A stretch of DNA of 64,000 nucleotides from positions 43,836,001 to 43,900,000 of the forward strand of contig CM059432.1 of NCBI GenBank assembly GCA_030390025.1. The letters are read 5' to 3'. The notes beneath the pieces are model-generated. The model was not told the origin of the DNA. It was given only the letters and a program-made list of their open reading frames with translations, and searched no databases. The position numbers and the translations under genes were made by a program. Source of the stretch: Squalus acanthias (lineage: Eukaryota). Below are positions 1-64,000 of this stretch, one piece after another (within the stretch, counting starts at the first letter, position 1; every line of letters begins with the position of its first letter).

Positions 1-85
1 TGTCTTGATCAACATTCCTCCCTCAAGCAACACTACCAAAAACTGGTCATTCATCTCAGTGCTATTTGTGGGATCTTGCTGTTTT
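1..85 (+). mobile_element. Fragment of Deu-domain SINE (same family as 8670-9163)
   Basis: aacattcctccctcaagcaacact...tttgtgggatcttgctgt matches the reverse complement of part of the SINE at 8670-9163. Confidence 0.6.
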
Positions 86-1188
86 TACCTAGATTACAGC
101 TGTAACTGCATTCCAGAGTGATTAATTTGGGGTAGGCAGAAGCTCCACCCACAAGCAAAGCTACAGGAGACTCTCAGACAAAGTGAGGAGCTAATGCATC
201 TGAGCCCTGGTTTGTTTTTCAGCCACACTCCTGCTAGAGTTGCAATGGGAAGTGCACCAGAAAGGCCACAGGATATTGGCCCCATAATGCAAAACCACAA
301 AATCAAATATGGCTAAGAAGATCATTTAGAGCTCCACTGCCTATGGAGCTTCTCTTAAGTTCACTCCAGATGGATGAAGGAAGCACCCAGTGAAATCTCA
401 CTCTAACCAGATGGGAAATCTTGCAATGCTTCATTTAAATGCAGTCCATTGCCTGTTCTGGCATGCAGTTAGGCACCACTATTTCCAGAATTAAGCAATA
501 TTCCAATGTTAAATATTTTATGTTCAAAAAAGTATGCCTCATATTTTCAGTGAAAATCTAAATGACACATGCAAATGTCAGAGATTCCCTGAAAATTCAG
601 TTTGGCCAACTAGTTCAGCTCTGGGTAGCAATTTAGATTGCCTTTAATATGTTTCTGTTAAGAGTCACATTGAAAAATGGACAATATTCTGACTGCAATT
701 TCAGTCTCCACAAATTTATGTGGAGTAAACCTGATGACAAGATAAGGTAGTAATAGCTAGAGAGGATAGATGAATATATTTTCATTTTGGAGGATACTAG
801 CTTACTTAGGTTACATTTTCCACTCACAGCACCCTCTTGCTGATAGCCCACAAGGGACCCTTATCTTTTGTGGATAATAATCATAAAAGTATGTATATAT
901 GTGTTGACATCTCAAAATGGTATAGAAAGCACCTGATCAACAAGACGGACTACCACATCTTAAAGTGCACTCAGAAAATTTGGTTTAAAAAACCAGATTG
1001 ACAAAATAGAAATTTCTCTGCCCATGGAAAAAAACTTTTTTAAAGGCAATTATTAGTATTGCCGATAATAAAATTAGAAATATGGTTCGTGGTAAATTTT
1101 AATTCTAGCTTAAAAGTTTAAATATTAGTATTATCCGATCTGTTTATTGAACTACTCTTAAGTTTTATTATTATTATTAAGAAGCCAC

Positions 1189-1786
1189 AGGGGCGATCTT
1201 CCACTTCCGCCTGAAACGGGCATGAAGTCAGCGGAGTGGCCCTGCCGCCCGCCCATTGGTGCCGGTGTGAGGCCTGAGCTATTTTGAGTCCCACTGCAGC
1301 TCGCCATTTCTGGGAGGGTGCAAAATTGGCCAAATCCCATGCTGGTTGGCAGGTATGGTCTAGCGGTGGGGGGGAATGGGAGGGGATGGCTATCCAGTGG
1401 GCAATGGGGTCTCGAAAGGGCTGGCAGCCGACCGGAGATTTTTTTGGATGCCCAGCTGCAGCACTCCTGCTCCTTCTGGACTCACCACAAAAATAAAAAT
1501 TACAAGTTTCCTGGTCCATTTTTTGAGCGACTACCAGCAGTCCCTCGAAGGACCTGTTGGTTAAACTGCTCACCGCATGGTCCCGGCGTAGGACCCCGAT
1601 TTGCATATTTAAGCAGTCTCCAGCCTGTCTCAGGTCGGCAGATTGCTTGCCAATTTACAGGCCCGTGTGAAAATGGCATCAGGCGGGTCTTGAGCATTAA
1701 TGGGGCAGCCAAGGTGCCATCCTGCAACCCCCCACCCCACCAATTTTCAATTACTAACGGGCAGCCGGCAGTTGAAAATCGCCCCC
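1189..1786. mobile_element. Non-autonomous Harbinger-like MITE
   Basis: Imperfect TIRs ggggcgatcttcca / ttgaaaatcgcccc; GC-rich island in AT-rich flanks; TSD unclear. Confidence 0.6.
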
Positions 1787-1999
1787 CTGATCACTTTATT
1801 GCAATTCATACAGTGTGTATGCATGCCTACTTCTTCTTACCACTGTGTTTCTCCCTAGGGTCTGTGTGTGATGTTTGAACTCTTAAAACTAATCTAGTGT
1901 TCCTCCTAGATGATACCTGAGTGGCAAGAATGCATTAGCTGACTGGTTGCTACGTCTCATGATGAGCATCTTGGGACTGAGGTGGTCTTTGTCCCATGA

Positions 2000-2330
2000 C
2001 AGCAGCAAATTTGTGCACAACAAGGTAACAACATAAATTACCACATAATCTGTTGTTTTAAGTGATGTTGATTGAGGGATACATATTGGCCAGGGCACCA
2101 GTGAAACTCCCATGCTCTTCTTCAAATAATACCATGGGATCTTTTTCATCCATCTGGCAGAGCAGACAGGGCCTCAGTTTAACACCTCATCTGAGAGTCA
2201 GCATGTCTGACAATGCAGCATACCCTCAGTGTTACACTGAAGTGGCAGCCTAGGTTATGTACTCATGTCTCTAAAGTGGGGCTTAAATACACAATCTTCT
2301 AAGAGCTATCACTGAGCCAAGGCTGACAGC
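2000..2330 (-). mobile_element. tRNA-derived Deu-domain SINE (SacSINE1/AmnSINE-like), decayed
   Basis: Colinear with 8800-9160, including the tRNA-like head (plus strand actgagccaaggctgaca). Confidence 0.7.
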
Positions 2331-2369
2331 TGTGTGAAGCAAGTATATGTTTAGAGTAAGAATAGGGAA

Positions 2370-3400
2370 AGGAAATACATCATAAATGGTATGATTTTAA
2401 ATAGAGTAGATATGCAGACCAATCTCGGTGTGCAAATACACAGGTCATTAAAGATGGTTATGCAAATAGATAAGACTGTAAAAAAAAGGCAGACAGAATC
2501 CTTGGTTTTGTATCCTTGGGCATAAAATACAAAAATGAAGAGGTAATGTTGAACTTGTACAAGACCTTACTTAGGCCACATTAATAGAATTGTGTGAAAT
2601 TTTGGGCTGTTCATTATAGGTGGGATATGAAAATATTGGAAAAGGTGCAGCACAAATACACTACAATAATACCAAGGATGAGGGGTTAGAGTTATAAAAG
2701 AGATTGAGAAGTTAAGGCTTTTTCACGGTAACGGAGAAGGTTGGCAGGGGCGGGGGGGTGACCTGACAGAATCTTGAATAGGAAGATTGTAATTAGGTAA
2801 ATAGTGATAGATTGTTTCTATTGGTTATCAATATGGTAATGGGAGGGTACAAATTAAGATAATCACAAAAGAATAGCGGGGTGGCTAGGGGGTTGCCAAC
2901 TCTGGCTGGACATATTCCTGGAGGTTTCATCACATGACCTCCCATCTCAAATCCCCCCACCCCCGCTCAGTCAAACAACCTTTTATGCCATCTCCAATAT
3001 TTCGATAACTAATCAACAAAAGCTTACAAAAAAATGGGGGGGAAAAAAAATCACAATTTTTTCAATGCCCCTATGATTTTTCTCTTGGTTTGCTCCAGGA
3101 GATTCATCTCTAAATCCTGGGGAGTCCAGGACAATCCTGGAGAGTTGGCAACTCTATGGGCAGGGGGCAGAAAAACAGAGGATGCATATAATGTGGAATT
3201 CTCTACCACAAATCATTGTTGATGCAGCATCTTTTAAAAGGTAATTAGTTGCTTGAAAAAGAGGAATATTAAATGGTATAGGAATCGAGCAGTACTGTGG
3301 GATTAGACTGAGTGGCTCATGTGGAGAAACACATTGGCGGAGACTTGGTAGGACGAGTGACCTGTTTCTATGCTGGAACATTTTATGATTCTGTGATACG
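2370..3400 (+). mobile_element. Old degenerate CR1 LINE 3' part, interrupted at 2886-3156
   Basis: Decayed similarity to the CR1 RT C-terminus and 3' UTR seen in younger copies in this window. Confidence 0.6.
2886..3156. mobile_element. hAT-like MITE (TAGGGTTGCCA-type TIR)
   Basis: TIRs taggggg-ttgccaactct / agagttggcaactcta; 8-bp TSD not clearly preserved. Confidence 0.6.
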
Positions 3401-4168
3401 ATATTGTTTGATTGCAAACACACGGTGAACAAACCACTCAATGAAGTGAAACACTGACCTCTAAAGGTCAGAGGAGGCAACTGAAACTTAAAAATCAGAA
3501 TTGCAAGCTTTAAAGTTCAGGGTCAGGTTTAGGCTTAATGCAGGGTAATTTTGTCTAAATTACAGTTGTTTAAATATTTAAAGAAGCTGCATTTATAGAT
3601 TTTACATTTACAATTGAAGTTTTGATTGTAGAATAACTAATGGTTTGACGAAAGGCACTGCATTGGTAAGTGGTTTATAGAAAGTACTTGTGGAACGTCA
3701 TTCAAAAGGAGTATTAATGTGCAAATATATATTAGGTGGCTGAATTATTATTGTCTCACTAGATGAACAACTAATACATAGAGAGGGAAAATATTATTTG
3801 GCAATTAGTCACAATGCTAAACAGCCTCATCATTGTACAAATGCCAGATTGGAGAGGGGTTTAGGGCCAGTGTAGGCTCTCCTGATGAAAAGTAAATCTC
3901 ACACAGAACAACTAAGCTATTTATATACTCTTCATGTAAATTTTTTGGAGGGGGAATGCCAAGAAAATGTTACTCCATGTATAAGATTTAAAATCATCAA
4001 TAGTCCTTTATTTATTTTAGTGTTTAATAAATAAGGTTGAGTAGAAAACTTCAGATCACAAATGTCACTGTACTATTTTCTTTATAGTGTACTTAATATG
4101 CAAAATTCCTGTAATAGCTGCTCATCTAGTGATCCTTTGAGACCCTATAGTAATAACTCAGACACTAT

Positions 4169-4948
4169 GGCCCGGATTTTGCGGTCAGTAGCAAAGTGAC
4201 GGCGCTCGCTGTTGATCTCGAAGAAAGCTGCCCACAAAGATCTAGTGATCTTTGTGGCGTGGATTTCACCTTTCCCGACATTAATTTCATTCTGGCGTCA
4301 CCTATAGGGGATCTCTGGCGTCCAGCAACAGTGATGTCATCAAGCAGGCTAAGCAGACAATCACATTGAAAAATTCTCACAGACAGCAAACCAGGAAGTA
4401 AAATGCATTGATTATCCTTCACTTTTAATCATTTTACAGAGAGTGATATAAAGATTGGGACATATACATGAGATTAAGGTAGAAGCTGAAATATCATAAA
4501 CAAACTTGTAAAAAAAAGTTTAAATTATATTAAAACCTAAGGAATTTTTATCATAATGGAGAAATTTGACATTCCACACATATAAAATTAATTTTTCAGG
4601 GCCAGAGGGGTTGTTCAGCAGTAGTTATGGCTTAGTACAGCGTTAATACAGCGTTAAAAACCCAGTTATACCTCATTCAATAAGGTTTAACTTTTTGGGG
4701 GGGGTTTCAGCAAGATTAGAGCATAAAAAATGGCAGTCCACGTCAATTCAAATGATGTCTAAAGATTTCCATCTGCAGGGACTTCAATAGCGCACCCTGT
4801 GGAGGAGCAGGGAATCACTGACAGCAACTTCTAGATTTCTGCGTTTAACTGTGCATGTGCGGACACCAGAAGTTGCTGTCAGTTTCACAGAGTAATGACG
4901 GTGAATGCTGACAGTTTTGCCGTCATTACAACCCCAAAAGTCTGGACC
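4169..4948. mobile_element. Non-autonomous Harbinger-like MITE
   Basis: TIRs ggcccggattttg / caaaagtctggacc; flanking trinucleotides tat/aat. Confidence 0.65.
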
Positions 4949-6525
4949 AATATATTTGCACATTAATATTCCTTTTAAATGGCATTCCACAAATACTTTT
5001 CACAAACCACATTATCAAAATAATTGCAAAATGCCTTGTGTATGCGTCTGCATATGGTTTAGTCATCAGAGTAAATTCTGCTGTATTTCAGTAATAATTT
5101 ATGAAATTATACTATTTGTGAGCATTCATTTCTGAGCCCTCAATCTGACTTCTAGCACCCCACTTAATACTGTTGCAAGATGTGTGGTTTTCCTATAAAC
5201 CGCTCCATGACTTTTGATGTTCATGACACAAGAGGCATGATTTTCCCAGCTGCAGTAGCTGTAATACTGCTGACAATACCATGGTTTTACACCTGGCAGG
5301 AACAGTAATGAGCTAGTACAAAGTTTCCAATTTTCTCTTGTGCCCAAGCTCCAGGACTTGAACCGTGCATCGCAAATGTCTTTTGGTAACTTTTTTTTTC
5401 CATTCCCTTAGGGGCACCACAGCCAAGCAGTATAGGTCACTGGATAGTTGTAGCATTTCCCACCACTGCCACTCACTGCAATTGATGAACTCAGCAAGGA
5501 CCAGAGAATGAAGCTGGAGCCTTCCTGAACCAACCACTGCACTTACCCACTCCGCCAACATGACAGCTCATTTTGTAAATTTTAAGCAAATGTTTGAAAG
5601 AATTTTGAATAGTTTATATACGTATTATTATTGTAATCATTGATTCCTGTTCTCTGGTGTTTTCTTGGTAGCAGATAAAGAAAAAGGCCTCTGCCGCGTG
5701 AAGGTATGAAAAGGTGGATAATAACATTAATTTTGGCTATCGAGTGATAAGATTACGTTCATGCCCACTATTCCCCATACAGAGACATGCCAATCTACAG
5801 GGGCTGTCAGAGAATAGTACTAACCAATGGCCAAGCACACTCCTCGAATAAGGAAGAGAACAATCACAGACAAGTCCGCACCACTGCTTTTGTGCGCCTC
5901 CTAATGCTCAGTCAAGGAGTGACATTACCTAAAGCTTCAAAAAAAAGTCACTGCTTCACTCTCTTATTCAGGCAATAATGCAAAGAGCAGAAAACAAAAT
6001 AATAAATAAAAAGCGTCAGAGAAAACAAATAGTAAATTTGGGATCTACACCACCATGGGAAAAATTGAAATTATGGGAAGAACTGGATTCACCACAACCA
6101 TAGTTTATAACGAATCTGCTTCTGTTGCCCTGGGGAAAATCTTACCCAGCTTTCCCACGTTAGGTAGCAGAGCAGCTGCTATTCTTTTCTTGGGGAAATG
6201 CCAACGAAATGTTTTGAATGAACACTAGAATAGGACTATCCAGTAGAATGCAAAATCTCCCTTGAGGTGTGATTTGTGTTATCAAGCCTTTTCTCATATA
6301 AAGTACTTATATGGAAATGGGGTCAGCATGCAGGGGGAGGACTGAGTCCCAAAGCAGCTGTATTACTATATTTGGCATAAGTTCAATTAAATTATTGAAC
6401 TTCTGAGGGAATTCAATAATAAGTGAGAGAGTAAGTGTGAGAATGAGGCAAGAAAAAGAGGATTAGGAAAAAAGTGACGGTAAAGGAATAAAAAATGGCT
6501 TCATTTGGCATGTTTAGGAAACCAA

Positions 6526-8117
6526 GGGGGACAAATTAGTGTGGTTTGCACCACATGTTAGCGCCAGGAGATGGTGCTGAAATGCCGTTGACAGCTATAA
6601 CGACAGCTGATGCCGGTTCCAACGCCGCATGCCATATCGGTAGTGCTGCTGGTAACCTCGATCGGTAGGGAGCTCGCCATGATAGAGGTTGTGACATCAG
6701 TGAGTGTGTAATGCTCACTGGACACCCGATCTCTAACATTGGATTTAGCCACTTACCTTAATGGCAGTGCAGAACAACGACAGGGAGAGCTGGCTGCAGC
6801 AGCGATATTCAAAGGCACCATCCCCAATCAGCTGTACCTGACAGGGTTTTGCAGTTTCAGTGTCTGTTTTCTACTTCCTGCAACTGAAACAGCTCTCTTC
6901 AGTTATTTCAAGTTTTTTTGGTGACAGGGAGTGTTCATTCAAGTGCAGAAGTCACTCATTATTTGTTAAAGGCTTCTGCTCACAACACTTCCTCACAGTC
7001 ATGGGGGCTGCGGGATTACCTCAGGAGGACGATGAGGCAGAGGAGGACGAGGAGGAAGAGAACGAGGAGAAAGAGGACGAACAGGAGGGAGGGCGGAGGC
7101 AGCAAGATAATCGACCTTCTTGACGGGCTGTCCATGACCGGCTCATCAGACTCCAATTCACATGAATGAAACCCCAGATCCCCATAGCTCACCACATCCC
7201 CATCATACAATCCCTGTCTCACGCAATATCACAGTGTCCTCCTGGGCGCAAAGGTGAAATGAGAGAGGCCACAAAATATTCCAAACACCATTAATAAATG
7301 TATCTATAAAAATATCACACATATGACATGAATTCTAATAACTAATGACCCTTGTGGCTGCCATAGTTGAATAGCTGTCATTGTGTGTGAGGTGTGAGAT
7401 GTGGGTGTGAGTGTTGCTAGGTAGAGATTGTAGGTGAGTGAGTGCTGGGGGTGTGGTACATTGAGCAGTGTGTGACGCTTCTGGTACAGATGATGGTATG
7501 TAGCATTTGTTGAAGGCTTCACTCACCCTGACCACCTGTGTGAGCTCGTTAAACTTCCTCCTGTACTGGGTATGGGACCTGGGGACCACAGAGCTGCCTG
7601 TGACGTGGTGTGCCACCTCCCTCCACATAGTCCGCCAGACTTGTGGCGAGGGTCTCCTGCCAGTTGGTACAGGACCACCCACCTTCTCTCCACCATTAAA
7701 ACCAATGCCTCCAAAGCTTCATCGGAAAACCTCTGGGCTCTCTCCCTATGGGTGGTCATCTGCCATCAGCATTTGTAAATAAGTGCTCCTTCTCTTTGTC
7801 CTCCTTCTTATGGTTGTTGAGGCAGCTGTACACCCAACAATGCTGAGAATGAGGTGCTGCAGCATCAATGGCCTCTCTAAGCAATGAAAAAGCCTGTGGC
7901 AATCATTACTTGCAATTAGACTATACCCGATATTGGTCCATCTTTTAAGTGTAACGCCAATGAGCTTTGATTTTTAGATTAGATTTATGTCTGCAATCAT
8001 TTTAATGAGGAGTGAGGACGAATTTTGCATGCAGTCTGGACGATTTTCACCTGGCACTACTTAACCATTTTTGGTCTAAACACCGCCCATGCCTTGGCTA
8101 TAACGAATTTCTAGCCC
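6526..8117 (+). mobile_element. Internally deleted PIF/Harbinger element H1
   Basis: TIRs gggggacaaattag / cgaatttctagccc; TSD caa/taa; retains the acidic transposase C-terminus (7001-7167) and Myb exon 1 on the minus strand. Confidence 0.8.
7526..7766 (-). pseudogene. Harbinger Myb/SANT-like protein exon 1 (frameshifted)
   Basis: RERAQRFSDEALEALV...MWREVAHHV...RRKFNELTQVVR followed by a gtgagt donor. Confidence 0.8.
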
Positions 8118-8669
8118 TAATATTCTGGCAAACAAAAATGATATCGACCGTTACGTATCATAAGTATATTATTGATTGAAACTGAAGTAAAGCAAGTTGA
8201 AACTGGTGCAGTTGGTATTTTTGAAGAGCTTTAGGTTTAGTTTTAAGAGTGATTATTCTTGTAGTGAGAATGAAATATTAATTTTGGGAAACTGTTCCAC
8301 AGCAGAAACCTGAGAGTCTTGAGATCTTCACAGTAGCTCAGTGACTCTCAATATCAAGATTACAATGGTAGTAGACTATCGTCGGAGCTCTGTGACTGAC
8401 CTCCACACCTCTTTATTCGTCATGCAGTAAGGCAGGGACTTGAATCCTGGTGTTATGTTGCTCTTTTGTTGATTTGTTTGTACTGCAGCTGTGTCATGTC
8501 TTGCAGGTTGTTAGCTAATTCAAAGATTAGCTCATTCACCTTTTGATGGCAATTCCTCCATTAAGAGACTCACACCCCTCCTCTAGGCGTTCATTCGCCA
8601 AAAGCCGTTGGTAATTTCTGGAGGTGGCCAGGTTACTTAATTGACGCCCAGAACTCGGCATTGACCAAT

Positions 8670-9163
8670 AAAGAAAAAAAAAGAAAGACTTGCATTTCTA
8701 TAGCACCTTTCACGACCTCAGGACATCCCAAAGTGCTTTACAGCCAATGAAGTACTTTTTTTTGAAGTGTAGTCACTGTTGTAATGTAGGAAACACGGCA
8801 GCCAATTTGTGCACAGCAAGCTCCCACAGACAGCAATGTGATAATGACCAGATAATCTGTCTTTTTTTTAGTGATGTTGGTTGAGGGATAAATATTGGAC
8901 AGGACACTGGGAATAACTCCCCTGCTCTTTTTTGAATAGTGACATGGGATCTTTTTTTCATCCATCTGAGAGGGCAGATGGGGCCTCACTTTAATGTCTC
9001 ATCCAAAAGACAGCACCTCCAGCAGTGCAGCACTCTCTCGGTACTGCATTGAAGGATCAGCCTAGATTTTTGTGCTCAAGTCTCCTGGAGTGGGAATTGA
9101 ACTAACTTCAATCTTCTGACTCAGAGGTAAGCGTGCTAACAACTGAGCCACAGCTGACACCTA
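8670..9163 (-). mobile_element. Near full-length tRNA-derived Deu-domain SINE with L2-type tail
   Basis: Minus-strand head gtggctcagttg...gttcaattccc (A/B boxes), central domain, tail ...gctatagaaatgcaagtctttc. Confidence 0.8.
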
Positions 9164-9424
9164 AGTTGACCATCCCAGGTAGGACCATCTACTGTCATTA
9201 CAATAGTAGGTTTTAACACTTGACTTGACTTCAAACAGTATTTATATAGCGACACAGAGATCAAAGATTTTCTCAGCAATAAAATCACTGTTGGTTATGA
9301 GTCCACACCTATAGAATATTGATTTCAATTCTTTAAGAGTGCAGTTTGCTTGCTTGTATAATTTAATCTTTCTTACGTGCTGATTGAGATATTCAACTGA
9401 CTCAGTGAACATCTAAAGTATATT

Positions 9425-10100
9425 GGCCCGGATATTCCGATCCCTACGGGTGGGTACGCACTGTGTACCCACCCGTAGGGACATCGGAAATGCCGGTTTC
9501 AAGTATACTGAAAACCGGCATTTCCGATCTGTCAAGAATGATCTTGACAGATCCTCCGGCTGCCCTGGAGAAGGGCCTCTGCGGGCGGATAGTTCCGCTT
9601 TTTGGAGACCCTCCGCCCGCAGAAAACCCTTACAATTCTTATGCCTGGTAAAAGCATAAGACCTGCTTTTACCAGGATAAGATTTGAAAAAAGTAAAAAT
9701 ACTTTAAAAAAAAGGTAAGTTCATTTTTAGCCCCGTAAAAAACTTTAATTATTTTTTTCAAAAAATTAAATTTTTGTTTAAAATGTTTAATTTATTGTAA
9801 TTTCAAGTCATTTTAAAAATGTGATTTAAAAAAAAATTTATTTATAGTTTTACTATGTTTTTGGGGTGATCTCCATTCATATATTTGACAGGTCTTCCTG
9901 TCAAGTGTATGAAGGGAGATTCCCTTCTGTGATTGGCTCCCCATGGCCCACGTGATCCCAGGGACGCTGCGAACTACATGCGCCTCTGGGATACGTGGGT
10001 CCTGCACACTTGGAGTTTGGAGAGGCCCAGGTAAGGGCGTAGATTTTTCCAGATCGCAGGCCTCCGCACGCGGGAGGCCTGCGATCGGAAAATACGGGCC
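9425..10100. mobile_element. Harbinger MITE
   Basis: TIRs ggcccggatattccgatc / gatcggaaaatacgggcc; TSD att/att; related (inverted) to 19721-20484. Confidence 0.8.
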
Positions 10101-11204
10101 ATTATTGCATTTATTTTCATAATTTCCTTTTTACTGAACATGAGCAGTCTTTTCCCCAATATCTGTGTATGTACATAGGGTATAAGTAATGTTGGAACTT
10201 TGTAGCATTGTTTGAGAACTACACTGTATGTATGGTAATTACATGAGTCTCATTATGTATAAACAGTGGTTTGAGAATACAACAAAACTCGTGAAACACA
10301 CTCCAGGGAAGGCCCAAGTGCAATTGCCAGTTACAATCAGGAGTGAAGTTGCATGGAACTAACTTCCAGCTTGATGTCCTCCAGAAGAGAAAGTGTGCAT
10401 TAAAGGAAAGGATAAGAAAATGGGCCGTGAGAAAGGGTAGCCTTGATACATATTTTTATTTGAGAAATGTATAACTCACTTTTTGAAAAAATATCAAAAA
10501 CGTAATTAAACCTGAATGTTAAAAGAAAAATAACTCCTAGAAAGACGTGCTGAGTACTTTGGCAAAAGACTCTCTGTCTACACAAAGACACGAGCTATAC
10601 AGGTGCTGAAACATGTGGGAGATTTGGCACCAGGAGCAGGCTCCATAATTATATTCACATTTCCACGGCAGGCAGGAGACTTACACATGCTGGCTATTTT
10701 ATAAATGTACAGGCTGAAGACAAACAAGAGTTGGCACTAGACTCTGACCAGCTGGATCATGGGCTGCAGTCACATATATATTTAAAGGACCAACCCTTCT
10801 TCCTATTTTGAAAGCAAAAATGATAGCTAATTATAATGATCCTGTGCTATAACGGGAATATGGTATATTTGTGTATATTGGAAACTTATGTTTAATCTTA
10901 TTACATTTAAACTGCAGCAAAAATGTGTTTGGAATGACAAAGGCACATGATGTCCTGTCCTGTCCTGTTCTGACTGTTTGACACAGCAAATCTCTTTTGT
11001 CAGGTTCTGAAAAGGAAAAGACAGAGATTGATTTAATGTAGTGCCTGGGAACTAGCAAACATTTCCTTTTTCTTTAAAGGTGGCATGAAAACATCTACTA
11101 TTTTGTTAAGTATTTGAGACCCTTTAAAAAAATAGCTTAAAGGGGCAGTCAATTTTGAACAATTGTTATTTAAGCGTTTTGTCACTGTTTTATTAAAACA
11201 TAAT

Positions 11205-11354
11205 GGAGTAGATTCTAACTTTCACCGCCAGGAAGAAATCTGGTGACAGCGATCGGCCACTGAAGTCAATGGAAAGGAAAATCGGGCGGAGTATAGAACT
11301 GATGATTCGCAGTCACCAACTTTGTGCCCAGCGTGGAAGTTTAAAATCTACCCC
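11205..11354. mobile_element. 150-bp Harbinger MITE
   Basis: TIRs ggagtagattctaa / ttaaaatctacccc; TSD aat/aat. Confidence 0.7.
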
Positions 11355-11726
11355 AATGTAATTTGTGTTGCCATAGTTGTTTGCTTCAGAAACATTTGCT
11401 CAAAACATTGTTACACGACAAAAATGTAATTGTGTCACTTGCTGTGTGACAGCAACATGACATGCTGCTCTTCTAAAATGTGATGATCGTCCCTTATGAC
11501 TACTTGATCCTGATAGTCTCAAAATCATTTATTTATGATTTTTTTTAAATGTAGTTTTACTTCTACCCCTGCGCTATGTGAAAATAGCACTGTTGAAATT
11601 GCTGTTGATGATATTAATGAATATTTAACATATCACATTCTTCTGTCTGTTGTTTTAACGCAGGGATTATTTTAATGCCTTAATGGTTTATGCCTCCTCT
11701 AAAATAGCAGACAGAGCAATGTGATA

Positions 11727-12010
11727 TAGAAACATAGAAACATAGAATCTAGGAGCAGGAGTAGGCCATTTGGCCCGTCGAGCCTGCTCCACCATTCAAT
11801 ACGATCATGGCTGATCATCCAAATCCAGTACCCTGTCCCTGCTTTAATCCCCACAGTACACATATCCCACCCTACCCCCGTAACCCCACGTATTTAATTC
11901 CCCCTAACATATCCCATCCTATCCCCATAACCCCACATATTTAATCCCCCCCTAACACTAAGGGTCAATTTATCATAGCCAAATCAACCTAACCCGCACA
12001 TTTTTGGACA
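11727..12010 (-). mobile_element. CR1 3' tail plus V-SINE (HE1-like) fragment with a ~48-bp tandem duplication
   Basis: (atagaaac)n tail and CR1 stem-loop at 11727-11845; duplicated unit 11861-11907/11909-11957; actaagggtcaatttatcatagccaaatcaacctaacc V-SINE-like core. Confidence 0.6.
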
Positions 12011-12749
12011 CTATTAAACCTTCTTCTGCTAATACTGGTTGTTATCAGTTCTGGGCCTATATTTGTGCTGTCACACACAATGCCACTTCCTACTGGTCGA
12101 CTCTCTGGCATGCCAACAGATTGACACAAAAAGATGTAAAAAAGAAGTTTAAAAAGTCCATTTGAAATAAATTTTAAATATTTATTTCAAAATAGGTTCA
12201 GGTACAGTGAGTCACAGGGGAAGAAATTCAGTTGGTTAGCACCTCCCATTAGCGCCTGGCAGGAGTGCTAACGGGGCACTAATGAAGTAGTGCCGGGGCG
12301 CGGCAAATCCAGTGCCGCACGTCAAATCCAGTCGCCCCTTAGCGCCGCCACTAACAGAGAGTGCCTGGGGCTTTAGCACCAGGCAGATCACGATGTTAGT
12401 GAGCGTGCAACACTCACTGAGCGCCCGATCTGCCAAATTGATTATCGCCCCCTGCCTTAGCGCCTTGCCCCGACAATGACAGGAAGAGGAAGCGTGAAGC
12501 AGCCGGATGGCAGCTCCAGGGGCGATATTTAAAGGGATCAGTCACAGCTGCCAGGTTGGTGCTGTTTCACTGCTTCCTTATCAGTTTGCGATTGTGCAAG
12601 AGTTCAATTCAGTCATTTGAAGGTTCTTTAGTATCAGGAGTGTTGTGGCTACTAAAAATTTGTTACATTTATTCTGACAAAATTTCAAAGTGCTACACAT
12701 TGTTACATTAATGCAGGCTGTACTGTCAGTCGACTTTGCCCTCTAGGAT

Positions 12750-12860
12750 CTAAGAACATAAGAACATAAGAAATAGGAGCAGGAGTAGTCCAATCGGCCC
12801 CTCGAGCCTGCTCCGCCATTCAATGAGATCATGGCTGATCTGATCCAACCTCAACTCTAA
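12750..12860 (-). mobile_element. Short 5'-truncated CR1 tail
   Basis: (taagaaca)n plus CR1 3' stem-loop. Confidence 0.8.
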
Positions 12861-13318
12861 AGAACACAAGAAGTACTGCGGAGGGAGCAGAGGCAGCAAG
12901 AAAGATTGCAAGATGTGACCAGAGGAAGGAGCCATCAGGACTCTCAACAGGAGGCCTTACCTTCCTAGGGTATTCCGAGAGCACTTCTCCTACCTCCAAT
13001 TAAACGAGGAGCAATGCATTACAAGGCTCCGCTTCAGCAAAGATGTGGTCACAGAGCTCTGCCACCTCCTGCAACCAGACCTCGAGCCTCAGATCAGGTC
13101 GACCACGGCTCTCTCAGTGGCAGTCAAGGTCACCGTCGCCCTCAATTTCTTTGCCAGTGGTTCCTTCCAGTCTGCAACAGGAGATATAGCGAACATCTTG
13201 CAGCTCATCATCCACCGCTACATCCAGGAGGTGACAGAGGCTCTCTACAGTAGGAGAAGGGATTACATTACCTTCCCTATCACCAGAGAGAAGCAAGACA
13301 AACGTGCATGTGGCTTTG

Positions 13319-16300
13319 GGGAATCACAAATCAGAGCGTGGCAGGAAGGGACAGAGTGTGTGGAGTAAAAGGTAAAGTGGTAAAAAGTGAGAAAGCAGGA
13401 ACTAAGTGCCACAAAGCATATTTGAAAGTTCTCTATCTGAATGCACGTAGCATTCGTAACAAAATAGACGAGTTAATGGCACAAATAACTACATATGGTT
13501 ATGATATTGTGGCCATTACAGAAACATGGCTGCAGGGTGACAATGCCTGGGAATTAAACATACCAGGTTATTTAACGATCAGGAAGGACAGGCAGGAAGG
13601 AAGGGGAGGTGGGGTGGCTATGTTAATAAAGGAAGGAATCACTGTAATACAGAGTAATGATATTGGGTCAAAAAATCATGATAATGAAACAGTTTGGGTG
13701 GAGATAAGGAATAATAAGGGGAAAAAAACACTAGTGGGCGTAGTCTATAGGCCTCCGAACAGTTGCAACTCTGTTGGACGGAGTATCAATCAGGAAATAG
13801 TTGAGGCATGTAATAAGGGAACATCTATAATTATGGGGGATTTTAACTATCATATTAATTGGACAAATCAAATGGGGCAGGGCTGCCTTGAGGATGAGTT
13901 CATTGAGTGTATTAGGGATGGGTTTCTTGAGCAGTATGTAACTGAACCGACCAGGGGGCAAGCAACCTTAGATCTGGTCCAGTGTAACGAGACAGGATTA
14001 ATTAAAAATGTCCTAGTAAAGGATCCCCTTGGAATGAGTGACCATAACATGGTTGAATTCCATATTCAATTAGAGGGTGAGAAGGTTGGATCTCAAACAA
14101 GCGTGCTAAGCTTGAATAAAGGAGACTATGAAGGTATGCGAGCGGAATTGAGTAGAGTGGATTGGGAAAATAGATTAAAGGGTAAGACGACACATGATCA
14201 GTGGTGTACATTCAAGGAGTTATTTTACAACTTCCAAAAAATATATATTCCACTGAAAAGAAAAGGGTGTAAAAGAAAGGACAGTCATCCGTGGCTAAGT
14301 AAAGAAATTAAGGATAGTATTCGACTAAAAACAAGGGCATATAAGGTAGCGAAATCTAGTGGGAGGACAGAGGATTGGGAAAACTTTAAAAGGCAGCAAA
14401 AAATAACAAAAAGATTGATTAAGAAAGGGAAGATAGATTATGAAAGTAAATTAGCAAAAAATATAAAAACAGATAGTAAGAGTTTTTATAGTTATATAAA
14501 AAGAAAAAGGGTGGCTAAAGTAAATGTTGGTCCTTTAGAGGATGAGACCGGGAAATTAATGGTGGGAAATATGGAGATGGCAAAAACACTGAATCAATAT
14601 TTTGTATCAGTCTTTACAGTAGAGGACACTAAGAATATCCCAACACTGGACAAACAGGGGGCTATAGGGGGAGAGGAGCTAAACACGATCAAAATCACTA
14701 AGGAAGTGGTACTCGGTAAAATAATGGGACTCAAGGCGGATAAATCACCTGGACCTGATGGCTTACATCCTAGAGTCTTGAAGGAAGTGGCGGTAGGGAT
14801 TGTAAATGCATTGGTAATAATTTTTCAAAACTCCCTGGATTCGCTAAGGTCCCGGCAGACTGGAAAACTGCTAATGTAACACCCTTATTTAAAAAGGGCA
14901 GTAGACAGAAGGCTGGTAACTATAGACCGGTTAGCCTAACATCTGTGGTAGGTAAAATTTTGGAGTCCATTATTAAGGAAACAGTAACAGGACATTTGGA
15001 TAATCATAATTTAATAGGACAAAGTCAGCATGGTTTTACGAAGGGGAAGTCATGTTTGACAAATTTGCTGGAGTTCTTTGAGGAAGTAACATATAGAGTG
15101 GATAAAGGGGAACCAGTGGACGTAGTGTATTTAGACTTCCAAAAGGCATTTGACAAGGTGCCACACAAAAGATTATTGCTTAAGGTAAAAAATCACGGGA
15201 TTGGGGGTAATATTCTGGCATGGATAGAGGATTGGCTATCTAACAGAAAGCAAAGAGTTGGGATAAATGGTTCATTCTCAGACTGGCAATCAGTAACTAG
15301 TGGTGTTCCACAGGGGTCAGTGCTGGGTCCCCAACTCTTTACAATCTATATTAACGATTTGGAGGAAGGGACCAAGTGTAACATATCAAAATTTGCAGAT
15401 GATACAAAGATGGGAGGGAAAGTAGTGAGTGAGGAGGACATAAAAAACCTGCAAGGGGACATAGACAGGCTAAGTAAGTGGGCAGAGATTTGGCAGATGG
15501 AATACAACACTGGAAAGTGTGAGGTGATGCACTTTGGCAGGAAAAATCCTAGAGCAATTTATTATCTTAATGGCAAGAAACTGGAGAGTACTGAAGTGCA
15601 AAGGGATCTGGGGGTCCTGGTGCACGAAACTCAAAAGGTTAGTATGCAGGTGCAGCAAGTGATTAAGAAGGCAAATGGAATGTTGGCTTTCATTGCTAGG
15701 GGGATAGAATATAAAAATAGGGAGGTATTGCTTCAGTTGTACAAGGTATTGGTGAGACCGCACCTGGAATACTGCATACAGTTTTGGTGTCCTTACTTAA
15801 GAAAAGACATACTTGCTCTCGAGGCAGTGCAAAAAAGGTTCACTCGGTTAATCCCGGGGATGAGGGGGTGGTCATATGAGGAGAGGTTGGGTAGATTGGG
15901 ACTCTACTCATTGGAGTTCAGAAGAATGAGAGGCGATCTTATTGAAACATATAAGATTGTGAAGGGGTTGGATCGGGTGGATGCGGGGAGGATGTTCCCG
16001 ATGACGGGTGAGACTAGAACTAGGGGACATAGTCTTAGAATAAGGGGCTGCTCTTTCAAAACTGAGATGAGGAGGAACTACTTCACTCAGAGGGTGGTAG
16101 GTCCACGGAATATGCTGCCACAAAAAGCTGTAGAAGCTACATCATTAAATAAATTTAAAACAGAAATAGACAGTTTCCTAGAAGTAAAGGGCATTAAGGG
16201 TTACGGGGAGCGGGCAGGAATTTGGACATGAGTCTAGGTTCGGATCGGTCATGGCCCTATGGGTAGCGGAGCGGGCCCAGGGACCGTGTAGCCTGATTCT

Positions 16301-16470
16301 GCTCCTATTTCGTGTGTGCAATTCTGTTAGATACAGGAGATGGTTCTGTGATAGATAGTAGATTGGCGGTTAGGATCAGATCAGCCATGATCTTATTGAA
16401 TGGCGGAGCAGGCTCGAGGGGCCGATTGGCCTACTCCTGCTCCTATTTCTTATGTTCTTATGTTCTTATG
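13319..16470 (+). mobile_element. CR1 (HER1-like) LINE with near-complete ORF2 (APE endonuclease + RT), one frameshift near 14850
   Basis: YLNARS, ITETW, GVVYRPP, MGDFN and SDHN endonuclease motifs; PQGSVLGP and FADDT RT motifs; (ttcttatg)3 tail. Confidence 0.95.
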
Positions 16471-18119
16471 ATAGCGGGCTTCTGCATGGTGCAGGGATTG
16501 TGGGACCACCTCAGGAGGAGGAAGAGGGAGAGGAGTAGGAGGACAAGGACAAGGACAAGGAGGAAGAGGAAGATGAGGAAGAGGAGGAGGAGGAGAAACA
16601 AGAGCAAGGGAGGAGGCAGCCACTCAATCAGTCTTCTGGAAGGGCGGTCCGTGACCGCTTCATCAGACTGTGGTTCCAATAAATTAAACCCCAGATCCCC
16701 GTTGCTCACCACATCATTCCATTCCTGTCGCAGGCCATATCACAGCGCAAAAATGAATTGAGAGACACCACAAAATCATCCAAAGCCAATTAATAAATTT
16801 ATGAATAATCAATGAGCACATATTTACAACAACAACATTCATTATTCTCCCTTGTGCAATCCCTCAGTGCCTGTCATTACTGTGCCTTTTCCAATCTAGA
16901 GCTCCTACGAAGTGTTGGCCCAGTGGCTGCAGCACGGCGGGTGGAAGGCTGCCAAGTGTCCGTGCAGGAGACTTCAAATGACCTTGCAGGAAGCTCTTGA
17001 CCAGCTCTGGGCCTGGAAGGCCCGGCTGTAGACTGCACCACCTCAGCCTGGGCGGCAGCAGTCTAGGCTGGCTGGATGACAGGCAGCGACAAGGGTAATG
17101 GCGGAGTGCCAGTGGTGGGAGCAAGAACACTGCCATCCTGAGAGAGGACAGCAGCTCCCTGCTCCACTGACCCACTGCCACTCCCCCGGGGCAGCACCTC
17201 AGCATCACTACCAATCTGCTGGAGCACAGATTGCTGGCCTGCTGAGAAGGCGTGAAAGCCCCGGTGGACGGTGGTCAACCCAGCCACGATGGCAGCAGTC
17301 AGAGCTTGCGTGGCATCAAGCTGAGACTGCATGAGAGCAGTCTGAGATTCGATGGCACCAACCATAGACTGCATTACAGCACTAAGACGTTGCGTCGTTT
17401 CCGCCTGTGCTGCAATGGAAGCTGCGACATCGCACATCACACGCAGCATGAGGTCTGGTTCCCCTACGATCTCTCTGGGAGACCACCATCCTTTGCAGAC
17501 TGCAAATGATGGGCTCCATGGTGTGCGCAGAGCTCTGTGCAATGTTGGAGGCGGACTCCTCCACGCTCCTTACCATTGCCGAGAGGCTCTCAGGGCACCC
17601 TTGCCATTGCACCTATCATCTCCGTGTGCATGCCCTTCACCCTTCTTCTATAGGCCTACCCATTCAAGTCCTCATCGGAGTCCTGTGCAGCAGAACTCGC
17701 ACACAAATTCGCCCTCCGGGGAGCTGGCCCCCGAGCTACCCTTTCCCCCTGGCTTGCTGCAGCCCACTCGTCCCCAATGCCTCACCCTGTGCAGATCCTG
17801 CTACTATACTAGCCTCTAAAGATTGCGTAGGGCCAGTGTCTGAGCTGGTGCCTGCGGGTGAGACATGCAGTGACGCGGTGTGTTCTTCCTCCTCCTCTTC
17901 TTCCACCTCACTCTCTGCAGTGCCATCAGGGAAAGTCTGCTCAGGTGCTTGCTCATTATCTGAAAGCATAAAGGCACAAGAGTCGGGTTAAGGTGAGGAG
18001 AGGGGGCGGGAAGAGAGAAAGGCATGCATACAGCATGATTAGCTGGAAAGTGGGAAAGGCTTGTGGGGTGAGGGGGAAGTGGGATGTGAGAAGAATGAGT
18101 AGGGATAAACATACCATTG

Positions 18120-21096
18120 TTAGAACATAACAACATAAGAAATAGGAGCAGGAGTAGGCCATTCGACCCTTTGAGCCTGCTCTGCCATTCAATGAGATCA
18201 TGGCTGATCTTCTGCCTCAACTCCATTCATCGGCCCTATCGCCATATCCCTTGATGCCCTTACTAGTCAGGAATCTATCGACTTCTGTTTTGAATATAGC
18301 CAATGACTGAGCCTCCACAGCCCTCTGGGGTAGTGAATTCTCTTCTCATCTCAGTCCTGAATGGCCTACCCTTTATCCTGAGGCTGTGGCCCCTGGTTCT
18401 AGACTCCCCAGCCAAGGGAAACATTCTCCCAGCATCCACCCTGTCAAGCCCTGTAATAATTTTGTATGCTTCAATGAGATCCCCTCTCATTCTTCTGAAT
18501 TCAAGAGAATACAGGCCTAGTTTACTCAATCTCTTCTCATACAACAGTCCCGCTATCCCAGGAATCAATCTCGTGAACCTTCGTTGCACTCCCTCTATGG
18601 CAAGTATATCCTTCCTTAGGTAAGGAGACCAAAATTGTACACAGTACTCCAGGTGTGGTCTCACCAAGGCCTGATATAATTGGAGTAAGACTTCTTTACT
18701 CCTGTACTCAAATCCTCTTGTAATGAAGGCCAGCATACCATTTGCCTTCCTAATGGCTTGCTGCACCTGCACATTTACTTTCTCATGTACAAGGACTCCC
18801 AGGTCCCTTTGAGCATCTGCATTCCCCAATCTTTCACCATTTAGGAAATACTCTGCCTTTCTGTTTTTTCTACCAAAGTGGATAACTTCACATTTATCCA
18901 CATTATATTCCATCTGCCATGTTCTCGCCCACTCACTGAGCCTGTCGAGATCCCCTTGAAGACTCTTCACATTCTCTTCACAACTGACACTCCCACCTAG
19001 CTTTGTATCATCAGCAAATTTGGAAATGTTACATTTAGTCCCCTCATCCAAATCATTGATATAGATTGTGAATAGCTCGGGCCCAAGCACCGATCCTTGC
19101 GGTACCCCACTAGTCACAGCCTGTCATCCTGAAAAAGACCCGTTTATCCCTACTCTTTGTTTTCTGTCTGTTAACCAATTCTCAATCCATGCTAGTATAT
19201 TACCCCCAATTCCATGTGCCCTAACTTTGTTCACCAACCTCTTGTGTGGGACCTTATCGAAGGCCTTCTGAAAATCCAAATACACCACATCTACCTGTTC
19301 CTCTTTGTCTACTCCACTAGTTACATCCTCAAAGAACTCCAATAGGTTTGTTAAACAGGATTTCCCTTTCATAAATCCATGTTGACTCTGCCCAATCTTA
19401 CTATTAGTTTCTAAGTGCCCAGTTATTACATCCTTTATAATAGATTCCAGCATTTTCCCAACTACTGATGTGAGGCTAACAGGCCTGTAGTTCCCCGTTT
19501 TCTCTCTCCCTCCTTTCTTAAATAGCGGGGTTACATTTGCTATCCTCCAATCTGCAGGAACCATTCCAGAATCTATAGAATTTTGGAAGATGACAACCAA
19601 TGCGTCCACTATCCCAATGGCCACCTCTTTCAAAACCCTAGGATGTAGGTCATCCGGTCCTTGGGAGTTATCGACTTTTAGTTCCATTAATTTTGCTAGT
19701 ACTGTTTTTTTCCTAATGTTGGCCCAGAAATTCGCCTCTCCGGCTTGCCACTGGGGTAAGGATCGCGCGCGCTCTTACCTACAGCGCCTGCTGTTGTGTT
19801 TTGGGCCCACAGGAACTTCGGGTCCTGGGCCTCTCCCAACTGCCGGCGCGCAGTGCTTGCGTGTTCCAGGGGCGCAGTTAGTGCGATGCGTCCCCTGGGA
19901 TCATGTGGGCTATGGAGAGCCAATGGCAGCAGACCATCTTTCATTCATAGATTTGACAGGAGACCTGTCAAATCTGTGAATTGAAATCAGCCCCAAAAGA
20001 ACAGCTAAACTTATAATAATTTTTTTAAAAAACCATCACATTTATAAAATAACTATAGTTAAATAAATTAACCACTTTAAACAAAAATTTTAATTTTTGA
20101 AAAAATTAAAATACTTTTTAAAAGTTATAAAAATAAAAATACTTTTCTTTAAAGTATCTAAAAAAGATAAACCTATTGAAAAAAATTTAAAATTATACTT
20201 AATTAACCACTTACCTTGTTCAAAATGGGTCTTACGCCTCCTTTTCATTAGCGTAGTATCTTCAATACTTACCCTCGCGTAGAAACCTGAAAAAAAATCT
20301 AAGTGTGCTGCGTGCGTGCAGCCTCTAGCGTGCACGCGGTTCACCTAGGAACCGCCCCCTTCACCATACCGGAAGTTCCGGTTTCCCGCGCATGCGCAGT
20401 GCATGCAGGAAACCGGCACTTCGGGAAGCTATACGGGTGAGTACAGAGCGCGTACTCACCCGGGAAGGGCCGAATTTTTGGGCCAGTAATTTCTTTAAGT
20501 TCCTCATTCTCGCCACACCCTTGGTTTTCTTGTATTTCTGGGAGGTTTTTTGTGTCTTCCTCCGTGAAGACAGAAACAAAGTATTTATTTAATTTCTCGA
20601 CCATTTCCTCATTCCCCGTTATAAATTCTCCCGTCTCTGACTGTAAAGGACCTACATTTACCTTCACCAGTCTTTTCCTTTTCACATACCTATAGAAGCT
20701 TTTACAATCCGTTTTTATATTTTTTGCTAGTTTGTGCTCATTCCATTTATTCCATTTTCCTATTCTTTATCAATTTCTTGGTCCCCCTTTGCTGATTTCT
20801 AAAAAGATCCCAATCCTCAGGCTGACCGCTTTTTCTGGCAACTTTATAAGCTTCCTCCTTTGACTTAATACTAGCTTTAATTTCTTTTGTTAGCCATGGT
20901 TGGATCACTTTTCCTTTTGGGTTTTTACGCCCTAGAGGAATATATGTTTGTTGCAAATTATGCATTATTTCCTTGAATGTTAGCCATTGTATGTCCACCT
21001 TCATACCTTTTAGTGTAGTCTCCCAATCCTCCATGGCCGACTTGTCCCTCATACCCTTGTAGTTTCCTCTGTTTAGATTGAAGACCTTAGTTTCAG
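18120..21096 (-). mobile_element. CR1 LINE (5'-truncated) inserted at the exon 2 donor of the H2 Myb gene
   Basis: RT ORF pieces 18275-19687 and 20341-21052; TSD attg (18116-18119 / 21097-21100). Confidence 0.92.
19721..20484. mobile_element. Harbinger MITE nested in CR1
   Basis: TIRs ggcccagaaattcg / cgaatttttgggcc; CR1 reading frame resumes on either side. Confidence 0.8.
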
Positions 21097-22199
21097 ATTG
21101 GACCCAAAGGGGTCAACATCACTGGTGGCCACAGCACCCACCACCTGGTGCCCAATGATTTGCAGCACTCTTTCTTCCAGCTCAGAAAGTGGTTGGGTGT
21201 CAAGTTGTCCCCAGCCTGTGCGCTCCTGCTCCCTCCTGTTGTGAGCGACCTTGGCCTGCAAGAGAAAGGAAAGTGTGTGAGTGAATGTGGAGCAATGTGT
21301 TTGGGAGATGTGCCTGCCATAGTTGAACAGCTGTCATTGTGTGCAAGGTGTGAGATGTGGGTGTGAGTGTTGGTCGGTAGAGATTGTTGGTGGGTGAGTG
21401 TTGGGGGTCTCGTGCTTTGGGCAGTGTTTGCAGACTGAGGTTCAGATGGTGGTATGTAGCATTTGTTGAAGCATTGACTCACCCTGACCACCCGAATGAG
21501 GTCGTTAAATTTCTTCCTGCACTGTGTGTGGGTTCTGGGGACCACAGTGCTGCCAGAGACGTGCTGCACTACCTCCCTCCACATGGTGCGGAAGACTTGT
21601 GGCGAGGGCCTCCTGCCACTTGCCGGGTAGAGCACCGCCCTCCATCCCTCCACAGTGAAAACCAAAGCCTCCAATGCTTCATCGCAGAATCTGCAGGCTC
21701 TCTCCCTGGGGTGTGGATCTGCCATAATGACACCTCCTTCAGTGGTCTGGTTCCTTCTCCTTGGTCTTCTGCTGCTTGCTGAGACAGCTGCAGAACCAGC
21801 AATGCTGAGAATGAGGTTCTGCAGCATGATTGAACCTCCCCTTTAAGGACTGGAAAGAGCCTGTGGCAATGATGACTAGCGATTCGACTGCACCTGAAGT
21901 TGCTTAGAGCTTTGAGTCTAACGCCACTGAGCTAGGCTGTTAGCGCTTGATTTAGCGCTCCAGTCCTTTCTTAGAGCGCTGACACTTAATTTAGCTTGCA
22001 GCAAGATTCATTAGTGCCTGGCGCTAAATCTCAAACTTTTCAGAAGTTAGCGCCCATTCTTGGGCTGTAATGAATTTCTCCCCCATATTGTCCTAGCACC
22101 CATATCAGCAAACTCTAAGGGACTAAGTGGCTAGCTCTTTCAGAGAGCTGGTACAGGTGCGATGGGCCAAATGGCCTCCTCTGTACCATAAAATTCTAT

Positions 22200-23092
22200 G
22201 GGGGAGAAATTCAGTATCGCCCCATTTGGGGCGCAATTATCGGCCGGGCGCAAAGATTAGCGCCTGGCGCTAATTATCGCCACCGACTGCAAACTTGACT
22301 TTTATCGCCCCTGGAGGTGATTGGAGCGCAAAATCAGGCGCTTCACACCTGTCTTAAGGCACAAAGGCCGAGGAGCGAGGCGCTACCTCAGAGCGCTGGC
22401 GAAGCTCATGTAATGTCAGTCAGCAATGGAACACACACACAATGGCACGGGCCAGTTCTTTAAGGGGATGGTTAATCTTGCTTTCCATCCACATCCTGCT
22501 CATTGCAGCCTTGAATCTCGGCCTGGAGAGACCTGCACATCAAATCTGCTGGAAAGAACAATGGAGAGTACCAGGCAAAGAGCTCAGAGTGCAGCCCCCA
22601 CAGTCTCTTCTAAATCGATACAAGGAATGGCAAATCAAAATGAACCTGCAAAGTGCTGCTCAGTACCCAAAACTCCTTCACACAACGTTGAATCTCTCCA
22701 GAAGTCTCTCTCTCTCTCTCTCAGAATGCGTAGTTAAAAAATGGCACCAACAATAAAAGGCAGGAAGCGGTCACCTTTAAATAGCGCTCCCTCTTTCCCT
22801 TCATGACTGCAGAACGCTCCCCTCAACCTGTCGTTGCTAGCGTCAGGCGGTAAGGCAGGGGGCGCCACTCAATATCCGCTCCGGGGCGATACCGGGGCGT
22901 TGCGCACTCGACTGACGTCACGATCTGCCGGCGCAGGAGATCGTGGCGGTAGTGTTTAGCGCCGCCGCAAAATGTCTAGTTAATTTCGCGAGCGGCGCAA
23001 ACTTCACCGCGCCTGGGCGCTAGATGCTTTGCGCCCCATTAGCGCCCTCTTAAGGCGCTAACGGGAGGCGCAACCAACTGAATTTTTCCCCG
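22200..23092 (-). mobile_element. Non-autonomous Harbinger H3 (H2-like ends, inverted) inserted in a CR1 tail
   Basis: TIRs gggggagaaattca / tgaatttttccccg; TSD tat/tat; CpG-rich termini. Confidence 0.85.
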
Positions 23093-23867
23093 TATGATTC
23101 TATGGAGCCCTGCTCAAATAACTGTATTTGTTTTGGAGCGAGGCACTGAGCATAAGTTTTACACAATGATGAATCTACGGTGGCCAATAAAAACAAGGGA
23201 ATGTTAGATAGTGGCTTGATGAATGCAGTTCCAGTGCATTCCCGTACCTCTCACTGCCTGACTGGGGCCACTAACATCAATAAAGCAAATGAGGTAACTG
23301 CCTTGCTAACCATTAGTCTCCCTCTACTCAATTCCCAAATCCACCCAGCTACAAATTTGACTTGCAAGTACTGGATTCAAACCTATTCGCTTTTTGCTAT
23401 CCAGCAGCAGAAAGCAGGAGAACAGCTATTAGGAAGTGCAGCTATCCCAACTCCCATATAAATGGAAAAATCTCTCTGTTACAGCAATACAGTTAGTAAA
23501 GCCTTCTCAGTCACTCACCCTATGGAAGATGGGGCTATTCCATCTTCTGTAGCACGTGTTCATTTACCTCTGTTTTTGGTCATTTCTCCTAGATTTCTAC
23601 GAACCGTGTACTGGTTGGCTTGTTCAAAGGTTGAGAGGACTGACTAGAATGGGGGAACGGAGCACATGCAATGGGAATGGGGCTACAAATTTTCAGAAGA
23701 GGGCAGAGTACGTTATTGTAAGTATCGGAATTTTGGGTACTAGAAGAGTGTGTTTCATTAAAATGACGTGACCCCATTTTGCTGACATAAAGTATACCAA
23801 TGTACTGACAATCAATTTATTTGTCAAAGTATCTGATTCAAAATGATAGTACTGTGACTTAAATATT

Positions 23868-24491
23868 GGGGTAGAAATTGCTTACGGCCTGTTTATGGAT
23901 CTATGACCAGCGGCACCGCCCCAACTAGGAGGCCTGAGGCAGGCCAGAAATGAGTTCTCGGACATCATTATAATTATTTGGGTGAGCTGCCAACACCAGT
24001 CGCGCCTCCAGAGGCAGCTCAGCCCTTTTCTAAAAATGAATGCTGGGCTGCTTCTCTCACTGGCAGGGGGGGTTGCAGCTCCAACAAGGGGGAGGGTACG
24101 ATCGCAAGTGCTGTGGAGTTGGGGGAGCACACCTGCCCCTCCTGGCTCCACAGCAATGATTTCTGAATTTTTTAAACAAAATAAACATACCTTTTGTCAG
24201 CGCCCACGGGGGCCGCTGAAGAATCCCGAGCGGAGCTCCTGCTCTGTTCATCACCAACCAATTTTGGCAAGGGGACCGAAAACAGGCTTTAGGCCCCTCA
24301 TTTGCATATGTAAGGGGCCTAACGCATGTTTTAGGTGGCTGCCAGGGATGCCTGAAAATGTGTCTGATCACTTCAGCAGCGGCCCCAACGCGAGCGCAGA
24401 TCGGGTGCGGGCCATCCCACTGCTAAATTGGTCAACGTGGTGCCTGTTTTTCGGGCAACAAATGGGCCCAACGTGTGCCAATTTCTACCCG
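23868..24491. mobile_element. Harbinger MITE
   Basis: TIRs ggggtagaaattg / caatttctacccg; TSD att/att. Confidence 0.8.
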
Positions 24492-24691
24492 ATTCTGTTT
24501 AGCGAGGTATTTTAAAATAGCAATTTAGAAAGAAAATGCACAGTCAGATAAGAATAAAGAAATGAAAAGTAAATAAAATATATACTGTTCCTTTATTCTC
24601 TTTGTAAAAGAAAAAGCAGAAAGAATTTATGTATTACATAATTTATTTCAAATCTTTGCAAAGGACACCTCCCAATAGCTAAAAACAGCTA

Positions 24692-25415
24692 GGGGTAGAG
24701 TTTCCACTTGTTTCCGTTAGTTTTGTGTCCAGATTCCAGCGCAATCGACCAAACCAGTGCAAAAGATCGGGGAATTTAAAATGTGAGTTACACCCAAAAA
24801 CACTTACGCTCGTGTTTTCCATGATTTTTTAGCTGGTTCAAGATTCATTTTGCCCAAATCAGGGCCCGCCCACAAACCTAGCCACGCCCCCCAGGTCAAT
24901 ATTGTGAGAGTCCGGCAATTGTGCTGATTCGGGAAGGCTCTTCCGATTGTGCTCATTTTCTCTGGTGTTCAGGCACTAGTAGGCACATTTCAGAAGCTTT
25001 TTCATATCAAAAAATATTCAATTTACTAAGAAACTGTCTAGTGTATACCAACGAAACCGTTAAACGGTTCAGTATAGTTTTCTTTAAAGTAATTTTTAGT
25101 GATGTTAAATCCGATTACTCCCAGGTGGACACCCTTACAAAAAATGCTTATTTTTTGTGATAAACCCATTTTCAGCTGTATTAATTAAACTGCACCACCT
25201 TACCACTCTTAAATACATGAAGGAATACTTTTAATGCAAAAAAACCGAATTTCATTCTGTTATGCTGCTCAATTGCACTTGTTCATGCAAGATTTTACGC
25301 TTGTGATTATGCAAAAAAAATTTAACGGAAACTTGAACTGTAACCTAACCAGTGCAATTTCAAGCGCATTTCGGGCGCAATTTCCTGATTGCACTCAAAA
25401 TGGAAACTCTACCCC
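24692..25415. mobile_element. Harbinger MITE
   Basis: Perfect 15-bp TIR ggggtagagtttcca; TSD cta/cta. Confidence 0.85.
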
Positions 25416-26601
25416 CTAGTGTACAACGATACCTTGTTGGTAAAGGTTTTTTAAATTTCATTTACACTATGAATAGATTAAGGATTGTTTTCATTTTATA
25501 ATGGTCATTGTGGTAAACAGAAACCCAACTGTCGAAGCCCAGCTCATTGATTAATCAGTTCTCAGCATCCTTATTTCTGCAGCAATCCATTCCCGAGTCA
25601 TTTAAACCCTTGACTCTTGGCTTCCTCTGTGCCCTGCCAAAGTGGAGTCCAGGCTCATTATGGTGCAACTCTTCTTGTACATGGGCATTGCTGCTTTCTC
25701 CCAAGGTTTCCAGCTGAACTGGTTTACACTGGCTCTTTCACTTAGCTGTCAAGGCATTTGTTCACAACCCTTTATTTGACTGGGTTTGTGCTGTTCACAA
25801 TTCGTAGTTGGGGAGCAAAATTGTGCCACCCATTGTTTTGTTAACTTGGAAGAGTCATGACCTTCAGTTAGTTCAGAGCTTGTGGCCTATGACCCCAATT
25901 AGGATGTAGGTTAGCGTGCAACCTGTCATGTTGGTTTAATTCATTTGGTGCATGCATCATGCTGCTTTACCAGCTGTGTGTGTGATGTGCATTGTTGTCT
26001 ATGTGGAACTGGGCTTAAATAAAATTGAACTAAAAACATTTATTTTACAAGAACATATGAAAATGACAGACAGGAATAGACAAACTGGTCCATCTATTCT
26101 GTCCCATATAGTTTTGATGCCTTACATCACAGACACTCCCTACCCACATGGAGTCATGTAATCTCTTGGGAAAAACAAAAAAAGTTAAAAACCCAGGCCA
26201 ATTAAGGAAAAAATAATCTGGAAAATTCCTCCCTTTAGGTGATCAAAACTAGTCCAGGAGATCAGATTGGGCATGATTTATATTACACAGTACCTACCTC
26301 TTGTACGAGATGATCTCCGCCACACTGGTCCAGCTGTCTTGAGGAATACAGTCAATCAGCGTTCACCTTACGAGCCGGCAACCTGTTCCACAGGCCCACT
26401 ATTCTCCGAGAAATGAAGAACTGCCCAACATCCAACCTATTCAGTTGAAATAATTGGTCCACATAAGCACAGTCTAGTCCCTTCATTATTTAGAAACCGC
26501 GATCAAATCGCCTGAGTCTACACTTCTCTAAAGAATTCAGATTCAGATCTTTCAGCCAATCTGGGTAACTAAGGTATTTGAAACTGGGAATCAAGATCAC
26601 T

Positions 26602-27442
26602 GGGGGCGATTTTGCCGGCACTCAGGGGTCGGGTTTGGAGGCGGGACTGCTGGCAAAATCAAAAAGATTGGCAGCGGGTCCCGAACCCGCTTCCAACCCG
26701 CCTCCAACCAATCTTCCCAGGAATTGGATCCCTGATTTGCACAGGGACCCGACTCCTAGCGGTGGGAAGAGGATTATAGCCACTTAACTGCTTGTTAACA
26801 GGCAGTTAAGAGGCTTTTTCCAATTTTGACACTTCTAATGCGGGCTTCCCAACGTCGGGAAACCCTGCCATGGTAAGTGTGATGTGCTGTGGGTCTACTG
26901 TAATGTTTGTGTATAGATGACAGCTGCAGAAGTGATGTGAAGGATCCAATGGGACACTGGTGAGTTGCAGAGGTAAGAAAATGTTGGGAAAGTCATTTTT
27001 AATGTGTTTAGAATTTTCTGTACGTGACAAGTTTTGAAGTGTTTGTGTAGTCCCACCTCATTGGGGGAACCTCTCTCACCAGTGACAGATCACTTCTGTA
27101 ACCTCACCTGCAGCTGCCATCTGTTTTAGCCTAAGGAGAGAGTCACTGGAGAGCCTGGGTTCAAGGGCTCACCTTTGTACAGTGCTGTCAAACACTGAAA
27201 AAATCATCTGTCAAAAAGAAATGGTGGTGGCCCCTTTAAGAAAACCGGCAGATGACGCGTCATCAACTGACGTTATCTGACACCGGCTTCCTCTTAATTG
27301 GCCGGCAAGCCCGCAGGGCGGGCTTAACAAGGCCAATTGACGCAAAATAGCATCTGTGCGTCGGACGTCGCTGGGGGCGGGACTAGAACCCGAAAGGCAG
27401 CAGTCCCATCCCCAACGTGCCTCTTCAGGTAAGATCCCGGCC
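26602..27442. mobile_element. Harbinger MITE
   Basis: Imperfect TIRs gggggcgattttgcc / ggtaagatcccggcc; TSD act/act. Confidence 0.7.
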
Positions 27443-27469
27443 ACTATGTCTGTCTTTATTTGTTTATCT

Positions 27470-27830
27470 TGCAATGCTTTTCTCATCCTTCATCTCTGCT
27501 TTTCTCTTCTCCTTCACTTCTATCTCTCTGTGCTCCTTCACACCTGTTTTTCTTTCTCCTTCACTTTTATTTCTCTCTCCTCCTTAACTTCTGTTTATCT
27601 CTCCTCATTTGCTTCTATTTCTCTCCTCCATTTCTATTTCTCTCTCTATTCTCCTTTAATTCTATTCCTTGTTTCATTTTATTTTATTCCTTCAATTCTT
27701 CTTGTCTCTCTTTCACTTTTGTTTCTGTTTCTCTCATCCTTCACTTCTATTTCTCTTTTACCTCTTTCATTTCTGTTGATCGCTATCATCTCTCATCCTT
27801 CACTCCCTATTTCTATATTACATCAGCAAT
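27470..27830. repeat. TC-rich low-complexity tract
   Basis: Degenerate ctccttcacttctatttctct units. Confidence 0.8.
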
Positions 27831-27854
27831 AAATAAAGGTTGTATATACAAATA

Positions 27855-27935
27855 ACAACAACAACAACTTTTATTTATATAGCGCCTTTAATGTAGTAAA
27901 ACGTTCCAAGACGCTTCACAGGAGTGTTATAAGAC
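27855..27935 (-). mobile_element. L2-type LINE/SINE 3' tail
   Basis: (aac)n followed by ttttatttatatagcgccttta. Confidence 0.6.
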
Positions 27936-28487
27936 AAAAAAAAGATGCATGGCGAGGTGCAGTGGTTTGCCAAAAATAAAGTACCAAATAACATTAGGAG
28001 CAGAATACGAACTCAGGGTCGGCAAACCACAGCACCCATCATTTATTTATTTATAACATACTGATTTTAGCAGTTTATTTAAGTTATTGTTTAGAGTTTT
28101 ATTCCATCGGGAGCACTGGAAGATTGCACATCAGGAAGTGGCAGACAATAACAGTTCAATTATAATAATAGTAATCTTCAAGAAACAGCTATTGTAGCAA
28201 TGACTGAACAATTATAATTGGTATAAAAAACCCAGGAGCAAAGGAAGCCAATTTAAGAGGCTACCATCAAGGCTACAGGGACATGAAGATAAAGAAGGTA
28301 TGTGACTCTTGAGTAAATGAAGTGTTGATTTCAGAAATAAGCCACATATGATATAATACAGTGTACAGACATTCAAAAATTGTGCAGTTTTCCTGCTGCT
28401 GTGTTTGGCGTATTAGATGGCCTGGGCACAGCGCATTGAGGAAAATTGGGCGGAGAGGATCTCACGCATATAGGGGAGCCAACCTAG

Positions 28488-29802
28488 TCCATCTAGAAGC
28501 CAAAAATATAATAATGAATAGTCAACATGGATTTCAAAAGGGAAAGTCTTGCTTGACCAACCTCACAGAATTTTTTCAAGAGGTAACAGAGAGTGTAGAC
28601 AAGGGTAATGCAGTAGATGTAATTTATCTGGATTTTCCAAAGGCCTTCGATAAGGTACCACATAACAGACTAAAGAATAAGGTCAGAGAATGTGGAGTCA
28701 GGGGACAAGTAGCTAGCTTCAAGATAGAAAGCAGAGAGTAGGGGTAAAGGGTAGCTATTCACAGTGGCAGAAGATGAGTAGTGGTGTTCCACAAGGATCC
28801 GTGCTGGGACCACTGTTGTTCACAATTTATATTAACGATTTAGACTTTGGAATCAAAAACACAATCTCTAAATTTGCGGATGACACCAAATTGGGGGGGA
28901 TAGTCAATACTGAGGAGGACTGCAACAAATTACAGGAGGATATTAATAAACTTGCAGAATGGGCATATAACTGGCAAATGAATTTCAACACAGGTAAATG
29001 TGAGGTATTACATTTTAGTAGGAAGAATAGGGAGGTCACTTATTATTTGGAGGGTACGAGTCTGGGTGGGGTAGAGGAGCAAAGGGATCTCGGAGTACAA
29101 ATACACAAATTGCTAAAAATAGCGACACAGGTTAACAAGGCCATAAAAAAAGCAAACCAAGCACTAGGGTTTATTTCTAGAGGGGTAGAATTGAAAAATA
29201 ATGAACTTATGCTAAATTTATATCGAACCTTGGTTAGACTACACTTCGAGTACTGCGTACAATTCTGGTCGGCATATTATAAAAAGGATATAGAGGCACT
29301 GGAGAGGGTGCAGAGAAGATTTACAAGGATGATACCAGAAATGCGAGGGTATAACTATCAGGAAAGGATGAACAGGCTTGATCTCTTTTCTCTTGAAAAG
29401 AGAAGGCTGAGGGGAGAGCTAATAAAGGTCTTTAAAATTATGAAAGGTTTTGATAAAGTAGATACAGAAAGAGGGTTTCCACTTGTGGGGAAGAGCATAA
29501 CTAGAGGCCATCAATACAAGTTAGCCACCAAGAAATCAAATAGGGAATTCAGAAGAAACTTCTTTACCCAGAGGGTGATGAGAATGTGGAATTCGCTACC
29601 ACAGGGAGTGGTTGAGGCAAATAGTATAGATGCATTTAAGGGGAGGCTAGATAAGCATATGAGGGAGAAGGGAATAGAGGGTTATGCTGATAGGGTTAGA
29701 TGAGGAAAGACGGGAGGCGGCTCGAGTGGAGCATAAACGCCAGCATGGACTGGTTGGGCCGAATGGCCTGTTTCTGTGCCGTATATCCTATGTAATCCTA
29801 TG
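28488..29802 (+). mobile_element. CR1 LINE 3' part (RT)
   Basis: ORFs 28361-28741 and 28774-29703 with QHGF, PQGSVLGP and FADDTK; 3' stem-loop tail. Confidence 0.92.
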
Positions 29803-32800
29803 CAAGTCCCGAGTGGATGATCCATATTGGCCTCCTCCTGAGGACCCCACCATCACAGAAGCCAGTCTTCAGCCAATTCAATTCATTCCACGTGAAATGG
29901 CTGAGCGCACTGGATACAGCAAAGGCTATGGGCCCCAACAACATCCTGGCTGTCGTGCTGAAGACTTGTGCTCCAGAACTAGCCGCGCCGCTAGCCATGA
30001 TGTGCCAGTACAGCTACAACACTGGCATCTACCCAGCAATGTGGAAAACTGCCCAAGTATGTACTGTCCACAAAAAGCTGGACAAATCCAATCCGGCCAA
30101 TTACTGCCCCATCATTCTACTCTCAATCATCAGCAAAGTTAGAGACAAAGAAGGTGATATATGCTTAGATGCACAGGGCAAGGCTAGAATACTCAATGAG
30201 TACTTTGTATCGGTGTTTACTAAGGAGGTGGATGCTGACAAAATATGGGTAGAAGTGGAAAAGGTAGAAACAATGGAAGGGGTGAAAATTGATACACAGG
30301 ATATACTAGAAAGGCTGGGTATGCTTAGAGTAGACAAGTCTAATTGAATTTTTTGATGAAGTAACAGGGAGGATTGATGAAGGGAATGCAATGAATGTTG
30401 TCTACATGGATTTTTGGAAGGCGTTTGACAAAGTACCACATAGAAGGCTGGTTAACAAAATTGAGGCTCATGGACTAGGTGGGTCAGTGGCAGCTTGGAT
30501 AAGAAATTGGCTTAAGGACAGAAAACAGTGAGTTGTGGTAAATGGCTGTTTTTCAGACTGGAGGATGGTAGACAGTGGTGTTCCCCAAGGGCCACTGCTT
30601 TTTTTGATATATATAAATGACCTGGATATCGGAATACAGAGTAGAATTTCTAAATTTGCCGATGACACCAAACTTGGGGGTGTGGCAAACAGTGATGATG
30701 ATACCAATCGACTGCAGCAGGACATAGAAAGGCTAGCAGAATGGGTAGACAAGTGGCAGATGGAATTTAATACAGAGAAGTGTGAGGTGATGCATTTTGG
30801 CAGAAGGAACAGGCAGAGGCAATATACACTTAATGGCACAGTTTTAAAGAATGTGCAGGGACAAAGGGACCTGGGAGTTAATGTGCATAGGTCCCTGAAG
30901 GTGGCAGGACATATTGAGAGAGTGGTTAGCAAAGCATATGGGATTTGGGCTTCATAAATAGAGGTATTGAGTACAAAAGTAGAGAAGTTATGCTGAAACT
31001 TTATAAAGCGCTGGTTAGGCCACAACTGGAGTATTGTGTCCAGTTCTGGTCACCATACTTTAGGAAGGACATGAAGGCCCTTGAGAGGGTGCAGAGGAGA
31101 TTTACCAGAATGGTTCCAGGGATGGGGGATCTTAGCTACAAGGACAGGTTGGAGAAGCTGGATTGTTTTCATTAGAGCAAAGGAGATTGAGGGGTGATTT
31201 GATAGAGGTGTACAAGATTATGACGGGTTTGGATAGGCTAGGGGGGAAAGGCTGTTCCCACTAGTTGATGGTACAAGGACTAGGGGACACAGAGTTAAGG
31301 CTTTGGGCAGGATATACAGGGGGATGTGAGGAAAAACTTTTTTATGCAGCGAGTGGTGATGACCTGGAATTCGCTGCCGATGGAAGTGGTGGAAACGGAG
31401 ACACTCATTGTTTTCAAGGGGAGACTGGATAGGCACTTGAGGGAAATAAACTTGCAGGGCTACGGGGATAGAGTGGGGGAATGGGACTGACTGGATTGCT
31501 CTACAGAGAGCTGGTACAGACGCGATGGGCCGAATGGCCTCCTTCTGTGCCGTTATGACTATGACTAAGTGATGGATGGTGTCATCGACAGTTCAATCAA
31601 GCAGCACCTACTCACCAATAACCTGCTCACCGATGCTCAGTTTGTGTTCCGCCAGGACCACTTGGCTCCAGACCACATTCCAGCCTTGGTCCAAACATGG
31701 ACAAAAGAGCTGAATTCCAGAGGTGAGGTGAAAGTTTCTGCCCTTGAAATCAAAGTAGCATTTGACTGAGTGTGGCATCAAGGAGCCCTAGTAAAATTGA
31801 AGTCAACGGGAATCAGGGAGAAAACTCTCCACTGGCTGGAGTCATACCTAGCACAAAGGAAGATGGTTGTGGATGTTGAAGGTCAATCATCTCAGCCCCA
31901 GGACATCGTTGTAGGAGTTCCTCAGGGCAGTGTCCTAGGCCCAGCCATCTTCAGCTGCTTCATCAATGACCTTCCCTCCTCAGAAAATGAAGCAGTCCAT
32001 GCCCGCATGCAGCAAGACCTGGACGACATTTAGACTTGGGCTGATAAGTGGTAGGTAACATTCGCGCCACACAAGTGCCAGGGAATGACTATCTCCAACA
32101 AGCGAGAGTCTAACCACCGCCCCTTGACATTCAACGGCATTACCATCGCTGAATCCCCCACCATCAACATCCTGGGGGTCACCATTGACTAGAAACTTAA
32201 CTGGACCAGCCACATAAATACTGTGGCAACAAGAGCGGGTCAGAGGCTGATTATTCTGCGGTGAGTGTCTCACCTCCTGATTCCCCAAAGCCTTTCCACC
32301 ATCTACAAAGCACAAGTCAGGAGTGTGATGGAATACTCTCCACTTGCCTGGATGAGTGCAGCTGCAACAACACTCAAGAAGCTCAACACCATCCAGGACA
32401 AAGCAGCCCGCTTGATTGGCACCCCATCCACCACCTTAAACATTCACTCCCTCCACCACTGGCGTACGGTGGCTGCAGTGTGTACCATCTACAAGATGCA
32501 CTGCAGCAACTCGCCAAGGCTTCTTCGGCAGCACCTCCCAAACCCGCGACCTCTTCCACCTAGAAGGACAAGGGCAGCAGGCGCATGGGAACACCATCAC
32601 CTACAAGTTCCCCTCCAAGGCACACACCATCCTGACTTAGAAATATATCGCAGTTCCTTCATTGTCGCTGGGTCAAAATCCTGGAATTCCCTCCCTAACA
32701 GCACTGTGGGAGTACCTTCACCACAAGGACTGAAGTGGTTCAAGAAGGCGGCTCACCACCACCTTCTCAAGGGCTATTAGGGATGGGCAATAAAAGCTGG

Positions 32801-32841
32801 CCTTGCCAGTGACGCCCACATCCCGGAACGAATAAAAAAAA
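29803..32841 (+). mobile_element. L2/CR1-group LINE (family B), split by CR1 at 30140-31566
   Basis: KAMGPNNI..CAPEL..NYCPI, VPQGSVLGP; 3' end gggcaataaaagctggccttgccagtgacgcccacatccc plus poly(A); homologous to 52137-53855. Confidence 0.88.
30140..31566 (+). mobile_element. CR1 LINE nested in family-B LINE
   Basis: RT fragments; TSD aagt (30136-30139 / 31567-31570); (atgact)n tail. Confidence 0.9.
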
Positions 32842-32871
32842 AGGAGCAAGGGAAATTCTTCCTCTTCCCTA

Positions 32872-33025
32872 GTAGCAAAGCAAATCGAATGTCAATATCT
32901 AAGTCAGATATCCAGGCCAAAGCTTCTGGTGTAACAGCGTGGATATCTTGTAAGCTGCCTGCGAATTTCCTCTGATGTCCAACGATGTGCTCCAAGGTCT
33001 GATTAGGAGCTCCACAGTCGCATGG
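32872..33025 (-). mobile_element. Vingi/Ingi-like LINE 3' fragment
   Basis: CDCGAPNQTLEHIV...LQDIHAVTPEALAWISDLDI resembles the C-terminal zinc-knuckle region of Vingi ORFs (recognised from memory, not searched). Confidence 0.6.
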
Positions 33026-33065
33026 GAAAGAAACAGGCTGTGGGATAACAAGTAATATAAACATT

Positions 33066-33199
33066 GGGGGTGAATTTCCGTGAGGGTTCTCCTGCTTGTC
33101 TGCCATAACTTCAGCAGGAGAGCTGTGGAAACCCCAGAAAAACAACATAAATTTTGTTATGGCAGATGAGCTGAAGAATCCCTGTGGAAATTCATCCCC
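33066..33199. mobile_element. ~135-bp Harbinger-like MITE
   Basis: TIRs gggggtgaatttcc / ggaaattcatcccc; sister copy inverted at 34212-34367. Confidence 0.65.
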
Positions 33200-33716
33200 A
33201 GGGACTCAATGCACAGTCTTCTTCTCTAACACGTTCATTCCCATGAAATTCATGGCTGCCTCAATGTTTCCTTCCTTTTACAACCTTCAGGCTTTCAAAA
33301 CTCAAGCTTCGTGTCAGCTAACCTCTGTTTATTGATTTACTTCATTCTCCAACTCCAGTGGTGTCCTGACCAATGAGCCTTGGCTCTCCACTAGGTTTCT
33401 CAACAAAAAAAAATATGTTAATAAAAAATAACAAATATCCAGCAGTGAGTCTCAAACTGCAGTTTCGTCTTAGTGTTCTGCTGGTATTCATAAACTGTTC
33501 GAGCAAACATGTCATTAGATTCGCTTGACTAAATTGCTGCCTTTTAACTCACAGCCAGCCACCTATTATTCTATATTTAGACTTACTAAGGTATATATAA
33601 TCATCAGCTTTTAGGCCCACACAGGTGGTATGGCATTCGGAAAAGAAAGAGGCTTATTAACATGGCACTGTGATTTCACTTTTACTGCATGCAGGCCACA
33701 GAACACTTCCTCTTAC

Positions 33717-33838
33717 AGAGCTCGAACATCAATATGGTTACCGCTGCTATTCGTTAAAAATATCGAATTTACATATTCTATTGTGCCAGTTGTACCAAAG
33801 TATTTAATGTATTCAAAATATGTGGAGTCTAATTGTTT
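33717..33838 (-). CDS. Candidate host coding exon of an unidentified gene (KQLDSTYFEYIKYFGTTGTIEYVNSIFLTNSSGNHIDVRA)
   Basis: tttag acceptor, gtaaga donor, only one open frame, lies in non-repeat DNA; no homolog recognised. Confidence 0.3.
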
Positions 33839-34211
33839 CTAAACAATCGACATTTATTATATGAGTCATTTACATGTGGCTGATACCAAACAGGCCTTGA
33901 AGCAACTGTGTCACCCCAGGCCTTAACATCTGTTTTATTACACAAAACAGATATCTAAGAATCTCCATACATTTCACAAATGTTTTCATTAAAAACTGAA
34001 AATCAAAATGTTCTCCAATAACAGAGATTTTGAAGATGGTTACAGGGATAGTAATTGAACGTCTATGACAGTAGACAAACTGGAAAAGAGAAAAGATATG
34101 TGCATGGAAAGCAGTTTAACAGTTTGATCTCAGTGTTTTACGAATTGTATAATTAAGATTACTTATAATGGTAATACCGCCAATATGAATCTTATTCTGT
34201 TGTGGATTTGA

Positions 34212-34367
34212 GGGGGTGGATTTCCACGGAATTCTCCCGTTCATCTCCAGCAGATGAGCCATATAAACCCTGGAAATGCAGTGTAAACAGAGCTTACACT
34301 ATTTTTCCAGCTCTTCTGCCAAAGTTATGTTGGACAATCAGGAGAACCCCTGTGGAAATTCTCCCCC
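34212..34367. mobile_element. ~155-bp Harbinger-like MITE
   Basis: TIRs gggggtggatttccac / gtggaaattctccccc. Confidence 0.65.
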
Positions 34368-34857
34368 ATGTCTTTATATATTCTAGATCTAACAGTTTCC
34401 TATCAGTTTTTTGGAATCAAATTTGGCATGAATAGTGTGATAGAGCATAGTAAATAAAATTAACCCCTCCCAAATACTGAATGTGCTGTTTCACTGCACA
34501 GCAAACTTACAAAACCTTCTGTATGATCTCTACTAGACAGCTGAAGCATTTTGTTGATGCATATTGAGTGGTTAAAAATAAAAACAAACTGGATTAGTGC
34601 TAGACATAGTGAGGCCTGTAGATAAACTAATGTTGCCATAATAAGCCATTCCCTGTTGATAAACTAATGATGTCACGAAGGCTACCTCTTTGAACTTCCT
34701 GTGGCTCTTACAGCTGTGATCAATTTGTAGGATACTTGTGTCAACATATGATTGTGATTTTAAAGCTTTACTTTAAATACAGCCAAGTCAGAATTCTCTA
34801 AAATAAGAATATAAGCACTGAAATTATCCTCCGGGGTTACTGGTGGACAAACATAAT

Positions 34858-37800
34858 GGGGGTCATTTTCAAGTAGAGCGTAAACATAAGAATATAAGAA
34901 CATAAGAAATAGGAGCAGGAGTAGGCCATTTGGCCCTTCGGGCCTTCTCCGCCATTCAATAAGATCATGGCTGATCTTCTACCTCATCTCTACTTTCCTG
35001 AACTATCCCCATATCCCTTGATTCCCTTAATATTCAAAAATCTATAGATCTCTGTCTTGAATATACTCAACGACTGAGCCTCCACAGCCCTCTGGGGTAG
35101 AGAATTCCAACATTCACCACCCTCTGAATGAAGAAATTTCTCCTCATCTCAGTCCTAAATGGCCGATCCCTTATTCTGAGACTGTGACCCCCTGGTTCTA
35201 GACTCCCCAGCCAGGGGAAACATCCTCCCTGCATCTACCCTGTCAAGCCCTGTCAGAATTTTGTATGTTTGAATGAGATCACCTCTCATTCTTCAAAACT
35301 CCAGAGAAAATAGGCCTAGTCTACTCAATCTCTCCTCATGGGACAATTCCCCCATCCCAGGAACCAGTCTGGTGAACCTTCGTTGCACTCCCTCTATGGC
35401 AAGTATATCCTTCCTTAGGTAAGGAGACCAAAACTGTACACAATACTCCAGGTGTGATCTCACCTGGGGCCTATATAATTGCAGTAAGACGTCTTTACTC
35501 TTATACTCAAATCCACTTGTAATAAAGGCCAACATACCATTTGCTTTCCTAATTGCTTGCTGTACCTGCATGTTAACTTTCAGTGATTCGTGTACAAGGA
35601 CACCCAGGTCCCTCTGAACACCAACATTTCCCAATCTCTCACCATTTTAAAAATACTCTGCTTTTCTATTTTTCCTGCCAAAGTGAATAACTTCACATTT
35701 CTCCACATTATATTCCATTTGCCATGTTCTTGCCCACTCATGTAGCCTATCTATATCCCCTTGAAGCCTCCTTGCATCCTCCTCACAACTTACATTCCCA
35801 CCCAGCTTTGTATCATCAGCAAACTTGGATATATTACATTTGGTCCCCTCATCCAAACCATTGATATAGATTGTGAATAGCTGAGGCCCAAGTGCTGATC
35901 CTTGCGGTACCCCACTAGTTACAGCCTGCCAACCCGAAAATGACCCATTTATTCCTACTCTCTGTTTTCTGTCCGTTAACCAATCCTCAATCCATGCCGA
36001 AGGGTGGTGGACGGGGCACGTACGCTATGTGCCCAAAGGAGTTGGTGTGGGGGCAGAGTCATTTTAACGGTCAGGCCTAATTTAAATTAATTTGGTGAAC
36101 TGTTAGCGTGAATTGTGTTCCCAATAGATCAGCCATGATCTCATTGAATGACGGAACAGGCTCAAGGGGCTGATGGCCTACTCCTGTTCTTATGTTCCTA
36201 TGTTCCTAATAGACAGCTCTCCAATTATGAGGGCAGGAAATCTGATGGGGCAGCCATTACTTAAAGGTCAGCAGCAGCACCTTAAAGCGAAGGTGGTTTT
36301 CATCATGGGGGACAGCAACCAGAAAACATGTGCAAAAGCAGACAAAATGACTTCCAATAATTCCGACACAGCGGTGGAGATGCCATCACTGAACAAGTGA
36401 CCACCAGGAAAGGTTCCCTCTTCCCTTAAGATGGATTCCAAGACAAACAGGCATGGAGAGAGGTGTCAGAAAATATCAGTACTAGCAGCACTGTCCCAGG
36501 ACCTGGCTGCAGTGAAGTAAAAACTTTAATAATCTGATCAGGAGTGTCAAGGTAAGACACACTTCCACATCTCTCGTACTCTCTCCAGAGTCCTGCAGGA
36601 CCCTACTTTTACTCTAATACTAGAAATCCTTCCCTTCTTCTCTTCCCATGGTTATCCATAAGCCAGCAGTGAAGACTTCACTGCCCCTCCTTTCTACTTG
36701 CACTCAAAACCCCAAAACCTGCTACTACCCTCACGACCACATCTCGATCACAGCGTCACTTGATACTGCTTCTTTTCATCATGCACACTATGGTAAGATG
36801 TCTCACATGTGTTAAAAACTCTTAAAATAATATTAATCCACTTCCACTCTTCTTGCAGAAGAAGCTGGCACATAGCAGGGGAAGACTACCAGAACAGGAG
36901 GAGGTCCTGCCACTCTACAGACACATATACAAATGGAAAAGTACTCCATCGACATTATTGGCAGACAAAGGGCATGCAGCATCAGAGACTGCCAAGCTAG
37001 AGGCCATGTAACTGTGTGGGCATGTTTCCTTTCTTTTCTCTGTCTACCTAATACTCTCAGTCACATGCCACTCCATGTGCTACTGTTTACCTTTGCCATT
37101 AGATGCTAACTTGTCCCTCTCCCCTTTTTATGGTTCCATCAGATGACTCGGGCATTGCAGCCACACAGACTGAGGAGGAGAATCCTCCCGAAGATGCACT
37201 GTCACTTATTCTTACCTTTCCAAGCACCAGTACAGATATCGGCACCTCTGCATGGCATGAATAATGAGTTCGAAGGGTCTGCATTGGGTGGTTTACCAAG
37301 CATGTGAGCAAGAGCAGGTACAGGTGGAAAGGACAGCCCAGGAAACAGCTCACCGGAGGGCCAGTTCACGTCTAGCTCTGTTGAAGAGGGCAGAGATGCA
37401 GACTTCAAGGACTTGGCCTTTAAAGGAAAAATGCATTCTATGCACCAGCAATTGCTGAATGCATTGGAGTGTCTGCCAGGGAGCTTCCACAACATGTTGG
37501 AGAATATGTAAGAGTCTACTACCGACTTGCTCTGGGTTCCGGCACATGGCATTGACACACTGCAGTCAACATGGAATGTGTGGTCACCTCAATGGATGCT
37601 GCAGCTGGGACCCCCCGGCAGGAGCAGGTAATAGCATCTCTTATGATGACAAAGTGCCTGGACCATCGCAACCCCTTGAACCAATGCCCGTCATGGTACC
37701 AGAAAGCCAGCTGGCTAGACTCCTCCAGCAAACATCAGGGCTACTGGTTTACAATGACTGAATGTGTCCAATTCCATTTTTTTTAATGGTATTCTGGGAG

Positions 37801-38331
37801 TTTTACTGATGCTTCGGAGATTGAATTCCACAACTCTGAAAACTGAAACTGAGTGACCTTTATATTATATGTATTCCTTTACCTATGTATTTTTTAAATC
37901 CCTTACCATTTTTAGTGTTGAGAATACACAACATGATGGTATGCATGATGCACCAATTGGAGGTAGGTGTCTGGTATTTAGTAGTACTTGGGAGGGGAAT
38001 CAGTTTAACTGCACACGGGGTTAGGCCTCTGCTGTGGTAAACCACCACCACCCCACTGCTCCTCTGGCCCAACCGTGCATCTCCAGCACCCCACCCCCGA
38101 CCACCCCCGACCACCCCCAGCCTCCACCCGATCCCTCCCTCCCTCCTCTCTGTGGCCCAGTGCAGCAGGCCTATTCGCCAGCAGCCAGCCTCTCAATCTG
38201 TCTGGCCATGGGTGGGAAACAGAGGTTTCCAATGCAAATTGGGCACTGCCGTTAAATTCAGCAGGGTCTGCGGGAAACCCATTCTCCAAGTCTCCCCACT
38301 CCCAACCCACCTCCCGATTAAAATTCAGGCC
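34858..38331 (+). mobile_element. Decayed Harbinger H5 with Myb gene remnants (~36340-37740); the two ends may belong to separate copies
   Basis: AWREVSENISTSSTVP..NFNNLIRSVK|gtaag exon 1 remnant, ttgcag|KKLAH exon 2; GG-type termini; TSD does not match. Confidence 0.55.
34885..35996 (-). mobile_element. CR1 LINE 3' part
   Basis: RT ORF pieces 35293-35856; (taagaaca)n tail; very similar to 42662-43822. Confidence 0.92.
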
Positions 38332-39073
38332 GTGAACTTTGTTTCTCTCCACAGATGCTGCCTAACCTGCTGAGTGTTTCCAGCATTTTCTGTTTTTAGA
38401 ACATATCAAGACTACAAGTTATGTAGAATAAGGTTTTTCTGCACAAAGCTGCCTCCGCTGCACTTCTTCCCATATAAGGCACCGCTGAGTTTGATATCGA
38501 CATAGCAAACTGTTATCTGCCACTGGGCCAAATTTCTACGAGTGCAGATGATGAGGGCTCCAGCCAAGGGACATCTGCTAAGGATAGCGGCCTAGAAATT
38601 CAAGGATTTAGTGTTGGCCGTTAAGGCCCGTTTTGATGAAAGAAATGGCGGCCGCCTCACTTCCGCCCGCTTCCGGCGGGTCCCGTGCAGCCGCCATTTT
38701 AGGCAGGTCGGCAGCATTGTGCTCGCTGGTGATATTTAAATTAGGCAGATCGTGATGTCAGTGAGTGTGCAACGCTCCCTTGTCGCAATTTTCGTGTTCG
38801 ACACTCCGCTTACCAGCCTGTGTTAATCACGACCAGCTGACCAAGCGTTCACTAGCAGGAAGCAGCCTCCAGCAGCATTATTGAAAGGGATCATCATCAA
38901 AAACTTGCAGCTGACATGGTTTTTCAGCTTGACTGGCTCTGTGTAACTTTCTGCCACTCTTACAGCCCTCTAAACTTGTTTCAAGTTCCTGAGATGACAG
39001 GGAGTGTTGGGGCAAGTAAACAATAACTTCATTTTCAGTTCAACAATTCTGCTCACAAAACTTGCTCACACTC

Positions 39074-40179
39074 ATGGGGGTTCTATTTGCAGTCCCCCTC
39101 ACGCTCGAGTATCTTTGGGAGAGGGAGCAGAGGCAGCGAAGGGCAGGAGAAGATGCGTGCAGAGGAAGGAAGAGGAGAGCCAGGATAGCTCTCAACAGCC
39201 ACCTAGGGTCTTCCAAGAGCCCATCTCTTATTTCCACTTAAGCCAGGAGCAGTGCATTAGGAGGCTCCGCTTCACCAAGGAGGTAATCAGGGAACTCTGC
39301 CACCTCCTGCAACCAGACCTGCAGCCTCAGAGCAGGGCGACCACAGCTCTCCCAGTAGCCCTGAAGGTCACCGTGACCCTCAATTTCTTCACCAATGGAT
39401 CCTTCCAGTCTGCAGCAGGAGACAAAGCAAACATCTAGCAGTTCGCTGTCCATCGCTGCATCCGGTAGGTCACAGAGGCTCTCTACACCAGGAGAAGGGA
39501 TTACATTGTCTTCTCTCTGAACAGAGAGAAGCAGGAGGAGCGCGCACGTGGCTTTGCCAAGATAGTGGGCCATGGTGCAGGGTGCCATCGACTGCACCCA
39601 CGTGGCCTGTGGGCGCCGTATACCCATCCTGAGATGTTCTATAACCACAAAGGCTACCACTCACTTAATATGCAGATGTTGTGCGACCACACCCAGCGCT
39701 TCCTGGCCGCATTCATGATGCATTCACCCTGCACTAGTCCAGTGTGCCAGCAATCTTCGGGCCACCACGTCAAACCCAAGGGTGGCTGCTCGGAGACAAG
39801 GGCTATCCGCTCTGCACCTGGCTGATGGCTCCCCTCTGCAACCCCACCACTTGTACCCAGCACTCATATAATGACAGCCATGCTGCCACCAGGAACATCA
39901 TCGAGCCTTGACCACTTGGGAGGAGCCCTCCAGTACTCGCCGGAGCGGGTGTCCCATTTCGTGGTGGTCTGCTGCATGCTTCACAACTTGGCCATCATGA
40001 GGGCGCAGCCCTTGCCACGTGGGATTGCGAGACCACCTCAGGAGGAGAACGAGGGAGAGGAGGAGGAGGAGGAGGAGGAAGAGGAGAAGGAGGACGAGGA
40101 GGAAGGGAGGAGGCAGGCAGCAAATCCCCGTTCCAGACTAGCTGTCCGTGAACACCTCATCAGACTCCGATTCCAGTGA
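39074..40179 (+). pseudogene. Harbinger DDE transposase (HARBI1-like, DDE_Tnp_4) with stops, frameshifts and small deletions
   Basis: [58 protein letters not shown], poly-E tail. Confidence 0.9.
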
Positions 40180-40352
40180 ATGAAACCTCAGATCCCCGTT
40201 GCTCACCACATCCCCATCAACCACATCCCCATCATACCATCCCTCTGTTACGGAACATCACTGCCTCCTCCTGGGCACAAAGCTGAAATGAGAGCCACCA
40301 GAAACCAAACATTCCAAACAAAATTAATAAGTTTATCACTATTCAATCAACA

Positions 40353-42283
40353 TTACAATATGAACGAATCACCCTTGTGCAATCCCTTAGTGCCTGTCGT
40401 TCGTGTGCCTTTTCCTACTTTAGTGCTCCTACGCAGTGCTCCCAAAGTGGCTGCAGCATGGCTGGTGGAAGGCTGCTGAGTTTCCACGGGGGAGACTACA
40501 GATGGCCTTGCAGGACAACCTCGACCAGATGTGGACTTAGAAGGCCCGGCTGTAGACTGCACCACCTTGGTATGGGCGGGAGCAGTCTGGGCTGGTTGGC
40601 TGACAAGCAATGGCAAGGGCAATGGCGGAGTGGCAGTGGTGAGAGTAGGCTGTCATCTTGACAGAGGACAGCAGGTTCTTGCTCCACAGACTCACTGCCA
40701 CTCCACCGGTGCAGCACCTCAGCATTCCTCGCAATCTGTTGTAGGACAGATTGCTGGCCTGCTATGACACCCTGTAAGCTCCTTTCCACACTGGTAAACC
40801 CAGCCACGATGGCAGCAGTCTGAGCTTGGGTGGCAGCAAGTTGAGACTGCAGGAGTGCAGTCTGAGCTTCCACTGCAATACTGAGACATTGGGTCGCTTC
40901 CACCTGTGCTGCAATGGAAGCCGCAAAATCGCCCATCACACCCAGCATCATGGCTGGGTCCACAAGGTCTCTCCTGGAGTTGTCCATCATTTCCCACCTT
41001 GAAATCATGAGCTCCAAGCTCTGTGCAAAACCCTGTCCAATGTTGGAGCCGGACTCCTCCATGGTCCTTGACATTGTCAAGAGGGTCTCTGGCAGGTTTG
41101 CCATTGCACCTAGTATTTTGGTGTGCATGTCCATCACGCTTCTTCTGAAGGCCGCCACATCGAGGTCATCATCTGAGGCATGTGCAGCAGAACCTGTGCG
41201 CGAATTCGCCTTCCGGGGAGCTGGCCCTTGAGCTACCCTTTCCCTCTGGCCTTGCTGCAGCCCACTCATGCCCAGTGCCTCACCATGTGCAGATCCCGCC
41301 TCTATACTACCCTCTACATTCCACGCAGTACCAGTTTCTGAGCTGGTGTCTGCAAGTGTCAGATGCAGTGACGGTGTCCCTTCCTCTTCTACTCCACTCC
41401 CCTCCATAGCATGAGGAACAGGCTGGCCTGCTGGCCATTCTTAGGTATCTGAAAGCAGAAAGGCACAAGAGTCGGGTTGTGGTAAGGTGAGGGGGGATAG
41501 CGGGGGGGGGGGGAAGCAAGATATCCATGGATACAGCATAGGCAGCATGTAAGTGAGAAGAGATTGTGGGATGAGGTGGAAGTGAGATGTGAGAGGAAGG
41601 ATTAGGAATGAGGATACCGTCATTGTCAGCAACGGCTTCAACTTCTCCCATTGCCATGGCCTCGGTGACTTCCCCTCCACGGACTCCTCCTGTTGGCCCA
41701 AGGTCTGCACAGCGGCTTGGCTGCCTCCCGTCTGCCATTTTTCCCAATGGTTGTGAGCCACTTTGGCCTGCAAGAGAAAGGGAAGTGTGTCAGTGAGTGT
41801 AGTGCAATGTGTTTGGGTGATGTGCCTTCCATAATTGAATAGCTGTCAGTGTGTAGAAGGTGTGAAATGTGGGTGTTAGTGTTGCAGCAGTGGTAAGGTT
41901 GTGAGGGTGAAGTGAAGCTATGATTGTGAGGTATGAGTGGTGATAGGTAGAGATTGTTAGTAGGTGAGTGATGGGGTGTGGCGCATTGAGCAGTCTGGTG
42001 CAGATGATGGGCTATGGCATTTCCTGAAACCTTCACTCACCTTGACCTGCCGTGTGAGGCCATTAAACTTCTTTCGGCGCTCCATCCGTGTCCATGGCAC
42101 AAAACTGTTGGCCGTGACGTAGGTAGCTACCTCCTGCTAGAGCCTTCAACTGGTAGCCTTTGATGGTTTCCTGTCACCCTACGGGAACAGGACACCCCAC
42201 CTTCTCTCAACTGCCACTACCAAGGCCTCGAGTGCAGCATCCGAAAATCTTGTGGCTCTCTCTCTGGGTTGTTGCTGTGCCAT
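40353..42283 (-). pseudogene. 3-exon Myb/SANT-like gene of H4 (42041-42283, 41618-41767, ~40353-41448)
   Basis: MAQQQPRERATRFSDAALEALV...RKKFNGLTRQVK|gtgagt with three in-frame stops; same intron positions as H2. Confidence 0.85.
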
Positions 42284-42661
42284 GGCTTCAGGCTGACTGA
42301 CAATGAGGCGCTGCTGCATCAAAGCACCTCCCCTTTAAGTAGCGCAGGGAGCCTAGGCCTAAAATTATTGGCCATTAGACTGCACCTGATATTGGCCCAT
42401 CCTGTTGAGTGCTAAGCCAAACAGCAGCGTGTTTAGCACTGAGATCAGCGCTGCAATCATTATAATGAGCAGGTAGCATGAATGTTGCATGCTGCCTGGA
42501 TAACTTTCAACGGGCGCAGGCAAATAGCGTTGGCCCTTGACAACGCCCATTTTCGGGCCGATATCCTGTTTCTAGGCCAGCATGTCTACACCACGAAGGA
42601 GGGAACAGAAAAGGCAAAAAGTGAAACCTTAAGGTAGGACAAGCAAAACCAGAAGGGTAAG

Positions 42662-43822
42662 GTATTTGGATTTTCAGAAGGCATTCGATAAGGTGCCACA
42701 CAAGAGGTTATTAAACAAAATTAGGGCTCATGGGATTGGGGGTAATATACCAGCATGGATTGAGGATTGGTTAATGGACAGAAAACAGAGAGTAGGAATA
42801 AACGGGTCATTTTCAGGTTGGCAGGCTGTAAATAGTGGGGTACCACAAGGATCAGTGCTTGGACCTCAGCTATTCACAATCTATATCAATGATTTGGATG
42901 AGGGGACCAAATGTAATATATCCAAGTTTGCTGATGATACAAAGCTGGGTGGGAATGTAAGTTGTGAGGAGGAAGCAAGGAGGCTTCAAGGGGATATAGA
43001 CAGGCTAAGTGAGTGGGCAAGAACATGGCAAATGGAATATAATGTGGAGAAATGTGAAGTTATCCACTTTGGTAGGAAAAACAGAGAAGCAGAGTATTTT
43101 TTAAATGGTGAGAGATTTGGGTGTCCTTGTACACGAATCACTGCAAGTTAACATGCAGGTACAGCAAGCAATTAGGAAAGCAAATGGCATGTTGGCCTTT
43201 ATTACAAGAGGATTTGAGTATAAGAGTAAAGACGTCTTACTGCAATTATATAGGGCCCTGTTGAGACCACACCTGGAGTATTGTGTACAGTTTTGGTCTC
43301 CTTGCCTAAGGGAGGATATACTTGCCATAGAGGGAGTGCAACGAAGGTTCACCAGACTGGTTCCTGAGATGGGGGGATTGTCCTATGAGGAGAGATTGAG
43401 TAGACTAGGCCTATATTCTTGAGATTTTAGAAGAGTGTGAGGTGACTTCATTGAAACTTACAAAATTCTGACAGGGCTTGACAGGGTAGATGCAGGGAGG
43501 ATGTTTACCTGGCTGGGGAGTCTAGAACCAGGGGTCACAGTCTCAGAATAAGGGGTCGGCCATTTAGGACTGAGATGAGGAGAAATTTCTTCACTCAAAG
43601 GGTGGTGAATCTTTGGAATTCTCTACCCCAGAGGGCTGTGGAGGCTCAGTCGTTGCGTCTAATCAAGACAGAGATCGATAGATTTTTGAATATTAAGGGA
43701 ATCAAGGGATATGGGGATAGTTCAGGATAGTGGAGTTGAGGTAAAAGATCAGCCATGATCTTATTGAATGGCGGAGCAGGCTCGAAGGGCCAAATGGCCG
43801 ACTCCTGCTCCTATTTCTTATG
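42662..43822 (+). mobile_element. CR1 LINE 3' part
   Basis: DFQKAFDKVPH, PQGSVLGP, FADDTK; 3' stem-loop tail. Confidence 0.92.
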
Positions 43823-44256
43823 TAAGTGGTACCATTGTTTTTGTTCAGGATCCATTGTCAGATGTACTGACAGGGAACATGTTATAGATAGCAGGATTGA
43901 GGGCGTGTTATAAAGATACCTAAAGGAGGTACTAGGATCCAAAATAATGGCCTGAATTTTGCGGTGGGTATGATGGCGTACTCAGAGAGTACGTTGTCAT
44001 ACCGCCTTTGAAATATACCGCAAGTTCAGGATTTCCGCATGCGCTTCCCACAACTGGCGAGTTGCAGCGGCAGCTCTTTCACAGAACCGACACAGGCACG
44101 ATGGGCTGAATGGCCTCCTTCTGTGCTGTATGATTCTATGATTTTTCCCATGTGTTTTAAATCTATCCACATAGCGTGTGATTTTTTTGTGTTGATTTTC
44201 CTAGGGCTTCAGATAGGGGTGCAATTGTGGTGCATTCTCAGTGAACTGGACCTAAT

Positions 44257-44947
44257 GGGCCAAATCATCACGGAAAAATAACAGCATGTTAACAACACAC
44301 GCCATTATTAATGCACAAACGGGCCAGCAAGTTCAGGGAATGAAAAGATACGGTGTGAGTTGAGAATCCTTCACACCACTCCTCCGTTTGCCTCTCACAA
44401 ATGCCATCTCGCCCTTAGCCTCCCCGTTAATTTTAAGAACTTGCTGGATTGGCACATAAATTGCCCATTAAACTCGCCGCAGAAAGTTAAGGTTCATAAT
44501 TCATAGCATAAGTACCTTTTTCAATGATAATTGTGAATGCCAATCAATCTCTCCGGCCGAGAAGGGGAACAATCTAAAATGTTGAATCTCATTCCTGCAT
44601 GTAATAACTTTTTTCTTACTTTTCCTTTCTGTCTTTTTTTCTCTCTGTCTTAATCCAATCTTCCTTTCCCTCTCTTTATTTTTCTTTCTGTACAAGATTT
44701 GACTCCAACTCACCCTCTTTCTCTGTCATTCCTTTTTCTTTCTCAATCCTTAAAGCTCACTGATTAAGGAGATACACTGTTGTCCCATCGTTCAGAGGTC
44801 CCAGATGCCCCGTTGCCCTCGCCACGATGTTATCAGCTCGCACTTCCAGCGAGTTACGGCGCAATACATATCGAGCTGAAGGGTGCAGGAAAATGTCTAA
44901 CTCATGGCGCACGCCTCGAGATGCCCCGCTCCAGCAAGATTTGGCCC
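44257..44947. mobile_element. Harbinger-like MITE
   Basis: TIR gggccaaatc / gatttggccc; flanks aat/att. Confidence 0.65.
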
Positions 44948-45609
44948 ATTGTTTCAGACTAGTTTCATTTATAAGCCCTGAGGTTGACAATGAGCTGATT
45001 TTCGATGCGTGTTAATGCAATGCTCAGCAGCTGACAGCAGGAAGTAGCAGTTAATGAACTTGTACAAGAAGGATTTTATTTGCACAAGGTGATCGGCTTT
45101 TCACCATTTGAGCGAATTTTAGCTTCCTCTGCATAAGACCTTGCAGAGACAGACCACAAACATTGTGAAAGGAGTTAACCAGCAGTGATTCGGAACCATG
45201 TAAGAGATTACAAGAATCTAGGAATAATTGTCAGGTAGCGAGACATTGCAAAGGTGCTAACTATGAAACCATTCATATGTAGAAGACCAAAAGCAACAGC
45301 AGATGGACCTTGTTCTGAATTCATTTCATGGTCACTGAACTGAATTGAACTGTTGCGGGTGCACTTTTGAAAAATACAGTCTGATGTTTTGAATTGGACA
45401 GTGTTGTCATGCTGGTTAAACATATGTTTCAGCATCTTTTGGTTTAAGCTCATCACACCACCAATTTAGTAGACCCTACTCCAAAGCTGTGTTTTTATTC
45501 ATTCCTCCCCACCCGATTGCCTTCACCCCGGGCTCTCCTATCGAACTAGCTCAGACACTGATCGATCTTGCTGCCCCCCCGGGAACGGTGAGCTGCCTCT
45601 GGGGCCATG

Positions 45610-45950
45610 ACCGGTGCCAACCACTCGCAGGTAATGAGCAAATGAGGCTGACGGACCAATTTGACATGGTCTTGTTGCCGACCTCATTATGCAATGAGGA
45701 GTGCAGAAGAACATGCCAGGAACAGCACCAGACGTACCTAAAAATGAGGTGCTAACCTGGGGAAGCTGCAACACAGGACTACATGCATGCTAAACAACGG
45801 AAGCAGCATGCTATCGACAGAGCTAAGCGATCCCACAATCAATGGATTAGATCAAAGCTCTGCAGTCTTGCCACATCCAGTCATGAATGGTGGTGGACAA
45901 TTAAGCAACTAACAGGAGGTGGAGGCTCCATGAACATCCCCATCCTCAAT
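45610..45950 (+). mobile_element. Internal fragment of an L2/CR1-group LINE (probably family B)
   Basis: KLCSLATSSHEWWWTIKQLTGGGGSMNIPILN tether-like region; its end (ccatcctcaat) overlaps the 5' end of the copy at 53855. Confidence 0.6.
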
Positions 45951-47017
45951 CCTTGTAGGCTTACACAGCACTCATATATTGTACACATCAAAATGAGTCT
46001 TAGTGCAAGTAAGGCAATGCAACACTTCACAACAATTCACGTACGGACCAGGGTCAAGCAAGGCTGTGTCATCGCACCAACGCTCTTCTCGATCTTCCTT
46101 GCTGTAATGCTCCATCTCACCCTCAGTAAGCTCCCCACTGGAGTGGAGCTAATTTATAGAACAAACGGGAAACTGTTCAACCTCCGTCGCCTCCAGTCCA
46201 GATCTAAGGTTGTCCCATCCCCTGTCGTCGAATTACAGTATGCAGACGACGGTTGCGTCTGCGCTCACTTGGAGGTCGAACTCCAAACCATTGTCAACAC
46301 CTTCACCGAAGCGTACGAGAGCATGGGCCTTACACTAAACATCCGAAAGACAAAGGTCCTCTACCAAGCTGCCCCCGCCACACAGTACTGCCCCCCGATT
46401 ATCAAAATCCACGACAAGGCCTTGGACAACATGGACCACTTTCCATACCTCGGGAGCCTACTGTCAACAAGGACAGATGTCGATGACGAAGTCCAACACC
46501 GCCTTCAGTGTGCCAGTGCAGCCTTCGGTCGCCTGAGAAAGAGAGTGTTTGAAGACCAGGACCTCAAACCCGGCACTAAGCTCATAATCTACAGAGCAGC
46601 AGTGATACCTGCCCTGCTGTATGCCTCAGAGCCATGGACCGTGTACAGCAGGCACCTCAAAGCACTGGAGAGGTACCACCAACGCTGCCTCCGCAAGATC
46701 CTGCAAATCCATTGGCAGGATAGGCGCACCAACGTCATTGTTCTCGCTCAGGCCAACATCCCTAGCATCAAAGCTTTGACCACGCTCGATCAGCTCCGAT
46801 GGACGGGTCACATTGTCCGCATGCCCGATACGAGACTCCCAAAACAAGCGCTCTACTTGGAGCTCCGGCACAGCAAGAAAGCCCCAGGTGGGCAGAGGAA
46901 ACGCTTCAAGGACACCCTCAAAGCCTCCTTGAAAAAGTGCAACATCCCCACTGACACCTGGGAATCCCTGGCCCAAGACCGCACAAAGTGGAGGAGAAGC
47001 ATCCGGGAAGGCGCCGA

Positions 47018-47234
47018 GTCTTTGGAACTCTCTTCCTCAGAGGGCGGTGGAAGCAGAGTCTTTCAATATTTTTAAGGCAGACGTAGATAGATTCTTGGTA
47101 AGCAAGGAGGTGAAAAGCTATCGGGGGTAGGCGGGAATGTGGAGTAATCGGATCAGCCATGATCTTATTGAATGGCGGAGCAGGCTCGAAGGGCCGAGTG
47201 GCTTACTCCTGCTCCTAATTCGTATGTTTGTATG
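47018..47234 (+). mobile_element. Short CR1 3' fragment inside the RTE ORF
   Basis: CR1 tail stem-loop; removing it rejoins REGAE-HLESLRQ. Confidence 0.85.
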
Positions 47235-47430
47235 AACACCTCGAGTCTCTTCGCCAGGAGCAAGCGGAAGCCAAGCGCAAGCAGCGCAAGGAGCGCACGT
47301 CAACCCAAGCACCCCACCCACCCGCCCCTTCAACCACCGTCTGCCCCACCTGTGACAGAGACTGTAGGTCCCGCATTGGACTCATCAGTCACCTGAGAAC
47401 TCATGTTTAATGTGGAAGCAAGTCATCCTC

Positions 47431-49266
47431 GGTGAAGAGAAAAAGATTGGTGAAGTCAAGCGTAGGTCCCTTGCAGTCAGAATCAGGGGAATTTATAATG
47501 GGGTACAAAGAAATGGCTGACCAATTAAATACATACTTTGGTTCTGTCTTCACAAAGGAGGACACAAATAACCTCCCAGAGATGTCGGGGAACATAGGGT
47601 CTAATGAGAGGGAAGAACTGAATGAAATCAGTATTTGTAGGGAAATGGTGTTAGGGAAATTGACGTGATTGAAGGCCGATAAATCCCCAGGGCCTGATAA
47701 TCTACATCCTAGGGTACTTAAGGAAGTGGCCCTAGAAATAGTAGATGCATTGCTGGTCATCTTCCAAAATTCTATAGACTCTGGAACAGTTCCCATGGAT
47801 TGGAGGGTAGCTAATGTAACCCCACTATTTAAAAAAGGTGGTAGAGAGAAAATGGGGAATTATAGACCGGTAAGCCTGACATCGGTAGTGGGGAAAATGC
47901 TAGAGTCCATTATAAAAGATGTAATAGCAGAGCACTTGGAAAACAGTGACAGGATCGGACAAAGTCAACATGGATTTACAAAAGGTAAATCATGCTTGAC
48001 TAATCTACTGGAATTTTTTGAGGATGTAACTGGTAGAATAGATAAGGGAGAACCAGTGGATGTGATGTATTTGGACTTTCAGAAGGCTTTCGATAAGGTC
48101 CCGCATAAGAGATTGGCGTGCAAAGTTAAAGCACATGGGATTGGGGGTAAGGTACTGACTTGGATAGAAAACTGGTTGGCAGACAGGAAGCAAAGAGTTG
48201 GAATAAACGGGTCCTTTTCCGAGTGGCAGGCAGTGACTAGTGGGGTACCGCAGGGATCGGTGCTAGGACCCCAGTTATTCACAATATCTATTAATGATCT
48301 CAACAAGGGAACTAGATGTAATATCTCCAAGTTTGCAGACGACACAAAGCTGGGTGGGCGTGTGTGTTGTGAGGAGGATGCAGAGAAACTCCAGTATGAT
48401 TTGGACAAGTTGGGTGATTGGGCAGATGCATGGCAGATGCAGTATAATGTGGATAAATGCAAGGTTATCCACTTTGGTGGCAAAAACAGGAAGGCAGATT
48501 ATTATTTGAATGGCAATAGATTGAGAAAAGGGGAAGTGCAACGAGACCTGGAAGTCCTTGTGCACCAGGCGTTGAAGGTAAGCATGCAGGTGCAGCAGGC
48601 GGTTAAGAAGGCAAATGGTATGTTGGCCTTCATAGCGAGAGGATTCGAGTACAGGAGCAAGGATGTCTTGCTGCAGTTGTACAGGGCCTTGGTGAGACCA
48701 CACCTTGAGTATTGTGTGCAGTTTTGGTTGCCTTATCTGAGGAAGGATGTTCTTGCCATGGAGGGAGTGCAGCGAAGATTCACCAGACTGATACCTGGGA
48801 TGGCAGGAATGATGTATGAAAAGAGATTGGGACGATTGGGCTTGTATTCGCCAGAGTTTAGAAGAATGAGAGGGGATCTCATTGAAATTTATAAAATTCT
48901 AACAGGACTAGACAGACTAGATGCAGGAAGGATGTTCCCGATGGCGGGGGAGTCCAGAACCAGGGGTCACAGTCCAAGCATAAGGGGTAAGCCATTTAGG
49001 ACTGAGATGAGGAGGAATTTCTTCACCCAGAGAGTGGTGAACCTGTGGAATTCTCTACCACAGAAGGCAGTTGAGGCCAATTCATTAAATATATTCAAGA
49101 AGGAGTTAGATATATTTCTTAAGGCTAAAGGAATCAAGGGATATGGGGAGAAAGCAGGGACAGGGTACTGAATTTGGATGATCAGCCATGATCTCATTAA
49201 ATGGCGGAGCAGGCTCGAGGGGCCAAATGGCCTACTCCTGCCCCTATCTTCTATGTTTCTATGTTT
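47431..49266 (+). mobile_element. CR1 LINE with an open 500-aa RT region, inside the RTE 3' UTR
   Basis: ORF 47669-49171; (ctatgttt)n tail. Confidence 0.93.
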
Positions 49267-49585
49267 CCGAGGGACTGCCTAAGAAGAAGAAGACACAGCA
49301 CTCATATATTGTACACATCAAAATGAGTCTTAGTGCAAATAAGGCAATGCAACAGTTATAGTAACAGGTATGTGTAGACAGTTATGTACTGTTTGGTAGC
49401 AATATATAACCTGGGTTAAAGACCCTTCTTTGTGAGGGGAGGTAGTAGTGGTCACTGCTTGTGAGCGTTAGAGAGGTGGAACAACTAATACAGAGACTGC
49501 ACCTGGAAGTGGAAAAGTATCAAAATGTGTGAGTTCATTCCACCCTACTATTCAAACCCAAATACAAAATAACATAATTAACAGT

Positions 49586-49745
49586 CAGCAGGTTAGGCAG
49601 TATCTGTGGAGAGAGAAACAGTTAACGTTTCAGGTCGATGAAGGGACTCTGTTTTTCTCTCCACAGATGCTGCCTGACCTGTTGAGTGTTTCCAGCATTT
49701 TCTGTTTTTATTTCAGCTTTCCAGCATCTGCAGTATTTTGCTTTT
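49586..49745. repeat. Foldback repeat, possibly Penelope-like terminal repeat; other copies at 38332-38398 and 59200-59306
   Basis: 36-bp inverted arms 49586-49621 / 49649-49684. Confidence 0.6.
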
Positions 49746-49871
49746 TTAATATAATTAACTACTGTTAAACATGTAACTGATTTTAAAACATAAGTTATGT
49801 AAATCAAGACCATATACTTAAGTTGTAATACAAAAAAGTAACATTATAGTCATAAAAAACTACTTTGGAGT

Positions 49872-50698
49872 AGGGCTGGATTTTGTCAAGGGGGACGTGA
49901 TGGAGGCGGGACTCCCACTTTTTGGGTTGTAGTCCCGCCTCCATTGACTTGTGGCCAACCCACTGTATTTTCCCTTGATTGACCCGCCCAGCGGGCTTAG
50001 CAGGCCAATCAAGGGTCCCTTGGATATAGGTGACGTCAGCCATTGAAATTTCATCTGTCAAGAGCCTTTGACAGATGAAATTTCAGCGTTTGACAGCTCT
50101 GTGAAGCTTTCAAACACTGACAATATGATTTCTAACTTGAGTCCCTGTACTTAGACTCAGTTAGAAATCAATCCAGCACAGAAAGCAGAGACTGCAGCTT
50201 TTGACAGCTCCGCGGCCATTCTGCTTTCTGTGCCGTGGATGTGAGGGACTCCCGACACCTTAGCTTGCAGGACAAAGTTAAGGTAAGTACAAGTTCTTAA
50301 AACACTTTACACACACCAAACACACTTACCTCTGCACTCATGCACCCATCACTCACCTGCACACCGGACATCTCGACCCCTCCAAGCCCTCCAGACCGAC
50401 GGTCCGCCTTGCTAAATCGGCGTGGTTCGAACCTGTCGGGAAGCCCACACTTCAGGACCAAAAATAGGGATTAGGCAAAAAACTGCCTGTTAACTACCTG
50501 TTAACAGGCAGTTTATTGGCACTAATCCCCTTCCCGCCTCGGGGAGGCAGGTCCCAGCACAGGTCGGGTACCCGCCTCCTGTGAAACTGGCATGGAGGCG
50601 GGTTGGGGGCGGGATGGGTTCGGGACCCCCGAATCTGCTATTTTCCCACCCCACACGCCTCCAAACCCGCCTCCACGGGTCAATGAAAATTCTGCCCT
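49872..50698. mobile_element. Harbinger-like MITE
   Basis: TIRs agggctggatttt / aaaattctgccct; TSD agt/agt (or TA if the ends are shifted by one base). Confidence 0.7.
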
Positions 50699-52136
50699 AG
50701 TATTAATGAACAACTAACAGATTAGCATTTTCAGCACTTACACTACAGGGTGTGGACTGCAGAACTGCACAGTAAATTTTCCATATTACTGTATATAGTT
50801 TCACAGAACAGGCTCCCACATAAATGAACAGGAAAAATTTGGTGTTTAGAAAAACTGTGCATTTTATAGGCACACATTTAAATAGGCAGGGCTAATATAA
50901 ATACTGCTGTTCTGGAGAAAGTGGGCTGCATGTCTTCAGGCAGTTGTTTATATTACTCCCAATAGGCTCCAAGAAGGGAAGGGGAGGGGGAAGTGCAGCC
51001 TTCTGAGGCACCAACATTTACAAAATGTTAAATAAGGCCTTCCAGGTCTACAAACCTTATTGAGTGGGTATTTGCATTTAGGGAGCATGTTTCTTCTGTG
51101 ATGCCTCACTTTAAGCACCTCCAATCTAACCTATTCCATTTCCTCCTCCTCCTCCTCTTCATAACATAGGAAAAGGGGTCCCCATTGGGAACTCCATGGT
51201 CTCTGTCCAAAACTGAACTGTTCACCGAGCTGGTGAAAAATAGCAACAAAAGTCCTGAGAAAACCTCCAAACTACTAAACAGATTGATATGCAGACAAAA
51301 TAACATCAACGTTCAGTCGCAGCAAACAATATGGCCTCTTCAATGCAGCATTTGTCTCGGAGATACCATAGTGGTGCTCTTACCTCCACTTATAAGTTGG
51401 TGCTGATTTTGGTAAAAATGAGTTGGAAGGTTTAGCTATTTGACTCCATATAAATGTGACGGGGCAGGGCAGGATTTAAAGGACATTGGCATTTTTATTA
51501 AAAGGATAATTCTGATGAATGTTACACCAACAGTAAGTAATACTGCACCATTTTACTCCATTTATCGCCCTAAAAACAAAAAACAGATGATAATTCAGAG
51601 GAAAATCCAGCCTTAGTTCTCCCTAAAGTAGCTGCCATTTCAGTAAAATACTGAAGATTATAATGGTAGATGGGCATTGGTGGTACTTTAATGGTCATGG
51701 CATGAAAAGAGAGCCTCAATCATTACAGACATTGCTTTAGTCTTGGCGTATGACATTTATGCAGATTTAGCTACAGTAAATAAATGCTTCGATGACTTAT
51801 GTGGGAAGTTAACTATTTCTGTACTATAGTTATTTCACTTGGGAGTGGGGGAGGGAAGATTGGGCTACTGGAGCATTGGACAAGATCATTCACCATGCAG
51901 CAGCTCTTCTTAACTTGACTTGTCCATGACATCACCGAATCAACCTTTAGCGTTCTGGCACATAATTTACCAAATGAAACGGCCTTTGGAATTGGTTTTC
52001 AGTCAATCAGAGACCAATTTACCGAAATGGTCGGTGGGAAATATGAGGTTTGGAAAAACCAGTAAGTAAAATATTTTTAACATGAAAACTGTAGGAAAAA
52101 GATGAAGAATAGATGGAATACCAGTTACAAATTTGA

Positions 52137-53855
52137 TTTTTTTTATTCGCTTATGGGATCTGGGCGTCGCTGGCAAGGCCAGCATTTATTGCCCATCCCT
52201 AATTGCCCTTGAGAAGGTGGTGGTGAGCCGCCTTCTTGAACCGCGACAGTCCGTGTGGTGAAAGTACTCCCACAGTGCTGTTAGGTAGGGAGTTCCAGGA
52301 TTTTGACCCAGCGACGATGAAGGATCAGTGCTATACTTCTATGTCAATATGGTGTGTGACTTGGAGGGGAACTTGGAGGTGGTGGTGTTCCCATGCGCCT
52401 GCTGCCCTTGTCCTTCTAGGTGGAAGAGGTCACGGGTTTGGGAGGTGCTGCCGAAGAAGCCTTGGCGAGTTCCTGCAGTGCATCTTGTAGATGGTACACA
52501 CTGCAGCCACGGTACGCCAGTGGAGGGAGTGAATGTTTAAGGTGGTGGATGGGGTGCCAATCAAGCGGGCTGCTTTGTCCTGGATGGTGTCGAGCTTCTT
52601 GAGTGTTGTTGCAGCTGCACTCATCCAGGCAAGTGGAGAGTATTCTATCACACTCCTTACTTGTGCCTTGTAGATGGTGGAAAGGCTTTGTGGAGTCAGG
52701 AAGTGAGACACTCATCGCAGAATACCTAGCCTCTGACCTACTCTTGATGCCACAGTATTTAAGTGGCTGGTCCAGTTAAGTTTCTGGTCAATAGTGACCC
52801 CCCAGGATGTTGATGGTGGGGGATTCGGCAATGGAATGCCATTGAATGTCATGAGGAGGTGGTTAGACTCTCGCTTGTTGGAGATAATCATTGCCTGGCA
52901 CTTCTGTGGCGTGAATGCTACCTGTCACTTATCAGCCCAAGCCTGAACATCGTCCAGGTCTTGTTGCATGCAGGCTTGGACTGCTTCATTATCTGAGGAG
53001 TTGTGAATGGCGCTGAACACTGTGCAGTCATCAGTGAACATCCCCATTTCTGACCTTATGTTAGAGGGAAGGTCATTGATGAAACAGCTGAAGATGGTTG
53101 GGCCTAGGACACTGCCCTGAGGAACTCCTGCCACGATGTCCTGGGTCTGTGATGATTGACCTACAACCACCACAACCATCTTCCTTTGTGCTAGGTATGA
53201 CTCCAGCCAGTGGAGCGTTTTCCCCCTGATTCCCATTGGTCAAATGCTGTCTTGATGTCAAGGGCAGTCACTCTCACCTCACCTCTGGAATTAAGCTCCT
53301 TTGTTCATGTTTGGACCAAGGCTGTAATGAGGTCGGGAGCCGAGTGGTCTTGGCGGAACCCAAACTGGGCATCAGTGAGCAGGTTATTAGTGAGTAAGTG
53401 CCGCTTGGTAGCACTGTCGATGACACCTTCCATCACTTTGCTGATCATTGAGAGTAGACTGATGGGGCGGTAATTGGCTGGATTGGATTTGCCCTGCTTT
53501 TTGTGGACAGGACATACCTGGGCAGTTTTCCACATTGTCAGATAGATGCCAGTTTTGTAGCTGTACTGGAACAGCTTGGCTAGAGGCGCAGCTAGTTCTG
53601 GAGCACAAGTCTTCAGCACGATAACCGGGATGTTGTCGAGGCCCATAGCCTTTGCTGTATCCAGTGCACTCAGCCATTTCTTGATATCACGTGGAGTGAA
53701 TCGAATTGGCTGAAGACTGGTTCTGTGATGGTGGGGACCTCGGGAGTAGGTCGATATAGATCATCCACTTGGCACTTCTGACTGAAGATGGTTGTAAACG
53801 CTTCAGCCTTGTCTTTTGCACTCACGTGCTGGGCTCCACCATCATTGAGGATGGA
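52137..53855 (-). mobile_element. Family-B L2/CR1-group LINE
   Basis: NYRPISLLS, QFGFR, VPQGSVLGP, FTDDCT; same 3' end as 32760-32841. Confidence 0.9.
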
Positions 53856-56646
53856 CTGTGCATGTGGTATATGATTCCAGACATAGCATCATGAACTAGC
53901 AATGTTAACAAATTTGGTTATGAGAATTTCAGTTATAAGCAACCTACTTGAAATGTTGCATCATGCCAAAAATATAAACGTGGTTAAAAGTAGCAACTTT
54001 CTTCCATCACATGGGCTGCAGGAAATGGCCTGTCTGTCCTTTAATCAGTTTGCTGTCATGCTGCCAGTGATGGGGCCACTCCAAGTCAGTGATTTTCTTC
54101 AGTTATTAGATCGATCCAGTAGCATCTCTTGGTAACTAAAGGAAGAAGCACTATCATATATCAACTGGAGAAAGTAGCCTTGTACTAATAGTGAGTGTTA
54201 GCTGTATTATCAAAGCAGCTGGTGCAAAGCTCTGCCGAAAAAGGTAAGTTTTTGAAGTGAAATCCAAATTCTGGCGGCCTGCTGTACCATCATTCACACT
54301 TTAATGATGGAACAGAGCTGCCTGACTCATCAGCTATTTTCAATTATTAAAAATTGCACTGGGGGGGAGAGACCAGTGAGCAGCACTTTGCTATTGCATT
54401 TGAGTACACTGCATGGAGCTCTGCCTTTCCCAGATTCACAGCAATGTGAGCAGAAAGTGAAAATGCGTAGTCTGCTTGAATTGTCGTGAATTGATGCTGC
54501 ATCTTTCAATGCAGTATAAAAGCGCCATTAATATAATTGTTCCAATCCTTTCTCTTTCTCGCTCCTTTCTTCTCTGTTTTGTTTCCTTTTTTTCTCTTAT
54601 CCCTTTTCTTTCTTCAGAACTTCGGGTTTCCCAAATGTTTTCTTTCTCTTGTCCTATACTTCTAATAGATAGTATTCATTTCCTCTGTGGATGCTGGGAT
54701 AGCCCTGCCGCCATACCATTCTCTTGCTCGCTAGTGACAGAAAATAAGAGAAATTCCAGGAACTACCCAGCACAAGCCATACAGGCATGAGTTCACAATC
54801 ACATGGCAGCAAGGAAGCAAATCACAATCTTAGTTGTGAGATTCTCGCTGAATGCGAGCTATGGCAGACCTATCATGGGGATGTGTGCCAATCTCCCTAT
54901 CTCGAGGAAACAAAATACTGATGATAAAAAGCACAGTGAAAAAAATGGTGTAATTGAAAGTAAGTAAATGAGAAAATAGGAGGGATGGTGAAGCGTAATA
55001 CGTTGGTGAGTCACATGTTGTACCAATAGAGTGGTGGGAGGTGAGTTCACTTTAAAAGAAAAAGAAAACGACAAGTATTTATTGACATTTAAAAAAAGGA
55101 ATGTTTGAGATGAGCCATCGCTGGATGTACCTCCTGCTGGTCTGATCCTGAGATAATGGATTCTTTACCTCTTGGCCAAGGACTGATGTGTACTCTGGAT
55201 AGACCTAAAAGAGCAAAATACATTACCAGTGGGGCAAATCAAAATGAGAGCACATATTTAAGAACTTAAAAAGAAAAGAAAACAAAACAGAAAGAAAAGA
55301 AAGAAAATCAGTAAATAAAATTGTTATTCAGATGTTGTGTGTGGACTTGACTCTGAATACTAATGAAAAGAAATCCTCCCTTTTCCATGATCACGGTCTC
55401 GGTACTTATTTATTTATTCCTTTGTTTCTAGCACTAATTTTCTAATTTACTGACCACCAATGTTTTCAGTTTTCTCTTTTAGATAAACCAGAAATTCTTG
55501 TTCAACTCAACTACTGTCAGCTATATCCTGTATTAAATTTAAAATGATTGTTCTTGCCTTCAATTCCCTCCACAGCCTTGCCCTGCCCTATCTCTGCAAC
55601 TTCCTCCAGCCGTACATTCCGCCCATACCCTTTGGTTCTCTGACAGCGAGGCCACTGAAAGTAGCGTGTCATTTACACATTGAACACGATTTGGGTTTAA
55701 AGATAAGTACTTGCAGAGTTCCTGGACAATAAAGCAGGTTTTGATCTCATGCGCAAACAGTAAAATTTGAAAATAATGCAAAGCATGAAGCTTTGGCAGT
55801 ACCTGGAATTCCACTGTTTGCTGCACTGTCGTTCTGCAATGGGCTGTGCAGCTGCACGGACACATTTCTGAAATGCTCTACATCAGAAAATCTCATCAGT
55901 AGTTGGCATTTCCATTTGAGCAAATAGTATCGACTGCAGTGCAAATTAATGAGAGAAACAATGGTAAACCCAAGAGTGGAAAAGAAGGAGGTAAAACAAG
56001 AAACTAATGACACAAATTGGGGAAAAAGAAAGAACATAAAGGAAATTAATTGGGAAATAACATAACAAATAGACAGACAATAAAGTGGCTGAATCATAGA
56101 ACCAAGAATTTGAAAGGTAGTGTGGATATGAAATGTTACAAGAGCAAAGAACACAGAACTAAAAGATAGGAATACAAAATTAAGACAACTCTAAAGAAAC
56201 TGTACATCAGGTGATTTTTTTCAGAAACCGGTCAGGTGGACAATTGAAATGATGAGAATTTTAAATCTGAGGCGCTGGGGGGTCAGCCTGGACAGGAGTG
56301 AAAAGTGAGCACATTGTGCAAGTTAGGAATCAGGCAGTCGAATTTTAGATGAGCTGCAGTTTACAGAGGATAGATAATTGGTGGCTAGCTAGGAGAGCAT
56401 TGGAATAGTCAATCCTAACATGCCAAAGGTACAAATGTGAGTTTCAGCAGCAGATGGATGAGGTAGATCAGTGGTGGGCAATGTTACGGAGGTGGAAGTA
56501 GGCAGTCTTTGTGATAGGGGGGATATGGGGTCATAGCTCAGCTTGCAGCCATTTAGGATGCTGAGGTTGTGTACAATTTAGTTCAGCCCGTACTGGCTGG
56601 GAAATCGAGTGTGGGTACAGAGTTTGTGCTGTGAGCTGAAGACAAT

Positions 56647-57205
56647 GGGGGGAATTATAACCTAACAAAATGGGTAGGTTGGGGGCATGGGGGTAGTTAA
56701 AGTGTTAAAAATGTGAATCCTGACCTGAAGCTGCCTCCAACACACCCACTTCCGGTTTTAACGGAGGCGGGACGGGAGGCAGGATGAGGGCGGGCAGCCA
56801 ACCCACTGCCAGGAGGTGGGCGGTTTATTTAAATATTAAAATGAGGCTGGAAGCCTTTTCTTTAACCTCCATTTTGTGTTTAACTGTAGCTGGTCAGGTT
56901 TTGCACGCTCCATGAAACTCGCCAGCTACAGTAAGGCGGGGGCTGCCGAATCCAGGAGGTAAGTGCCCCACATGATCGGAGACCCCACACGAGGCCTCCG
57001 ATCCTCTTTGCGAACTCCCCCCCACCTCCCCTCCCCCACCAATGATCCTCAGGCCAGCCCGTTTCCTCGCTCCCCCCCACCAATAATCCTCAGGCTGGCC
57101 CGATGCTTCCCCACCCCCCGATGCTCCGGCCCTGATCCCATCCCGTCCTGCCTCTGATAAAACTGGAAGTGGGCAGGTTGGAGGCTGGTTCAGGTTGGGA
57201 TTCAC
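56647..57205. mobile_element. Truncated Harbinger-like MITE
   Basis: aat|ggggggaatt terminus and GC-rich body similar to other MITEs; right TIR not found. Confidence 0.45.
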
Positions 57206-57207
57206 AT

Positions 57208-59196
57208 CAGAGGGGCAAAGAGATGGTATGAGAATAGAATGGCAGCTAACATAAAAGGTAATTCAAAAGTCTTCTATAGGCATATAAATAGTAAACGGGT
57301 AGGAAGAGGAGGGGTGGGGCCGATTCGGGACCAAAAAGGAGACCTGCGCATGGAGACAGAGGGTATGGCAGAGGTATAAAATGAATACTTTGCATCAGTC
57401 TTCACCAAGGAAGAAGATGCTGCCATAGACATAGTGAAGGAGGAGGTAGTGGAGATACTGAAAGGGATAAGAATTGATAAAGATGAGGTACTAGAAAGGC
57501 TGGCTGTACTTAAAGTAGGTAAGTCACCAAGACCAGATGGAATGGATCCTAGGACGCTGAGGGAAGTAAAGGAAGAAATCGCGGAGGTACTGGTCATAAT
57601 CTTCCAATCCTCCTTAGAAACGAGGGTGGTGCCAGAGGACTGGAGAATTGCAAATGTTGCACCCTTGTTCAAAAAAGGGTGTAAAGATAAACTCAGCAAA
57701 TGCAGGCCAGTCAGTTTAATCTCGGTAGTGGGGAACCTTTTAGGAACAATAATCAGGGACAAAATTAACAGTCACTTGGACAAGTGTGAATTAATTAAGG
57801 AAAGCCAGCATGGATTTGTTAAAGGCAAATCGTGTTTAACCAACTTGATCGAGTTTTTTGATGAGGTAGCAGAGAGGGTTGATGAGGGCAATGCGCTTGA
57901 TGTGGTGTACATGGATTTCCAAAAGGCGTTTGATAAAGTGCCACATAATAGGCTTGCCAGCAAAGTTGAAGCCCATGGAATAAAAGGGACAATGGCAGCA
58001 TTGGTACGAAATTGGCTAAGTGACAGGAAACAGAGAGTGGTGGTGAACGGTTGTTTTTCGGACTGGAGGAAGGTATACAGTGGTGTTCCCCAGGGGTCGG
58101 TTCTAGGAACACTGCTTTTCTTGATATACAGGAATCCCGCCCCAACCACGGTTTTGCCATACGCGGATTTCAAGTATACACGGTTTCCTCTCTGCGACAA
58201 CGTTTGCCAACCACGGCAGTGAATTTTGCGTATACGCGGTTTTTAATTTAGGATTAAGGTAAATAACATGATTTTATTGCTTTTATATTCTTTTTTATTG
58301 TGTTATTTGAACATTTATACTGTATTTGCCAACCATGGTTTTACTAACCACGGGGGTTTTCAGGGACGTATCCCCCGTGGTTGGGGAGGGATTACTGTAT
58401 ATTAATGACTTGGATGTGGTTGTACAATTTGCAGATGACACAAACCTTGGAAGTATAGTGAACAGTGAGGAGGATAGTGATAGACTTCAAGAGAACATAG
58501 ATTTTTGTTAGTTAAGGGTATGCAGGGAAAAACAAAAGCAAAATACTGCGGATGCTGGCGGAATGGGCGGATACGTGGCAGATGAAATTTAACGCAGAAA
58601 AGTGCGAAGTGATACATTTTGGTAGAAAGAATGAAGAGAGGAAATATAAACTAAAGGGTACAATTCTAAAAGGGGTGCATGAACAGAGAGACCTAGGGGT
58701 ATATGTGCACAAATCGCTGAAGGTGGCAGGGCAGGTTGAGAAAGCAGTTAAAAAAGCTTATGGGATCCTGGGCTTCATGAATAGAGGTATAGAGTACAAA
58801 AACGTGGAAATTATGATGAACCTGTATAAAACACTGGTTCGGCCTCAACTGGAGTATTGTGTCCAATTCTGGGCATCACACTTTAGGAAGGATGTGAAGG
58901 CCTTAGAGAGGGTGCAGAAAAGATTTACGAGAATGATTCCAGGGATGAGGGACTTCGGTCACGTGGATAGATTGGAGAAGCAGTCTGGCAACGCAAAGGC
59001 AACAACACTATACTCCTCCCAGAACAAGTAGGCATAAACTTCAAATTAGAGCTGGGCCATTCAGAGAAGGCCTTCTTCACACAAAGGGTAGTGGAAATCG
59101 GGAACTCTCTCCGCAACAAGCTGTTGTGGCTTTTGAGTCAATTGAAAATGTCAAAACTGAGATTGAAAGATTTTTGTTAGTTAAGGGTATGCAGGG
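57208..59196 (+). mobile_element. CR1 LINE, interrupted
   Basis: ORFs 57434-58222 and 58552-59031 with RT motifs. Confidence 0.9.
58129..58397. mobile_element. Tc1/mariner (pogo/Tigger-like) MITE, 269 bp
   Basis: 23-bp TIR cag(g/t)aatccc(g/t)ccccaaccacgg; TA TSD; inserted in the CR1 LIYINDL codons. Confidence 0.85.
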
Positions 59197-59814
59197 AAAA
59201 ACAAAAGCAAAATACTGCGGATGCTGGAAATCTGAAATAAAAACAGAAAATGCTGGAAATACTCAGCAAGTCAGGCAGCATCTGTGGAGAGAGAAACAGA
59301 GTTAACGGCTGTGATTTTATCAGCACTCAGAGGGCGGGTTTGGTGGCGGGGCAGAGGTTAAAATCTTTTAGATTGACGGCGGGTTGCGATCCCGCTGTCA
59401 ACCCGCCTCCACGCTACTTTACCAAGTGCTGGCTCTGGGAGTCCCGATCAGTCCCACCACCAAGCTTGTTAACTGCCTGGATAAGCCGATTTTAACAGGG
59501 TATTTCAATTATTGTACATGTTCAGCGTGTTCCATGCTGTTCGCAAACCACGCCAGCTGATTGTGCCGGGTTCACCAAGTGCCTGACTTCTTGACAGCTG
59601 CAGCTCCAGCATAAAAACGGAGCTCTAACATGGCTCACTCACAGATGACAGAACTTTGTTTTTTCAGGTGTTGGAACACTTTTTGCAGGTCTACTGATCT
59701 TGTAAGTGGTGAAGCTGAGATCCATCTCCACTGTGACCTCCTGGGAAAACCCTCTCCCCACATTGACTGAGTGCGTATAACTTCTAGTCCTCAACTGACA
59801 TATCTACCAGCAGC

Positions 59815-61011
59815 ATGGGAACCATTTATACCCTCTCATCCTGGTCCTCACATTTGGCAGCAGCAGAACCAGGCACAACAGCAGCAGCAACAACAGGAGC
59901 GCCAACCTCCTCCTCAGCCACCTGATGCTGCACAGGGCAGAGGGGGTCAGCACAGGGCTGCACCGCGCCACAGGAGATACCCCCAACACAGGGTTTACAG
60001 GCCAAGGATGAGCATCCTCAACATGACTGAGCAGCAGTGCCAAAGGAGGCTGAGATTTCCGCGAGAGGTAGTCGCTGACATCTGCACAATACTGCAACAA
60101 CACCTGGAGCCCAGAGGAGCGGGTGGACACCCCTTACCAGTGGCTGTCAAAGTCACCACCGCCCGCAATTTTTTTGCTTCAGGGTCCTTCCAGGGATCAT
60201 CAGCAGACATCAGCGGCATCTCCCAGTCGGCCGCACACACTTGCATCACGCAGGTTACCGATGGCCTCTTTGCAAAGGCGCACAATTACATTCACTTCTC
60301 CACGGATGAAGCAAGTATAACCGTGCATGCAGTTGGCTTTGCAAAGGTGGCAGGCTTGCCAAGGGTGCAGGGCATCGTACACATGTGGCCATTAGGGCAC
60401 CCCATCACAACCCAGCTGTATTTGTCAACCACAAGGGCTTCCGCTCCCTTAACGTCCAGCTGGTGTGTAACCACAGGAAGAACATTATGCATGTTTGCGC
60501 AAAGTACCCTGGCAGTTGCCATGACTCGTTCATTCTGTGGCAGTCTACTGTGCCTCAGCTCTTCAATCCGCCAACCCAACTTTCCGGATGGCTACTTGGA
60601 GACAAGGGCTATCCCCTGAAGACGTGGCTAATGACGCCGTTGAGGAGGCCATCAAACGAAGCAGAGGAGCACTACAATACCAGCCACATTTCCACCAGAG
60701 CCATCATCGAGCAAACCATCGGCTTGCTCAAAATGCGATTCAGATGCCTTGACAGATCAGGTGGAGCCCTACAGTACTCACCAGCCAGGGTCTCCAGAAT
60801 CATCGTGGTCTGATGTGCACTGCACAACATCGCACAGCACCATGGCTTCCAGCTGCCTGAAGAACAAGTGGCTCAGTGCATAGCCTCCTCAGATGAGGAG
60901 GAGGAGGAGGAGGAAGACCTTGCAGAGGTGGATGCGCCAGTTCCAGCAGCACGCGAGCACATTGCTGCCCATGATGCAAGGGATGCACTAATCTATGCCA
61001 GATTCGCTTAA
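59815..61011 (+). pseudogene. Harbinger transposase, nearly complete; frameshift removes the first catalytic Asp, stop near 60811
   Basis: [56 protein letters not shown]. Confidence 0.92.
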
Positions 61012-62026
61012 GTTGATGAAGTAAACACATGTGGCTGCCACCTTCTTAACACACCATACACAAAGTACAAGAACCTGTGGGTTCCTATCACTCTCACCAC
61101 CATCATTACTGATGAAAGGCACCCTGGCACCTCACTGTGACACTTCCATTTCTGGGCACACATAAGCCAACTCCTTGAATGTTTGCCATCCCATTTCTTT
61201 ATTGCAATTGAAATGGCGATGATTATATTAAATATGTAGAAACATAGAAAAATAGGAGCCTGCTCCGCCATTCAATATGATCATGGCTGATCCTCTATCT
61301 CAATACCATATTCCCGCTCTCTCCCCATACCCCTTGATATATTACATCAAAACACCTAAGTGACTACCCTTGTGACTATAGGTGCTTAATCTTTCTCTTA
61401 CGAGTGCTTCTACGTGGTGCTTCCCCTGTGGCTTCAGCAGATGTGGAGGCACCTTGCTCACTTTCATGCTGCTCCTGCTTCAACACCTTTGGCAGGCATC
61501 CTTTGGGTTTGCGAGCCTGGGAGGGCTCCTCCTACGGCTGTGCAGGGGCTGAGACAGCCATCTCAGTTGGGTGAGGACTCTGGTGGGGCTCTGACCGAGG
61601 GCTCCGCACTGGCATGGGAGTGTGAGTGCTTGGAGAGGAGCCCCCACTTCCTTGTTGGCTGCCACCAAACATCCCTCTCATGGGTCAGCCGCACTTCAGT
61701 TCTAGCAAGTGGCTGGGCATCACCTTGCTGCACATCAGGTGGACCATGAGGACCCATATCTGCACTGGCAGTCCTCCTCAAAAGGATGTCCATGAAGCTC
61801 TGGTCTCTCTGCTCAATAGTTTCCCATCGCTCCTCCAGAGATGTCATTCTATTCTGAACATTCACCATGTTTTCCTGACTCTGGCGACTTATTTCCTCCA
61901 TGACCATAGCCATCCTTTCCACTGAGGTAGCCATCCTTTCCATGGTGGTGCGTTCATGCGCCATTGCCTCCACAAAGTCACTGCTCAAGATAGAGATGGA
62001 CTCCTCCATCCTCGCCACACTCGCAG

Positions 62027-63436
62027 TTACCCTGGATGCAATGAAAGGATAATTACAAGTCCTAGCCCTTCTCGGGCTACCCAGATCAGGCGTATTCCCC
62101 AGACGTTCACCTTCAACTAAAGTTAGCGGTAGCCGAATCCTATAAGATGCTTAATTGGGTCTAAAGGTCCGACTATCTCTCCCTAAAGGAAAGGAACAGC
62201 CTGAAGATGTTACCGTCCTCCAGATAGCACTTTTAATAAGTTTAACTAGACTGTAACCTTCCGGATATTATGAGGGTCTGGAAAACCCCCCAGAATTCTG
62301 CAACTCCTTACAAAAGAGTGTACAGAAATTGAGTTCACGAGATTGATACAGAAATACTCTGTGAGACAATTTTAAAATATATAGATTTATTAAAGAACCG
62401 ACATGTAGTTAACAGCTGTTTATTTCAATCGCAACTTTAACAGTCCTAAATACAAATAGCTTACATTTCTTATCAGAGATCCTTACTCTCAAATCTTAAC
62501 TTTGTTACATTTCCACACTTCTACTTATTTCTTAATCCAGAATATCCACCAAAATCAAATACCTTGATTACCCGAGACTCAGAGTTGTAGGCCTACAGAG
62601 TGGTTCTGAAGGCGAGAATCGGTTGCCTTTCCAGTGACTTCTGACTTTCTGTCTGAAAAGCTCTATTTTTATAACTTTTTTAGTGGTTTATCCTTTGAAG
62701 TTTTCTGCTGATGTAAGCTAATTATCTCTAGCCATACCTCTGTTGACTTCTTTCTTTCTTACTGTTAATTCAGCTGTTAGCTTTCAGAATTCTGTCTCTG
62801 TATAGGTGTTTCAAAAACTTATATACAATAGTTATTACAGATTTATCTCTTTGATGCCATTCTTTCGAAGGTCTTCAATTCAATTCTTAATATTGGCTTA
62901 ACTGCTTGTATTTCAGACTTCTCGTCTCCTTGTGTTCCAAGTTCAACACATAAACAATGTGATTGCTTTGTCCATCAATTGATGTAATATTTACAAAGTC
63001 TCCTGTTTGTACCTTTTACAATTTGTAAATCAAAAACACTTCATCTAGGATGTTCTTTGCATTTCTTAGCTACTTCAATTGGTTGTATATATAATCTTCT
63101 TTCCTGTTTCATTTAATGTTACTTTTACAAAGGCACATGATTTTTTAATGTTCTGTTTTTCTGTTCGATGTGTTAGTTTTTAACACTTTACTTGGGCATT
63201 GCTATTGTGTTGGTTCCAAACTACAGACTCCTTGGAACCAACTATTTGCTTCTTCAATAGGCCATTGTGTCAGTGTCAATAACCAATCTTTATCTCAAAA
63301 GCCTGTATGGTGTTTATAGCTTTGTGACGTTGAGGCTTTTAGATTTTTAAACCCAGTTTGTCATGTTTTAATAAAATCAGAATTCTGTTCATAGGATGGT
63401 GTATTTTTCCGAATAGGTTTGGCTCATTCCTTTACA
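62027..63436 (-). mobile_element. Candidate ~1.4-kb solo LTR
   Basis: Minus strand begins TGTAAA and ends GGTAAC(t); TATAAAA ~62667-62673 precedes AATAAA ~62386-62391; splits the Myb exon. Confidence 0.45.
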
Positions 63437-63669
63437 TCAAAACCTGCCAGAGCCTCCTGCAATTGTTCCTGGAGTTCCAGCACCGCTCTATTTCTGGATG
63501 GCCCCAGAGGCACAGGGTCTACATGAAGCTGAGCAGAGCTAGGAGCGCCCTGTGGCCTCCGACGAGGACTCTCCACTGCTGTCCCTGTCTCCACCATCTG
63601 CTGATGCTCACTTGTGAGCTGTGAAACACCAGGTGACAACACTACTCTATCTCGCGAAGGCCCCACCAA

Positions 63670-64000
63670 GGTGTGCGTATCTGCACTGGTGCTGGGTGCG
63701 CTTAATTCTGCTGACGCTGCACCCTCAGAGGTTAGAATTAGACATGCCTTTAGAGGAAATTGCACAGGCCCTGACCATCATTTTTCAATCCTCTCTGTCT
63801 TCAGGTGTGGTGCCAGAGGACTGGAGGACTGCTAATGTGGTACCCTTGTTTAAAAAGGGAGAAAAGGATAGACCGAGTAATTACAGGCCAGACAGCCTAA
63901 CCTCGGTGGTGGGAAAATTATTGGAAAGAATTCTGAAGGATAGGATAAATCTTCATTTAGAAAGACACGGATTAATCAAGGATAGTCAGCACGGATTTGT
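63670..64000 (+). mobile_element. CR1 LINE running off the window end
   Basis: PEDWRTANVVPLFKKG..NYRP..SQHGF. Confidence 0.9.

Follow-up and report, generated by a model that had tools for sequence, protein, structure and literature searches.

For a cut-and-paste transposon, a target of 15 bp is unusually long; to our knowledge, such a target is known from one zebrafish family. The Harbinger-type insertions of the DNA examined here, a 64,000-nt window of Squalus acanthias in which all positions are counted, raise the question of whether a target of this kind is shared among several shark families and whether its specificity lies in the flanks or in the duplicated central triplet (TSD). The original prediction assigned nine elements (the listed elements below) to a palindromic target, ARAYAY-NNN-RTRTYT, with a relaxed 3-bp TSD. 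All nine left ends and left flanks were found where they had been placed, and each element has a right end followed by the right flank that had been proposed. These elements, the unlisted ones and their gene remnants are given here, with scores out of 12 flank positions where a site fits the motif described below in part.

4169..4948, Harbinger-type element of 780 bp, non-autonomous; 3-mers differing by one base (TAT/AAT); site agacac-[T/A]AT-atattt
6526..8117, unlisted family A derivative with a Myb-like gene remnant; 3-mers CAA/TAA; poor site ggaaac..tattct (5/12)
9425..10100, 676-bp MITE of family B; TSD ATT; site aagtat-ATT-attgca
11205..11354, MITE, 150 bp; TSD AAT; site aaacat-AAT-gtaatt
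12217..22084, family A autonomous-type element enlarged by nested insertions; 3-mers ACA/ATA; site tgagtc..ttgtcc
12937..13320, plus strand, N-terminal piece of a Harbinger transposase within 12217-22084; 70% to a sawshark HARBI1-like protein
19721..20484, unlisted family B MITE inside a LINE; 3-mers GTT/AGT; poor site cctaat..aatttc (5/12)
21096..21842, minus strand, Myb/SANT-like second-gene remnant of 12217-22084
22200..23092, family A MITE in a retroelement tail, 893 bp; TSD TAT; site aaattc-TAT-gattct
23868..24491, MITE, 624 bp; TSD ATT; site ttaaat-ATT-ctgttt
24692..25415, MITE with a perfect 14-nt TIR, 724 bp; TSD CTA; site aaacag-CTA-gtgtac
26602..27442, 841-bp MITE of family C; TSD ACT; site aagatc-ACT-atgtct
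33066..34367, group of four TIR-like ends, related to each other and of uncertain pairing (33066, 33199, 34213, 34367); outer 3-mers ATT/ATG
34858..34870, plus strand, orphan TIR-like left end preceded by aaacat-AAT (6/6 motif match)
38319..38331, minus strand, orphan terminus in a short dispersed repeat, at a repeat position shared with the 59307 terminus
38589..42578, complete element of the two-gene type, 3990 bp long and akin to family A; TSD AGC; site aaggat-AGC-atgtct
39074..40161, plus strand, broken transposase of the 38589-42578 element
43949..44947, unlisted element, 999 bp; 3-mers AAT/ATT; site caaaat..gtttca (7/12)
49575..49650, plus strand, the short repeat in unbroken form, with the site used at 38331 and 59307 empty
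49873..50697, unlisted family C MITE, reversed; 3-mers GTA/TAG; the worst site (2/12)
59307..59319, plus strand, left terminus belonging to family C; preceding bases agagtt-AAC
59939..61008, plus strand, frameshifted Harbinger transposase downstream of 59307

The 3-bp TSDs that had been claimed throughout are identical in seven of the nine listed elements (ATT, AAT, TAT, ATT, CTA, ACT and AGC), whereas those at 4169 and 12217 each carry a one-base mismatch that the claim had passed over. The chance of at least seven identical TSDs in nine is about 1e-11 to 4e-10, a figure qualified by the right ends having been located via the flanks of the original prediction. When ends were paired by best TIR, blind to the TSD, the same right end was unique for six of the nine, second-ranked for one (26602) and tied for two (38589 and 4169); the element at 4169, with a TIR identity of 9/14, is the weakest of the listed nine. 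An enumeration blind to the flanks (TIR matrix applied to either end, at least 9/14 TIR identity, identical 3-mer, less than 5 kb) returned seven pairs, exactly the seven listed elements with a perfect TSD, and the same enumeration returned 0, 1, 0, 0 and 0 pairs from shuffled windows. Sixteen of the 18 termini of the listed elements start with GG, and eight with the GGG usual for NuwaI. Empty-site paralogues are present in the window for three of the 14 rebuilt sites: those at 11733-11786 and 49210-49263 confirm the 3-bp length of the TSD at 22200, and that at 47561-47698 aligns gaplessly to the 19721 site, confirming a 3-bp duplication there. An inverted paralogue of the 4169 site (3663-3778) exceeds the rebuilt empty site by 4 nt and leaves that TSD unconfirmed. 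No partner ends for 34858, 38331 and 59307 were found within the window. Among the 15 joints listed of 1273 in public-run contigs, none skipped a whole element, and since contigs of relatives span the junctions at 23868, 24491, 24692, 25415 and 27442, no orthologous empty site was obtained. Metagenome contigs with a family A terminus (three loci) were discarded because their similarity is limited to an 18-23-nt match.

Flank positions were numbered outwards from the TSD, six per half-site, and scored with the motif AAASAY, which was derived from other family A copies. In the 18 half-sites of the listed elements, A occupies outward positions 2, 4 and 6 in 14, 13 and 13 cases and the TSD-adjacent base is C in seven and T in eight, while positions 7-12 are flat. 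Left-right complementarity is 23/54 at positions 1-6 (p 0.004) versus 16/54 at positions 7-12 (p 0.27). The seven flank-blind pairs score 4.14/6 against 2.14 for AT-matched sequence (0/200,000), bearing out a palindromic 15-bp target across families, and the family-A-derived motif scores 4.25/6 on the 12 half-sites of the six listed elements outside family A (0/200,000). Register 0 is best (4.11), with 3.2-3.4 at shifts of 2 and 1.7-2.3 at other shifts. The consensus first proposed was right in its non-random flanks, but its outward position 3 is S rather than Y and its centre is not NNN. Five unlisted pairs, none with an identical TSD, score 2.5/6 (p 0.13-0.17); this set was picked by hand and left out the ends at 33199, 34213, 3336, 1189, 5233/6147 and 51399. 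A blind ranking of unlisted TIR-like sites, which includes those of the left-out ends that pass its thresholds, gave 2.2-2.5 versus 2.05 (p 0.02-0.45, seven thresholds). Sites typically match at 7-10 of the 12 flank positions and some at far fewer; the preference is loose and statistical, unlisted ends with broken duplications match it weakly, and the listed nine are the best-preserved subset of a collection whose other ends fit poorly.

The family of the 22200 MITE (family A) is very abundant, and its other copies give a consensus at contig ends; runs from three to four organisms show such ends accumulating at 22200 and 23091. Plurality strings were taken, for family A rows only, in four public runs with 201-893 contig ends to a row; their overall agreement is 0.38-0.40, they come without per-position counts, and the runs share orthologous insertions. 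The left rows, conditioned on a non-T last base, end in AAAGAC-ATA (3/4) or AAAGAT-ATA, that is, AAAGAY before the left duplication, and the seven right rows continue after the duplication with GTGTTT (three), GTCTTT (two) or GTTTTT (two), GTSTTT thus being found in five. Beyond position 6-7 the far flanks differ in every row, so a single repeat does not account for the consensus. AAAGAC..GTGTTT is the reverse complement of the flanks AAACAC..GTCTTT published for zebrafish Harbinger3, a likeness closer than the original prediction had claimed. This independent support from outside the window covers family A alone. At 24495, three related organisms have a G, giving ATT-gtgttt, a better match to the motif than the ATT-ctgttt of the window.

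We consider it probable that the transposase prefers a two-fold symmetric target of about 15 bp, AAASAY-nnn-RTSTTT, and that the insertions are old and represent several elasmobranch Harbinger (PHIS) families together with their MITEs. The transposase would pick this target and cut it with a 3-nt stagger, so that the central triplet is duplicated; a symmetric, dimeric transpososome touching both 6-bp half-sites would account for the palindrome, and the centre would be read weakly (A/T-rich, with an A-N-T lean in some families), perhaps via its bendability.

The prediction that the TSDs are mostly neither TWA nor CWG held once termini were fixed by alignment. CWG is the centre of none of the 14 pairs and of no plurality row (the orphan end at 1786 carries CTG), and TWA is found in one copy of one of the 14 pairs. 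TNA, too, is found in one copy of one pair, unlike the NuwaII target C-TNA-G. Family A may have a modest share of TWA (3/7 right-end plurality rows), and its plurality centres change from row to row (ATA, TTA, TAA, ATT, AAA). Specificity had been placed in the flanks rather than the TSD; the flanks do carry the motif, but the centre keeps a weaker lean, the first TSD base being A or the third T in 12.5/18 cases among the listed nine (p 0.003, local base frequency 0.32). ANT accounts for four of the seven identical TSDs and occurs in at least one copy of 8/14 pairs, making it the commonest triplet class. The centre is thus A/T-rich and variable, its preference weaker than that of the flanks and not absent, and perhaps family-specific.

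The last point could be taken further, to recognition of the full 15 bp with a centre set by family (A-N-T in families B and C and the singletons, W-W-A or TWA in family A), the relaxed appearance coming from pooling and decayed TSDs. The ANT and family A TWA counts speak for this reading, as does the A1/T3 lean of 14.5/20 outside family A (p 6e-4 at 0.32) versus 3/8 within it, a split made after viewing the data; in rice mPing, moreover, the outer TSD bases are reported to matter for excision (PMC4561436). Against it, the seven identical TSDs comprise six different triplets, and since both copies agree, decay did not produce this variety; the family A plurality varies by row while the flanks stay constant, and among the window's family A members the triplets are TAT, ACA/ATA, CAA/TAA and AGC. 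We therefore regard a fixed centre for each family as rather unlikely. It is quite improbable that the zebrafish-like target belongs to family A only, with the fit of other families due to selection in the original prediction and a general A/T taste: although A+T is 0.64 around the sites, unlisted ends fit poorly and the contig-end rows show family A alone, the five flank-blind pairs outside family A score 4.1/6 against an AT-matched 2.14 (0/200,000), the signal is restricted to positions 1-6 and one register, and the relatives' G at 24495 improves the match. A hot-spot effect, in which elements kept inserting into one or a few repeats of high abundance without sequence reading by the transposase, is suggested by the shared repeat position of the termini at 38331 and 59307 and by the insertions at 22200 and 19721 in retroelements, but it is very improbable given the row-to-row differences beyond position 6-7 and the flat window positions 7-12, and the repeat site at 38331/59307 itself matches the motif at 7/12, so that this hot spot follows from the motif.

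A target read by the transposase would direct attention to the proteins. One of five transposase-region frames scanned matched PF13359 (DDE_Tnp_4, E 4.2e-31 at 60310-60810), and tblastn matches to homologues span 12937-13320 and 39074-40161, each within a listed element. For the second gene, one of five candidate frames matched PF13873 (Myb/SANT; 21096-21842, minus strand) with E 2.2e-4 and 21.6 bits, just under the cut-off of 21.7. In a quick tree of 55 homologues and four window pieces, the pieces fall in an elasmobranch clade (SH-aLRT 99) adjoining bony-fish proteins; judged by sequence, the transposases belong to an elasmobranch Harbinger clade. They are 38-50% identical to their best bony-fish relatives in the tree set, and no protein labelled Harbinger3_DR, PIF or Pangu is among the 120 homologue matches listed per search for it. 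The teleost relatives, at 341-351 aa, are consistent with the NuwaI lengths in Table S5 of Han et al. (2015), a circumstantial agreement. In the predicted model of a shark homologue, a helix-turn-helix domain (residues ~52-130) precedes an RNase-H-type core. Sequence search returned no solved Harbinger transposase (one chance row), and Foldseek at E 0.001 with this model no solved relative; the best VIA fold matches, to piggyBac (Z 9.0 with 228 aligned, rmsd 5.3) and to Tn5 (Z 8.8 with 232 aligned, rmsd 5.8), indicate a DDE fold for the model and nothing closer. Helix-turn-helix matches of sigma-4 type (Z 5-6) may reflect a common arrangement. The protein that reads the flanks would more likely be the transposase than the Myb-like protein, with the N-terminal helix-turn-helix as the candidate, because Myb is reported to bind the element's own TIRs (PMC2836001) and because families with different interiors have the target in common.

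The DDE_Tnp_4 transposase, the short TIRs and the 3-bp TSD place these elements in the Harbinger superfamily (PHIS, broad sense). Harbinger3_DR, with Harbinger3N_DR the NuwaI-2_DRer of Table S5 in Han et al. 2015 (PMC4482050), has the published target AAACACCWGGTCTTT (PMC3016246). It shares with the shark elements a 15-bp palindromic target with the flanks AAACAC..GTCTTT, read on the opposite strand, around a 3-bp centre, a DDE_Tnp_4 transposase and, probably, a Myb_DNA-bind_5-type protein. Its centre is CWG, as is the TSD of NuwaI, which includes it, whereas the shark centre is A/T-rich and variable with an A-N-T lean; moreover, the shark target, unlike that of Harbinger3_DR, is common to at least three families and to singletons, and the shark transposases form an elasmobranch clade. 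A precedent for specificity outside the TSD is SENKUSHA1 of Takifugu (NuwaII_TRub), another fish Harbinger-type element, whose target is given as C-NNN-G in Table S7 (PMC4482050): its 3-bp TSD is unconstrained between fixed flanking bases, but one base per side is reported there against six in the shark, where the adjacent base is C or T. Pangu (Harbinger2) has the TSD ANT (PMC4482050; PMC12730594), the commonest shark class, but is a separate clade whose description in the text lists no vertebrate members and has a second gene without known motif (PMC4482050), whereas the shark second gene appears Myb-like, the best relatives are vertebrate HARBI1-like proteins and ANT is no more than a lean. 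For extended targets, a length of 9 bp is reported in plants and of 15 bp in vertebrates (PMC2836001); plant PIF and mPing likewise show a symmetric preference reaching beyond the 3-bp TSD, although their 9-bp target is shorter than the shark's and centred on a strong TWA (PMC2836001, PMC4561436), the TSD of the narrow PIF/Harbinger group of Han et al. 2015, which the shark elements mostly lack. No description of shark Harbinger targets was found in the openly accessible literature, Repbase Reports apart; the logos and copy tables in supplements 2 and 3 of PMC4482050 may bear on flank logos.

PHIS elements, reported absent from sharks in Han et al. 2015 (PMC4482050), are abundant in this window, and surveys of the Etchegaray type called for study of other cartilaginous fish (PMC9179366). 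The shark preference is a variant of one already described, and the surprise is limited by a long palindromic target and fixed flanks around NNN (SENKUSHA1) being in print. That several abundant shark families share the zebrafish flanks suggests a lineage-wide, conserved property, and the TSD, which is used to classify such elements, would appear to be the more changeable part of the target; the motif also explains recurrent insertion in particular repeats. We put forward tentatively, as something short of an even chance, that target choice in vertebrate Harbingers combines a flank-reading module with the same hexamer (AAASAC) in shark and zebrafish and a separable centre preference that shifted from CWG to a loose A/T-rich or A-N-T one. 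If so, TSD-based PHIS groups would not track descent, the shark families and Harbinger3_DR would form a natural variant pair for mapping the residues involved (helix-turn-helix versus catalytic core), and there would be a concrete DNA motif to try on the domesticated HARBI1 protein.

Each of the nine Harbinger elements of the original prediction (left ends 4169, 9425, 11205, 12217, 22200, 23868, 24692, 26602 and 38589) has its left end and left flank as written, and a right end followed by the predicted right flank. Seven of them are bordered by identical 3-bp target site duplications (TSDs; ATT, AAT, TAT, ATT, CTA, ACT and AGC), and the flanking 3-mers of the other two are TAT/AAT (4169-4948) and ACA/ATA (12217-22084). 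When right ends were paired by best terminal inverted repeat (TIR), blind to the TSD, the same end was the unique choice for six of nine elements, tied for two and second-ranked for one. A flank-blind search, combining a TIR matrix trained on the 18 termini with TIR identity and an identical 3-mer, returned exactly the seven pairs with perfect TSDs; five shuffled windows gave 0, 1, 0, 0 and 0. End-to-end comparison grouped 22200, 12217, 6526 and 38589 as family A, 9425 and 19721 as family B, and 26602, 49873-50697 and 59307 as family C, the rest being singletons; in the family A end alignments (three each), conservation begins at the G-run. Empty paralogues confirmed the 3-bp duplication for 22200-23092 and the previously unlisted 19721-20484, and for the remaining 11 rebuilt empty sites no paralogue was found in the window. 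Close to the site of 4169-4948 lies an inverted duplicate that lacks the element (3663-3778 versus 4100-4168/4949-5018; 75% over 130 nt), but it does not settle the TSD there. The insertions with junctions at 23868, 24491, 24692, 25415 and 27442 are old, since contigs of relatives span those junctions (one record for 27442), and the one-base decay in two TSDs is consistent with this age.

The original description of the TSD as a relaxed NNN captured its variability, with six different triplets among the seven identical TSDs, but not its bias. An A in the first or a T in the third TSD position accounted for 12.5/18 in the nine elements (p 0.003 at a base frequency of 0.32), and A/T letters were in weak excess (22.5/27 versus 0.64 locally). 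In a post hoc split by family, the tally was 14.5/20 outside family A versus 3/8 inside. With five unlisted end pairs added (6526, 19721, 43949, 49873-50697 and 33066-34367), a CWG centre occurred in none of 14 pairs, TWA in one copy of one pair and ANT in one or both copies of eight. The claim that TSDs are mostly not TWA or CWG therefore stands, although family A may have a modest TWA share at its centre.

Outward from the TSD, the 18 half-sites (both flanks of the nine elements) have C or T at position 1 in 15, A at position 2 in 14 and never C or G, a mixed position 3, A at positions 4 and 6 in 13 each, and A or G at position 5 in 16; positions 7-12 are flat. Left-right complementarity was 23/54 at positions 1-6 (p 0.004) versus 16/54 at 7-12. 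Families were compared using the flank hexamer AAASAY, read toward the TSD and taken from the contig-end consensus of the 22200-23092 family (A). The six elements outside family A scored 4.25/6 versus 2.14 in AT-matched DNA (0 of 200,000), the assumed register scoring best, and the flank-blind set scored 4.14 for all seven and 4.1 for the five outside family A. Counting against the preference, the five additional pairs, none with an identical TSD, scored 2.5/6 (p 0.13-0.17), and unlisted TIR-like sites ranked blind, with false ends diluting them, scored 2.2-2.5 versus 2.05 (p 0.02-0.45), the four strongest ends reaching only 1-2/6. The additional pairs plus five orphan ends, a set chosen by eye, scored 3.13 (p 0.0003-0.0006), and the match per site ranged from 2 to 10 of 12. 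Flank specificity shared across families is thus borne out by the non-family-A elements, but fits weakly at the unlisted pairs and ends. The preference is real yet loose, and sharpest at intact junctions; overall, the predicted ends and flanks are confirmed, with identical 3-bp TSDs in seven of nine and non-random flanks, and the original interpretation is supported in part.

Contigs of four public runs were placed on 21950-27650. Where the sequence is single-copy, one run organism matches at ~99% (7 differing letters in 1066), and the other three are relatives at ~94-96% (48/1233; 48/744). Paralogous contigs stop by the hundred at both ends of 22200-23092. Upstream of 22200 (260, 381, 386 and 549 contigs) three of the plurality rows end in AAAGAC-ATA and the fourth in AAAGAT-ATA; beyond the right end, the plurality triplets of seven rows, with 201-893 contigs each, are ATT, TAA, TTA, TAA, ATA, AAA and ATA, followed by GTCTTT (two rows), GTGTTT (three) or GTTTTT (two). 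In these A/T-rich flanks plurality G and C count as signal; farther out the rows disagree with each other. The consensus consists of plurality strings from a single family, and the terminus rows agree at 0.38-0.40 across 30 letters; the four runs are not independent and the left rows are conditioned on a non-T last base. As predicted, the target resembles that of zebrafish Harbinger3_DR: reverse-complementing the flanks in its consensus AAACACCWGGTCTTT gives AAAGAC..GTGTTT (accessible part of PMC3016246). Base 24495, in the right flank of 23868-24491, is G in all three relatives, so that the site there reads ATT-gtgttt. The MITE families of 22200-23092 and 26602-27442 are extremely abundant in each of the four runs, with summed contig depth of 1e5-4e6 versus ~10-30 in single-copy flanks (depth is not copy number), and a common family A variant in the run contigs lacks ~22405-22620.

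The window also holds many reverse-transcriptase frames, which we take to be CR1-like LINEs, and retroelement sequence that presumably merits the label SINE tail. The 12217-22084 element is a nested stack, a two-gene Harbinger containing two inverted LINE pieces, one of which holds a family B MITE; its segment 16494-18115 resembles the interior of 38589-42578 (73%). Four related termini at 33066-34367 (33066, 33199, 34213 and 34367) could represent either a composite element or a pair of short MITEs; none of their possible pairings yields an identical TSD, and the right flank is AT-GTCTTT, the zebrafish flank shifted one base out of register. Two inverted copies of the 38331/59307 short repeat face each other at 49580-49690, forming a hairpin with 42-nt arms, and 58499-58558 is duplicated exactly at 59168-59227 (60 bp, direct).

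Among the matches listed, the window transposase pieces come closest to shark proteins that carry the label 'putative nuclease HARBI1' (identity up to 74%), which makes the host a shark or a close relative. Homologues align to broken transposases within two of the nine elements and downstream of 59307. Domain matches include DDE_Tnp_4 at 60310-60810 (E 4.2e-31) and, slightly below its cut-off, Myb_DNA-bind_5 at 21096-21842; eight of the ten frames scanned had no match. A quick tree of 55 homologues, none labelled as Harbinger3_DR, PIF or Pangu, and the four window pieces placed these pieces together with 20 proteins from sharks and rays in one clade (SH-aLRT 99), with bony-fish proteins alongside. 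In the predicted structure of a shark homologue (P0011; pLDDT 85.7) a helix-turn-helix domain precedes the DDE core; sequence and structure searches found no solved Harbinger transposase. P0088, a horn-shark protein with the annotation rho guanine nucleotide exchange factor 10, contains a Harbinger DDE domain (72% over 55% of the query), which would be either a transposase piece that became an exon or a fusion made in annotation.

In the accessible text of Han et al. 2015 (PMC4482050), PHIS elements are grouped by TSD, with HARBINGER3_DR in NuwaI (CWG) and SENKUSHA1 listed with target C|NNN|G, and are reported absent from sharks. The available portion of PMC9179366 reports none in elephant shark and recommends other cartilaginous fish for study, and that of PMC12730594 equates Pangu with Harbinger2 and places Nuwa with canonical Harbingers; the accessible parts of PMC13668399, PMC8437027, PMC9392472 and PMC5738225 held nothing further on shark targets. 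No account of Harbinger targets in sharks was found in the literature searched, which excludes Repbase Reports and subscription papers. By TSD, the window elements fall outside NuwaI, NuwaII and narrow PIF/Harbinger.

According to the accessible part of PMC2836001, Harbinger transposition requires both proteins, the Myb protein binds TIRs, and one or both proteins set target preference; the mPing model has staggered cutting at the TSD (accessible part of PMC4561436). In the window, two half-sites would be read by a two-fold symmetric complex, with the transposase helix-turn-helix, unneeded for the element's own ends, as candidate flank reader and the centre probably sensed weakly. Termini 38331 and 59307, which are different Harbinger ends, share a single position within a short dispersed repeat, an uninterrupted copy of which at ~49575-49650 shows the empty site, and they fit this mechanism because the repeat site matches 7/12 flank positions. 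These shark elements show a symmetric 15-bp preference, a 3-bp duplication, zebrafish-type flanks and a non-CWG centre; they work like zebrafish Harbinger3_DR but differ from it in the TSD.

What the first reader, a model, noticed from the sequence alone, without database searches (positions are those of the whole stretch)
38589..42578. Two-gene Harbinger system (DDE transposase plus convergent 3-exon Myb/SANT gene) in several families, reconstructable from this window
Seen: H4 has both TIRs and an agc TSD. H2 (12217-22084) has the same layout and the same Myb intron positions; H1 (6526-8117), H5 (~36340-37740) and H6 (59307 onward) keep parts of it. The transposases have acidic C-terminal tails. 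H2 Myb exons 1-2 are open and the H6 transposase has few lesions. Known: PIF/Harbingers need both proteins, and HARBI1 and NAIF1 derive from them. Inference: a diverse, fairly recent chondrichthyan Harbinger radiation that may be poorly catalogued and from which a consensus active pair could be rebuilt.
Basis: partly seen in the sequence, partly recalled or inferred. Interest (0 to 1): 0.75.

Follow-up and report, generated by a model that had tools for sequence, protein, structure and literature searches.

The report
Fossil Harbinger transposons in a shark
This is a broken copy of a two-gene cut-and-paste jumping element of the well-known Harbinger kind in a likely shark or ray genome; both genes are wrecked and the insertion is shared with another organism, so it is likely an old, ordinary fossil and not a recent element that this window could rebuild.

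Summary
The anatomy is real. H4 (38589-42578) has 10-bp perfect inverted ends, an AGC duplication, a DDE transposase gene and a convergent three-exon Myb/SANT gene. H2 has the same layout and intron positions; H1, H5 and H6 are remnants.

'Fairly recent' and 'reconstructable from this window' fail. H4's transposase has 3 stops and 5 frameshifts; its Myb gene has 4 stops and 2 frameshifts. H2 has lost its catalytic core, and H6's frameshift deletes the first catalytic Asp. 21 core residues occur in no H4-type copy here. A contig of another organism spans H4's left junction at 5.4% divergence, so the insertion predates that split.

The closest relatives are shark and ray gene models named 'putative nuclease HARBI1'. 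Harbingers in sharks are in print; I found no family-level account. This scan already holds 15 Harbinger notes on other DNA of this genome.

Two side leads: (1) at least five conserved shark/ray gene groups, most with a degenerate catalytic triad, fall among the same transposase relatives and are likely unrecognised domestications (outside the window); (2) the SANT exon and arms differ far more between H4 and H2 than their cores do.

The parts
38589..42578 (.). H4: full-length but dead two-gene Harbinger element, 3990 bp
   Evidence: TIR pair and TSD; gene content
38586..38588 (+). left target-site duplication AGC
42579..42581 (+). right target-site duplication AGC
38589..38598 (+). left TIR (10 bp perfect)
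42569..42578 (-). right TIR (10 bp perfect)
39074..40179 (+). H4 DDE transposase pseudogene: D, D and E present; stops at 39436, 39466, 39735; frameshifts near 39189, 39571, 39612, 39701, 39906; E-rich tail about 40043-40113
   Evidence: 74% identity over 365 residues to P0006; PF13359 piece E 3.1e-5, 24.1 bits against a cut-off of 24.8
42041..42283 (-). H4 Myb exon 1 (SANT domain), 3 in-frame stops
   Evidence: PF13873 E 0.019; 55% to P0122 and 61% to P0134
41618..41767 (-). H4 Myb exon 2, 150 nt, frameshifted
40353..41448 (-). H4 Myb exon 3; stop at its third codon, frameshift near 40650
   Evidence: 62% to P0122 over 229 aa; P0125 switches frame there
12217..22084 (.). H2: related family, same layout; catalytic core deleted; three CR1 insertions (about 12752-12880, 13326-16470, 18121-21105) and a nested MITE (19721-20484)
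6526..8117 (.). H1: internally deleted non-autonomous copy (transposase tail, Myb exon 1, both arms)
36340..37740 (+). H5: divergent, decayed Myb-only remnant; no TIR or transposase found
59815..61011 (+). H6 transposase pseudogene of a different clade; stop at 60811, deletion at about 60378 removes the first catalytic Asp
61360..63740 (-). probable H6 Myb exon 3 remnant, split by an insert of about 1.4 kb and cut by a CR1
   Evidence: weak similarity only; no Atlas hit
22200..23092 (.). non-autonomous element with H2-type ends, TSD TAT

Best explanation
H4 is a dead copy of a two-gene PIF/Harbinger-type DNA transposon whose insertion is shared with another organism and is therefore likely tens of millions of years old, and its intact ancestor would have moved by cut-and-paste using both genes. 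In that mechanism (known from other Harbingers, inferred here) the spliced Myb/SANT protein binds sites near the ends and binds the DDE transposase. The transposase cuts at the inverted repeats and joins the element into a 3-base staggered target, which leaves the AGC duplication. H2, H1, H5 and H6 are remnants of other families of the same high-copy group in sharks and rays. The short TIR-bounded elements in the window are likely non-autonomous derivatives. After insertion the copies decayed and were invaded by CR1 LINEs. No copy in the window can encode either working protein. Shown: anatomy, lesions, relatives, shared insertion. Inferred: mechanism, absolute age, mobilisation of the short elements.
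For: TIR and TSD. PF13359 and PF13873 matches, and 74% and 55-62% identity to sawshark proteins that pass both Pfam cut-offs. Lesion counts. Organism-B contig spans 38360-38672 across the junction with 17 differences in 313 nt, against 2 in 294 for organism A. Of 57,625 contigs laid from run X3, 2,906 were at least 99% alike, 11,887 95-99%, 28,465 90-95% and 14,367 85-90%. Only 58 of 127 elasmobranch-named relatives keep D, D and E at the aligned columns, against 56 of 65 others. dN/dS of 0.28-0.62 between window copies (6 comparisons) shows they diverged as separate, once-selected families. Two-protein mechanism as described in the PMC9179366 introduction.
Against: The TIR is short (10 bp perfect; 25-50 bp is usual per PMC9179366). 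AGC fits none of the TSD classes TWA, CWG or ANT (PMC4482050). No empty site was seen. The age rests on one bridging contig, a coded organism label and a mutation rate from another species. Younger copies elsewhere in the genome are not excluded: 5% of laid contigs are at least 99% alike, though they are short and include a high-copy flank repeat. H4's own Pfam scores stay below the curated cut-offs.
Confidence: 0.88

Rival explanations
1. One reading: a fairly recent radiation, with near-intact copies from which an active pair can be rebuilt using this window.
For: H6's transposase has only two lesions. A MITE sits inside a CR1 that sits inside H2, so mobilisation went on after H2 was invaded. 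The family is very abundant and 5% of laid contigs are at least 99% alike. Other copies carry the segment missing at 39906 (119 contigs in X3).
Against: Shared insertion at 5.4% divergence. 7 stops and 7 frameshifts in H4. H6 lacks a catalytic Asp and is another clade. 21 core residues have no H4-type source in the window. The nested MITE is only 76% alike to its paralogue at 9425-10100.
Confidence: 0.07
2. H4's genes are domesticated host genes (HARBI1/NAIF1-like), or the locus is under selection.
For: Close relatives include conserved one-per-species shark and ray genes. One contig of an RNA-like run (175 nt, depth 3.1) matches H4 exactly at 39584-39758.
Against: Both frames are broken many times, the ends are intact and there are many related copies. 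The RNA label is a guess and the contig contains H4's own stop and deletions.
Confidence: 0.03
3. On family structure only: H4, H2 and H1 are mosaics in which the SANT exon and the arms were exchanged or rapidly changed around a shared core, so that each family has its own protein-end recognition code.
For: H4 versus H2: transposase 81%, exon 3 79%, introns 78-88%, but exon 1 67% and arms 62% against a shuffled baseline of 64%. Third-position differences 30 of 118 against 37 of 73, p = 0.0006; dS 0.42 against 1.25. H2 and element 22200-23092 repeat a 7-mer seven times in their arms that is not among H4's top repeats.
Against: Three copies only; short segments; exon 2 is also low (70% over 118 nt). 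Gene conversion homogenising the core, or faster evolution of the arms, gives the same pattern. No breakpoint test was run.
Confidence: 0.4

Closest known systems
Harbinger3_DR of zebrafish (reconstructed; Sinzelle et al. 2008, seen only as cited in passages of PMC3016246 and PMC9179366; the paper itself is not held)
   Same: DDE transposase plus Myb-like partner, TIRs, 3-bp duplication. The flanking preference looks alike: pyrimidine at -1 in 9 of 9 and T at +4 in 8 of 9 window elements, as in its AAACAC-CWG-GTCTTT target.
   Different: TSD is AGC, ATT or TAT here, not CWG. Purine at +1 in only 5 of 9 and A at -4 in 6 of 9. All copies here are dead. No direct sequence comparison was possible.
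Elasmobranch 'putative nuclease HARBI1' and 'myb-related transcription factor, partner of profilin-like' gene models (P0006, P0122, P0123 of Pristiophorus japonicus; many in Heterodontus and Heptranchias)
   Same: 74% protein identity of H4 to P0006; sister in both trees (SH-aLRT 94 and 98); Myb exon 3 62-63% identical; acidic tail shared.
   Different: These are automated gene models of mostly partial or mutated copies, not curated families. P0006 has Lys in place of the catalytic Glu, which H4 keeps.
NuwaI, NuwaII, Pangu and PIF/Harbinger groups of the PHIS scheme (PMC4482050; abstract and passages read)
   Same: DDE transposase plus Myb/SANT gene, about 4 kb, GG-starting TIRs, as in NuwaI.
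   Different: H4's TSD fits none of the group signatures; group placement by phylogeny was not tested.
HARBI1, NAIF1 and MSANTD genes (PMC9392472; passages read)
   Same: Same protein families.
   Different: Those are intact host genes present across jawed vertebrates; H4 is a broken, TIR-bounded, multi-copy element.

Membership tests
PIF/Harbinger (broad sense, two-gene) | DDE transposase of the PF13359 type | tested here: met
   H6 108 bits. H4 piece 24.1 bits (cut-off 24.8, E 3.1e-5) and 74% identical to P0006, which scores 129 bits.
PIF/Harbinger (broad sense, two-gene) | second gene with a Myb/SANT domain | tested here: met
   H2 21.6 bits (cut-off 21.7), H4 15.3 bits; 55% identical to P0122, which scores 41.3 bits.
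PIF/Harbinger (broad sense, two-gene) | terminal inverted repeats | tested here: met
   H4 10 bp perfect, H2 13 of 14; shorter than the usual 25-50 bp.
PIF/Harbinger (broad sense, two-gene) | 3-bp target-site duplication | tested here: met
   Exact in 4 of 9 TIR pairs listed, one mismatch in 4, two mismatches in 1. No empty site seen.
PIF/Harbinger in the narrow sense of Han et al. 2015 | TSD TWA | tested here: not met
   H4 has AGC.
NuwaI group | TSD CWG | tested here: not met
   None of 9 pairs.
NuwaI group | falls in the Nuwa transposase clade | not tested
   No labelled reference sequences were on hand.
Pangu group | TSD ANT | tested here: not met
   H4's AGC does not fit; two short elements with ATT do.
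Potentially active autonomous element | two intact reading frames with D, D and E | tested here: not met
   No window copy qualifies.
HARBI1/NAIF1-type domesticated gene | intact single-copy frame without mobile ends | tested here: not met
A curated Repbase or Dfam family | at least 80% identity over the length of a consensus | not testable with these tools
   No such library is offered.

The most novel reading that the evidence does not exclude
H4 is a fossil of an undescribed shark-and-ray Harbinger radiation older than the shark-ray split. That radiation diversified by changing or swapping the SANT exon and arms around a shared core, and it gave rise to five or more independent, conserved transposase-derived host genes, most without an intact catalytic triad, now hidden under the label 'putative nuclease HARBI1'.
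Probability: 0.45. Interest if true: 0.55.

Novelty: new member of a known kind. Interest (0 to 1): 0.3.

Why it matters
As a locus it matters little: it is a decayed copy of a known kind of transposon, and a reconstructed vertebrate Harbinger already exists. It does answer a stated gap. PMC9179366 found no Harbinger in elephant shark and asked for other cartilaginous fish to be checked; here they are abundant and diverse. It also shows that many shark 'HARBI1' gene models are transposon debris. The larger value lies outside the window: if the conserved shark and ray gene groups are real domestications, sharks recruited Harbinger transposases repeatedly, a parallel to the HARBI1/MSANTD story.

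Tried and rejected
No solved structure matched the transposase profile; the 6 hits at E 0.05-0.9 were unrelated chains. The Atlas gave no usable hit for the H6 minus-strand frame. No RNA holder is listed; the RNA-like run X20 is a guess and was not used as evidence of expression. Summed depths are not copy numbers. A sixth frameshift reported at 40162 was dropped as a feature of P0006's own tail: H4's frame there agrees with H2 and P0020. The careful tree did not finish; both trees are quick ones with SH-aLRT support only. The all-elasmobranch group had support 99 but 17, where P0149 fell outside it. True HARBI1, NAIF1 and Harbinger3_DR sequences were not on hand, so they are in neither tree. 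A host gene was not found: Pfam on 49300-57300 and 61000-64000 gave only reverse transcriptase; other regions were not scanned this way. P0006 and P0199 are near-identical but share the same lost Glu, so they were rejected as a sign of recent activity. Glu-to-Lys can arise by CpG decay, so loss of Glu alone was not taken as evidence of domestication. Look-ups of this scan near the finding and by sequence were blank. The Sinzelle 2008 paper is not held. No supplements were read; the repeat tables of PMC8455134 and PMC12498223 may list families.
Full report
OBSERVATION. H4 runs from 38589 to 42578. Its ends are a perfect 10-bp inverted repeat, each arm found once in the window (about 0.06 expected per strand), and AGC lies on both sides. 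A transposase gene reads on + from 39074 to 40179. A frameshift-aware alignment to P0006, a 396-residue sawshark (Pristiophorus japonicus) gene model, gives 74% identity over 365 residues, with both catalytic Asp and the Glu present. The second gene reads towards it on -: exon 1 at 42283-42041, exon 2 at 41767-41618 and exon 3 at 41448-40353, with GT-AG introns (the exon 3 boundary is read one base off the printed cut). These pieces match the sawshark proteins P0122 and P0134 in order. H2 has the same two intron positions and phases, and H1 and H5 share the first donor position. Pfam: H6 transposase PF13359 108 bits; H4 piece 24.1 bits against a cut-off of 24.8; H2 exon 1 PF13873 21.6 bits against 21.7; H4 exon 1 15.3 bits. 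The close relatives P0006 and P0122 pass both cut-offs. The assignment is therefore secure, although H4's own scores are sub-threshold.

EVERY COPY IS DEAD. H4's transposase has stops at 39436, 39466 and 39735 and five frameshifts, and lacks residues 189, 219-226 and 295-306 of P0006 within the catalytic domain. Its Myb gene has three stops in exon 1, a frameshift in exon 2, a stop at the third codon of exon 3 and a frameshift near 40650. H2's transposase carries two CR1 insertions and jumps from just before the first Asp motif to the tail, so the core is gone; its Myb exon 2 is split by an inverted CR1 that itself holds a MITE. H6's transposase has only two lesions, but one deletes the Ile-Asp-Cys with the first catalytic Asp. 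H1 keeps only the transposase tail, and H5 has no transposase (0 of 120 queries). H6 is 55% alike to H4 in nucleotides and sits in another subclade. The 21 missing core residues thus have no source of H4's type in the window, and the pair cannot be rebuilt from it. Genome-wide it probably could: in run X3, 119 contigs continue at 39906 with sequence that H4 lacks, and the other copies differ from H4 at 42148, the first base of one of its exon 1 stops.

AGE. Of 22 runs listed, 20 hold part of the stretch; they carry eight organism labels in seven studies. I laid four. In X6 (organism B) one 313-nt contig spans 38360-38672, with 229 nt of flank and 84 nt of element, and differs at 17 places. The matching contig of organism A (X3) differs at 2 of 294. 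The insertion is therefore older than the A-B split. With the epaulette shark rate of 7e-10 per base per generation (95% interval 1.4-14.1e-10; PMC10587355, abstract and passages), 2.7% per lineage is about 2-4 x 10^7 generations at the upper and central values. This is rough (another species, one contig, ancestral variation ignored), but it points to tens of millions of years or more. Contigs related to H4 are very many and mostly diverged: of 57,625 laid from X3, 5% were at least 99% alike, 21% 95-99%, 49% 90-95% and 25% 85-90%. These are short contigs and include a high-copy flank repeat, so younger copies elsewhere are not excluded. A MITE nested in a CR1 nested in H2 shows that mobilisation went on after H2 was invaded.

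RELATIVES. In a search with H6's core, 35 of the first 38 rows are shark or ray proteins named 'putative nuclease HARBI1' or uncharacterised, and 3 are unnamed. A search with P0006 gave 628 hits; the 120 listed are mostly the same. Only 58 of 127 elasmobranch-named proteins keep D, D and E at the aligned columns, against 56 of 65 others (column-based, some rows misaligned), as expected of decayed copies. In a quick tree of 63 rows all shark and ray sequences and the three window copies form one group (SH-aLRT 99); in a second tree of 48 rows that grouping had no support (17). H4 is sister to P0006 in both. Its 22-row subclade (99) contains a gene group present in a sevengill shark, three other sharks and two rays, whose branching fits the species tree as I recall it. 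If that group is a set of orthologues, the subclade was already diverse before sharks and rays split.

FAMILIES. dN/dS between window copies is 0.28-0.62 in six comparisons, so they diverged as separate, once-active families. H4 and H2 are about 80% alike over the transposase, exon 3 and introns, but near the alignment baseline over exon 1 and both arms; third positions differ at 30 of 118 against 37 of 73 codons (p = 0.0006). H1 shares exon 1 with H2 (81%). H2 and a short element at 22200-23092 repeat one 7-mer seven times in their arms. This fits a changing recognition code between the SANT domain and the arms, by exchange or fast evolution; it is untested.

MECHANISM. By the account in the PMC9179366 introduction (section read), the Myb-like protein binds the transposase and the element's ends, both genes are needed, and insertion makes a 3-bp duplication. 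I infer the same for H4's ancestor. Among nine TIR pairs in the window the duplication is exact in four (ATT twice, TAT, AGC) and one base off in four. The flanks show a pyrimidine at -1 in 9 of 9, T at +4 in 8 of 9, A at -4 in 6 of 9 and a purine at +1 in 5 of 9. That resembles the Harbinger3_DR target (PMC3016246, passages) and partly agrees with this scan's note e1-7807215. AGC fits none of the TSD classes in PMC4482050 (abstract and passages), so I file H4 under Harbinger in the broad sense only.

WHAT IS IN PRINT. PIF-Harbinger is reported in whale shark (PMC8455134, passages), and Tourist/Harbinger is the commonest DNA transposon type in grey reef shark (PMC12498223, one passage). PMC9179366 found none in elephant shark and asked for other cartilaginous fish to be checked (passages). 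PMC9392472 covers HARBI1, NAIF1 and MSANTD1-4 (passages). Five searches on shark Harbingers and two on background found no family-level description and no report of shark-specific domesticated transposases. The library lacks most subscription papers, Repbase and Dfam were not searchable, and no supplements were read.

SIDE LEAD. Six groups of long, conserved proteins recur across species. Three clusters at 90% identity or more span different shark orders: Carcharodon with two Scyliorhinus species; Scyliorhinus, Carcharodon, Chiloscyllium and Hemiscyllium; Rhincodon, Hemiscyllium, two Chiloscyllium species and Carcharodon. One group includes the ray Pristis at 82-89%. Between groups identity is 45-58%. 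Five groups lack the catalytic Glu; the sixth keeps it in most members but has altered neighbouring motifs. These look like domesticated genes, but synteny, copy number and dN/dS were not tested, true HARBI1 was not in the trees, and none lies in this window.

VERDICT. A real but ordinary fossil: a new member of a known kind, old and dead, interest 0.3. The side leads would deserve about 0.55 if confirmed.

Noticed in passing
outside the window: proteins P0011/P0126/P0127/P0129/P0130/P0131, P0015/P0132/P0200-P0202, P0038/P0144/P0209-P0213, P0027/P0030/P0036/P0193/P0205-P0207, P0013/P0021, P0020/P0024/P0203/P0204: Six conserved groups of Harbinger-transposase-like proteins across shark orders and rays, five lacking the catalytic Glu; candidate elasmobranch domestications labelled 'putative nuclease HARBI1'.
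   Followed up: partly
window 42041-42578 and 38589-39073 versus 21483-22084 and 12217-12711: SANT exon and both arms are far more diverged between H4 and H2 than the core; possible module exchange near Myb intron 1.
   Followed up: partly
window 9425-10100, 19721-20484, 22200-23092, 23868-24491, 33066-34367, 43949-44947: At least six short TIR-bounded elements with GG(G/C)-starting ends and ATT/TAT-type duplications; 34 TIR-like motifs against 8.4 in shuffles.
   Followed up: partly
window 41782-41824 (Myb intron 1): Many related contigs in all four runs show a 37-40-nt tandem step here, and depth is far above the rest of the element: a minisatellite-like expansion in other copies.
   Followed up: no
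window about 62055-63450: An A+T-rich insert of about 1.4 kb splits H6's probable Myb exon 3; no Pfam match.
   Followed up: no
window 13326-16470: CR1 ORF2 copy inside H2 with only two long frames (541 and 485 aa), so probably much younger than H2.
   Followed up: no
window 39584-39758: One 175-nt contig of an RNA-like run matches H4 exactly, including its stop and deletions; could be intronic RNA or DNA carry-over.
   Followed up: no
protein P0134 (outside the window): A sawshark gene model fusing an H4-type SANT exon pair to a transposase; probably two neighbouring elements joined by the annotation.
   Followed up: no
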